In this document: one piece after another, positions 1 to 64,000 of the stretch
Layout of the letters: every line of letters starts with the position of its first letter
Position numbering within the stretch: position 1 is the first letter of the stretch
Assembly: GCF_003918875.1 (NCBI RefSeq)
Contig: NW_025766959.1
Coordinates: 124,001-188,000, forward strand
Direction: 5' to 3'
DNA length: 64,000 nucleotides
DNA from: Haliotis rubra
Taxonomy: Eukaryota
Notes under the pieces: generated by a model
Databases searched by the model: none
Told to the model about the DNA's origin: nothing
What the model saw: the letters and a program-made list of their open reading frames with translations, nothing else
Translations under genes and position numbers: made by a program

Positions 1-2079
1 TATGGCTGCAATATTGCCGATCTGACGTTAAATAATAACTCACTCACTCACTCACAACGTGTTTTGTTGATAAAAGTATGAAAATGTTGTTGTTTTAAGT
101 AAGAAACTCTGTATATCGGGTATTACTGTTCAATCCACGTGCAGCTTTTAATTCGCCCGCAATTTTGACAACCTATCAAAAGTTTTGAAAAAAAGCAAAT
201 ATCAAACTGTGTAAAGAGACCTTTCTGTCTTCGATATAGCATCTATCAGCTGGAGTAGGTGAAAGTTTAATAACCCTTATCAATGAGGTTTTATATATTT
301 CATAACCGCGAGGGTTACACCTCATTCATCACCCAAAAATCAACCGTCCAAAATCCTAGTGGTGGCATTTGATTATGACGTCCTGATAAATATAAGCGAC
401 GAACCCTTTCCAGATCCATAAGAATCTTTTCCAAGACCAGAATCGATTGTATGATTTCGACGAAAACACTGGGATAAAATGCCGCAGTATAATTACCAAA
501 AAGTATACTGAATCCAAGCTCGATCTGACCATCCACGTGTAACCCCTCAATGCCGAACTTCAGGCAAGGTAACAAAAGGTACCATCGTTTGATGCATGAT
601 GCAGCAAGGTATCGAACACACGACCTTACGCGCTCCTGACAACCGCTATACCCTATACCTCACTGGATGATACGATAATTCATCACAATATTATGATAAT
701 TTAGCCAGAATGTCCTGTCTTACCGTGATGTGGTTATTGATCCCATTGGGATCACGATCTACCAAGTCTATCATATCTGCCATGTTTTATGTCCGAATGG
801 TCTGGAAACAGTCCGTGCACTAAGATATCTGACAACTGACCACTGATGTATTCTGACCTATTTATCAACAGCGTCCATGGATACGAGGAACAAAATCGCG
901 TCTCTTAGTGATTACCTCTCTTGGAGTTGGCTAATTGTTGTAAAGGATTAGCTCTTGCGTAACAGGCCGGTTGATGTTTTCAATGCTGGTACTAAGTGGC
1001 ATGAATGAATTCAGGATTACACAAAGAAACTGGTTTCACACCATTTGGCAGGTTTTAACATGTATGTGTTTGTGGAAATAGATAACTCACACCTTCACGA
1101 CTTCCATATGGTCACCTCAGTATCGGTTGCACTTCCACTAATTTTGCATTCATAATATGTTCATCACATATGCGCCGTCTGTTTTGACAAATACTCGAGA
1201 CTGTTGTTTATTCCTGACTTTGACTTTCTATTTTCATGATTATCAGTATAATCTTTTTTAAATATTCCTACCGACGGGGAGGGCCGTATATGGGGAGCGG
1301 GGAGGACGGTTGGCTCGGGGCACCTTAGTGTTGACGTTAAGGATCACAATGCCCTGAAGACTGAACTTCACACAGATAGAATATGTGCAGCCCTAGGTCC
1401 GGTCGGGTACGGTCTCAACAATCAGGATTCTGACAGAAGCATGTAATGAATTATTATAGAGAGTGAGGATAAGCCCCATATTGAAAACGTGGCTTTTTCG
1501 GGAATGAGTTTTACGCTATGTTAGCGTTGAAGAAACAGTATCAACAGTGTGAAAAAAACTTTACATTTCATCAGTAATATGTTCGAAAGGTATGTAAATA
1601 TATGCAGTTAGATATGAATTGAACATTGTCACTAAATCTTAAAACTACAATGACACACATAATAACTACTACCTCATATGGAAGCTATCAGTGCCACCTT
1701 CTAATTTTTTTATCACATTCGTCTACGTAGTTGATACGTATATGTACGTATATAATATTATAATCAGCTTATTAGAAGGTATCACTGTATTTTCTCGAAT
1801 ATTCGACAGTTGTTCCGCCTCTGTTCTATGTAATCTCTCTCTCGATTGATTGATAATTTATTTTGTTTGCCTTGATGTGTCTTTATTGGGTAGGATCAAA
1901 ATAGTCAATAAAGTAACACTTCGTTCAATGTGTCGAAGTTATATGGATGTATTTAAACTTAACGATGAAACTTTGAAATGACCTCAGTAAGTAAGGCCAA
2001 ATGTGCTGTTTGTTTGAACATTTGGAAATATCGGATGGAGTTTTGCTGACATTAATACAACATGAATGCTAAATATGAA

Positions 2080-2930
2080 TTCCCCATGTCTGTATGCATC
2101 GGGGTGGTGTATACGTGTAGACAAATACGAAAAAGTAGTGAAAACGCAAAACAAAAGCAATCATTACTATGGAACAGGACAGGTTCATACGTTTCGTACA
2201 GCCTTCGATAGACTCACCACTGTACCTCTACAGTTACACCAATACTAGGATTTCAGCCCAGACAGTGATGAACCATCTACGCGCCACTGGTATTCGACGA
2301 AGATGGCCATTCTGACTGATCAGCGTCGCCGGCTGCGGCATCAATGGTGTCAGGACAATTTGGTTTAGTGACGAGTACAAAAGACATGTATACATACGTC
2401 ATGGGGAACGTTACGTTCGAAACGTGCATGCAGGAAGTGGGCAGATTTGATAGTGAAAGTGTCACAGTGTGGGCTGCCATCTCCCACACCGGTAGAACAG
2501 ACTTAGTACACGTCCATGGCATTTTAACGTCACGACGTTACACAGGTGGAATTTTTCGGCCACAAGTCCTTTAAAAAAATCCAAGTACTGCCTTTAAGGC
2601 CTCCAAATTTAAACCCCATCTAACATTTGTGGGGTGCATTTTATCAAGATCAGCAACAGCCACTGAACTCACAGGAAGAGTGGCTGAACATTCCCCAGGC
2701 CATACTTCTTCATCTGATTGGTTCCGTGGGGCTTCGATGCCAGGCAGTTCTTGACCACAGAAGGTATTGGGAACAGCTGACCTTCTCCTTGACATTCGAT
2801 TATTTCACGTGGGTCCTCGCTTACCTCTGTCAGTGGCAGCGACTTGTGACAAATTTGAACAATTTATTGTAATTAAAAATTATTTAAAGTATACATCTGA
2901 AAAACACCTTTCCTGTTCTATTTGCAGAGT
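2080..2930 (+). mobile_element. Highly decayed Tc1/mariner transposase remnant
   Basis: Fragments such as RFDSESVTVWAAISHTGRTDLVHVHGILTSRRY and QEEWLNIPQAILLHLIGS resemble Tc1 catalytic and C-terminal regions; ends approximate. Confidence 0.7.
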
Positions 2931-4702
2931 GTATAACCAGTGTAAGTCAACTTCACAATATAACATCACCGTCACAGTAACGATTACAATACCTGAGTGT
3001 ATCGTTTACGTAGATAAAAGTATCCTCTAAGTAGATGTAGGCATTGCTTACGTAGGTGATATAAACTGAGGCACTGGTACGCTTCCATATCTTACCATAT
3101 ATGTTAGAAAGTTTCATTTGGTAATATGTTTTATACCTAGGTGTATATGCAAAAGAAAAATCACATTTCTTTTATAGCTTGGTTTTATTACAATCTCGTC
3201 ATGTTGGTTTGATTTTACGCAATTTTGAACAACATGTTTAATAATTACATCACTTTATATCAGCTAATAGGAAGAAATCCTAGTGATGAAGATATCATGG
3301 TGACAACTTTGGTGAAACCCTCAAGAATGATGTTTATATGGAAATTATGTTAGACCTATACAATAGAGCATGATGCCCTTATGTCACAAATACAAATAGC
3401 CGGGGTCATGTTTGTTTACTAGTTGTGTTTTCCCTACTTATAACGGCGGCCAATAAATGTCTTCAGTAGACAAATTAGAGGTTGATATTAGGAGCAATTG
3501 TCACGGCGCCTGTTCTGCCCTGGTCTTTGGCACTTGGATGTACAAGCATTAGGGTTCGGGGAGGGGGGTGTTAGAACGCCTCATGCACTAATGTACGCCA
3601 CAACTCGTTATGGTTAACACGATGATAAACATTTTTCGTATGTCAGATATTTGCTTTTTTTCATGTTGTTTCTCTGAAATCTGATTTTTCCAGGGTGCTG
3701 GCGATGATATCATATTTTTGTCAATATTTAAACAGAGAGTTATTATTGAGAGACACGCACATGCACACGCATACGCACGCAAAATCTGCATCTTGATACC
3801 ACCGAGTATTAAGGTTGCCTCAAATCATGATCTACTTTCCCCCATCAATCAACATTAATATTTTCTGGGGGGATACAGTAATAGATTTTATAAGTAATTC
3901 ACGCATACGCTGTTTTTGTCAAGTGATACATTTCGTTGTAACGTATCAGTCGGCAAATATCATAGACAACATTGCTATTTTATCTCCAAAACATATAGCA
4001 TTAAATGTCATTTTTGTGAACCTGGTATATCAAATTTTGATATCTACAAGCATCCCGGATGCACGGGACTTCTCCAGTGAGGGGATTCCAAGTCGAACCC
4101 ACCAGTAACCTTCAAGGAAATACAACTGAGACTCCCAAATACCACAGCCTTCTGTATTACCCATGGTGCCAGAAGATCTGTTTCCCGGCAGCAAACACTC
4201 GTACTCTTTCCATTCTCTTATATGTGAAAGTATAATTTTTTGTGGTTGACGTCGCAGATAAATAAAGCCGTCTTTCAACGGGAATAGTAAATTTTCACAC
4301 ACTGGGCCTCCTAACCGCCATATGTATCGTATATAGTTGTGTAAACAGTAATGTTAAATTCGGTTTTGTATGTATTGCAAGAATATATAACATTCTCATC
4401 TGGGGCTAACTGAATGCCGCCTATAGCTGGAATATTGCTGAGTGCAGCGTTAAACAACAAAACACAAACCAAGCTAAATTTCATGACAGGCTTGTCCTGC
4501 TTAACTGTCGTTGTGGGTATCAGGCAATGATGTGTCCAAGAAAACAATGCATTATATAAGGGACTGCTTCGTGGTCACTTCAGGCCAAGTCTACTTATAC
4601 AGTAAACGCGCTGTGATATAATGCCCAAAAAATTCAATGTAGATCAAAACACATCTCGCTCACGCACCCACACGCCAACCACCCAACAAGCCAAATCTTT
4701 GA

Positions 4703-4851
4703 GTGAGTGAGTGAGTGAGTTTAGTTTAACGCCGCTTTTAGCAATATTCCAGCAATATCACGGCGGGGGACACCAGAAATGGGCTTCACACATTGTACCC
4801 ATGTGGGCGTGACGAGCGAACGCTTTAACCACTAGGCTACCCCACCGCCCC
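4703..4851 (-). mobile_element. tRNA-derived SINE family A (B-box region deleted), TSD CCAAATCTTTGA
   Basis: GGGGCGGTGGGGTAGCCTAGTGG head, (CTCA)n tail; 12-bp direct repeats on the flanks. Confidence 0.85.
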
Positions 4852-5309
4852 CCAAATCTTTGAACGTACCACACTTGGCACTTATAGGAAATGTCTTCTT
4901 TATTACCGTATTCAAACAAAATATAACAGAGAAAAAGAGTACGTTTTCATGATTTATTTTCATTTATCAGTATTGGTGTCATGTTACCGGTTGTTAGAAT
5001 ACGTTATGTACGAACAAATTTTGAGAAAGGCCGGTAGGAAATGTGATAATTACTGATGTTGCTCAGTAATCAGTAATTTGTTTGACAATATCTTGTCTTC
5101 AGTTGTCTTTGTAAATGCATTGAACAGCATGCATCAATACACAGAGAAGAAAACTATTATGTTTCTTTATGTACTAGATGTATTCGAAAACAGTGGAATA
5201 ATTTCAAGTGTAGTCCAGCAAGGTGGAAAGATCAGCTCGTAGTCATATTGGAATGTCAGAGATCATGATGGTTGAAGGATACCACTGTTTTCGAGGCACC
5301 TACTCTAGT

Positions 5310-6384
5310 TTAATGTTTTTGAAAGGCTTGGAAGAGCAGGCCACAACCTTCACAGCAGGGGTCCAACAGACAGTGGACACACATCCCGTAGAACTTCTTG
5401 ATGCAGCCACAGTTCAGTTCCAAGAACTTGTACATTGGCGTGATGATCCAGATGTGGGCGAATGCGACCACAGCAAATTCACAACCCCATCGAGCAGCTA
5501 TGTAGATTCCGTAGAAAAACGTGAGAAGGTTGTAGACACAGCTCTTCCAGCAGTTGAAACACCTGAAGGAGTTGACCCACACACAGTCCAAGCTGTGGAT
5601 GCCCTCTGGCTCAGCCAAGATATCCTCGAAGGTGACCTGTAGTGAGATAAGAATATTTAACAAACATCTCTTCTCTGTTTTCATTTCGTCTTGTGGCAAA
5701 TCACCTTGTAACCATGGCTATTAGCAGACATATAGGATATTTCTTTCACAATACGTTTCAACGATCACTTACAAACAGTTGCATGTGTATTAACAACTTT
5801 AAATCTGTACCATAAAAATGCAGCAAATCACAAATATTATTGTAAGCATTTAATATCATGGTCAAACGAACTCTGTTTATTCAAACCTGTTTTGACGCAA
5901 GCTTCCAACAATGAATAAACACCTAACTTGTACCATCAGATATACCTGATCTTCTTGAATGTAAGTGTTTCGTATTGAAACTGTCCTTAACGTGCTAAGG
6001 ACAATGTATCCTATTGCTAACTGTACATGTTGCAGGTGATTTCTTTATGGAATTCAAATGTCAATCAGTTGTCATGTATATGATACATCACATACATTAT
6101 TGTTCAAGTGTACTTGCCCGTATGTTTCAACCAAGTAACACAAAGAGCGCTAGTCATTAAGTACCAGCCTTCAATGGTGACCACCCTAGCTGTTGTATCA
6201 CCATTAAATATAACTCAAGCAAAGTGATCCTTTTCTTAGATGCGTTTTGCAGTCCGTACTCAAAAACGGCTTCAATCATCACCGAGTTAAATCTGTTGAC
6301 AAGGTTAATGATACGTTTATAGTTATTTACCTGGATGTGGTCGTTGATGTTGTTGGGATCCCTGTTGGTCAAATCAATGTCCAT
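5310..6384 (-). CDS. Caveolin family protein, copy 1 (exons 6384-6331 and 5636-5310; 126 aa)
   Basis: Exon 1 MDIDLTNRDPNNINDHIQ, GT donor at 6330, AG acceptor at 5637-5638; exon 2 VTFEDILAEPEGIHSLDCVW...HIWIITP...DPCCEGCGLLFQAFQKH*. Caveolin signature FEDxxAEP; colinear with vertebrate CAV1/CAV3. Confidence 0.95.
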
Positions 6385-6455
6385 GGCTGAGCTAGGTATG
6401 TGATCAACTCCGAAGGTGTATGGTCAGCTGATGTCCTTCATTTGTGACCACAGAC

Positions 6456-6463
6456 TTTATATA
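6456..6463 (-). promoter_or_regulatory. TATA box of caveolin copy 1
   Basis: TATATAAA about 72 nt upstream of the ATG; position conserved in copies 2 and 3. Confidence 0.7.
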
Positions 6464-7399
6464 CGTCCATGTTAGTGATTGTATCCATGGACGCAACTGT
6501 AATCCCTGCCCAGTTACAAATGAAGACCTTGTAAATGAACAAAGGACCATTTCATAACAGATAATCCGAGTATTGTGTTCTCGGCGGAGCGTTTAATGTC
6601 TGTTTGCCTGTTGTTCAACGCCCCACTCGGCAATTTTCAACTATATGCCAGCCTGTAAATAAACGAGTCTGAACCAGGCAATCTAATGATCCAGTGATTT
6701 GGGATACAGTTAGATGTTTTAACCCAGTCAGCCAAGAGGGCCCACCCGATAACGTTAATTACTAGCCTCTTACAACAAGCAGGGGTTGCTGAAGACCACA
6801 TCTCGGGAAAGCCTGATTGCAAACATGCGATATCACTTACGGTTGAATTTGTTGAATTGTAACCACAATACAAAAGTATATTTTGATTGATCAAGGAATG
6901 TGTTCAAATGCTATACATTAGGTCGAGTTGGGTTGGCGTTCTTAAGGAAGAACAAGTCACATATTGTAATTAGATCACACAGATTCTCCAGTAAAAGTGT
7001 ATGCATGTGTTTTATTGAGAATTAGACGAGTAACGGGGAATCTGGTAACAAGCAGAGCTAGTTATACTAATAACCTAATTATGGATCTTGTATTAAAGCT
7101 GTCTTTCATAGTGTTTCATATCTGGAAGTAGAGCATTTCTACACCATTTCATACACGTGAAGATCCAGTATGGGGTGTCAGCCTCACTGACTGGTTGATG
7201 CATGTGATATCGTAGATCGATCCTCATGAGGGCATTCACTGGATTGTCTGATTGGTGTTTGTGGTTTAATATTCCAGCAACATGGCGGCGATCTGTAAAT
7301 AGTCGAGTCTGGACCAAACAATCCAGTGATCAACATCATGGGCACCGGTCTATGCAATTGTGATACGATGACATGTGTCAACCAAGTCAGTCTGACCAC

Positions 7400-7865
7400 C
7401 AGCCTGGTTCCCAGTGTCTGTTGCGCTAATGCTCAGACACTGACCCCGGCAACCATTACTGCAAGGCGGCCACTTATGTGTTGGGCAACACTTGATACAT
7501 TTACTGGAATAATTCGAGAACGGGAGGTTAGAATTTTTTCATAGCATCTTCATCGATACTATGGCAAATTATACGTCACCAGAACAACGCCCATCGTTAC
7601 CTTTAGCCCACGAAAACGTTATTTAAGTAGTTTCGAAACACGAAAATCGTCGTGACAAGGGCGAAATGTAAACAATAACACACACCTCATTTTCAGCACC
7701 GACATATGCGTTGATATTTCGTGTCAGCTCGCTTTTGTCACGAAATCGTACACATAAAACATGAACGACCACACTCATTGAATATAGTTGGCATCTTTAT
7801 TTTAACAAATTTGATGACATATATTTCGATGATTTGGACCCATTTACCCCTCTTGTGTGCTGGAA
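7400..7865. mobile_element. One arm of the long-TIR element family seen at 61241
   Basis: Colinear similarity to 61241-61690; interrupts a SINE-B copy on its left and is followed by the Tc1 copy. Confidence 0.75.
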
Positions 7866-7905
7866 ATAATCCGAACTAGAAAATGGTTCTTACCATATAT
7901 ATATA

Positions 7906-9290
7906 TACTGAACCTAATTGAAAACGCACCAGTGTAAAATTGTCCATATTTTCATCAAGATGGATTTCAGCATGACGATGATCAATGAATATAACTAACA
8001 TGAAGTCGAAGGGCATGTCCAGTTGAAAAAAAGGCTTTAGAAACAAATTCCTGTCGACAGTATGACTCTTAATTCCAAAATGCATCAACAAGCAGCCACG
8101 CCATAAATAAAGCACGAATTTCATTCTGAAATCATACTGACTGTGACATTAAAAGCAGGTGTCTGAGAACCGATTCTCATTGCTTCACTAACGATTGTGA
8201 AACGAGGACAGAAATTGCGAGGTTAACAGCTCACGAAAGAGAACGTGCACTAGGCATGATTCAGGTTGGCACCAGCAGCAGGGATATTGCTCGACAACTT
8301 GGACTTGGCCACTCCACCACCGTTAGGCTTCATAGACGACATCAGTAGACAGGCAGCACCCGTGACCTTCAATGACCTTGGCAACAACGTGTTACGACGC
8401 TCCATCAGGATCGCTAAATTGACCTTGTCCATTTCAGTGATTGAACATTGCCGACTGCCAGCACTGCTGCACTAGTTCAAGGTTGACGTGGGGGTCATCA
8501 GCGCTGACTCCATGCGACGCCGTCTACACGCTACAGGGCTCCATGCTCGACGTGGCATGGTGTGGTAGTCACTGACGAGTTACGTCTTCATCTACGTATC
8601 GCTGACTGCCGATTACGTGTTTGGCGTAGACCTGGTGAACGTTATGCTGATGAGTGTGTGGTTCAGACAGACCTTTGGGTGGTGGGAGTGTCATGGTCTG
8701 GGGTGGAATAAATTACAATCACAGGACTGCCTTCGTGTCTGTCAATGGAGAGTTTATGCCCTTTATTACCCTAAGCAGATTCTTCAGAATCACATCGTAT
8801 CTGTCTTCAATCACCACCAAGATGTCAATACTTTTCAACAGGACAACGCACGGGCACACACAACAAGACTTCCCATGCAGTATATGGCCCAGCAACACAT
8901 CCAGGTTATTCATTGGCCAGCACAGTCGCCAGATGTATCCCCCATGGAGCACTTGTGGGACGAAATTGGTCAAATTCATTCGCGGCGACAACAGATGCGA
9001 AACATCCGGGAACTCGAGGCTGCACTACTGCAGAAGTGGAATGCCATCCTCAAGAACTCTATTCGGACGCTTATTGACTCAATGAGGAGACGTTGAACTG
9101 CATGTGTCAATGCAAATGGCGGTCACACGCGATATTGACTTTTTGATTGACCCCACGTGTGTTTGATCCTTTCTGACTGTGGAACATTTCAATGAATGAG
9201 CGTCTTTTCTATGTTTTTGTCAGTCGTCCATCTGTTATTATCCACTCAAAAAATATAAAAAATATCAATTCCTTACACGTGCGTTCAGTA
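7906..9290 (+). mobile_element. Decayed near full-length Tc1-like DNA transposon
   Basis: RLTAHERERALGMIQVG N-terminus, GGGSVMVWGGI, FQQDNARAH, WPAQSPDVSPMEHLW, ANGGHTRY* in broken frames; partial TIRs TACTGAAC..AACGCAC..GTGTAA / TTACAC.GTGCGTTCAGTA, both next to TA runs. Confidence 0.85.

Positions 9291-9293
<3 letters not shown>

Positions 9294-9356
<63 letters not shown>
9294..9356. repeat. (TA)n microsatellite
   Basis: Seen directly. Confidence 0.97.
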
Positions 9357-9360
<4 letters not shown>

Positions 9361-9674
9361 TGAATAGATCTGATACATTTGAAACACATAACTGATTAAT
9401 TCAACTATCTATTTTTAACAACGTATGTTTTCAGAAATGGAATGATGATAAAGAAGAATTTATTTATTAGTTTTATTCATTTGGCATACATGTATATCAT
9501 TTCAATATAATATCCATGTCTCTTCTTCCATTTTGCGTCGGATTGATCATGGTGATGCAATAGCCATTGATCTTAAAAAGTACAACAACATCCATGGCAA
9601 CATGTGCGTGATGCTACCGAGAAGTGTTATTGGCCTGTTATCTACTGGATATGGAAAAATCACATGACTATGAT

Positions 9675-9889
9675 CTGAGACCATATAATGAATATTCCCT
9701 ACCCCACTCCAACCTCAGATACAGCTCCAGTTTTTTTTATGTAATTGGAAAACGCACACATTATGAACTATTGATAATGCTTAAGTTTGGTAAGAAATGT
9801 TTAGTAGAACACAGTTATTAATATTTCATAATGTGTCCGTTTTCCTATGACATAAAAAAATGTAGCTATATCTGTGTTTGGAGTGGGGT
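9675..9889. mobile_element. Palindromic MITE
   Basis: 9701-9889 is a near-complete inverted repeat (ACCCCACTCCAA.. / ..TTGGAGTGGGGT); related copy at 63222-63532. Confidence 0.7.
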
Positions 9890-10239
9890 GTGGGACCTGT
9901 TGGCATTAAAATCACAAGAGACAGTCAGCCAGTTTTTTTCAGTAAAAAGGACATAGGCCCATAATAAAGACAATGTTTGATTGCACGGAACACACGTGCC
10001 AGTGAAGTAATTAATTAAGTTTCCCTTAGCTGTCTTACTTCATACAAATGTAGACATGAGTTCTATACAGCATCAAAGTTTTCAAATGAAAGAATTTCGT
10101 TAAAAGATTTTGGTTGGTAGGTGAGTTTGTTGTCTAACGCTGCACTCAGCATTATACCAGCTATATGCGGAGGTCTGTAAATAATCGAGTCTGGACCAGG
10201 AAAATCCGGGGATCAACAGCATGAGCATCGATACGATAA

Positions 10240-10545
10240 AAGATGTTACAGTGTGGAACGTGATGTATAATTGTTGAAGATACATATTTCTTAGGGCTGA
10301 ATGATGCTCACATACAAGCAATATATGAAATTTATCTTCAACAAAAGATCTTCCCCTTCCTATACAATATTTACAAAGTCCTTCAGTGTATGGGACACTT
10401 CTGTATCTCCAAACATCGACTGCAGGTTTAAATCTACCACATCTGAAACGACTCATGCATAGTCTTAGGTGTTCAGTGACAGGGAGTAAGATACTTTTCT
10501 ATATTTATCAGTGATTAAAATGTTTTAATAGAAGGGATCAAATAA
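10240..10545 (-). mobile_element. LINE 3' fragment (same CCHC-type C-terminal domain)
   Basis: SRFRCG..GLCKYC..VEDKFHILLVCEHH. Confidence 0.7.
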
Positions 10546-11077
10546 ACTGTCGTGAAGACAAATCTGGATTATCTCCCTTGCTTGCTTTGCCGCCATGAAG
10601 TAGGGGAATAATGACTTTGATTTTGATTGTGTTACAGTATTCTTTGCCACATGTTATGCACGTGTTCAGTTAATATTTCTTACATAAAACCAAGACGTGC
10701 ATACAGAGAGTTCCATGTTCCAAAACGCTGTCTGCTAACCGCCATTTTGGATAGAGGGAGCCATTATTATTTTGAAATCTATTATGTCAAGTTATATATT
10801 TCCTCTCTCTGCATGTACATGTAAATGGTTAATTGTGAAACTACTGGTGTGTAATGGACGGTTATACTGATTCCTTAAGTGAAACTAATACGTCATTCTC
10901 CAAGTACTGCACATCTGCAGACGAACACAAATTAAGGTCCGTCCAGCTACGAACATATTATTTCACACATGTTCTTACATATGACGACCAACTTTGGTGT
11001 TTTTATCATTAAATGGACATTTCTAATGGAAACTATCTTAGCCGAATCACTAAGATGGAGGATGGATTCGTTAACGG

Positions 11078-11226
11078 GTGAGTGAGTGTGGTTTTATGCC
11101 ACTTTTTGCAATATTCCAGCAGAAATGGGGGACACCAGATATGGGCTACACACATTGCATTCATGTGGGGAATCGAACCTGGGTGTTTAGCATAACGCTT
11201 TAACCACTAGGCTACCCCATCGCCCC
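11078..11226 (-). mobile_element. SINE family A
   Basis: Similar to the 58136 and 62671 copies. Confidence 0.8.
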
Positions 11227-13267
11227 GAACCAGCTAGCGAGCACGTCTACGACGTTGGTTCTATACATGTATGTTGACAATACTCAAGATGAGGAGGATG
11301 AGGCGGTAGGCGCAGCAGAGACACACGACAACGTGTCCCAGTTGAAACCTCTGGCCAAGGGTCCCATTCAAGGAAACCAACTCCCGAGAACACAGAAGGT
11401 CGCCACAGACAGAGTATATGCTCAACATAAGAAAAACAAGAAGGCGAGAAAACAACAAGGCGGTCTTCATTACAACAGCAAACACATTCAATGTGCAATA
11501 TGTAATATTTGTGATACAATATGAACATGTTTTACACCCTGGTTTATTTTTTGTTTTGTTTTGTTTGGTTTGGTTTTTTGGGGTTTTTTTGACAACTAAG
11601 CAATTATACCCTTTTACATAATGAATTTGAAAAACTCTGCAGGCAACTCTACATCGATCTCTACAGGAAATGATGTTTACCTGTGAAGATGCGGATTAGA
11701 AGTGGTCGTAATCAACCCTTGCTTGCCGTAAGAGGCGACTAACGGGATCGGGTTGTCAGGCTCGCTGACTTGGTTAACACATGCCATCGTGTGTCCATTG
11801 AGTAGATTGTTGCTCATGCTCACAAACAAAGAAACTAAAGTAAATGAGGGGAGTAGACAATTCAGGCCACATTCGGTTATCTCCCCTAATGAGTTCATTT
11901 ACATCTTTGTAACCCTGTGGAATTAGTGCAGTAGATTTTATAGGGTCTCCCATTCATTGTTGTAAAGGATTTTGTAAATTTTCTCAAAGCTCCTTTTGAT
12001 GATCTTGTTCAAGTTGTACTGAAAACATTGGTTGCCATAGCAGGTTAGATCATTCATAGCTTTGTATATTTCATAAATCGAATCTTACTTCCTAACAAAC
12101 GATTTTGAAGATATGTACGAAGTCAACATTATGTATATGACTATAAACTACACCAATCCTCCGAGAACCCGGTTACGAAAGATCAAATAATACACTAAGA
12201 AATCTACTCCATGATATAAGAAAACGTTAGAGTAACAGTGATCCAAAGGCATATGGTGTCACAATGTGAAAATGCACCATTTCTATATCAAAACATCTGT
12301 CCAACAACTGATCACAGACGTTGACTATATATCAGCTACAAGCAGACAAACCTGCTGCTATCGGAGATTACACCTCATCCCCAAACGTGTTAACTGCTAA
12401 TCCTGCTGTCCATCCTCAGTCAACCTTTCACCCCGGTGTTGAGTTGAAACTAGTATGTCCCCGCAATGGACACTGTTTGTCGACCTACACCGTTTCCTAG
12501 TGCCGTCGATGCAAATGTCGTGGCCTGGATGATGCTGTAACTGAGATGAACAACGTGCACGTGGATTACAGATTGACCCAACAAGGTTAGCCTGCTCAAC
12601 TGTCATTGTGGACATCAGAGAGTGATTTGTCCACCTGAAGAAAGTATCTGTCATGGACTGTGTGCCCAGACCTGATTTACTGTAAGTCATTCAAACAGGT
12701 GCCCGGCCGTGACATAACTGAAATAATGGTCAACACAGATGAAAACCCACGTAACTCACTTTCTCAAATTTTTCTGTTTTTACCCTGTCAAGAAATCGTC
12801 AAACCGAAGCCCATTTCTGGTGGCCCCTGCCGTGATATTGCTGGACCATTGCTAAAAGCATCGAAAACCCCAACTCACTCACTCTTTAAATAGAATGCAA
12901 ACATAACAGACACAGATGCGTTTTGAGGATTTATTTTCAAGTTTTAGTATCATGTCAACTGTAATTATCTTTATGAATATGTATATTAGTTAAAAAAAGT
13001 GATGATTACTGATACCGTTCAGTGTTCAGAATTGTCAGTCATTTCAAATCTTCAGTTCTTTATAAAATCCATGGATAGCATCCCGTGACAACAGAAAACT
13101 ACAACGATTCTCTGGTTAATTCATGATTTCGAAAATATACATGTTGTAATTCTACGTGTTCCATATGCCTAATTCTGACCATGTCAAAAATACCATCTAA
13201 CCACATTCGAACAGCCGAGACGATCGTGCGCATAGGATCTGGTTCTTTTTAAGGTTTCCCCTATGGT

Positions 13268-14508
13268 CTAATGTTTCTGAAATGCTTGGAAGAGCAGACC
13301 ACAACCTTCACAGCAGGGGTCCAACAGACAGTGGACACACATTCCGTAGAACTTCTTGATGCAGCCACAGTTCAGTTCTAGGAACTTGTACATTGGCGTG
13401 ACGATCCAGATGTGGGCGAATGCGACCACAGCAAATTCACAACCCCATCGAGCAGCTATGTAGATTCCGTAGAAAAACGTGAGAAGGTTGTAGACGCAGC
13501 TCTTCCAGCAGTTGAAACACCTGAAGGAGTTGACCCACACACAGTCCAAGCTGTGGATGCCCTCTGGCTCAGCCAAGATATCCTCGAAGGTGACCTGTCG
13601 TGAGATAAAAAGTATTTAACAAACATCTCTTGTCTGAGTTCTTTTCGTCTTGTGGCAAATCCCTAGCTATTAGTAATGGACATACCAGGTATGTCTTTCA
13701 CATATTTCATTTACAAGCAGTTCATATACATTAACATCTCTACATCTGTCCCATAAAAATACAACAAAGTACACATATTTTATCAGCATTTATACACATT
13801 ATGGTCATAAGAATTATATTCTTCAGGGTGAAACACTGTAAATATTGGTGAAAATAAAAATGGTATTTTCACTGAGTAGAATAGCATGTTATTTTACTGA
13901 GTAGAATATCATTTTTGCCTGGAACTACTGGAACCCAACTACTGTAGTTGGGTTGCGTAATAAAATGCAGACTATGGTCAGAATATAATTAATAGAATAA
14001 ATTATAAATATCCTCTATTTATTCAAACCTGCTTTTGACACAAGCTACCAACAATGAATAAACACATAGTCATGAGGTCTACATGATTAAGGAAATTGTC
14101 CTTAACTGGGTATGGATAATGTATCGTATTGCTAACTGTACATTACTACGTAATTAACTTCATCAATTCAAACTCTACGGTTGTCAATCACGTGTCATGC
14201 ATGTATGGTATAGCACTATAATTATTGTTCAAGTATACTCGCCCATATACATAACAACCAAGAAACACAAAGAGCGATGGCAATGGTGATTACCCTAGCT
14301 ATCCTATCGTCATAAATTATACCTCAATCAAAGTACCTCTTTTTCTTATTTGTGTTTTACACAAAAACAGCTTCAATCATCACCTATTAATTCTTTTGCA
14401 TTCCCACGAGTTAAATCTGTTGACTAGGTTATTGATACGTTTATAGTTATTCACCTGGATGTGGTCGTTGATGTTGTTGGGATCCCTGTTGGTCAAATCA
14501 ATGTCCAT
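13268..14508 (-). CDS. Caveolin family protein, copy 2 (exons 14508-14455 and 13594-13268; 126 aa)
   Basis: Same exon 1 peptide, GT-AG phase-0 intron 14454-13595, 327-nt exon 2; protein differs from copy 1 only by I>V in HIWI(I/V)TP. Confidence 0.95.
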
Positions 14509-14579
14509 GGCTGAGCTAGGTATGTGATCAACTCCGAAGGTGTATGGTCAGCTGATGTCCTTCATTTGTGACCACAGAC

Positions 14580-14587
14580 TTTATATA
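14580..14587 (-). promoter_or_regulatory. TATA box of caveolin copy 2
   Basis: TATATAAA, paralogous to 6456-6463. Confidence 0.7.
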
Positions 14588-14857
14588 CGTCCATGTTAGT
14601 TACTGTATCTACATACACAACTGAAATCCCTGCCCAGTTACAAATAACACTTTGTAAATGAACAAAGGAACATTTCATAACAGATAATCCGAGCATTGTG
14701 CTCTTGGGGGAGCGTTTAATGCCGATATTTGTTTTGTTTGCCCGTTGTTTAACGCCGCATTGTCCAGCTATATGACGGCGGTCTGTAAACAGTCGCGTCT
14801 GAACCAGGCAATCCAGTGATTGACATGAGCCTCAATGTATACATTCGGGATATGATT

Positions 14858-15483
14858 ACAGACAGACAGACAGGTTTATTCAGGCCATGGACCAAAAACA
14901 ACGGTTACACAATTCATAATTGCACAGTCGATAGTTGCACAGTTTGATATACAATAATTTAACAGAGAAACGATGGATGGTAACCCAAGAGTAAATAAGT
15001 ATAACATGTTCATCATACTTTTCATTTTAAAGATATGATAAACACATTTAGTAGTTTGTACCATGTTCACAAACTTTACCATACTAGGTCTGGCAATAGC
15101 ATGCTTTGGTAGATAACGATTCCTTATACTTAAATATTTTGGACAAATGAGCAGGATATGGTATTCATCTTCAAGATCGTTCACACAAATAGGACACAGT
15201 CGGTCCTGTAATGGTGTTTTAAGGCGTAGTCCATCTGCCCTTTTCAATCATCAGTGTATGTGAACTCAATCTGAACCGTGTAAGAGCAATTCTATATTTC
15301 CTTAAATCAATATGTACTAGATACTTTTCAAAATTTAAACGATCTTTAATTTGCAAATATAATCTAGTTTCACTCAAGGAATTTAAATCCTTTTTGCACA
15401 TCTGAGAGTAAATGTTATAGATACGCTGTTTAAATTCTGCTATAAATCCATGGTAATTACTGAATCCTTGAGAAACCCAAGGC
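14858..15483 (-). mobile_element. 5'-truncated non-LTR retrotransposon (RTE-X-like 3' end)
   Basis: FKQRIY..RFRLSSHTLMIEKGRW / DRLCPICVNDLEDEYHILLICPKY; ends in AATAAA plus a (TGTC)n tail; splits a SINE-B copy. Confidence 0.8.
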
Positions 15484-15904
15484 ACCGAGCCTGCCCACCC
15501 AATAATGAGAATTTGTCGCCTCTTACAACAAGCATGGGTTGCTGAAGACCATTTCTAAATCGGATCTTCACGAGAATGCCTGAATGCAAATAGGCTATAT
15601 CGCTTATATTGGTAATCATTCATTATAAATTGTAACCAAAATACAAAATTTGGTCGATCAAGGAATTTATTCAAATGCCATAAATAATAAACATCCACCA
15701 TTAGTTATGCACGAGTCACATATTGTGTTAACATCACACAAATTCTCCAGTAAAATTGCATTTATGTCTCTTCTTGGGAATTAGACGAGTAATGGGGACA
15801 AGCTGAGCTAGTTTTACTTACCTACTTGTGGCTCTTGGATTACAGTATTTCATAATGTTTCATAACTGGAAGTCGAGCATGTCTACACGATTTCATGCAC
15901 GCAT

Positions 15905-16297
15905 GGAGTCAGCCTAACTGACTGGTGTATGTCATACGTAGATCAATGCTCATGAGGTAATTCACTGGGTTGTCTGGTCCATACTCGATTGTATTGTTTG
16001 ATTGTTGTTTGTTCTTTAACGCCGCACACAGCAGTATTCCAGCTATATCGCGGCAGTCTGTAAATAGTCCAGCCTGGACCAGACCAATCAAGTGATCAAC
16101 AGCATGAGGATCGATCTACCCAACTGAGATACGATGACATGTTTCAACCAACTCAGCGAGCCTGAACTCCCGATCCTGTTAGTCGTCTGTTCCGTCAAGC
16201 ACAGGTTAACCCGGATTTTCACAGGTATCGATTATATGTAAACCGCCATCGTATTGCTTGGTTGTGACCAAGTGTGCCGTTAAGCAACAAACAAACA
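15905..16297. mobile_element. Nested family-B copies in opposite orientations
   Basis: A minus copy (about 15995-16225) sits inside a plus copy (15905-15990 and 16226-16297). Confidence 0.7.
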
Positions 16298-18189
16298 TGA
16301 TCGAATGTAAGGCAGGAACCTGGGTGCTTTAATTTGATGTTTTAATTTAAATGTTGATGAAGAGGGGTCCAGATGGACTGGATGAAAGTATATGCATGTG
16401 TCTGCTTATATGTGAAGACAAATCTAGATTATCTCCCTTGTTTGCTCTTAGCCATGAAGTTGGGGAATACTGTCTGGAAATACGGACTTTCGTTTGATTG
16501 TTGAAAATATTCAATACTTACATTTTTGTTTGATTGTGCTACCGTATTCTTTGCGACATATTATGTGTATTATGAGTCAATATTGATCAGATAAAACCAA
16601 GACGTGCATATAGTGGGTTCAATATTTCAAAACAATGTCTGCTTGCTTCCATTGTTGGCTATACTCATTCCTTAAAGGAAAACACTGAAAATAGTACTTC
16701 ATTCTTTATGTACTGCACATCTGCAGACGAACAAAACTTGAGGTGCCTAAATATCTGAAGTTTTCCGATTAACTTTGGACATTTCTATGGAAACTAAATA
16801 TATATCCGCCGATTCACTAAGATGGTCGAGGAGGATGGAGGCGACAACGGGTGAGTGCGTTTAACAACAAAAGACAAAAGTAGGAGGGTAGTAGCGAATT
16901 CCGGCCACAATCGGTTACCGTCCCTACTCATTTACACCTTTGGGCCCCGTGGAATTAGCGCTGTTGAATATATAGGGTATCCCATTCATTGTTGTAACAA
17001 AATTTCAAACAGATTTTATTATTTTTTCTCAAAGCTCTGCGTTGAAACGATATTGGTTTTATTCGTGCTGGACTGCATGGATATCGATGTTGCCTTGTTG
17101 GTTACTACTGCAATATCATGGTAATACGGAAACCCTGTCCATTGTTGTGTTGTATTTCAGGCATCTCATTCAGCCATATATCAGGGTAGATCAGTCATCA
17201 CTTGGGATGTTTCCTAAATCTAAAAGCTTTGTTACTGCCTTACAAACCATTTTGAAGACACAAAGTCAACCTTATTTCTATGACTATAAAGTAAACCAAT
17301 CCTCCGAGAACCCGGTTAAGAGAGATCGATTTTCAAAAATCATTACATCTATTCAGTGAAAGCAGAAACCGTTCGCGTAGCAGTGATACAAAGGCAGATG
17401 ATGTCACAATGTAAAAATGCACATTTTTGCTGTCAACGCATCTGTCCAGCGACAAATACCGGATACGCCAACAAAACATTGCTGCATCGAAGGTGTCATG
17501 CGTTTGATTGTCTAATTTGAATCCTGATGGTCATCACACCACCCCCACTACACTGACAGTTCCTCTTTCATACGCTTGAACTTTCACCTTCGTGTTCACA
17601 TACGATGCCAACTTTATATCAGCTACCAGCAGCCAACCCCGCTCTGATCAGTGATTGCATCTCATCCTCCAAATTTGCCAACTGCTCATCATGCTGTCCC
17701 ATCTCAATCTCAATCAATTTTACACGCTGGTGTTGAGTTGACATTCCACGGTAGGGTCCACACTTTTTGTCGACTAACAAGCTGTCCGATGTCCGGGTGG
17801 GTTTATGCCCGGACTGTCGACAACAAGAAATAATCCGTCCAAATTACTTGTCGACAGTCCGGGAAAAGGGAGGTGATGTTCTACATGAGTGACTTCACTC
17901 CCAGTGTCATCGAAATTAACAAACCAATTAAAACAGAGTGTGATATATATAGTAGACAATATATTTATTCAGTCAATATAACAACATGCATGTATCATGC
18001 ATGTATCATATGTCACACAATATAACATATTTGTATATATATTTCATAAAGCTCACACAATATATTTGTGTGTGTGTTTTATATAAATAAGTGATTTCTG
18101 CAGGTGTGTAAGTAATAAATATATAAAAGATGAGTCCAGCTATTTCTTCTTGCCAAAACTCCTTTATATCTGCTCTAAAGTAATATAAA

Positions 18190-18535
18190 TGTTCAGCCAA
18201 GATGAAGCAACTCTGACACATGGTCTGTGTAATGCAAGTCAGTAAGTCTGTCTACAAGAAGGTCGGCCTTCAAGGATCGAATCCTAGCGTCGATCTCTCT
18301 GCTGTCCTTGGATCTGCTGAATTTTTACTTCAGTAGATGACTGTTCTTTTTGTACCATTCGCACAACCTAAAATACATTCGGATGTGTCTTCATGGCAGA
18401 ATTGTTGATTTTGTTGTGCCAACCTTCCAAATTATTGTTAGTTCTGTGTCCATCATTTTCAAAATGATTCCAAGTTGGCAGTGTCCATGGCCCTTCTACC
18501 TAGGTGGTAGTAACGTAATCCATCAGCTGTGTCGT
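18190..18535 (-). mobile_element. Mutator-like (MULE) transposase C-terminal fragment
   Basis: Minus-strand translation with stops: ..WTLPTWNHFENDGHRTNNNLEGWHNKINN..THPNVF.., the RTNNxxEGWH motif typical of MULE transposases. Confidence 0.75.
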
Positions 18536-19473
18536 CTGAGTCCTTCTCTAACTGTCAGCCGTGAAACGTGTCACGATCGTTTTTCTTTTCCTTTCTTTTT
18601 TTTTATATTGTCATGCGTGAATCTTAGCTTCACAATACTTCACTGCTGCTGCTGCTGACTAAAGAAGCATTGTTTATGTAACACTCACTCACTCATATCT
18701 TTGGGCAAGGCAGTGAGCATACTTTCCTACAGTAATATCAAAGCATACAAAAAAACAGATTTCCGAAACGGTGAAACGAAACGAAACGGTGTTCGGCTTG
18801 ATTTAACCACTGAGCTACAGTACCCTATCTACGTATCACTTATATTTGGTGACTATTAATGTTTAATTCGGATTTGTTGGTACTGCAAGAAGGTAACGCA
18901 TCCTCATCTAGAGTGAGCTTAAAGATTTTCGTAACAAAACTGTGCTGCAAAACTGTCATTATGGACATTAACCAGTGAATTGTTCACCTGAGGAAGCAAT
19001 ATATCAAGGACTGGTTACCCAGAACTGGTTAATTGTATGTCGCTCAAACTACTGACACCCCGTCATATACCTGAAGTAATGGTCAACACAGATGAAAACC
19101 CACACAACTCACTTCTCAAATTCACTTTGAGAAATTCTTTAAATAGAAAACAAACATAAAAGGTACGTTTTCAAGATTTGTCTTCACGTTTTATTATCAT
19201 GGCAACTGAAATTACCTTTATGAATATATATTGTAGAAAAGTGTGTGGATTACTAATGCCGTTTTCAGTAATCATAACTGTCTTCAGTTCTCTTAAAATT
19301 CATTAATAGCCCACCTCAGAGCAGAAAACGATAACGTTTCTCTGTGTAATTCGTGGTTTCGAAACTATAGGAAGTGTACGTGTTCCACATGAATTCTGAC
19401 AATGTTCAAATACCATCTAACCACAGCAGAGACGATCATGTATAAAGGATCTATGTGAGGTTTCCCCTATGGT

Positions 19474-20618
19474 CTAATGTTTCTGAAATGCTTGGAAGAG
19501 CAGGCCACAACCTTCACAGCAGGGATCCAACAGACAGTGGACACACATTCCGTAGAACTTCTTGATGCAGCCACAGTTCAGTTCCAGGAACTTGTACATT
19601 GGCGTGACGATCCAGATGTGGGCGAATGCGACCACAGCAAATTCACAACCCCATCGAGCAGCTATGTAGATTCCGTAGAAAAACGTGAGAAGGTTGTAGA
19701 CGCAGCTCTTCCAGCAGTTGAAACACCTGAAGGAGTTGACCCACACACAGTCTAAGCTGTGGATGCCCTCTGGCTCAGCCAAGATATCCTCGAAGGTAAC
19801 CTGGTTTATAAACGAAATAATTTATATGCAGTATATTATTGCTTGTTATTCTTATTGTCTGATGAGCGATTGTATTTTTGCCATCTCGAACAGTTTCATG
19901 TAGGAAGTCAGTAAACGTGGAAAGTAATTAGTCTCGTTCTCACCGGTTATATACTGTAATATGGTTGAACCAGGGTGAAGGCTTTATGGATATACGGGCA
20001 TATCTTTATTCATATTTGATATCCGTAAAACTTTCCCCGTTGTTCATCGCACTAACTCCTATACGTCAAAGAAGTTACTACATGGTTGAACAATATTACA
20101 ACTATGGATGTATCTCTGTTTCATTAAGTTATGAACTACAAATATCTTGTATTGAGGACAAAACAGTTTCGTATCTCAATTTTATAAGATAGATTAATAT
20201 ACGCTTATGGTACCCGTGATAAGGAGGGATTCGTTCTCTTTGAGTATGAAATATGCGTGACAGCTTTGCCAAATTTAGAAGATCCAAGATTAAGTCGTGT
20301 GCTTTAACAAAACCTTTTCGAGCTGTAATGGTTATCGTGTAAGTCATCATGGCATATTATAGCTGTTATCACTACTACATGTCTATAACTAAGTATGCAT
20401 GTATCCTTTACCAACGATAATAGTTGATACCAACAGTTAATCTTGAATGTACATCATAAATTCATAGCCAAAAGAGGCACGGAAATCTTCCTTTCAACCT
20501 AGCAGATGATGATGATGTCGCTAATTTCATTTATATTTGTTAATGATATTTTACGAAATATTACCTGGATATGGTCGTTGATGTTGTTGGGATCCCTGTT
20601 GGTCAAATCAATGTCCAT
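19474..20618 (-). CDS. Caveolin family protein, copy 3 (exons 20618-20565 and 19800-19474; 126 aa)
   Basis: Exon 1 MDIDLTNRDPNNINDHIQ, GT-AG intron 20564-19801, exon 2 protein identical to copy 2. Confidence 0.95.
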
Positions 20619-20691
20619 GGCTGAGCTAGGTATGTGGTCAACTCCGAAAGTGTATGGTCAGGTGATGTCCTTTTAATTTGTGACCACACAC

Positions 20692-20699
20692 TTTATATG
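20692..20699 (-). promoter_or_regulatory. TATA-like box of caveolin copy 3
   Basis: CATATAAA at the paralogous position. Confidence 0.6.
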
Positions 20700-21662
20700 C
20701 GTCCATGTTAGTGATTGTATCCATGGACACAACTGTAATCCCTGCCTAGTTACTTATGAACACTTTGTAAACAGTGGTCCGGGATTATTACGTAAGTCAG
20801 GGCATGTACTTCTGTGTTAACAGAGTACTTTGGACGGTAGTGTGGAGGCAACAACATGTAATGTATTTGTTTTGCCGTTGCGATGTCTTCTACCATCTTA
20901 CCATGAAAATTTGCAAACGGATTGTTCAGTTTTGATTTGGATTTAAAAAAAATAAATTGCAATCCACTGTCACGACATTTTAGTTTCTAGATTTCGGCTC
21001 AGTGAAAGAGACATCTGGTTTTGAGCCAAGCATAAAAACTCTAATCTCCATACTAAATCCTCCCTCCTCCCTCCCAATCAGAGAATATCTCAAATGGTAT
21101 AACGCTTTAAATATTTAACAGTTGTCGTCTATACATTATAATTACTGATATATCGTTTACTTAATTCAGATAGTCAACCTATAAACTGGACGTTACGCTA
21201 CCCACAGCATCAGTGGGTGTTTAGGTGATCCTGCAACAAGATAAGGGGATTAATCAACAATCCGTGTAATTAGCTCGTTATGTATAGCTGTTCACAACAT
21301 GCCGGTAAGTCAAGCTACCGAGTCACTGATATTGTTCGATACAGGCCTAATGTGTGGATGACGTCACCAGGACATTTCCCTGGATTATGATCTACGGTCC
21401 CAGTGTATGGGCGATTGAACGTCTACAACTTTCTGTCGTGGGCTGGAGATTTCGTACTTAATATGATCGATCCACATAACACTAACTAAAATAAGTGGTA
21501 GAGTGATATTGATTAAATAGCAACAGAGCTCATACCAAACGGACAAAGCAAGTAACAGAATAAAGTCAGAACTTTCTTCTTTACAGTCTGATATATGAGT
21601 ACATAATAATTGATACCTTTTCGTCTGTATCCGCAACCAAAACCCAAGCCCCACCCTAGTAT

Positions 21663-22740
21663 ATAGTACTCAAAGTTTGTTAAGGATCACATTTTCCGAA
21701 TGTGACAATAAACATCTCACTGACAAATACAAAAGTACCATGGATATAAACTTGCAAAGAAATGTTTAATTGAAAGGAAATTGTTGTCAAGTGTTGATGA
21801 AGAGGCCACACTAACACGAGATTTCATACACAAGGTGATTATGACAGCAACCAACAATCTCCAAATCACGGATCAAGTCATTGATCACGACACAACAGCT
21901 GTCAATAGCGGTTATGGGATCCATGACATGCGGTTACAGACTGGCACCGTCTTCTCACGCCAAAAGAAGATTGTTCCACTCATGGCGGAGAGCAATTCCA
22001 AGTTCTTGGAGAGGACCTGGATACACAGGACGACGTGAGATGGAAACCTGAAGCATGTTCCAAATGTGTTCCATCGGGTTGAGGTCCGGTGAACGAGCTG
22101 GCCACTCCATACAGATAATTGTCTCTTGCTTAAGGTACAGCATCAACCACCTTGGCACGATGAGGTCGTGCATCATCGTCCATGAGGATGAAGTCAGGAC
22201 CAACTGCACTAGCAAACAGGATCAATCACACCCAGGATCTCATCCCTGTAACGCACACCTGTCATCATGGCACTCACTATCACATGGAGAACAGTACTCC
22301 CATCCCTGCTGATACCTTCCCAAACCATTAATGAGCCAGCTCCCCCATCAGTCATGTGCGGCTACGTTAACATCATGAAATCGCCCCGCTGCGCTTCGCC
22401 ACATCCGTGCCCGTCGCTCGGTGAAGTCCACACAGTACCTTGAATTGTCTGTGAAGTGTACGGATGCCCAATCATTGACTGTCCATTAGACACTCCAAAC
22501 CGGTGACGCCGGGTAAGAGGGGTGCGAATGAATGCCCTCCTTGTCCGAAGACGAGCCTCCCGAAGACGATTACGGATAGTCTGAGTGGAAACGTTCAATG
22601 CAGTGGCATTCCGCAGTTCATTTCGTAGAGTGGTTGCCGTCACCTCCTCAGAACGGAGGAAACTGTGGTTATCATGTATCACGTGCATATGGTGTCCGTC
22701 ACAGGATGCTTTTCCCTGCTTTACGTGCTAGTGTGGCTCC
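21663..22740 (-). mobile_element. Decayed Tc1-like transposase
   Basis: ORFs with LNVSTQTIRNRLREARLR and MEWPARSPDLNPMEHIWN; boundaries approximate. Confidence 0.85.
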
Positions 22741-25129
22741 AGGGCGATTGGTGTATTCACAGACTTGAATAATGTGCTGGTCAGTTATTATTTTCATTCT
22801 ATTGGGTCTCCAGGCAAACCTCTTTTGTCGTTATAACTTATAGCCTACGAGCTCGTATTTTAAGCATAAACACAGCAATATAGTTGTTTCAGTTCTCTCA
22901 TGCTGAAATACATGGATATGCTTGGTTAGTAAAAAAACTTCCATGTGTTCAAATATATTGTGATACAGAAAGAGAAACATGGTTAATACATGTGCCCACA
23001 AGATGGCTTCTAAAAAACAATGTTTCGGGAACAGCTTCCAGAAGGCCCTGTACTGTAAGGAAAGATGAGTTGTGCCAGTGTTCAGGCAGACTCGATTGTG
23101 TGATTTTTCATTTGATTAATATTGAACTACGTGTAAATGCGAAGAACTTCCGACATAATCGTTATGGCTTTTACACACGACACTCACTATAAAAAAAACT
23201 TAGTATATGTATACCTAAAAACACGAACAGCTCTGGATAATATATTTATTAAGGATGTATGATTAAAAAACACACCAAATGCGTTCGTAATATTACGAAA
23301 TCAAATGCCATGGTTAATAGTATAAAGTTGTTGTCCCTTTTTTGAGAGAGATATAATACGTATACTTGGAATGATTTTCGGCGTGCTTCAGTTTTCATGA
23401 TAATAGTAGGTCGGCTGTTGTTAATGAACCTTTGAGCAAATTATCTATCTGTTTCTATTGTTCTACCGGTGTTAGACAAGTTTGTATACTTATTCCCTTC
23501 CTTTTCTCAACATTTCTCATAGATCTTGCTCAAGCTGCGGATGCCATCTTTGACTTATATCCTTTATACTGTATATGGCATAATAGCTGAAACAATACGA
23601 CTTTCCCCAAGGTCTTTAGACGGACGTTGAAATGCTAGTCACTTGCAATTATTTCGTGATTATATATAGATTTCTCTCACAAATAGCTTCTATAGCGTTT
23701 CCTGAACAAACACATTTTGCAACCGAATCCCGTTTAAGAAAATATGGCATACCTCCAACTGATTCATTTGAAAGATTGAAATGAAACGTGTATCAATGCT
23801 GATTTGTGGTGAAGTGGAGAAAGTTGAAAGAAATAGAAATTAGAACTATAGAAAAAGTCAATTTGTAAGTTTCTTCTGAACGTTCTCAAAAAGATTACTT
23901 ATGTTGCAGTCTTTCTTCAATGTGGTAGTCATCCGTTACGCGTTAGATATCATTCAATTTGTGTTAAATACTGGTTGAAATCAATAGTGGTGCCAGGCTG
24001 ATCCCATTGCCATGGATTACTGATTTCGTAGATCGGATTCTGCGCGTTATTTGTCAGTTTTGATGACATTATTCAATTTTGATTAAGTAAAGTAAACAAC
24101 GATATATTCATTCACTGAAATAACCTAAACCTCATAACTAATCATTTTGATAGATTCTGAAGATAATGACTACGTGTATTTGCTGCCGTGGGTATCCATA
24201 CTGCATTTAATTAAAGAATGCCACTCTATCAGACTGAATAAATTATGAAGAAACTGTAAAATACCTGTGTCTGCGTTGTGTGTATGAAGCGCACGTAAAC
24301 AACTAAGCGGCTGTCCAGGCGCATGCGACTGGTGCACACGTTTCCAGGTGCGGCATTAAACAACAAGCAAAACGAAGACAATTTCTAAGCATCCTCGAAT
24401 AACATTAACATTTGATGTACAGATTGTATTCTTTCCCCCGAGTCAGATAGGTAAGTCGCTTTCTAGAACAACATATACACCATTTGAATTGATCCAATGT
24501 GAATAGGGAAGTAAATTCTTCACTTGCAATTAAAATATATGTTCTTAATAAGCATGATTTCTTATTGTCAGTTTTTGAAAAGACATCCGTAACCTAAGAA
24601 ATTAACACATGGGCCTTAATGGATTACCTGCTGATTACAGACATATCCAAAGAAGCTCTACCAATGATGTTTCACAACACGCAACAATTCCAAAAGTTTA
24701 TTTCCAGAAAGTTGTGTTGAATCAAATTTACAAAATCACATTGTTACTAATGATATCCTCAATTTGACTACTGATGAAATAACCCTGTCATACACATCAC
24801 AAATATTACCGTCAAGTCCAACTATTTACTACCCACTTAAGTGTTATATTTACGACTCCTCATTGAGATGGAAAGGACATAAATGTTGTTGACAAGGCTT
24901 GGAGGAGGTAATGACATTCGCCTGTAGATAGCAAGACCCTCCTGTGCTGGTTCGAGATGTTTTCATTTCTAAATGAGAATAACATCTTCGAGGTTGCCGT
25001 CCAACACCCCGACTACATATCTCAGCATGTTATCCGCTTCAGATATAGGCCTTGGTTATACAAGCGTCGGCTCCTTCATAGAATCATTTACAGTTCCTTA
25101 AAAACAGATCTTCCTTTTACACCTTCAGA

Positions 25130-26121
25130 ATGGACGCTAGTTTAGACCGGGACAACAACATCATGTCAAGGTAAGAGTCAGAATACAGTGATAGCAAATT
25201 GGAAGAATGGCAAAGTGCAGGTAAATTCACGTTATGCATAAAAATCTAGGGCATCTATTTTACGTTGAACTTCAAATGATTGCCTGTAACAATTTCAGTT
25301 TAACTTTAAGGCACCTGACGGTTAACGTTAATGGATGGATGGGTGAATGGAAGGATGGATTGGATGGATGGATGGATGGATGGATAGATGGATGTGTGGG
25401 TGGGTGGCTGGCTGGCTGGCTAAATGGATATAGATGGATGGGTGAGTGAATGGGTGGAATGGATTTGTTCTATATTTTCCCCTGACGCCAAACAACTTCA
25501 ACTTGTCAAACGGGATAAGTGTTTTACGACGCACACAATCCACTGACGAGGAGACATTCAGCGACTATGCTAAATCACGGTCGCGTGTGTTCTATAGTAA
25601 ACTGAAAGAGTGGGTATTGTTTTAATTATGAAATCTGGACATAAAGATGCGTACTGGCGCCTCAACAATGTTACAGCCAAGAAATCCAATGTCTGTCAAT
25701 GTCCCCCTGAGCTCAGTGTTAAATGTAAAGCTTTAGTGAAGATTTTGACAGTGAAGATGCATTGCATTTTGCTTGCTGTTTTGATTAATTCCTTTGCATT
25801 CAGGTAACGTTACGGACTTCTGCGCTGAGCCTGGTTCTTACAGCTCCTTGTGTGTATGGAGCTTCTCCTACCTGTGTTTTCCTGTGTAACAGGCACCTAC
25901 ACAAGCTCCGGACACTGTTTTGTGGTTTATGCATTGCCATGGACTGGGGCTGTGAGTTCGCTTGGGTTAGATTTACCCACATTTGGTTTATATCCCTTTA
26001 TTGCAACATATTGGAGCTTAACTGTAGCTGCCTACAGAAGATATACGGAGTGGGTGTGCATTGTGCAGTAGATCCTTGCTGTGATGCATTTGGCATTATA
26101 TTATATGCATTTAGAAAGTGA
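25130..26121 (+). pseudogene. Caveolin pseudogene (exon-1 relic 25130-25170, exon-2 relic 25804-26121)
   Basis: Exon 1 MDASLDRDNNI then frameshifted HVK before GTAAG donor (41 nt, out of phase; splicing gives an immediate TAA). Exon 2 is split over frames: DFCAEPGSYSSLCVWSFSYLCF then ..TLFCGLCIAMDWGCEFAWVRFTHIW..ELNCSC..DPCC..FRK*. Confidence 0.85.
25331..25462. repeat. (GGAT/GGCT)n microsatellite in the pseudogene intron
   Basis: Seen directly. Confidence 0.9.
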
Positions 26122-26198
26122 TGAAGACAGACATGTCTCACGACTTATTTCTGAAGACAATTTCTTAGAAATGGATGCAATTTGCTCATTCTTCTTTT

Positions 26199-26208
26199 GT
26201 GTGTGTGT

Positions 26209-26269
<61 letters not shown>

Positions 26270-26288
26270 AGTGTGTGTCTCTGTGTGT
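26199..26288. repeat. (GT)n microsatellite
   Basis: Seen directly. Confidence 0.95.
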
Positions 26289-27003
26289 ATGTGCCTTCGT
26301 AGGTATGTGAGCAGGTATGTGTGATGCACCATTTTCTGTGTAAGTGTGTGATTGTGTGTGTTCCCTGTGAGTCTGTGTTACCTGAACAACATACAAGTTA
26401 TGGTCATGGAGAGAGTGTGATTTTACGCCGCGTTTAGCCTCTTCCAGGTATATCAATGCCGGAGACACCTGAAATTGTATCCATGAAGGAAATCTAATCC
26501 GAGCCTTTGGCGCAAGTGACCGGTTCGGTCTTCAGGCGAGCTCGCCGCCCGCTGCCAATCAAGGTAAAGACAAAAAGTATTTATTTGGTGTTGAACTGGG
26601 TGGCAATGCCTTACACACAGAATGATGGGTTTATCGTGGTAAATGCGTTTCCTATTTGTCGTCCAGGTCACCTACGTGTTTCAATTTATTTCAACACAAT
26701 GACATTTGACATGCGCACAAGGTATGTGCTGTCAATAAACCAGTAATATCTACCTTATCTCTTACTACACGAATGTGATTTAAGTGGCCGGTTGAGATAC
26801 GGGCTTGTACTCAAAGGAACCACTTGATACGAATCTGAAACTAAGCCAAATAGATTTAGCATCTACGTAAGTTCAAGTTCCGACATGGTACAAGCACTGT
26901 TGTTCTATTGCTAAGCTACAGTAGGTACTCAATGTTACAACCCTGCATGGTGTGCAACTGACTCCTGCAGTAAAGGGCCACTAGCTCCCACCGGAACGAC
27001 ACG

Positions 27004-28102
27004 ATGGTTGATCTACTGAATCGTGATCCTAACAACATCAACGACCATATTAAGGTAATTTCTTGAATCATTACTGGAACTGACACGGAAACATCATACA
27101 CCTGAAACTCGAGAATCATGTCTGTGTAAATCTTTGATACATAAAAATACTTAAGAGCGCTATGTCTTTCATGTTAATGTCATTATGCCTGGATATTTAT
27201 CCAAGTGTCTGAATTGACATTAATGTTTGTAAAGGGTTAATGTTTTCTTGAGACCTAATGGTACCATACTGTTAGAATATATGGATTATATACAAAGGCC
27301 AATTTCACAAGCCATTGAGAAATGTTAAGTTCATACACTTCTTGCGTTAGCTGTCCAATAAGTAATCTCAGCTACAACTGCTTATGCAGTACATTGAAAT
27401 GTAGTTTTCACCTATACTGAAACGTGCATGCTTTAAATATGTGGTAGTACTTGTACTAGTCCGGGTTAATTATGTTGCCCTCAGAGATAACACACTGGAG
27501 TTACATGGATATCCTACTCAGACACATTACACTGACTCCAATCCTTGTATATTGTTAATGCCGATCGGGATGAGAAAAACAATTGACATCTTTACAATGA
27601 TACAGCTTGGCAATCAAACCACCGACCCTCCGTTTTGAGAATCTCAGTACAACGGGGAAAGTTCTTTGGATATACAACTTCTATATTTTAAGTTTTATAT
27701 CCATAGAACTCTCCAAGTTGTTCATCACACCAACCTCTAAATGCCAGTACATGTATTGTTTTCCGTTTTAATCAGGTTTCCTTCGAGGATGTCCTTGCTG
27801 AGCCAGAGGGAGCTCGAAGCATCGACTGTGTGTGGAGCGCATCCTACACATGCTTCAGTTGCTGTAAAGGATGTCTCTACAAAATCATGACACTGTTGTG
27901 TGGCATCTGTATCGCTCTGTACTGGGGCTGTGAGTTTGCGTTGATCGCCTTCACTCACATTTGGTACATCACACCCTGCTTCAAGGTAATGGAGCTCAAC
28001 TGTGGCTGTCTGAAGAAGCTGTACGGCATGTGTGTGCACTGCGTTCTGGATCCCTGGTGCGAGTCCTGTGGGATGCTGTTCATGGCTTTCGGGAAGAAAT
28101 GA
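27004..28102 (+). CDS. Caveolin family protein, copy 5 (exons 27004-27054 and 27776-28102; 125 aa)
   Basis: MVDLLNRDPNNINDHIK|GT..AG|VSFEDVLAEPEGARSIDCVW...DPWCESCGMLFMAFGKK*; AATAAA at 28471. Confidence 0.95.
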
Positions 28103-28849
28103 AACGGTTTCCATGGTAACTGTGGATATGGCACAGAGAGTTTTGAGCCCAAATTGTTCAAATTTAATTCCACATTAGGTGCCGCCACATTGCTCTGCCC
28201 CCTTCGTACGAGTCATGCGGACTTTTCTTTCCGGAAATAGAACCAGAAACATCTAGCCCGGCCGTGTTGCTGTACATATTGCTGATAAAGCTGATACATA
28301 TTTGATTGGACATAATTGAGAACAATTGTGACAGATCTCAAGGATTTTCGTATTTTGAGATCTTTTCACATTATAGACTAACCGTAGGTGTCATATACAT
28401 ATATTTATACTTTTAAATCTTAGTTATTAATCTTTTACTTACGTACATTTACATTATTTGTAATTTGTTGAATAAAGATTACGTTACAATGCATACAGTC
28501 ATTTAAGTGTTTGTTAAAGCCTTCGGCCATAAAGCTGAAGCCCTGGGCTCGATTACCCGCAATAAACTAAGTACAAAAGAAAGTACATACCTTATGCTGT
28601 GGGACTACTTTCTCAGGAACGACGTGTTTTGGTTGTGTCTTTCAAGTCACAAACATTGTGCACGTGTTCCCCAAACCCCAGTTGTGTACTTTCTTCGGTA
28701 CATGAGTTGATATGTGAAACCAGTTCATGTGTCCCACGCCATATTGCTGAAATATTGAATGTTAATATTTACATGGGAAAAAGTTTTGCAACACCCATGA
28801 TTCATTGATGGTGTGGAATGTACTCACGTGAATGTAAACTTGACCTTGT

Positions 28850-29190
28850 GACGATCAGGCACGGGTCACATTCCGATGACCATCCTCGGAACACAACGCC
28901 AGTCAGTTATCATGGACCAGAATGCAAGGCCACGTGCCTTTGGTGATCTCTTACGTCAAGGGGAGGTAGTAATTCTACCTTGGCCCACCAGGAGTCCAGA
29001 TTTCAACACCATGGAACATGTTTTACACATTATTGGTTGCATTAAATAAAAAATCTTGATGTGTTAGAACAAGCCTTCCATCAAGAATAGAACGCCATAC
29101 CTTAACTTCAAATCCAATGCCTGATATAGTCAATGAGGAGAGTCAGGACTGTTATTGCAGTTGGCGGAGGCTACATCAGATGTTGACTAT
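28850..29190 (+). mobile_element. Short Tc1 transposase 3' remnant
   Basis: MDQNARP..WPTRSPDFNTMEH-like coding remnant. Confidence 0.6.
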
Positions 29191-30082
29191 GTGTTAGGTT
29201 ATTGATTCTTGTGTGATTTCTTTAGGAATGTATGCCAGAATCTTGAGAATATCTGCTCTTTTAACGTTATACTACCACAGTTATCAGCACTACAAAATGA
29301 GTCAATTTTGTGCCTTGCTTCTCTGAATAAGCTGCAGTTTTCGTTCTTTTTGCGTTTAGATTTGCCATTTAATTGTCCCTTGAGGGTCAACTAAGCCTAA
29401 TAGTGAGTAAAATTTAGGTTTTTGTTTAAGTGTGAAACAATCATTCAAATGTAAAACGTGCAGTTACACTTGTTACAATTGCAAGTGAGATTTCCGTGTA
29501 GTCGGATACACTATCAGATATGCTACGACTGGAAATCCAGATTCGTTTGAAGTGTGACTCTTTAAGCCCACCCTAACAATATCTACTGTAGGTGGGATTA
29601 GTTTAAATGCACCCATGACTACCGACATCAGATAACAGTACATTCCAGTGCGGGTACCGACGCAGTTGGGGAGGTATATATCACACACAGTTACAGTTAT
29701 ATATGCATTGTGTGGTGCATTAAGGTGTACACTTGTCAAATCACGCTAATAACGGGTCTTTATCCCAGTGACCGTATTTAAAAGTAACCATAGGATTTTA
29801 TTAGGTGCTTACCTCAAAACAGCTAGTTCAGTTAACGGCGGTTTGAATAGCACATCACATATATAACGGGCTGACTTTATGTGAGATGAACAGCCCTAAG
29901 TGAAGAAGGTCTTTTTTGTACTTTGGTGTAACTCCCCAACATAGGATGGTTTGACAAACGCAGGATCATTTAAATCCTGTAAGAGAAAATCCTTAATTAT
30001 AGACACAATATCGGAGATAAACTCTTCTTCGTTTTGTTTAATTTGTTAAAGGTTTTACTGTTTGAATATCTTATTCTTTTAT

Positions 30083-30297
30083 GTTGAAAAGGGGGTGGGG
30101 GTGGGGGTGGGGTTAGAGTAGGGTAATTATTGCTTTTCTATATTTCTTTTACTTTCTATTTTATTTATATACAACATTAATAATAGACGTTGAAAAGGGG
30201 GTGGGGGTGGGGGTGGGGTTAGAGTAGGGTAATTATTGCTTTTCTATATTTCTTTTACTTTCTATTTATTTATATACAACATTAATAATAGACGTTT
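30083..30297. repeat. Perfect tandem duplication of 106 bp containing (GGGGGT)3GGGG
   Basis: Units start at 30083 and 30189. Confidence 0.92.
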
Positions 30298-30949
30298 TAA
30301 TTTCTTTCTTTTTTTAATTTTTTCTTTTTGTCTTTGGGGTGAATTTACATTCTTGTTCTTTTTATTTAGGGAAAAAAATCTTTGGAGTTTCTTGTTTGTA
30401 GGTGAATGATGATCCACATATGTGTTTAGACACACTATTAACACAAGTTATAAATCATGTACATCCTGACATATCCCACAATTAAGGCTAGGGACAACTA
30501 TCAACATCACAACAAGTGGGTCTCAGTTACACCCAATATGTACACATACTTCCGTGGAGGTACTTCTCACGGCTTGTCAGTTCATAATCTGTTCGGCAAT
30601 TTCAAAGTTGTGTTTTTATGACACTGGGCCTTAGCGTCTTGTAGCGAGTGTTTGTTGTGGCGATTACATGAGACACAGTTGGACATTAGAGGTCGGTTAT
30701 CAGTTCAAGCGTCAATAAATAGCAGTAATGAATATAAGGGACCCACTTGAATGTTTCGCGGCCGGTTTCAATGCGGTGTTAAAATACAGATATACGGGAG
30801 ACTGAGTAAACTAGTAAACTTTACGTAATACTAGTGATGGACACTACACACTGGACTCGAACAACATAACATTACTGTCGTAGTTTTACTACAAGTAATT
30901 TTACTTCGTTTTGGGCAAGTTTGGGAATTTCCAATTGTAAATGTTGATA

Positions 30950-31420
30950 AATTTTGTAAAGTTAAGCAACGCCTCATCGATATATATATTCAGAAATGGA
31001 GATCTGACTTAGAGTCAAATGGTAAATTATTTATTTACAACCATTTTGAGAAAAATTTGGTTTTGAATTGTATTTGGATCTAGTTTAAACTCCCAGTGAC
31101 AGGAAATTAATCACGCAAATTAATCACATCTACTCATCGCCTTATGATAGAAATTGGTAGATACAGTAATATTTCAAGGGAAGACCGTATTTGTGATTAT
31201 TGCGATAGACAGGGTAAAATCTTTGTTGAAGATGAATATCATTTTGTCTTTTTTTTGTCCTAAATATTTACAGTTTAGAAAGTTATCTATTAAATGCTTC
31301 TATTGGGTTAGACCAAGTGTGTATTAGTTTTTGTCACTGATTAGATATTCCAATAAATCTGCCTTGCGAAACATAGCTAAATACATTAAACTCTCTAATG
31401 ATGTAAGAACTCACGATCAA
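30950..31420 (+). mobile_element. LINE 3' fragment
   Basis: KQRLIDIYIQKW..HRLMIEIGRYSNISREDRICDYC..VEDEYHFV in broken frames. Confidence 0.75.
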
Positions 31421-32699
31421 ATACAATACATTGTCCAGCCTCGATAAATTCACTGTAAATATATCCTATGTCCTTTACAGGCCTGTACACCATGTGTTTT
31501 GGGGACCAGGAACACATTTGTTCAAGTCCAAAATTGAATTCTTTTCCTCTTCTTTCTTCTTTATATCTGTAGACGAAATGTGAATGTGTAAACGTGTGTA
31601 GACAGAGTATAGAGTACCAGGGTTTGGCATGTTTTGAAAAAAAAAATTAAATGTTATTTTTTTCTTAGGACTTCTCAGGACAATTTTGGTAGTCTGTCGA
31701 AAAAGACCATTTACACACAAATAAATATCCATCATAATGTTCTTTCGTCGTATTATCAACCAATAACAATAAACCTTGCGCAGTCAACCCACTACCCCTC
31801 CTGTGATGGACTGTTCCAAGAGCTGTTTATGACAAACCTTTCTGAAGGTGCAACTTTAACATACACACCTTATGCAGTCTGTTGCATTGTATGAAAGGGG
31901 TAACTGTTTGTTATAATCTATATATATAAGTTACCGACTACAGGAGATGTCATTTACATTTCAAATCATTCGCGATAGAAATTCTATCTAGATTTTGGCA
32001 GTTGTAATTTGTTTTCCTGTGTTTTTTTATACCCGACAAGATACAGTTTCCTTTTTCTTGCCGCCACTAACAATATATTAAGTTCATTTAGAATTAAATA
32101 GCTGACAGGACATAAACTAAATTTCACTATTGGAATTTTATATTGATATTATACAGTACGTTGTAGCATATGATAGTTAGACATAGATTTTAAAATGTTT
32201 TTATACAAATTTTCTGATGAATAAAAATACAGCACGAATATTCGAATGATGATGTACAGGAAGTTGAAGTGCATTACACAATTACGTAATTTTCATTCTA
32301 AATTGTCGTTGATGCCTACATGTAAATTACCTGGTTCACATGTTTACGCATAATAATTACAGGCGGTGTAAGTTTGATAAAATTCAATAAAAGATATTCT
32401 CTGATAAGGATATAAGGAATCGGTTGGTGTCATGTCATTAACTTAATTGTCCTGTGAAATGATCTTGACATATTCATCATAAATTCGAAGATAGGATAAC
32501 TAAATTAAAAAGACGCTAGAATAAATCATTCTTTATAACTGAATCCGTTTGTGTTTGGATATCAAGTGATTGGTCGAATATAAAGTTAACCGTTTGGAAT
32601 AGTGCATGTTATTGAACTCAACCCAAATCTATGTTTATCTCAGAGCAGTTTTCAGGCAGTACATATATACAAGCATCGTGACTGTTACTCATCTGTGGG

Positions 32700-33041
32700 A
32701 CCGCCTCCGTGGTGTAGTGGTTAGAGCGTCCGCCCGGAGAGCGGAAGGTTGCTGGTTCCATCCCCGACAGCGTCATACCAAAAGACGTTAAAATATGGTA
32801 CTTGTTGGTCCCTGCCTGGCGCTCGGCATTAATGGGTACAACAAGGACTGGTCGGCTCGGAGTCAGTATAATGTGTCTGAGAGGGGTATTCATGCTTCAC
32901 TGCGGCATGGTATCTCAGTGGGCTAGCACTATAAAACCAGCTTCAGTCTGGGCTAGTACAAGCAGCCGCACATATACACACGCATGCACGTCGTCATATG
33001 AGCGAAATATTCTCAAGCACGACGTTAAACCCAATTTCACC
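32700..33041 (+). mobile_element. tRNA-derived SINE family C (V-domain-like core)
   Basis: tRNA-like head, core GGACTGGTCGGCTCGGAGTCAGTATAATGTGTCTGAG; the (CACCT)n tail resumes at 33659 after the MITE. Confidence 0.8.
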
Positions 33042-33658
33042 CAGTCTAAGTAAACTTAGGCTCAGTATTATTCGTTACACTGCTATACTGAGTTTAACAA
33101 AACCTTGTGAAAGGTCGCGTCAGGTAATCTTTCAAATTGACCAATCAGAACACAGATTACCAAATCGCGAAAGTGGACATTCGCACATACTCTTTGAACT
33201 TTTACCTCGAAAAAGTTTGTACCCGAACGATTCCGATTGCTATTTTCCATACGATCGGTTCCTAGTGATGCACGCCACAGTAGTGAGTAAACATTCGCTA
33301 AAATAGCGCTTTGTCAGTATTAAAGCATGTCAACTTGCGGAAATATTAGCTAATTATAACCATGTCAACAGGAACCCCAAAGCGTATATACTGCAGGTCA
33401 ACTATCAGTGTTTTATGCGGATTTTCATTTATTGGGAGATCAGTGTTGGTGAACGGGGACGAGAAAATCCATTTTGTAAGTCCCGGGAACCCTAAATAGT
33501 AGCCGTTGTCTGATTGGTTAAATCCGTTCGGCCGTCTCGCCTTTGACTGGACGGTCATAGGTCGCTCAAAGGTTACCTGACGCGACCTTCCACAAGGTTT
33601 TGTTAGACTCAGTATTGTAGTGTAACGAATAATACTGAGTCTAAGTTTACTTAGACTG
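33042..33658. mobile_element. MITE with about 90-bp TIRs and 9-bp TSD, inserted in a SINE tail
   Basis: Starts CAGTCTAAGTAAACTTAG, ends CTAAGTTTACTTAGACTG; AATTTCACC duplicated at 33033-33041 and 33659-33667. Confidence 0.9.
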
Positions 33659-33907
33659 AATTTCACCTCACCTCACCAACTCATCTGTGATGTATCGTGT
33701 AGCATATTGGTCCATGTATAGTACAGTGAAAGCAACGCTGTGCAGGAGTACAAACCTACGACTTCGCAGGTAATAAATATACTCGATCGGTGACTTCAAT
33801 TTCGTAGTAACTTGTATGGGACAGGTGATAAACATCACCCCTCGTGATCTAAACTAAGGCTTAGTCCCTGATTATAATTTGGATAGTAATAAATAAACCA
33901 TTTTAAA

Positions 33908-34050
33908 TTGAAAAGGAGTCTTAGTGAGTTGGGAGATTCAGGATCAGAACCTGGGGAAATCTGGACTTGCTTCATTTAGGGCTTCAGCAATTGCAGGGAG
34001 GGCTAGGCTGTAGGGAAAATAATGTGCTTCAGGGACTGTGAGACAGACTA
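33908..34050. repeat. Unclassified dispersed repeat just upstream of the tRNA; second copy at 46087-46233
   Basis: Shared TTGAAAAGGAG..GACTTGCTTCATTTAGGGCTT..GACTGTGAGACAGACTAC. Confidence 0.75.
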
Positions 34051-34179
34051 CTCGTGATCGTTCATGCTCCAGATAAACAGCTTAGCAGGTGCTGACTACC
34101 ACGGCAGTTGATTGGCTGCGCAGACGGCCGCGCACACTGTTTACAGCAGGTGTACTCATTGTTAGCATAATCTCAGCGA

Positions 34180-34251
34180 TCCTCGGTAGTATAGTGGTCA
34201 GTATCCCCGCCTGTCACGCGGGAGACCCGGGTTCAATTCCCGGCCGGGGAG
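34180..34251 (+). tRNA. tRNA-Asp-GTC: tRNA-Asp (GTC)
   Basis: 72 nt TCCTCGGTAGTATAGTGG..CTGTCAC..GGTTCAATTCCCGGCCGGGGAG; intact acceptor stem, anticodon GTC at 34213-34215, A and B boxes, TTTT terminator at 34257-34260. Confidence 0.96.
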
Positions 34252-37200
34252 ATCACTTTTGCAAGATTTTTTATTTTAAAGAACTACTTTTTCTGTTCTC
34301 CTCTTTACATTGTTATTCGTCTGTATTTATAATGGTGTTCTTGATACTGATTACTCTAGATTTATGCTAGGAAGTTTAATACTCGGAAAAGTGTGCAAAG
34401 GCGGATCCACGAAATGCAAAACATTAACTTCAATGTGGTCTTAAGTCAATTTCAAACGGGGGCTCGAATCCCCTGCTGCAGTGTCTCACCTGTGACGTCA
34501 TTCAATTATGTGTCAGGAATGTACAGTTGTTTGTCAGTAATACATTATCAAGACCAACATTTCATCTAGTTCACACTTGCAATAGACAGAACTATTCCCA
34601 TGAAGTTATATATGTGTAGTAAGTATTTCGATCATATGAAATATTGTTTATAATTCTATTGTACCGCCCCAGGGGACCCCGTTACCTGTAGGGGTCTGTA
34701 ATTGCAAGTAATACATTATTTTCAGTAAAATCAAACACTATCATTTGAATAATCACAAGAGTACATTTGTGGTTAGAATTTTTAAAATTTAATGCGTTTC
34801 ATTATTATCATTCTGTATTATTTATTCATTTTTAACGTATTTTTATGAGTAACATTCGAGAACAAAAGGAAAAAATCGGAAAGAATAGCCAGATCAACAG
34901 CTCTCAGATGACAGAAGGGAAAAGTATAAATAGCTGGGGGACACAGATTCACATTCTCCTTGTAATCATATACATGTATGTAGAATCATTCGAGTAATGA
35001 AATAAAATGGAGTTTGAAGAAAGTTATCTGTTATTAAACTATGTCTTTTATCGGAAATTCATTCTTTAGCTGGTATTACACCGCGAATGCCTTATATCGA
35101 AATTCAATGAACATGATCTAAATGGCGAGGTGTACGTATTTTACACAAGTTGCACATGTAATTGTACACCGGTAGCTGTTCCATAATTCTTGCACGGGAA
35201 TCCCACGCTGAACTTTTCTGCTGTCTGTTCCTAGACATTAGACATCCTGGGATACAATGGGATACAAACTGGGATTTCAGTCATATGCTTCTATTGTATG
35301 CAATGCAAAAAAAACCCAAAATTTCGTTTCTATTTTATCAAACTGAGTAAATATAATTTGGAATATTACGTAGAGTGTAATGTCCGAGTAACTCTCCATT
35401 CCTTAAAAATAATGGAGCCGAGGATATTTTTAAGGAATGGAGAGCTACGAGGATATTACCCTACTTAAATTACATTCAAAGTATCGGGAATATTTCAGTT
35501 ATCAAAATTAAATGACAAAATGAAGTGTTTAATTTGAAGCGGGTACACCTCGCTCCATTCCTGAAAAGTAATGGAGTGAGCAGACAATGAAATGACGTCA
35601 CAAATGTAATTTAATCTTGCTTCAACAATGTTCGAGAGCTGAAACATAATTTGTAATATACTTTAACATGTTTATCAATTTGAAGAAATAGACAGGAAGG
35701 ACATATCGACATTAATCTTACTGGTTGTAACGATCACTAACAATCCAGTGTAACAGTTGGGTTTTCTGGGGCAATGTGCTGTGCCGTTCATTGTTAGCGC
35801 TATGAGCATACCTGGTGTCGAGTTTGGCACTATATAAATGGACGCGTTATTATTTAGTGGTTAACAAAGGACACGATTGTAACTTCCGTTGTAGACAGAG
35901 AAGTGTTCTATGTTGAAGACGCTTTTACATTGGTAAAGTCACGTATGCTGTAACTATATATTCAATTAACCGAAACTAGGTGACGCGAGTATGTGGCTGA
36001 CATTATCATTACCCCCGGTAGTTTTTTAACTTGAATGTTGCAACATCGGTGGAAATTCACGATACAAACTGTTCAGGTGACCAATGCCGCGTGTTATCTG
36101 TCCTAAAACGAACTGTCAGGGGGTGTTCCAGTGTATTTAAATGATCATTTATTTCACTTTATCACCACTCCCCCGTGTGGAGGATGAATGTGTCTTGATA
36201 AGTCTGATCTACGTCTGATCGATGCTTCGCGGATTTAAGGTTAATACCAGTTCAGTATTGAATACTGGCAACCAGCTATATCTGTTATGTATTTGCCATG
36301 TTGTGAATTAAAGGGGCAAGGCTTTTACATTTTGGGATACGATTTTGATTTCATACAAAGAAATATTTTTCAGAATACAGATATTCACAGATCGCGATCG
36401 GGCGTAAAGTAAAGTAAAGTCCACTAAAATACCAGTTTAATCTTAAACATATTGTGACGATTATTTGTACCCGCGTCATAAAAAATCACGCAACTCGTAT
36501 ATTATTTGTCATTATTACAGGATATTTATATAGCGCACATATCCACGCAGCTAGTACGTACTCAAGACGTTGGTATTTGTACCCTCGATCATTGGACGTC
36601 AATCTCAACGGCACATCGTATCATCAATCTCAACTTCCTAAGGATCATACAGAGACTAGGCGCACCGAGGTATTGCGGCTTTCGCATCCTTACGAGGTAC
36701 CCATTCACAGCTGAGTGGACTGGGACACATAGTCGCAGTACCAAGTTTACTGTATTCATATGGCCACCATCTGGTCATAAACCAACGGTTTCGTGGGTTC
36801 TTTTAAGTGCACAGGCTTGTGCACTGCACACACCATTTAAATTAAGATAGAGCACTGCCTTAAATGATTCTGAAAGATATAGCGAAGACTTAGTGGGTGA
36901 GTTTGGTTCAGCAGTATTTCAGCTATATCACAGACTATCAACATGAGGGTGGAGGAAAGCCCTAGGTGATGACTATTAGGCGTTTACCACTTTCATGATG
37001 ATCACGTCGAACGGGATTCGAACCCATCTTCACAGTTTTCTGGCGAATTGGCGCGGCTCACATGAATAAGAAGCAGTTCCTTTTAGCGCTATTGTTTTAT
37101 TGCTCCTGTCCAGTAATCAACATGCACTCCATTCTCAGCTCCCTTAGGATCATACATGCTTAGACGACTGGACCCCCTATGCCTTAATGGATATGGGAGC

Positions 37201-37447
37201 ACGTTATAACTTATCATGGTGTTAAAAGCGGCGTAAAACAGTACTCACACACTCACTGGAGATCACACTCGCATAAGTGACCTTCCGCCTTTAAGACTTC
37301 CAGTTCATGGTAGTATTGCATGGTTGATATGAAACGCTTTCTGTGTACATGCCTACCAATATTGATAAAACTGTCGTAATAAATCGTTGATATCGTTTAG
37401 ACTTATCATCCGACTTGTCGGAACTCGTTTAGGCGGAAAGGGTATGC

Positions 37448-37454
37448 TATATAA
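37448..37454 (+). promoter_or_regulatory. TATA box of caveolin copy 6
   Basis: TATATAA about 70 nt upstream of the ATG, similar spacing to copies 1-3. Confidence 0.55.
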
Positions 37455-37522
37455 GTAAAAGAAATGTCTATAGATGAGGGTTAATGCATTTATGACGGGA
37501 AGTGGAAGTGAAACCTGCTGTC

Positions 37523-39114
37523 ATGGATCTACTGAACAGAGACCCCAATAACATCAACGACCACATAAAGGTAACAGTAATTTGTAACCTAATGTAATCT
37601 ATTATATATCAGAAATAGTATTAGAAATAATATTAACGACAATTCAGCTAAATCTTATATATTAGCCTTTTGTAGGGCTTTTTATCAGGTCTCAAGTGAT
37701 CTAGGCATCTTGTTTACAAAATGTGTACCATTATGAGTTGGATTATTTTCAACATCATCGCCTTTACAACTACATCAGAGGCTATTGATTTAAGTGAGTG
37801 AGTGAGTTCAGTTTTACGCTGCACTGAGCAATATTCCAGCTGTGGCGGCGATCTGTAAATAATCGAGTCTGGGCCAGACGTTCCAGTGATCAATAGCATA
37901 AGCATCGATCTACGCAGTTGGGATACGATGACACGTGTCAACCAAGTCATTGAGCCTGACCATCCGATCCCGATATCTCCTTGGTTACTCCCGTTAGTCG
38001 CCTCTTACGACAAACATGGGTTACTGAAGATCAATATTCTAACCCGGATCTTCACGGGTGCTATTGATATAAAGATTCAAATCAAGGCTCGATTTCAGAG
38101 AAGTAAACCTACTTGCACCAGGTGCAACCTACGATAAAGACCTAGTTGCACCAGCCAAATTCCAGTTGGAACATAGTGTGTTTAAATCGCCAGAAGTTTC
38201 GGTGCACATAATATTTCCGTGATGTAGTACCCATGAAACCATAGCAACACAGAGACACAGCTGATATCTGTTTTCAAGAGCTGTCATAGCCGAGACGTGT
38301 CTATGAATAGCAATGTTTCGGTGCCATAGCTATTCAAAGTTTAGAAGAAAAATGAGCTGACATATTTATGCTTATAATGTTAGATTCATCATTGATTTAT
38401 TTCTCAAAAATTGACTTGCACCTTGTGCAAGTTAGACTCATAACTAGGTTGCACTTTGTAATACTGGGTTGCACCAATGCAAGTAACAAAGCACTAAATC
38501 GAGCCCTGCAAATGCATGGTCTAAATGATGTCGGGGAAATCTAACAAAGCTGTTTTTATTAGTAGTATTATTATAGCGTATTTTCACAAGTTCTCTTTAT
38601 CCATTACAATCAATATACAAAGCCCCTGAGCAATGTTGGTATTAGAGTGTAACAATCCACTTTGAATTAAACTCGCTATTTCTATATTTCATGTGATATG
38701 TCGCTGGAAGAAGGAGACAGTACTTTGATTAAAATAATTATAGAAATGTTTTGGCCTTTGGATTAATACATGAAATGTTTCATCCAGGTCGAGTTTGAAG
38801 ATATCTTGGCCGAGCCAGAGGGAGCTCGAAGCATCGACTGTGTGTGGAGCGCATCCTACAAATGCTTCAATTGCTGTAAAGGATGTCTCTACAAAGTCCT
38901 GACACTGTTGTGTGGCATCTGTATCGCACTGCAATGGGGCTGTGAGTTTGCCTCGATAGCCTTCAGCCACATCTGGTGCGTCACACCCTGCTTCAAGGTA
39001 ATGGAGCTCAACTGTGGCTGTCTGAAGAAGCTGTACGGAATGTGTGTGCACTGCTGCCTGGATCCCTGGTGCGAGTCCTGTGGGATGTTGTTTATGGCTT
39101 TCGTGAAGAAATGA
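37523..39114 (+). CDS. Caveolin family protein, copy 6 (exons 37523-37570 and 38788-39114; 124 aa)
   Basis: MDLLNRDPNNINDHIK|GT..AG|VEFEDILAEPEGARSIDCVW...MLFMAFVKK*; close paralogue of copy 5. Confidence 0.95.
37793..38058 (-). mobile_element. SINE-like repeat family B (intron of caveolin copy 6)
   Basis: About 250-bp repeat (CCCGTGAAGATCCGGGTTAGAAT..GCTGGAATATTGCT..tail); further copies or fragments near 6600, 7160-7400, 10120, 11680, 14735/15484, 15905-16297, 45795, 55470, 62915. Confidence 0.8.
38083..38508. mobile_element. hAT-like MITE in the intron of caveolin copy 6
   Basis: TIRs CAAGGCTCGATTT / AAATCGAGCCCTG, repeated subterminal TTGCAC motifs, CAAAT direct repeat on both flanks. 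Confidence 0.75.
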
Positions 39115-42100
39115 AACGGTTTCCATGGTAACGATAGATACGGGACAGATAGTGTTGGACCCAAGTTGTCCCAAATCAATCCCAAATAAGATGCGGCTAC
39201 AGTGCTACCTTGTAGAACCAACACACTGGGCTCTTCCGCTTTTCACTTGTCTCGGACTAGCGGTCTAGCCATTGAGCGGGAACTCGTTAAACGGACATTT
39301 GAGATAAGATTTATTCTTCCAATGTTTCCTTTCTTTGAGAATCTTTTAAAATTTTAATCAACTGTTTATATATACTGTTGTATTTATTTATAATGAGGAT
39401 TAGGAGTGTGAAGTTTGTATAAAGTGTCTAATAATACGTGTTTATTGTGTTTAGTAAACAGGAAGATATCATGATATAATTCAGATGAACACGATTCAGC
39501 GTTAGATCGCTGAATTGACGCTGCTGCTATGTGACAAGTACATATCCGGCGTTTGGGAAAACTTACTGCGCGAGCTGAAAGTCAGTGAGTGAGTTTTTAC
39601 ACGGCTTTAACAGTAATAACGCTATTCACGATGGGAAGACACCAGAAATGGGCTCCACACATTGTACCCATGTAGGAAATCGAAAACGCTCAGCCACCGC
39701 GACTTCCCCTTAATCGCCAGCACACGAAGTCAGCCGCCTAACCCGCTCAGCCATCGCGACTTCCACCAGAGACCATATAATAGATTATTATATGGTCTCT
39801 GCTTCCACTCAGGTCAGGCGGCCGACTTTGTGTGCTGGCGATTAGGTGCCTGACTCTGAGGGTGTGGATTCAACCCAAGAAAAGTACTAGAATCTGTACT
39901 TTACTAAGAAAGTGTAATCACAAATATAACATATGTTACATTTGACCACTTTCTAAATGGCATTGTGTAGTCATAGTCCTACTAAATGTCACAAAGCTCA
40001 GGTTTGTGAGGTGAATGAGGAGGTGAAGGATTTCCTCCAGAATGTGAAGACGGCGGTGCGACTACTTTTGATACGATCTAGGTTGTCTGTGCCTTGCAAC
40101 TGTATAAAAACATAACGAGCGCGTGTTGAGACATCTACTGTAGCAACGTAAGCCAATGTGAGCGTATGGATACAACGCCCGTCAAATGATAAGTAAGGTT
40201 AGTCAACCTGAGATTTGTTAAGTATTTGTTCAGTATGTCAGCTATATGACGACAACCTGTCAATAATCCAGTGATCGATATTTTGAGTACCGATCCTAGC
40301 CATAAACCATGGAATCCATTTGGTTATGGCCAGCTTAGGCTGCCGGGGACCTCTTCCAACCCGGATTCCTGCGTGAAGGAGGTTGATAAGGACGACACGT
40401 GCACACAAATCTGTTGTTCGCCTAATGTTTTGTTGTGTGTTGGTTGTCAACAACAGTCTGTATATTGCAACACTGACTGTACTTTTTTTTCTTTTGAGTT
40501 TGGACATGAACCCAAGTTCTTTATAGATAGCCTCGGATATATGCTTAGATCTTTTGGAGTATGCTCAGTGAGAGATCTAATGACTGAAATAAAGGAGTTG
40601 TGTATTTTTTCTTAATTTTCTGTACACTCTATGATACATGTAACATTTTGCAAAATAATAAATACACTTTCAAGTTGGAATTTCTCATAGAATTACCGCC
40701 CCCATTATCTAGCGGATGGAGTGTCTGTCCGGTGGGTCTTAAGTCATTGGATCGTTCAATCTCCGGCCGCACAATACCAAAACACGTTGACAGCGACGCC
40801 AAAGCCCATTTAATTTCACCTTACCTCATCCTGACCTCAGCTAGCCTGTTAGAGTTGCCAAACCGACTAACGGCTGAATTTCATCTGCATTACTGGATGG
40901 TCTGAGTGCGGCATTTAACAAAAACAAAACAAGAAACAATTTTAATATACCCAAACAACAAGCCGTGTTTATGGCAAATTTAATGACTTTTCCACCAAGT
41001 AGAACCGCGCTATCAACCACACAGACAGAGGTGGGGGACAGTGAGGCTAACACTTGGGTAGATGATCATGAAGGGCTTGGCTGCCTGGTCAGTGTTCGTC
41101 TCCCCAGCTTGCCGATCTGTTGGTCTGACTGTACGTATCTGAATGTCTGCCGGCTATGTCTTGCGTGACTATACTGTCTGTCTTTATAGAAGGATACTGA
41201 CTGCTATTCAGATTTGTTGACATTTCACTGTGTACACCATTAGGGTCGTACATGTTGTGATAATTCGTTAATGTTTAATTATGTTGCAAGTGACCGAACG
41301 CCATTCAAGTCATCTGGACATATCTAATTAGCTTGACTTTTCATAGAGTGAGCAGATCTGACACATGGACACAAATGGGGAAGTAAACGTCGCGATAATT
41401 CATTAATATACTGAGGAAACAAATAAGGGAACACGTGAAAGTGCTCCTTTATTTTTTCCAGGTTTCTTCACCAGCTTTGTATCGCACTGTGGGTGGGAAT
41501 CTGAGAACAAATAGAGGAACACTGCGATGAAGTGGTGTTGCCTTGTTTCGCTCAGTATATGTAATTTTCGAGCAAATGCCTGAACGTCATAATTATATGG
41601 GCATTTAACATATACACAAAGCTACTAATGGACATAGGGGTATTATGATCATTCCTTCTCAGCCGCCATGATACCAAACAGTGAAACATTTTAACAATTT
41701 CCACTTTCATAGTGGTGGCTACCGTCGCTATAAGTTTATTGCTGTCTTCATAAAAGGCCAGGTGGCCGGAGAGTTTCAGAGTTGAGGCAGTCAAGAAAAG
41801 AATCAACATAAAATAGATAACAAGTCAATATGTTTGGAGGAAATCAATTTTGATAACAGATAGGTATTTATTATTAAAACACGAGAGCATGTATTCTTGG
41901 TATTTGAAACGAACCAATGTGTCAGGACGTGAAATGTTCTGGTTCAGTTCGATTATTTATTAAAGATACCTTCAGCATTAGTAGAAACGTGCGGGTCTGA
42001 AATTCAGCGTCTTGAGTCGAACCTAGGTTTATCCAGTTCCGCACTCTGTGACTTGCTGTCCTGTTTAGTCTTGTCCAGGCAGTTGTGTATTGAGAGATAA

Positions 42101-43769
42101 ATCAGGTCGCACATGCCATACGAGCGGGATCTGAAGCTGAATTAATATATGAGCTTTCGACCTTGGGTTAATCTCTGTGGGTGCGGGGCATGGTTGCGTC
42201 TGGGGAGAGTGAGGAGTAAAGGTCACCCCCTGTCCCAACGAACCCCTCATAGCCATTCGTGTTGCAGAGACAGGGCTTACAATGACAACCGTGACATGGA
42301 ACGGCAATTCGTTTAGGTAACTGCCGGAGGGTCCGTTGGGGACCTATTTATCTATGGGGGATGGGCCCCACAGCACAGTCACTGTGAGGAGACTTTGAGG
42401 ATAGCCTTTGCTTGTTGTTTTGCAGGAGTTGGTCAGGTTCGGAGAATTGGTCGCTCTTGTGTCATCATATGGTGACTGTCGTATTTAACAATGTCAGTTA
42501 CTTGTTTGCATTGTCAAGCCTCAATTATGTACGTTAAGTAAAACAAATGACTGGATACAAAACAAATGCTTGATATATAATACAACTTTGATGTAAAAAT
42601 AAATTACTAAATATTTTATGTGGGAATGATATTGTCATTGAAGGTTTAATGAGCCAGGATGTCTCCCACTGAACAAGTTAAATACCCTGGTGTTCATTTA
42701 ATTAATTTTCAAATTCTGTAAGTATTTAAAGATATTTATGCATACAAATTTCGAAATAATTCATTTGAATATCTTTGCGTGTATGTGTGTGCAAATCGTA
42801 ATGATTATGTGTGGTTCTTTCAAATATGATTGTCCTTGCGTCGTTCGATAATGTCTTTATTCTGAGACCCAAGCTGAACGCCCTGTTTCTGACGATACCT
42901 ATTCAAATCCATGACATTGTCCAATGTATGAAAAAAAGAGTGAGACAAATTTATTAACAGCAAAAATATTATTATTTATTTCCCTAACGAAATTCTGGAA
43001 TATTCCAAAAATACAAGATGATTGTTTCTATATGAGTTTGAATGTTGTAATATTACAAACTATGACATTACGCAAAAGCCCATCTCCTGACACAAACTTA
43101 TTATTCTGTTTGGACACATGCCAAAGTCGCATGCCACTCTGTGCTTGAATCCCGTGCTGCACGTGCGCACATTGAGGACAATTAAAAGGGGTCGTAGAAT
43201 TCAATCGTATCTGGATTTTTCGTAGCCTCGGTTTCCTATTTTCCTCACATTTCGTACTCTCATTTGACTATTTCGAAAAGTAAAGAGACTGTAAAATCAC
43301 GCCCGTATTTTGTACACATGTCCATATTTCGATAACGAACAGAACCCTATTGCGCGACAGTCAATTTTAGACACTGGTACAGGTGTAATGCTTGCTGCGG
43401 CCGAGTTGTCTCATGAATGCGGGGCCGTGGGCATTATGTATGTACACAGAACACAAGCTTATTTTTTGGAGCGTGACAGCCACGGGCACATAGCAGCCAT
43501 ATCTCGCTCTACATGCCCCTGCACAAGTCCGTTCAACTGCACTATGTGCTGATAGAGTTATCTCCCTTACACTACTCCACACGGGCTTCATGTCGCTGCA
43601 GCCTGTAAACTCCAAGCTCTGGTATATGAAGACACTTTATAGTTCAGCAGCATACAATAGATTAGTACATATATCGGGAATTCATGAAATATTGACACCC
43701 TTTGAATTTCTTCCCTATAGCCATATTTTTTTCACTGAAGTTATGGTAAAGCACACGTGAGAGAAAGGA

Positions 43770-44160
43770 ATCAACACTTCGAACGGGAGTTGTTGTCAGT
43801 TGTCAGAAAACCTGATCTCGAATCTGCCCTCTCAGAACACATCGTTAACAATTCCAACCACACTATCAACTGACAACACACCGAAATCCTGGCTTCCAAC
43901 ATCACCAATTGGCGCAAAAGAAAACTCTGTGAGTCAATCAACATAAGAAGATTAGTGCCTGAGACCAACAGAGATCAAAGGGGTTTACCTCCCCAGCGCC
44001 TGTAGTGCCTGAGACCAACAGAGATCAAAGGGGTTTACCTCCCCAGCGCCTGTAGTGCCTGAGACCAACAGAGATCAAAGGGGTTTACCTCCCCAGCGCC
44101 TGTAGTGCCTGAGACCAACAGAGATCAAAGGGGTTTACCTCCCCAGCGCCTGGTTCATCA
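43770..44160 (+). mobile_element. Penelope-like retroelement fragment (GIY-YIG endonuclease C-terminal half)
   Basis: Translation SALSEHIVNNSNHTIN*QHTEILASNITNWRKRKLCESINIRRLVPETNRDQ(G)VYLPSAW matches the SAxxEH..HxIxW..IL..R..E.I.I..NRDxG pattern. Confidence 0.75.
43953..44152 (+). repeat. Four perfect tandem copies of a 50-bp unit
   Basis: TAGTGCCTGAGACCAACAGAGATCAAAGGGGTTTACCTCCCCAGCGCCTG at 43953, 44003, 44053, 44103. Confidence 0.97.
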
Positions 44161-44365
44161 CCCGAAAACTATGGAGGCGACTCAATCTGCTTGAACCACT
44201 CTGCTATCTAAACACTCCCTTGCCCTTATTGTAAAAACATACCCTATTATTGTATTCTGCTCTTTTGATCTCACTGCATTGTTTGTACATACTTAATTAT
44301 ACCTCCTTTTTCCCTTGCGCTTGTATATACTTATTTACATATCTGGTTTCCTGTACGTCTATATA

Positions 44366-45662
44366 CACTCATGTGCCAAAATTGTTTCATTTTTCAAGAT
44401 GGCAGACATTTCGGTCGTGTCCGGTTATGGATAATAACGAACGTGTTGCTTACCTTATCGGTGTCCTGTTGCTTTAATATTTTGTTATGTGTCCCTTTGA
44501 GATTAGTACTTGTCGTAAACTCTTAGATCATCCCAAGCGGACTGGAGACACTCTCTCAAGTCTCCCAGTCCCGTGATAGTAGAAATGTTGGGGTTATTTT
44601 CTCATTATTTTTCAAAACAAGCCAAACATTTTCGATTGGGTTCAAATCTGGACTCTGTGCTGGCCAAGGTAGCTGAGGAATGTCATTCCTGCGTTTCCAT
44701 GTTTCCGTCTTACGGGACCGATGCATCGGTGCATTATCATCTTGAAACAGCCATGGTTTGTCAAGGAAATGCTTTACAACAACAGGCCACAAACAGTTGT
44801 CAAGTGTATCAATATACTTAGCACTGTTCATGTTTCCATGACCAAACACCCAACACCGTAATATGTAATGCACCCCCACATCATCAACTTCATAGACCGC
44901 CCTATTCCCTGAGTGAAATACCCGAGACACTCGCCCCTCCATCTTTCTGATCGCTTTCGCCACACTTTAACTCTTCCATCAGGTTTAACAACAATAGTCA
45001 TTTCATCGGTAAAGATGACCTTTTTCCAGTCCCTATCAACAGTCCAACGAATTTTTCCTCTACACCATGCCACATGTTTTTCCTGTTGACCTCACGTATT
45101 CCCAGCTTTTTGCAAACAGTCCGTCGAACAAATCCCAGTGAATGTAAATTTCTTTGAACAGTTCTTTTGGAAACAGGTTGTGGCACAGACTGATTAAAAA
45201 TGTGAGTAATATCCTCCAAAGATTTCCGGCGATCAACTTTAACGATCCTCGAAAGTTGATTACTCCCCCGTGCTGTGATTTTTGCAGGTCTACCAGAATG
45301 ACGTCTGTTTTCGGTATTTACCCGTTCTCGATGTCTCTTCAAACATTTGCAAATAGTAGAATACTCTTGAAACATCGGATGATCTATATCCATCATTTAT
45401 CATATTGATAATGACCTGTTTTGTGTCATTACTCATCAGTTTTCCGTGTCCGGACATGGTTGTTTATGTCTCACAACGAAGCAGACGACAAATAAACTTT
45501 CGGAATTGCGTACACGAAAGTGGATGACGGGAAGTGATATCAATTATAAAAGACGGAAAAAAAGCTGACTCTACCAAGAGATGCGATGCGAAATAAAAAC
45601 GTCTTCAAATTCATCGCTTTCCACTGATCGGTAAAAATTGAAACAATTTTGGCACATGGGTG
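44366..45662 (-). mobile_element. Full-length Tc1 (DD34E) transposon, frameshifted transposase
   Basis: About 29-bp TIRs CACTCATGTGCCAAAATTGTTTCATTTTT / AAAAATTGAAACAATTTTGGCACATGGGTG flanked by TA on both sides; motifs SGRP, VIFTDE, FQDDNAPMH, SPDLNPIE with 34 residues between D and E; ATG at 45457. Confidence 0.93.
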
Positions 45663-45794
45663 TATGTACTGTACTGTTCACTATCACCATTATCCACCTG
45701 TACAAACGTCGCTTGTTCATTGGATATCATTATTTGCAAAAAGACTAATGGTAATAGTTTGATAAATAAATTTTGAAAAGGTATCCCGGCAATG

Positions 45795-46015
45795 TCTGTT
45801 TGTTTGCTTGTTTGTTTGTTTGTTGTTTAAACGCTGCACTCAGCAATATCCCAGCTCTTTGGCGGCGGTCTGTAAATAACCGAGTCTGGACCAGACTATC
45901 CAGTGATCAACAGTATGATCATCGATCTACGCAACTGGGATCAGCGAGCCTGAGTACTCGATCCCGTTAGTCGCCGCTTACGACATGCAGAGGTTGCTGA
46001 AGACCAGTTCTAACA
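45795..46015 (-). mobile_element. SINE-like repeat family B
   Basis: Colinear with 37793-38058; (AAAC)n tail. Confidence 0.8.
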
Positions 46016-47248
46016 GTGTGTGTCCCCGCAATGAGAGTCTAACGCTTAGTCTCTGAATATATATAATTTTGATTGTAACAAACAAACCCATTTATATTGA
46101 AAAGGAGCCCCAGGAAGTCCAGAGATTCAGACCCTGGTCAAATCTAGACTTGCTTCATTTAGGGCTTTAGCATTGCAGGGTGGGCTAGGCTTTAGGGAAA
46201 ATGATATGGTTCAGGAACTGTGAGACAGACTACAAGAATGAATGCATTCTACATGAGTGCAATATAAGTTAAGTGAATCTGATTTGGATCCCATTTCTTT
46301 GTTCCATAGCTTGACATTTCATCATGCCATGTACTGTTTCCATGCCAACAGACCTATGGCCAGCTGGAATATTGCTGGGGTGTTGAGTTTAACAACAAAC
46401 AAACAAACAATAGACCTATTAGTTTTGAAGTATACATATATTTGACACCGTAAATATAAAACAATTTTGCATGTCTTACAAAGTACAAGAAATAGCTGAT
46501 GATGATTTTCACTCCAATATAATCTGGTTGAAAAACTAAAATACAGAAATAAGTACAAGTGTTCCTATATCAACTGCCAGGTGTCTTTGCATGCTTTGTA
46601 TTTCACTGTTCTGAAAACCTGGCAATACACACAGGAACACTTATACTTTCTTGCATTCCCTCATTCGTTCCCATCAGTATCTACTGATTGTTTCCTTCCC
46701 AGGGTTAGTGGAGCAATGGCAGAGATCATTACAATACTATCTGTGAATGTTATATATTTCATCAAACACCGTGCAATATTGATTTCTTGGTTCAAATGTT
46801 CAGGTTTATGTCTTTTCAATTCTCGATGGCAACATGTGTTACCACAGTGGCTTGCCCTATAAATCAATGTACCTGATGTCACCATAAGGTGAATATCCCC
46901 AGAGTAGAAGAGCCAATGACTGATACCAGCCATCAAATCTCCGAGTTCTGGCGGTCGGTCGTATTGTCCCCATGACTAAACTTACCCTGAAAATAAATAA
47001 TGACTTCAAGAAATAATGAGTCCAGTAGCCGTGGTTGCTAAATTAGAGTTGAATTGGTCGAGCAATCTGGCCGATTCGTGGACTGTTTGAATTACCGAAT
47101 GATAGCCTTTGATAATCGATAACCCTTGATATGGACCTGATAACAACCTTTACTAGTATCTCTAACACCAGGACAAATAGGAGATGTAAATACTGTGACA
47201 TCGGATCCATTCATGCACAAACTTCGTGTTGAATATTAATGCTTTATT

Positions 47249-48346
47249 TTAGGTATGTGGATCTTTTCTTTTCTTGAACACAGTTTCGCCTACCATCAAA
47301 ATTTCAGTAAGGGGATCACGTGATGTGTTGCGAAATACAAACGGGTAGACGGCATGCAAAAACTGGCATGGCAAGTTAACATAGGTGTGAGTGTTCTGTC
47401 TAATGTAACTGTCAACAAGAAAGTTATCCGAATGGCAGTCATCCGTCATATTCCCGTAAAATTCTTTGAGAATGAATTCCAGATTACGTGGAACTGGTAG
47501 AAACAAATGTTCAAAGGGTTGCCGTTGCAAAGGGAAAACTTCACTTTTCTTATACAGAAACAAAGGCATTGCTGAGGGACTTACTGACCATATATGGGAG
47601 ATGTCTTCGTTAAAGAAGGAAATATCCAAATATGGAAATTGATCGGGATGGTTAGCCTGATATTCCCTGAAATAAAACGTCCACCGATTGTTCTGAAAAA
47701 CGTCAATGTTGAACTGTGGTAAGACAGTCAGAGAAGAATGTAATTTCAACCAATCCGATTCGCGTACACAAACATGAGCACTTCCTGTCCAAGGAACGAA
47801 TCCCTGGTGCCGATACAAACCAAGCAAGGTGTCACCAAACAGAAAGTGACGTATACCGTTGCTATGACACACGTGCTCAAACACTTCTAGAGTCTGCATA
47901 AGTGATATCCGATCCTCGATGGTCATCACTGGTTGGTAAAAATTGAAATCTTTGAGGTATTTGAAGAAAATGTCTCTGCTTTGATTTTCAGTGAAGTACA
48001 TGTTTCCTTTGACAAGAACAGGAGATTTACCTTCATGAAATACAAGGTCATGAATTCGCCAGGGTGTGGAAAATCTGGACACATTCGTCAAGGACAGGCG
48101 TTCAAATTCATCCTTGTATTCAGGGCTGGTTCTGGAGACTTGTTGAACGTTGAAATTAAGATGATCAAATCGTGCTCTGATTACATGGTAGACATCTTGA
48201 TTTTTCAGTATTTTATTTACCCTGTCTTTCAGTTCATTGTGTGTAGATAACCATATTGTGATTATCACAACAAACACAATCAGAATGACCGTTTTCCTCC
48301 CAAATGTTTTTGTATCAACCTCTGCATGGACGTCCATTATTCCCAT
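47249..48346 (-). CDS. LicD/fukutin-related nucleotidyltransferase-fold protein, type II membrane (about 365 aa, single coding exon), catalytic motif degenerate
   Basis: N-terminal TM TVILIVFVVIITIWL; LicD motifs FL.GDTLLGLYRHQGFVPW, YLDISFF, EVFPLQRQPFE..LPVP...L...YG. Start taken at the first in-frame ATG after a TTTAG acceptor at 48378-48379; likely 5' non-coding exon with GTAAGT donor at 48537; AATAAA directly after the stop. Confidence 0.85.
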   Translation of the reverse strand: MGIMDVHAEVDTKTFGRKTVILIVFVVIITIWLSTHNELKDRVNKILKNQDVYHVIRARFDHLNFNVQQVSRTSPEYKDEFERLSLTNVSRFSTPWRIHDLVFHEGKSPVLVKGNMYFTENQSRDIFFKYLKDFNFYQPVMTIEDRISLMQTLEVFEHVCHSNGIRHFLFGDTLLGLYRHQGFVPWTGSAHVCVRESDWLKLHSSLTVLPQFNIDVFQNNRWTFYFREYQANHPDQFPYLDISFFNEDISHIWSVSPSAMPLFLYKKSEVFPLQRQPFEHLFLPVPRNLEFILKEFYGNMTDDCHSDNFLVDSYIRQNTHTYVNLPCQFLHAVYPFVFRNTSRDPLTEILMVGETVFKKRKDPHT

Positions 48347-48890
48347 CGAGTAATTCGACAACGGGATCCATGCATCACTAAAATATAATGAATACAAATG
48401 AACATACATGACGAATATACACCTAACAATACGATATATGATACGCCTTCCACGTAATCGATTAATACTTAATTCAGTATTAATTAACAAAAGTAATATT
48501 TATTCCTTAGTTTTGTAATCACCTGTCTCATACTTACCCTGGATAGCGATGCGACCTGTCGCGGAATACGTTGTTATTAGCGTGTTCAACAACAAACGCT
48601 TGTTAGCCACGTCACGTGGTACATACACAGCGGTGCAAGTTAAGGATGGCGACACGTGTTTTGACTACATTATTGCCATATGTAGAAATGTGCGTACCAT
48701 GACTCCACTTAATATTCAAAACACCAAAAAACATAAATCCATTTTATAGAGACACAGTCCGGAAACAGTCCGGAAACAGTCTCAAACATGAGAAACAACG
48801 CCCTACTAAACAACTGTAGGAATCATTTGTATTGTCGAGCATTTACACATACAATTTTAGATTGATAACCGTGAAAGTTGCAGTTCTCAA

Positions 48891-49795
48891 AGATCACTCT
48901 GAAGGAGATCGTCTACGATTTACAATATTGTTTCATTTATTCCACTCATGTCTGTTGCTATGGTGATATTTTCATAGGAACTCGTTTTATTATGTTCACG
49001 TATAAGCCTAACCTTTGGCTACCGATACATCAACAGAATGTGCCGATTATGATTCTATAACTTGACTCATGGGCACAGTAGCTGGACGTTGTTTGTTTGC
49101 TTACCGGTATAGGACAATCACTCTCCAGGACCACATCATATAAAGAGTGGAATCGTTCTAGAATCAGATCACTCCCCAGGACCACACCATATAAAGAGTG
49201 AATTCGTTCTAGAATCAGATCACTCCCCACGACCACATCATATGAAGAGTGAATTCGTTGTCGAATCAGACCACTCCCCAGGACCATATCATATATAGAA
49301 TGCATTTGTTGTAGAATCAGATCACTCCCAAGGATCATAGCATATAGAGGGTGAATTCGTTCTAGAATCAGATCGCTCCCCAGGACCATATCATTTTAGA
49401 GTGAATTCGTTCTAGAATCAGATCACTCCCCGGGACAATGTCATTTTAGAGTGAGTCAGGGATGTAGAATGAAATCAAATCCCTAAGACCATATCACTTC
49501 AGATCACTCTGAAGGAGATCGTCTACGATTTACAATATTGTTTCATTTGCTCCACCCATGTCTGTTGCAATGGTGATATTTTTATAGGATCTCGTTTTAT
49601 TATGTTCACGTATAAGCATAACCTTTTGCTACCGATACGTGAATACAATGTGCCGATTGTGATTCTATAACCTGACTCATAGAGTGAATTCGTTCTGGAA
49701 TCAGATCACTCCCCAGGACCATATCATTTTAGAGTGAATCAGGGATCTCGAATGAAATCAAATCCCCAGAACCATACTTCAGATCACTCCCAAGG
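48891..49795. repeat. 51-bp minisatellite interleaved with an about 180-bp duplicated block
   Basis: Unit GAGTGAATTCGTTCTAGAATCAGATCACTCCCCAGGACCATATCATATAAA (about 7 copies at 49115-49500, about 2 more after 49680); 48891-49070 is repeated at 49501-49680. Confidence 0.9.
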
Positions 49796-50348
49796 ACTGT
49801 TTGCATTTAAAATGTGTAACTCTACATCACTCCGTAATGGTTTTAAATCAATTTGTGGTGTAGATCGATTCATTTATTTGTAAAACGTAGAAGGAAGACA
49901 GATCGAGCTAACCTGTTTGGTTTATGAGTGTAAAGGTAAAGGTACTGAAATACTTCACATCAGGGCATGCATTTCCTCAGCTTTTTATCATAATTCACAA
50001 ATTCAGGGCGGGCGGGAGATGGGTAACACGGAGAAAATAACGTACACACTAAATGCCAGTACACACTATTAAAGGCGCTTTCTAAATTGTTATACGAGTT
50101 GGCGGCAAAGATGCGTAGGTATATGCAACTCCAATTATTACAAATCAATGAATGTATATAAAAAAGTATGGAACTTTAATGTTTCTTTATTGCTTATTGA
50201 GGCACCAGAAGAGCGTTCAATTTATTAAGTCTTCATTTAAATGAGTCGAAATCTTTTTTAATGAGTTTATTTGAGTTTCTCTTTCACGCTGCGCGAAAAT
50301 ACGCGAATAACATGCTGTCAAACATAAAATATATAGTTCAATAAACTA

Positions 50349-51249
50349 CACTAAACGCCAAAAGAAACGTTACCCTCCTACCTTTATGAATTACTGAAAA
50401 ACTATCAAAGATATGTTAGAAGGTATTAGTTTACATGAAAGCTTAACAACACAGCTTTATGCAAATCACGGAAACCAATTCTCAAATACATTCATATTTA
50501 GGTGAAATGCATCGTTTTCAGAAGAGTTAACTTGTCCTATATTCGTCCATGCCAAAATATACCAATAACAGTGATTTAGATGTCCACAAGAAAGGTTGAA
50601 ATAAAATTCTGATTTGAGACAAAGATAAACCATTTAAAGTCTCCATTTTCCCACTATTAAAACAAAAAGCAACTGTTGTAGAGTGTGTAAAATTGTAAAA
50701 TAATTATTCCTATGATTTCAGGCTTTTAAAAACATTTTCTGCTGATTTGCATTAGTGAAAACAAGTAAAACGTGTCTTTGATATTTTGAAAAAATGTTCA
50801 GGAACATCTAAAATTATCTTTATCAACATTTTTGCTTTGCAAAGTAACATTTTTCCATTTTCTGTTGACACATAGCAATATCAATCGCCAAAACGCAGCA
50901 ATATTCAAGCAGTATTTGCATACATTTCACATGTAGAATGATTCTACAGGGTATGAAGAGAGACTAGAATGCGTGATATGATACACAAGTACGAGAAAAA
51001 TGCCACGATTAACAGCTGAAGAGAGAGAAAGAGCCATTGGGATGGTGCAGATGGGGTCGACATACAATGCTGTTGCCAACGCCCTCGGATGCCACCTTTT
51101 CACGGTTATAAGACTTATTCAGGGTTTCAGACGGACTAGGGTCACCGTAGACAGACCAAGAAGTGGACGTCCACGCATCACAACGCATGCTGAAGATAGG
51201 AACCTCCGTCATTAAGAAAGGAGGGTAACGTTTCTTTTGGCGTTTTGTG
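50349..51249 (+). mobile_element. Internally deleted non-autonomous Tc1 element with a 71-aa N-terminal ORF (51000-51215)
   Basis: 30-bp TIRs CACTAAACGCCAAAAGAAACGTTACCCTCC / GGAGGGTAACGTTTCTTTTGGCGTTTTGTG, TA on both flanks; ORF MPRLTAEERERAIGM..DRPRSGRPR. Confidence 0.9.
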
Positions 51250-53087
51250 TATATCCGATAATGTTTAACTTGGGGTTGTATCTTCACAACACAATATAAC
51301 GGTCTCAGAAGCGATGCACACTATTTCAATATCATATATGGAGATTATTATTATAGGGTATTTATATAGCGCACATATCCACGAAACTAGTACATGCTCA
51401 AGGCGCCGAGGTGATGGTATCTTCTTCAGAGATGATTACAATAATGAGGCCGTGGTCCTAAGACGCTTTCAAAATGAAGGGATGATTATGTTTCATCAAG
51501 TTAATCAACTTTTTCGTTTTCATAAGAAAACATAATGATGAAAATTGTTACTTTTAATCCTGAATTAGGTATACAGTAATGATATTTACTTCAGGCACAG
51601 CAGAACTTAAACAGGACAGGAGTGATAATCATTGTGAATCAAATATAGTTAATGTCGGACATAATAAAATATTTGAAACGTTCCTTGAAAAGAATCCATA
51701 ACTTTAAAACAAACTAATCACAGGAAAACAGGTTGAATAAGAAGCATATACTTACTAGGCGTTTCTAATGTGGACAAACGCAACAAGATGACACTGAATA
51801 ACTTAAATTTCAAAATGAACAAATTGTGCCTGTTACTGTTCACTGGCATGCATACAACAGACGTGGAGAGGATGCAATTAACGCTTCAGTTGGGTACCTA
51901 GTTGTATTGTGGTCCGCTGACCCTATTGAATCAATCAAATTGTACTATATTTCACGTATAGTTCAAAGGACTTTAGCATTGATATGAGTCTTTATCAATA
52001 TGATGATTCAGCCTTGTGCGCGTATATTTGATATTCGACTCAATAGGTTCTGCAATTTTTCAATAGTAACGACGCCAGATGTGACTCTAGACTGAACTGT
52101 CTTTGGTTCGATACATTGTGCGTGTGTGTCGTGGACGGAGATGGTATCGATTTTGTACCAGATGATGGCGATGATTAGGTAGCGGATGGGGTCTTATATT
52201 TCTGGTTATGGGTTATAGCTTTCATTTTTACTCTTTTACTATTTGTAGCATGCTTATTGCCAGTTTAGTTTGCTGAAAATTAGTCACGTAGTTGATACTT
52301 CTAAATGTGCGTAAATGACATTATAATCTGCTTGGAAGGCATCATCGAGTATCGAGTTATTGACTTGGTAACAATATTTCCATCAAGTAACTCTTCACTT
52401 AAATGTATCAAAGTTTAGTCAAACTAAATTATTTGAGTAATGTATTTTAACGACCATACTATGAAATAATTACATATGTGGAAATACAGAAAACGCCAAA
52501 CGTAAATACACGACCAAGATGCTAACACAAGGTTACAACAACAAATATGGAGTTGAAAGTAAATGAAAAAATGTTTTTAGAATGTGGCATTAATACGCTT
52601 CCAAAATTGTCTGATTTGACATAAGAAAATATAAAAATTGTTTTATTTTCTATGTATCAATTTTTCCGTATAATAATGAATACATTTTAACTTTTTAATA
52701 AAGTTTTTAATCAATATGATGAAACTTACATCAAATCCATTCATGAGTAATACAGGAAACGGTCAACCGGAATCTCGTCATAGGATAAAGGAAGTTATAT
52801 ACGTTTGTTTTAACTTATCAATATGACCGTTATTGTATCCGTACCCTACTGTTGAGAATCTCTCCCTACACCTTGAATCAGCATCACAACACAAGTCCTC
52901 ATTGTAGACCCGCGTCAAAGGTCGATATGGCTTGCGTGACTTAAACATTTCCTTATGTTTTACAACCTTACAAATTTTGCTAAGGATGCCCCGAACCGAT
53001 GCTCCGGAAATTGTGTGGGGCTGCCTTTCAGGGAACTTCTTTGCCCTGCGATCTCTTTGAGTTGCACTTTGACCATTTGATCCTCAA

Positions 53088-53236
53088 GGGGCGGTGGGCT
53101 AGCTTAGTGGTTAAAGCGTTCGCTCGTCACACTGAAGACTCGGGTTCGATTCCCCACATGGGTACAATGTGTGAAGCCCATTGCTGGTGTCCCCCGCCGT
53201 GATATTGCTGGAATATTGCTAAAAGCGGCTTAAAAC
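53088..53236 (+). mobile_element. SINE family A
   Basis: tRNA-like head with A box and GGTTCGATTCC B box; (CTCA)n tail. Confidence 0.85.
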
Positions 53237-53500
53237 CAAACTCATTCACTCACTCATCCAATGTTGGATTCTTAGGACAAGTGGGATACTTTAACACAGG
53301 CCGCATTTCCATCAACACCGGCAGTAGCGACGAATACGTAATCGGGGTATGTCTGACATAGTAGGGAACGTCCGAGTCCGGTAGCCACGCGGTTTCCATC
53401 AAACCCCAGTGAGACCCTGTCCCAACGCACCCTCACTCACCTCCTCTACAGTAGTAGACCCTTGATGAGTGGATAGGCTCCAACATTTACAGACCACCGC

Positions 53501-53820
53501 TAGGCCACATAAACAATATTCTTTTTTCTCATCACTTTTATAAAAAAATTATGAGTCGGACGGGCGGAATTTATCTTTACAATTTAATTTATTTTATGTC
53601 CACTTCTGTGGAAATTTACAGCTTTTGTGAGATAGAAAATCAAAACTTACAGGTGTCAAAATTCAAGCACATTTTGGGAAGCAAAGTTGCATTTTCTCTT
53701 GTGTAAGAAAAATCTTATGGTTGGGTCGAATTTTTCTCTTGTGTAAGAAAAATCTTATGGTTGGGTCGAATTTTTGGGTCGGGCGGTAGTGAGAAACAAG
53801 AACATTTTTATATATGGCCT
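53501..53820. mobile_element. MITE with AGGCCA termini and an internal 40-bp tandem duplication, inserted in a SINE fragment
   Basis: AGGCCACATAAA..TTTCTCA / TGAGAAACAAG..TATATGGCCT inverted ends; 53692-53772 is duplicated. Confidence 0.6.
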
Positions 53821-54403
53821 TATATTGCTGAGTGCGGGGTTAAACAAGCAAGCAAGCAAACAAACAAACATAAGAGTGAGGTGACACCCGGACGACTCTC
53901 TTACCTGGATACCACCATGACACTACCATGTGGTCTTGCGGCAGTACTGTTGCGTCTCCACTGTAGTGTTGCTGTATCCTCCTTGGTATAATAAACTGGA
54001 ATGAGCCACAAAATCAGTGTGTTTCCCTTTTTCTTTACACGATCAATTCACCATATGTATGTCCTATGGGTTAATGCGAATCACACCTGTCGACTGTTGA
54101 TATTCACAGATTGCTTGATACAGTTCTTTGAAAAATAGGATATAGAAAATACGACTCATAAGACGCATGCATTGAAATTTGTCGATGCAAGTAAAATAAA
54201 TTATTACTGCAAAGTGCAACATGTCACATTTTTCATGGAATGCACGTGCATGGCGTACATAAACATGTGAATTATACCCTCTGCTTTATAATTATAAAGG
54301 TACTGGACGTGTATTGAATAAAATGTGCAAAACACCAACAGTACCAAAATGATCTGGAAATCATATTATTGTTTTTTGTCTCTATTGGCCGCGTTATGCT
54401 TTA

Positions 54404-54505
54404 TGTGCGTGTGTGTGTGTGCGTGTGTCTCTCGCTCTCTCTTTCTCTCACTCGCTGTTCGTGCGTGTGTCTGTGTGTGTGTACGTGCGTGCGTGCGTGC
54501 GTGCT
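54404..54505. repeat. Compound (GT)/(CT)/(GCGT) microsatellite
   Basis: Seen directly. Confidence 0.85.
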
Positions 54506-54804
54506 TACGTACGCACGACGATAGCAATGTATGGACATACATGATAGGCATTGTATTGTGTGTTGTTGCGGCTCATGATCACTCAGCTGAAGCACCGCGA
54601 TTCGACGTGAAGAGTTCCCTCCCTTAGACGTCCCTATCGTTTCAATGTGATGTGGAAAATACAACAAACCGATCAGAATGCGCGTGTGGATTGAGGTGCT
54701 TTGATAAAATAATTCCGAGTACTACAATCTGTTCCGACAAGATTCGATAGTTTAAGAAATCTGAAAAATAAAACAATTATCGTCTCTTTTACTTTAAAAT
54801 TGAA

Positions 54805-55122
54805 GTGAGGTGAAGTGAAATTGTGTTTAACGTCGTACTTAAGAGTATTTCGGTCATATTACGACGTGCATTCATGCGTATATGTACAAAAAGCTGTTTG
54901 TACTAGCCCAGTTGTAAGCTGGTTTTATAGTGCTAGCTCACTGAGATATCATGCTGCAGTTAAGCATGAATACCCCACTCAGACACATCATACTGACTCC
55001 GAGCCGACCAGTCCTTGTTGTACCCATTAATGCCGAGAGCCAGGAAGGGACCAACAAGTTCCATATTTTAACGTCTTGTGGTATGACGCGGCTGGGGATC
55101 GAACCGGTGACCATCCGCTCTA
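54805..55122 (-). mobile_element. SINE family C, second copy
   Basis: Reverse complement of 32730-33040. Confidence 0.8.
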
Positions 55123-55741
55123 ACTACTACCTTGAATTGAAGTTGTTAATTGGAATAAGCTATGCCTTTTGCCCTGATCCAGGCTTATCACATAGACCTT
55201 GTATCAAATATAGAATAGTGTTCCAGGGTTTATTTACATTTCAAGAATCAAGTTAAGTCGACGCCCTGGTGTATTAGCAAACCGTGCAGCGATATCCAGC
55301 CAAATGTGTCTAACCATGCGTAACATGCTGAACTGCTGATAATATTTTAAGAGTACTTGACTAACTGAAAACTGCTAAAACTAGAGGATTTGCATATGTT
55401 TTACTCTTAGTGTATCACATCATATGTATAAATCATATCTAAAAAGGCAGTGCATTGCACACACATCCATGAAGGATGAAGGGTTAGAATTGGTCAGTAA
55501 CCCATGCTTGCGTAAAAGGCGACGAAATGGATCTGTACTCATGATGTCAGCCACTGGATTCGGTTATTAAGCACAAAGGAACATTTTGTGTTCTGCGTTT
55601 GCCTCTGTGTCAGTCAGTAGTGTATTCCTTGGTTCAATGTCATCAAACAGACAAACTAAGTGGTAATGTAAACAACGCAAAACTTCACATGATGACAACA
55701 ATAATGTTAGTATCCTTACTTTTAGGTATTGACATTTCGAA

Positions 55742-55910
55742 TGAGTGAGTGAGTGAGTTTAGTTATACGCAGTTTATAGCAATGTTCCAGCAACGTCACG
55801 GCGGGGGACACCAGAAATGGGCTTCACGCATTGTACCCATGTGGGGAATGGAACCAGGCAACCAGGTTGACGAGCGAACGCTTTAAATAAGGTAGGCTAC
55901 CCCATCGCCC
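55742..55910 (-). mobile_element. SINE family A
   Basis: Full-length copy similar to the other family members. Confidence 0.85.
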
Positions 55911-57031
55911 CACTGACATGTTGACAACTATTGGCGGTCATCATGACAAATCGTAGTTCTGGTAACATCAAATGACTAGCCCGTAGCCTACTATGTGTGT
56001 TTAGGTGACTGTTATGTGTCAGTCTCTCAGTATTAATCGCGGAGATTGTCAATGGAAGCACAATACTGAAATGCTGGCGGGAAATACAGTGCTCTGTATC
56101 TGGCTTGTACTGATGTCAACGTCACGGATGAACCTTTTCAGTTATCTACTTACCAAGAGCAGATACCTTTTTTTAAATTAAAAAGTCATCCATCCAGCAC
56201 TACTTAGGATTGAGTCAATCAATTCGTGCACCTTCCCTTCCGTGGCTATTGCTGCTGCCACCTATTTGACTCAGTGTTGAAACCTTTTGCCACTGTCAGC
56301 CTTACGCTTCAATATAACGTATCAATCATTCATTGCTTTTAGGTGGTGGTTTTTCACTGGAACATCTTCCCTTGTCAACATTTCATTGCTTTCATATGCT
56401 ATTGCTGAATAAGGTCAGCTGAAGGCCGGTTTTGATTCACTACATGTGTGCAAAGTGTGAAGCCCATTTCTTGTGTCCGAAACCTTACTGATGGAATAAG
56501 AGTTAAAGCGGCGTAAAACCACAGTCATGCACACTCTCACTCACGCAGTCACTGATATAACCTCCAAGTGTAGTGTAACCATAAACACGTTATTGTATAA
56601 AAGACTTTTATTGATCACAGAAATGCGGAAAATACAAATATGTACAACATAATACTTTGTTGTTCTAATGCAATCTGTCCAGATCTGTACACGGACACAC
56701 GAACAGGAACACACGAGTTATGTCCCTTATTTTCTCGATAGGAGAAATTGTAGAAATATTTCCAGATGAGTTCCAAGTTCCAAGTTCCAGACGAGTTCCA
56801 AGACAAAATGGATACAATCCCTGGTTTAAAAGGTTAAGGAAAGAACCGAAAGATTACTTTTGACGAATGTATATCCATTTGCACTGCAAATCCGCACGAC
56901 GCTGCTTAATGCCAGTAAATCGACGAGCAGGCACTATAAATGGTCCTGTGGGAGGGTAGATGAGAACACAACACATTCCCAAGATGAAGGAAAGTCCTGT
57001 AAGAATCTTGGGAGGAAAAATTGTCCCTGTA

Positions 57032-59222
57032 TTATTGTTTGACTTGAATCCTACTGAAGAAGGCACCACAGGACTCACAGAACGGTGTCAGGCAGCAGTT
57101 GAGGCAGATTGTGTACACCTTCCTGAACATAATGCAGTCGATCTCGCAAGCTCTGATCTGGGGTGTGTACTGCCAGATGTGAGCACAGGCAAGCATGGCG
57201 TATTGCCAACCATAGCACAGACCGTAGATAGGACCACACAGGGTCATCAGCATGTAGCAGCATTTGAAGGCGCAGTTGAAGCATGTGTTGGTAAACTTCC
57301 AGCAACAGTCAAGACTGTGGGCACCTTCGGGCTCAGCCAAGATGTCCTCAAACTGGACCTGTAACAAGCCAAAATGGATCTGACTTTGTGTACAAAACTG
57401 ACCTTAACTAAGTATCAGATATTCATTTCACTACTGGTCTTTGACGGTCTCATGAGTAAATAAGGAATTCTGCATTTCAATTGTTTATTACATGCAACTC
57501 TCATAAAGCTCGTTTCACAAATCTTAATCTATAATTCTATAAACGTTCGTATGACAAACCATAGCATATATACACCTCTAACCTTCATATGATGTATCGT
57601 GGCAGAGATACTCCATATATGACAGATACATATTTGTAGATATATTCTCGAGCCTTCGTACTACTTATCATAACAGATCCAGACCCGTCGTATGACATGC
57701 ATTTGCAGATCTATTCCATAAACCTTCCTGGCCAAATCTATGTCTGTGTTTGTGTGGGTGTTGGCGGGGGTAGGATGGTCGGGGTAGGATGATGGGTAGT
57801 ATGGAGAAGTGCATATTTTTAGACGTTCAGGTTATTGAGTTTGGGACTGTTGCGTGCGTGTAATCTCGTACAGCACTTCAAGACATACACATGCTTCATG
57901 AGAAGTGGAAGAGATGATGTAGGAAAAACTACATTCCATTTCAGCACATAGATTATCAGTTACACCAATTCCATCCCCAACCCGTATTGCTATCAATGGG
58001 AATGATTGAAGGCTGCGCGCAGTGAGTGTTTGCTCCTTAGATAAATAAGTCACCCTTACTCAGTGTTATGCACACACTTAGGGAATAAGAACACATTGCA
58101 CGCTGCTTCTTAGAGATGATGCGAAAATCGATATACTGACTGACTGAGTTTGGTTTTACGCCGCTTTTAGCAATATTCCAGCAACATCACGGCGGGGGAC
58201 ACCAGAAATGGGCTTCACACATTGTACCCATGGGGATTCGAACCCGGGTCTTCGGCGTGACGAGCAAACGCTTTCACCACTAGGCTACCCCACCGCCCCA
58301 AAAATCGATATAAGCCTATATTATTCGATAAATGCCATTTTCCAAAACATGGCGTCCTGTAACATACATTTGTTCCTCTTTCTTCAGCCTGTTATACCAC
58401 AAACTGAATATGAATGGCTTCGATTGTCTTAATAAGTTCCAGTAAATACAAAATAATGAACAACATAAATTAATCAATCTATAAATGAATGTAAACCAAA
58501 TTAAAGAAACATAGATTTACACTGTCGGCATCACTGCATGAAACTCAAAATAACAGAATTATGTGTGACCTTACAGTGTTCTGCAGGAGTAATTGAAAGG
58601 TCGATTTCCTATAACGAATTAACGATATTTGGCCAAAGCCTTCGGTTGTTTAGTTTATGACCATGGGAACAATGCGTGTGAGTGTCGGTTGCTCGGTGAT
58701 TGTTGTCATGCATCAGGAATCGCGTCGTCACTTGCAAACACATCATAACAGCAACACCACCAGATGGTCTTCGGGTGTGGGAACAGAGAATGATCGATGA
58801 TTTTTCCCCATTTTCAAGAGATGAGAAAGATGCAGATTAAATTTTGTTTTGAATATTTATTAATTCAACAATGACACTTTCTTCACTTATTTTTCAACAG
58901 AATTTGATACATTCAAAAACCACAATGAACATTCATTGTAAATTTATATTCCCAATCGAAAACCTTTTCTCTGAAGTTTGATGCAAAGGAAACAATGTGT
59001 TCTTCCATGTGTTCTTTATATCTTTTTATCGTGGCGATTTTCTCATCATCTGAATTTGTATTCTGCCAGTAACCGATTATGTTAGGACTATCATTATTAC
59101 CACCACTCCTCGATTATGAAGTCAAAGTTTTAATTTTCAACTGAAGATAATGTGTTTTTTCTTACCTTTAAATGGTCATTGATGTTATTTGGATCCCGGT
59201 TGTCCATATCAATCTCGGCCAT
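57032..59222 (-). CDS. Caveolin family protein, divergent copy 7 (exons 59222-59166 and 57358-57032; 127 aa)
   Basis: MAEIDMDNRDPNNINDHLK|GTAAG..CAG|VQFEDILAEPEGAHSLDCCW...HIWQYTP...GAFFSRIQVKQ*; AATAAA on - at 56607-56612. Confidence 0.95.
58136..58299 (-). mobile_element. SINE family A in the intron of caveolin copy 7, TSD AAAATCGATATA
   Basis: Full-length copy with 12-bp flanking direct repeats. Confidence 0.9.
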
Positions 59223-61989
59223 TCTTGCACAAATACCAGGCTAAATTGGCGCAGCGAGTTTCGATGCTGGTCAAGATGCTCTTTCAGACAATGTGGCGGT
59301 TAGTCTCTCTGTCCTTTATTAAGTATATGTTTACATAGTAACAGGGTTGTTTTCCCGCTTGGATATGCTGTTTCAAAGCAGGAAACTCGTCATAGGGTTA
59401 TAATTCCATCGATCGTTTGGATACCAACCGGTGCACGTGCGTACAAAACGAAACGGTTTTCTATTGGACGGATGGAACCATGTGATTTGTTTTAGGCGAA
59501 AACGTCAGATCCACAGAGTAAGACCAACATACACAAGTGACTTCATTGTGTCGCCTTCCTCTGCATTGCCATGTTTGTTAGTGTACCCTTGACGACCATG
59601 TAACGATTTCTTACTCTGGCACAAATCATTCACTGTCACCACTGTAGTGCTGTTTAAGTGAATAGGAGACACTGAATCTACGGTGGCTTTGAATACACGG
59701 TGTAGAGTCCAAGTTGTCAGTTTCGATACCAAAGCACATATGCCTTTAAGAAAAGGGCTGGCTGTGGTGCAGTTGAACGTGAAGAGAGAGGATGATTTCT
59801 ATGACTGTTCCCCCGAGTGGGTATCAGACGTGAGGTCATCAAGTACATACGACGTGTCAGTTAAGCTGACGTTAATGTACTTGATGTGTGGATGAGCTCG
59901 CTGCGCCAGATGCATGTGTGCATGTCTTACTAAGCCAGACATAAGTAAACCAAGCCAGGTTTGTGTAGGAGATGCATAATGCTTTGCCCACCTCAAACAG
60001 CAGCAGTGTTTCCGATTCTCTACATATCGCTGTTGCTTTCACATCTAACCCGATTTTAGGTACCTAAATATGGTTGTATAGTATTTTCTGCAGGTATCTG
60101 GTCTGGAGTAAGCCAGTAACTGGGTAAATTACCGTGAGTAAAGAAATGACCAACGACCAACCATTTGGATAGGTACATTCAAAACCCGTTAACCCCGAAG
60201 GTAACGTTTCAATCTGAATTGTCCAATTAAACGGAATTGTCCAAATTGTCCAATATACTGCCTTATAATTACCTTACATATTGACCTTACCTTACAGAAT
60301 GGTTTCCTACTTGGCGAGATCGGCTCTATCGAAGTTTTACTGTTGACGATAAACTAGACTAAAAGTACCTTTTACTACCAGATTTTCAATCGTTGTATCG
60401 GTCTTACATTTCTGCCTGTAAGGGATGGTATAAGTCCTGGTGAGGTACAGTGTAGGTAGCAATGGTACCGTGGTCCCGAATAAGATGGCCTGTCTTTCGT
60501 TGCTAGCCTTCTGTAACCTGCTGTTTATTTGTTACTCTTTCTCTCACTTCTTTTAAGCACATCCGTGATATACTGCAACTGATTGTATAGCTGCCCTTTG
60601 TCGACAGGATATTTCTAATTTGTACAAAGGTACTAGCGTACGTTAAAATACGTCTAAAACAAATCTTGAAATTTAACTCATTCACACAAACTTAACGTTC
60701 ATGGATCATGAATTCTCATTGCTGTCCAATTTCCGATGTGTATAACAATATATATATCCACCAGCGTTATCACAGAGGAATATGTCCAGTGGTTGTTCAA
60801 ATGTGTATCGATCATCATGCGGAACAATATTAATGGTCTATCTTGACATGGGTGGACAGTAACAAATGGTGAATCCACTGCTGACTACCACATTAACCGA
60901 TATAACAATAATAATAATATGGATTTCTTATATTGCGCTAAACTCTAAACCAAAGTGTGCTCAAAGCGCCAACAATCTGAATATTATGACCTGGGATAAC
61001 CCAAGCTGCCTGTGAGGCGCGAGAAAGTTAATAGTCACATAACTTATCCCACCTGGTACCCATTTTTTTCTGCTGGGTGGACATCTGATTTGCCGTGGTC
61101 TAAACCTAATATCTCATAATGACAAAACAAGTTATTATTTCATGAAGGTATTAGAACTGTACACCATGTTTATTGTCATTATTACATATAGATTCTGTTG
61201 TAAATACTGTTAGTTGATCACAGTCATGATGAGCGTGAGTCAGCCTGGTTCCCTGGGTCCGTTGCGCCTGCGCTACGCTCCGACACTGACCCAGGCAACC
61301 ACTGCCGAATGGCGGCCTTCGCTGCAGAGAGACGCGCCATACATTTACTACAGGAAAATCCGAGAACGGGTGGTTAGAATTTTTCATAGCATTTTCATCG
61401 ATACTATGGGAAAATAAACGTCACCAGAACAACGGCCATCGTTACTTTCAGTGTACAAACACGTTATTTAAGCAGTTTCGAGACACGAAAATCGTCGTTA
61501 CATTGGCGATATGTAAACAATGACACACACCCTATTTTCATCACCGACATGTGCTTTGATATTTCGTGTCAGCTCGCTATTGCCACGAAATCGTACATAT
61601 AAAACATGAATCTGAACGACCACATTGATTGAATAAAGTTAGCATCTTTATTTTAGCAAATTTGATGACTAAAATATCGCCGATTATGTCCCGTGTCTTC
61701 CATCGTTTCAGGGTTGGTTAGGTAGATATATTTTTCGATCGCCTTGTGAAATTACAAGGTAAAGTGTTTAGGATGGATGATGTTAATGACAGGGTTTGTC
61801 ATTCTGATATTTAGCCTCTACAAAACAACATGAAACAGTTAACAAATATACCAATATCATTCAGAAATGTTTATGATTATATTAAACATGGTGAATCAAA
61901 TGATCTATATACAAAAATACACACACATATAGAGCTCAAAACAATGAGTTAGGGTTTTTTTTAAATCAATATTGTAAACTTTTTTGGAC

Positions 61990-62640
61990 TAAAGCACTAA
62001 CTACTCTTGGTGAACAGAGTAAAAAGGCTGTTATGGCATTGCACAGATGTCAAAAGAAAGTTGAAAATAAACCATGTCAAGATTAATTATGATATTTAAT
62101 GTTATGATTGTTCCTATAGTGTGTAATGGTGCAGAAGTATAGGGGACCTCATATTGTAAAAATATTGAAGACGTACAGCATAAAATGTGTAAACGGTTTT
62201 TCAAAACAGCAAACAATGCTATGGTTTGGGGAGAATGTGGCAGAACCCCTGTCCAACTTTTACACACCACAAGCCCTATAAGGTATTGGTGCAGGCTACT
62301 GTATTTGGATGAACGCAAACTGCCTTGCAAATGCCGTACCACATGGCCTCCTAATACTAAAAATATTCTGTTTAGACTCATTCATATTTAGAATATTCTG
62401 ATTTGAATATGTGCGGTTGGCACAAGATGTGAAGATCACTTGACAACCTACAACAATCAGGGTGTAGCTCTATCAACAGTTTATCAGTGTATTTTAAATC
62501 ACTGTTAAACGTTGAAATGAATTTTACACTCCCTATCCCTGTAACCTAAGACCACACAAATGCCCCATACACTGAATGACTGTAAATATTGTATATTAAG
62601 GGGAAGATCTTTTGTTGAAGATGAGCTTCATATGCATGTA
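61990..62640 (+). mobile_element. LINE fragment (post-RT region)
   Basis: IEDVQHKMCKRFFK..NAMVWGECGRTP..IRYWCRLL and a downstream VEDELH remnant. Confidence 0.65.
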
Positions 62641-62670
62641 TTGATTGTATGTGAGCATTATTCAGCCATA

Positions 62671-62839
62671 GGGGCGGTGGGGTAGCCCAGTGGTTACAGC
62701 GTTCGCTCGTCACACCGAAGACCCGGGTTCGATTCCCCATATGGGTACAATGTGTGAAGCCCATTTCTAGTGTCCCCCGCCATGATATTGGTGGAATATT
62801 GATAAAAGCGGCGTAAAACCATACATACTCACTCACTAC
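62671..62839 (+). mobile_element. SINE family A, TSD TCAGCCATA
   Basis: Full-length copy with flanking direct repeats. Confidence 0.9.
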
Positions 62840-63221
62840 TCAGCCATAAGAATTATGTATGTGTCTTAAACAATTATATATATAAAGTCTGTAACACACT
62901 GTAACATTTTTTATCGGATCGATGATCATGCTGTTGATCTCTGGATTGCCTGGTCCAGACTGGAATAGAACCGAGTGCAGCCTTAAACAACAAACCAACC
63001 AACATCTTTTATCGAAATTCTTTCATCTGAAATCTTCGACAGACAGACAAGACAACTTTGATGTTGTGTATAACTCATGTGTATATTTATATTAAACAGC
63101 TAAGGGAATTGTAATAGAATGGCTTCATTGGCATGCGTGTTTCATGCAATCAAAGATAGTCTGTATTAAACTGTCTGTTTATTGGGATTTTAATACCAAC
63201 AGGTTTCAAAACTGAATGTAC

Positions 63222-63532
63222 CCCATTCCCCACCCCTCTCCAACCCCAGATATCGCTACAGTGTTTTTTTTTGTAACATGAAATGGACATATTATGAAAT
63301 ATTAATAGCTGTTTTTTACTAAACATGTCTTTAACAAACATGAGCCCCACCTGGAAGTGTTGTGTATCAGTGTGTTTTAGTCAATGCGCACGTTCCTTTT
63401 TATGAGTGGGCTCTTTCAAAACAAGCTAAAACACACACAGTTATGAATATTTCATAATGTGTCCGTTTTCCTATTATGTACAAAACTGTACCTATATATG
63501 GGGTGGGGAATGTTACATATAATGGTCCGATG
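63222..63532. mobile_element. Palindromic MITE, same family as 9675-9889
   Basis: Inverted arms sharing AATATTTCATAATGTGTCCGTTTTCCTAT with the 9.8-kb copy. Confidence 0.65.
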
Positions 63533-64000
63533 TGTAATCGATTTCCCAGTAGAATCACGCAGATGTTGCCATACTATGACTATTGTTAAACTTTTTAAGA
63601 TCAATGCCTATTGCATCACCGTGATCAGCCCAATGTTATATTGAAATGATTTATTCCAAATGAATACAAATAATAAATAGGCCATATTCTTCTATCATTA
63701 TTTCATTTTTGAAAGCACATACATTGTTAAAAAAAACATTGTTGAATGAATCATGTATGTGTTTTAAATATATTAGAAATAATTATTATTAATTATATAA
63801 TGTGGTAACAACCATTTTCTGGTTACTATTACTGGGCGTTCAGTTTATTTCCAACACACAAAACAGGAGAAATGGGGGCCAAATCATCGAATTACACGTG
63901 ATCACATTTGCTAAAATAAAGATGCTAACTATATTCAATCAATGTGGTCGTTCAGATTCATGTTTTATATGTACGATTTCGTGGCAATAGCGAGCTGACA

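What the first reader, a model, noticed from the sequence alone, without database searches (positions are those of the whole stretch)
5310..59222. Expanded tandem array of minimal caveolins (6 intact genes plus a pseudogene in 54 kb)
Seen: seven caveolin loci in three sequence classes (copies 1-3; copies 5-6 plus the pseudogene; copy 7). Intact copies are 124-127 aa with almost no N-terminal extension, all with the same phase-0 intron and exactly 327-nt exon 2. Known: mammals have three caveolins, CAV1 and CAV3 have an intron at this position, and cavins are regarded as vertebrate-specific. Inference: a birth-and-death family of stripped-down caveolins that may build cavin-independent, possibly hetero-oligomeric membrane scaffolds.
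Basis: partly seen in the sequence, partly recalled or inferred. Interest (0 to 1): 0.8.

Follow-up and report, generated by a model that had tools for sequence, protein, structure and literature searches.

The report
Abalone tandem caveolin gene cluster
This stretch of blacklip abalone DNA carries a row of short caveolin genes (seven working, one dead); they are real but already annotated in public databases, and similar rows occur throughout molluscs, so the family is ordinary and only its copy-correcting mode of evolution is worth noting.

Summary
The window is Haliotis rubra contig QXJH01000291.1, positions 124001-188000. It carries six intact two-exon caveolin genes of 124-127 aa. Each has a phase-0 intron before V-x-F-E-D and a 327-nt exon 2. 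There is also one pseudogene.

RefSeq already names six of these seven genes 'caveolin-1-like'.

The copies are not assembly artefacts. Their introns and flanks are diverged or unalignable, and H. rufescens has the same gene order.

The 'minimal' form is not an abalone novelty. Caveolins of 124-135 aa with the same intron lie in tandem rows in a clam, a chiton and a whelk.

Two old mollusc-wide lineages sit side by side here: c0-c6 in one and c7 in the other.

Evolution is mixed. The pseudogene is the positional orthologue of a gene intact in H. rufescens. Copy 2 is an unequal-crossover chimera. Exon 2 of c0-c3 is kept alike within each species, which points to exon-limited gene conversion.

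Disc formation and cavin-independence are inferences.

The parts
724..783 (-). c0 exon 1 (20 codons, MADMIDLVDRDPNGINNHIT, GTAAG donor). Exon 2 lies about 0.7 kb left of the window. The gene is XP_046573915.1, 128 aa.
5310..6384 (-). c1. Exon 2 is 5310-5636 (327 nt with stop), the intron is 5637-6330 (694 nt, phase 0) and exon 1 is 6331-6384. Product 126 aa = XP_046573960.1.
13268..14508 (-). c2. Exon 2 is 13268-13594, the intron is 860 nt and exon 1 is 14455-14508. Product 126 aa = XP_046573961.1 or XP_046573962.1; c2 and c3 encode the same protein, P0025. It is a chimera: the intron and the 5' end of exon 2 are c1-like, and the rest of exon 2 and the 3' flank are c3-like.
19474..20618 (-). 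c3. Exon 2 is 19474-19800, the intron is 764 nt and exon 1 is 20565-20618. Product 126 aa, identical in protein to c2.
25130..26121 (+). c4 pseudogene. The exon-1 remnant (25130-25170) has 3-nt and 7-nt deletions and a stop at the old donor. In the exon-2 remnant (25804-26121, 318 nt) the first roughly 27 codons are frameshifted and the FEDxxAEPEG signature is lost. It is the positional orthologue of intact XP_046358275.1 (H. rufescens).
27004..28102 (+). c5. Exon 1 is 27004-27054, the intron is 721 nt and exon 2 is 27776-28102. Product 125 aa = XP_046573969.1.
37523..39114 (+). c6. Exon 1 is 37523-37570, the intron is 1217 nt and exon 2 is 38788-39114. Product 124 aa = XP_046573970.1.
47249..48490 (-). 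LicD-family ORF lying between c6 and c7. It is a conserved neighbour, not a caveolin: H. rufescens has a LicD-like gene in the same position next to the c7 orthologue.
57032..59222 (-). c7. Exon 2 is 57032-57358, the intron is 1807 nt and exon 1 is 59166-59222. Model of 127 aa. It belongs to the second, divergent caveolin lineage and is the positional orthologue of H. rufescens XP_046358097.1.

Best explanation
The window holds part of a large, conserved cluster of ordinary caveolin genes in the abalone Haliotis rubra.

What each gene encodes. Each intact gene has two exons and encodes a 124-128-aa protein that is little more than the caveolin core. That core comprises the pin motif, the FEDxxAEPEG signature (hook), the scaffolding region and the long hydrophobic helices. 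It lacks the disordered N-terminus of vertebrate CAV1 and ends five residues short of the CAV1 C-terminus.

How the proteins probably work. By homology with human CAV1 (inferred, not shown), they most likely sit in the cytoplasmic leaflet as multi-protomer discs that shape or organise membrane, without cavins.

How the cluster evolves. Three processes act together:
- Unequal crossing-over makes new copies. c2 is a c1/c3 chimera.
- Gene conversion limited to the coding exons keeps exon 2 of c0-c3 nearly identical within a species, while introns and flanks drift apart.
- Occasional copies die. c4 is dead in H. rubra but intact in H. rufescens.

Ancestry. The short protein, the intron position and the tandem arrangement are ancestral to molluscs. 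Two old mollusc-wide lineages (c0-c6 and c7) lie side by side in the cluster.
For: Family membership:
- Pfam Caveolin at E 1e-27 to 1e-41, covering model positions 7-129 of 133.
- P0001 aligns to human CAV1 (7SC0) residues 48-168 at E 4.6e-31.

Gene models:
- The models equal RefSeq proteins.
- GT..AG phase-0 introns are present.

The copies are real:
- c1 and c3 share only exon 2 (5308-5639 against 19472-19803, 97%) and exon 1 with about 150 nt upstream. Their introns are unalignable.
- H. rufescens has the same order: class 1 three times plus the 128-aa type, then the P0080 type, class 2, a LicD-like gene, and class 3 at least seven times.
- Unique flank matches tie c0, c1, c3, c4 and c7 to their positional counterparts.

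Purifying selection: dN/dS is 0.03-0.16.

Concerted evolution:
- Exon-2 nucleotide identity is 96.0-98.5% within H. rubra and 96.9-99.1% within H. rufescens, but 90.2-92.0% between the species whatever the position.
- Paralogue dS is 0.08-0.14, against orthologue dS of 0.30-0.35.

Chimera: c2 agrees with c1 at exon-2 sites 3 and 48, and with c3 from site 99 onwards. Its intron is c1-like and its 3' flank is c3-like.

Pseudogene.

Mollusc-wide pattern:
- The profile search gave 347 hits, mostly 124-135 aa, with many species holding several genes on one scaffold.
- Tandem rows were seen directly in Ruditapes (3 genes in 22 kb), the chiton Liolophura (4 in 21 kb) and Babylonia (3 in 22 kb).
- Those genes have the same phase-0 intron, with exon 1 of 51-60 nt and exon 2 of 324-330 nt.

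Two lineages: c7 and its kin fall in a clade (SH-aLRT 98) with Aplysia, Lymnaea, Littorina, Patella, a chiton and bivalves. c0-c6 form a Haliotis-only clade (SH-aLRT 88) elsewhere in the tree.
Against: - No short spliced contig carries these exact proteins in the collection; each was seen on one contig only.
- Disc formation, membrane insertion and independence from cavins rest on homology alone.
- The monomer AlphaFold model is one long helix (pLDDT 81, pTM 0.38). It gave no specific structural match.
- The proteins stop where the human C-terminal beta-strand has barely begun, so a central barrel may be missing.
- The tree is a quick search on 130 columns with many unresolved forks.
- Low dS among paralogues could owe something to constraint on synonymous sites rather than to conversion alone.
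- The history of the third 126-aa copy differs between the two species and is not fully resolved.
Confidence: 0.8

Rival explanations
1. The near-identical copies c1-c3 are assembly artefacts: uncollapsed haplotypes or a mis-assembled repeat. Only one class-1 gene would then exist.
For: Exon 2 of c1-c3 is 97-98.5% identical and the c2 and c3 proteins are identical. Read depth could not be checked.
Against: - Introns differ in length (694, 860 and 764 nt). They are unalignable between c3 and c1/c2, and flanks are 57-81% identical. Haplotypes would match throughout.
- An independent assembly of H. rufescens has three 126-aa genes plus the 128-aa gene in the same order.
- H. cracherodii and H. 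asinina also carry several class-1 proteins.
Confidence: 0.02
2. The family evolves by pure birth-and-death. On this view the likeness of the c0-c3 exons reflects recent independent duplications in each species plus purifying selection, with no gene conversion.
For: - There is a dead copy (c4) and a chimeric copy (c2).
- The third 126-aa copy seems to have arisen differently in H. rubra and H. rufescens.
- c5 and c6 each have their own orthologue in H. asinina, with no homogenisation.
Against: - c0, c1 and c3 have positional orthologues in H. rufescens, supported by unique flank and intron matches, so they predate the species split.
- Yet their exon 2 groups by species, and paralogue dS (0.08-0.14) is well below orthologue dS (0.30-0.35).
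- c0 keeps its own exon 1 across species while its exon 2 matches c1-c3 of the same species.
- The c1-c3 similarity stops within 3 nt of the ends of exon 2.
Confidence: 0.1
3. Most copies are silent or redundant relics, and only one or two caveolins per lineage are actually used.
For: No transcript evidence was obtained here. One copy is already dead. Large tandem families often contain unexpressed members.
Against: - All six intact copies keep open frames, canonical splice sites and the invariant residues of the family.
- dN/dS is 0.03-0.16 within and between species.
- The dead copy shows what relaxed constraint looks like here: only 66% protein identity to its orthologue, with several indels.
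- A class-3 protein of H. discus discus was deposited separately as 'caveolin-1' (ANK58183.1). Whether it is cDNA-derived was not checked.
Confidence: 0.08
4. The proteins share the caveolin sequence family but have a function other than shaping membrane as discs. For example, they could be heavily acylated lipid-organising or cargo-binding proteins, given 12-17 cysteines and the shortened C-terminus.
For: - There are 12-17 Cys in the 108 residues of exon 2, against three palmitoylated Cys in human CAV1 (the human number is from memory).
- The C-terminus ends at the position of human residue 173, so the beta-strand is cut short.
- The c7 lineage has a long stem branch and altered core motifs.
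- Han et al. 2025 report that beta-strands and termini vary among caveolin clades (PMC12330381).
Against: - The pin, signature, scaffolding and spoke regions align to CAV1 without large gaps.
- Diverse caveolins, including ones without a pin motif, still form discs in that study (PMC12330381).
Confidence: 0.12

Closest known systems
Human caveolin-1 (PDB 7SC0), a Type II-CAV in the sense of Han et al. 2025
   Same: - Residues 2-121 of c1 align to CAV1 residues 48-168 at E 4.6e-31.
- The pin-like IDLxNRDP motif and the FEDxxAEPEG signature are present.
- The hydrophobic helical core is present.
- The last intron is at the same codon boundary, in phase 0. The human exon sizes are from memory.
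   Different: - There is no disordered N-terminus: residues 1-47, including Tyr14, are absent.
- The protein is five residues shorter at the C-terminus, so the beta-strand is truncated.
- There are 12-17 cysteines.
- No cavin partners are expected in molluscs (established knowledge, not tested here).
Short caveolins of other molluscs and a nemertean, annotated 'caveolin-1-like' or 'caveolin-3-like' (e.g. Lottia LOTGIDRAFT_189239, Ruditapes, Liolophura, Babylonia, Lineus)
   Same: - Length of 124-135 aa.
- The same two-exon structure, with a phase-0 intron before V-x-F-E-D.
- Tandem rows of three to four genes within about 20 kb.
   Different: - The Haliotis cluster is larger: at least 15 genes in about 105 kb in H. 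rufescens.
- Its c0-c6 and c7 groups are Haliotis-only expansions within two older lineages.
Vertebrate CAV1-CAV2 neighbour pair
   Same: Caveolin paralogues lie next to each other on one chromosome and can co-assemble (established knowledge).
   Different: - The vertebrate case has two old, divergent genes, not a many-copy array.
- No exon-limited homogenisation is known to me for that pair.
Concerted evolution of tandem gene families by exon-limited gene conversion (globin and similar families)
   Same: Coding exons are more alike within a species than between orthologues, while introns and flanks diverge.
   Different: The pattern is seen here in a membrane-scaffold family. Exon 2 is homogenised among c0-c3, while exon 1 of c0 stays distinct.

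Membership tests
Caveolin (Pfam PF01146) | Match to the family HMM above the curated cut-off (25 bits) | tested here: met
   Exon-2 translations score 95-116 bits. Full RefSeq products score 120-141 bits and cover model positions 7-129 of 133. The remnant of the c4 pseudogene scores 38 bits.
Caveolin (Pfam PF01146) | Signature motif FEDVIAEP(EG) at the start of the hook structure | tested here: met
   F-E-D-[IV]-L-A-E-P-E-G is present in all six intact exon 2s. It is lost in c4 through a frameshift.
Type II-CAV (Han et al. 2025, PMC12330381) | Pin motif N-terminal to the signature motif (human CAV1 residues 49-60) | tested here: met
   Exon 1 encodes [IL]DLxNRDPNNIN, which aligns to human IDLVNRDPKHLN at residues 48-60. 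That the motif defines Type II comes from the paper.
Type II-CAV (Han et al. 2025, PMC12330381) | C-terminal beta-strand that builds the central barrel | tested here: inconclusive
   The alignment ends at human residue 168, and the protein ends at the position of residue 173. The monomer model shows coil after residue 121. The paper says beta-strands vary among clades.
Caveolin (structure) | Protomer fold like 7SC0 and assembly into a multi-protomer amphipathic disc | tested here: inconclusive
   The monomer AlphaFold model is a straight helix (pLDDT 81, pTM 0.38). Foldseek found no match. The VIA-align wide search found only generic coiled coils at Z 6.1-6.5 and rmsd 10-21 A. No multimer prediction tool was available.
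Caveolin (function) | Forms caveolae or membrane buds when expressed | not testable with these tools
   This needs expression in E. coli or in CAV1-null cells.
CAV1/CAV3-type gene structure | Phase-0 intron immediately before the codon two residues upstream of FED | tested here: met
   The intron is present in all seven H. rubra genes and in Ruditapes, Liolophura, Babylonia and H. rufescens genes.

The most novel reading that the evidence does not exclude
Exon 2 encodes the whole oligomerisation surface. It is kept nearly identical among c0-c3 by gene conversion, while exon 1 (the pin motif) and the regulatory DNA stay distinct. The copies could therefore co-assemble into mixed discs, and homogenisation would be favoured because it keeps protomer interfaces compatible. 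The cluster as a whole (class 1, class 2, class 3) would then provide a combinatorial set of cavin-free membrane scaffolds that is particular to molluscs.
Probability: 0.15. Interest if true: 0.55.

Novelty: new member of a known kind. Interest (0 to 1): 0.3.

Why it matters
Caveolins are studied almost entirely in vertebrates, where cavins are needed for caveolae. Molluscs carry many short, cysteine-rich caveolins in tandem rows and have no known cavins. This makes them a natural test of what the bare caveolin core can do.

The abalone cluster also gives a clean example of exon-limited concerted evolution beside gene death in one array.

None of this changes what a caveolin is. The genes are already annotated, and the pattern is widespread in the phylum. 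The value lies in the evolutionary detail and as a source of minimal constructs for structural work, not in a new kind of system.

Tried and rejected
- **Reads.** There is no expression, splicing or depth evidence.
- **Fold comparison.** Foldseek against the PDB gave no match. The VIA-align wide search gave only generic coiled coils. The monomer model is a straight helix, so these searches say nothing about the fold.
- **Literature.** Searches on caveolin with abalone, Haliotis, oyster, Crassostrea, mollusc plus tandem duplication, and disk abalone found no paper describing mollusc caveolin arrays. The only useful side result was that a Caveolin-1/3 transcript is among the top gill-enriched genes in Mytilus (PMC4581086).
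- **Ungapped dN/dS.** The values for c7 against the other classes, and for c5 against the 324-nt H. rufescens exon, are invalid because of indels. I disregarded them.
- **Right of the window.** I could not fetch the H. rubra DNA beyond the window's right end, because no H. rubra class-3 protein id was listed. I used H. rufescens synteny instead.
- **Joined spliced models.** Searches used exon references or database protein ids. One script checked only that annotated products are reproduced by a two-exon model.
- **Assembly-artefact reading.** I considered and rejected it; see the rival explanations.

Full report
**Where the window comes from.** The exon-2 translation of copy 1 matches XP_046573960.1, 'caveolin-1-like [Haliotis rubra]', at 100% identity. 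A look-up of a neighbouring protein places the window on assembly GCA_003918875.1, contig QXJH01000291.1, at about 124001-188000.

**Checking the observation.**
- tblastn with four exon-2 translations finds seven caveolin-like loci and no others.
- Six have an uninterrupted exon 2 of exactly 327 nt behind a YAG acceptor.
- All six pass the Pfam Caveolin model by a wide margin.
- A scan for short ORFs ending in a GT donor and containing RDP...IN, and then a degenerate DNA pattern (7 matches against 0.08 expected), locate the first exons.
- The gene models follow, all with phase-0 GT..AG introns of 694-1807 nt:
  - c1 5310-6384(-), c2 13268-14508(-) and c3 19474-20618(-): 126 aa each.
  - c5 27004-28102(+): 125 aa.
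  - c6 37523-39114(+): 124 aa.
  - c7 57032-59222(-): 127 aa.
- RefSeq proteins P0001, P0025 (two accessions), P0033 and P0029 have exactly these sequences.
- I did not send joined spliced models to any search. Searches used exon references or database ids.

- The seventh exon-1 match, at 724-783(-), is the first exon of an eighth locus, c0 (XP_046573915.1, 128 aa). Its exon 2 lies about 0.7 kb left of the window.
- No further caveolin exon lies in the next 10 kb to the left.

**The pseudogene.** Copy 4 is a true pseudogene in this assembly.
- Its exon-1 remnant (25130-25170) has lost 3 and 7 nt relative to the H. rufescens orthologue, and runs into a stop.
- Its exon-2 remnant (25804-26121) reads the first roughly 27 codons out of the ancestral frame, so the signature motif is gone.
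- Its closest relative is P0080 (XP_046358275.1, H. rufescens, intact, 124 aa). P0080 sits in the same place, 0.9 kb upstream of the c5 counterpart. The same cluster also holds an H. cracherodii protein, XP_071083004.1 (124 aa).
It is nevertheless a separate gene lineage that died in H. rubra.

**Are the copies real?**
- A self-comparison of the window shows that c1 and c3 share only exon 2 (5308-5639 against 19472-19803, 97%) and exon 1 with about 150 nt upstream (90%).
- Introns of c3 and c1/c2 align no better than chance. Flanks are 57-81% identical.
- H. rufescens, assembled independently, has the same layout on JALGQA010000022.1. In order it holds:
  - at least seven class-3 genes;
  - a LicD-like gene;
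  - three 124-aa genes, the first being P0080;
  - three 126-aa genes;
  - the 128-aa gene.
- That is at least 15 caveolin genes in about 105 kb.
- Unique flank matches tie c0, c1, c3, c4 and c7 to their positional counterparts.

**Extent of the array.**
- Besides c0 on the left, the class-3 cluster at 90% identity has 34 members across four Haliotis species.
I could not fetch that DNA, so this remains an untested lead.
- Within the window, nothing caveolin-like lies between 59.3 and 64 kb. In H. rufescens, by contrast, the next class-3 gene is only 2.3 kb from the c7 orthologue.

**How it evolves.**
- Selection is purifying: dN/dS is 0.03 among c1-c3, 0.27 for c5 against c6, 0.12-0.16 for class-1 orthologues and 0.04 for c7 against P0042.
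- The key result is a contrast in exon-2 identity:
  - 96.0-98.5% among c0-c3 of H. rubra;
  - 96.9-99.1% among the four H. rufescens genes;
  - only 90.2-92.0% between the species, whatever the position.
- Paralogue dS is 0.08-0.14, while orthologue dS is 0.30-0.35.
- c0, c1 and c3 have positional orthologues with residual intron and flank similarity, so these genes predate the species split. Their coding exons must have been homogenised since then.
- c0 keeps its own exon 1 in both species, yet shares the species-specific exon 2.
- This is concerted evolution by gene conversion restricted to exon 2, and to exon 1 among c1-c3.
- c2 is a chimera. Its exon-2 sites 3 and 48 and its intron are c1-like. 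Sites 99 onward and its 3' flank are c3-like.
- In H. rufescens the extra 126-aa gene has the opposite make-up (5' c3-like, 3' c1-like). The third copy therefore seems to have arisen or been remodelled independently.
- 'Birth-and-death' is thus half the story: it applies between classes, while class 1 evolves in concert.

**How unusual is it?**
- A profile search returns 347 caveolins at E below 1e-8. Those listed are mostly 124-135 aa.
- They come from gastropods, bivalves, a chiton and a nemertean.
- Many species hold several on one scaffold, for example Dreissena, Mactra, Ruditapes, Babylonia, Liolophura, and Potamilus with neighbouring locus tags.
- Direct look-ups show three genes in 22 kb in Ruditapes, four in 21 kb in Liolophura and three in 22 kb in Babylonia.
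- In each of these, the annotated product is reproduced by a two-exon model with the same phase-0 intron: exon 1 of 57 nt and exon 2 of 324-330 nt.
- The short protein, the intron and the tandem habit are therefore ancestral to molluscs.
- In a quick maximum-likelihood tree (96 rows, 130 columns, many open forks), c7 and its Haliotis kin form a long-stemmed clade. That clade sits inside a well-supported group (SH-aLRT 98) with Aplysia, Lymnaea, Littorina, Patella, a chiton and bivalves.
- c0-c6 form a Haliotis-only clade (SH-aLRT 88) among the other mollusc caveolins.

**What the proteins are.**
- P0001 aligns to human CAV1 (7SC0) from residue 48 to 168 with one single-residue gap.
- The protein begins at the pin motif, which Han et al. 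2025 (PMC12330381) describe as specific to Type II caveolins.
- Pfam model positions 7-129 of 133 fill residues 2-124 of 126.
- An AlphaFold monomer model (pLDDT 81, pTM 0.38) is a coil followed by one long helix. It finds no specific structural neighbour, which is uninformative for a protein whose shape depends on the oligomer.
- That these proteins form discs in the inner leaflet and act without cavins is inference. It rests on homology, and on the report that very diverse caveolins form discs (PMC12330381).

**Literature.**
- Multiple caveolin paralogues in bilaterians are known (Kirkham et al. 2008, as cited in PMC12330381).
- I found no paper on mollusc caveolin arrays.
- A Mytilus RNA-seq study lists Caveolin-1/3 among the most gill-enriched transcripts (PMC4581086).

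**Verdict.** The genes belong to a known, already annotated family, and their architecture is common to molluscs. The new points are the exon-limited concerted evolution of class 1, the lineage-specific death of c4, and the size of the Haliotis cluster. Interest is modest.

Noticed in passing
window 724-783 (-): First exon of an eighth caveolin gene (c0, 128 aa, XP_046573915.1). Its second exon lies left of the window, so the array extends beyond the finding's coordinates.
   Followed up: yes
window 47249-48490 (-): A 413-aa ORF with a LicD-family N-terminal match (E 4e-10) lies between c6 and c7. H. rufescens has a 685-aa LicD-like model at the same place next to the c7 orthologue, so it is a conserved neighbour.
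   Followed up: partly
window 34180-34251 (+): An intact tRNA-Asp (GTC) gene lies between c5 and c6. Rfam scores it at 61 bits, and ARAGORN agrees.
   Followed up: partly
window 4700-4851, 11078-11226, 53087-53254, 55744-55911, 58137-58299, 62670-62837: A dispersed repeat of about 165 bp, 75-91% identical between copies and on both strands. It is also present several times in the H. rufescens loci and looks like a SINE.
   Followed up: no
window 7268-7400, 14733-14860, 16005-16207, 37811-38059, 45808-45977: A second dispersed repeat of 130-250 bp. One copy lies inside the c6 intron. It recurs in the H. rufescens cluster.
   Followed up: no
window 8617-9096 (+), 22362-22688 (-), 44556-45396 (-): Broken Tc1/mariner-type transposase remnants (Pfam DDE_3 and HTH_Tnp_Tc3_2) lie between the caveolin genes.
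   Followed up: partly
window 48891-49680: A tandem repeat region just beside the LicD ORF. It contains a repetitive 119-aa ORF (49030-49389, -) built of units resembling VLGSDLILERIHSLYD, with no Pfam match.
   Followed up: no
L005 203-1287 (H. rufescens JALGQA010000022.1): This class-1 gene has a c3-like 5' side and a c1-like 3' flank, the mirror image of H. rubra c2. The third 126-aa copy therefore seems to have formed independently in the two species.
   Followed up: partly
P0036 (H. discus discus caveolin-1, ANK58183.1): In this deposited class-3 protein the segment EGAHSID is absent from its usual place after AEP and appears about 50 residues later. This is probably an error in the deposited sequence.
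   Followed up: no
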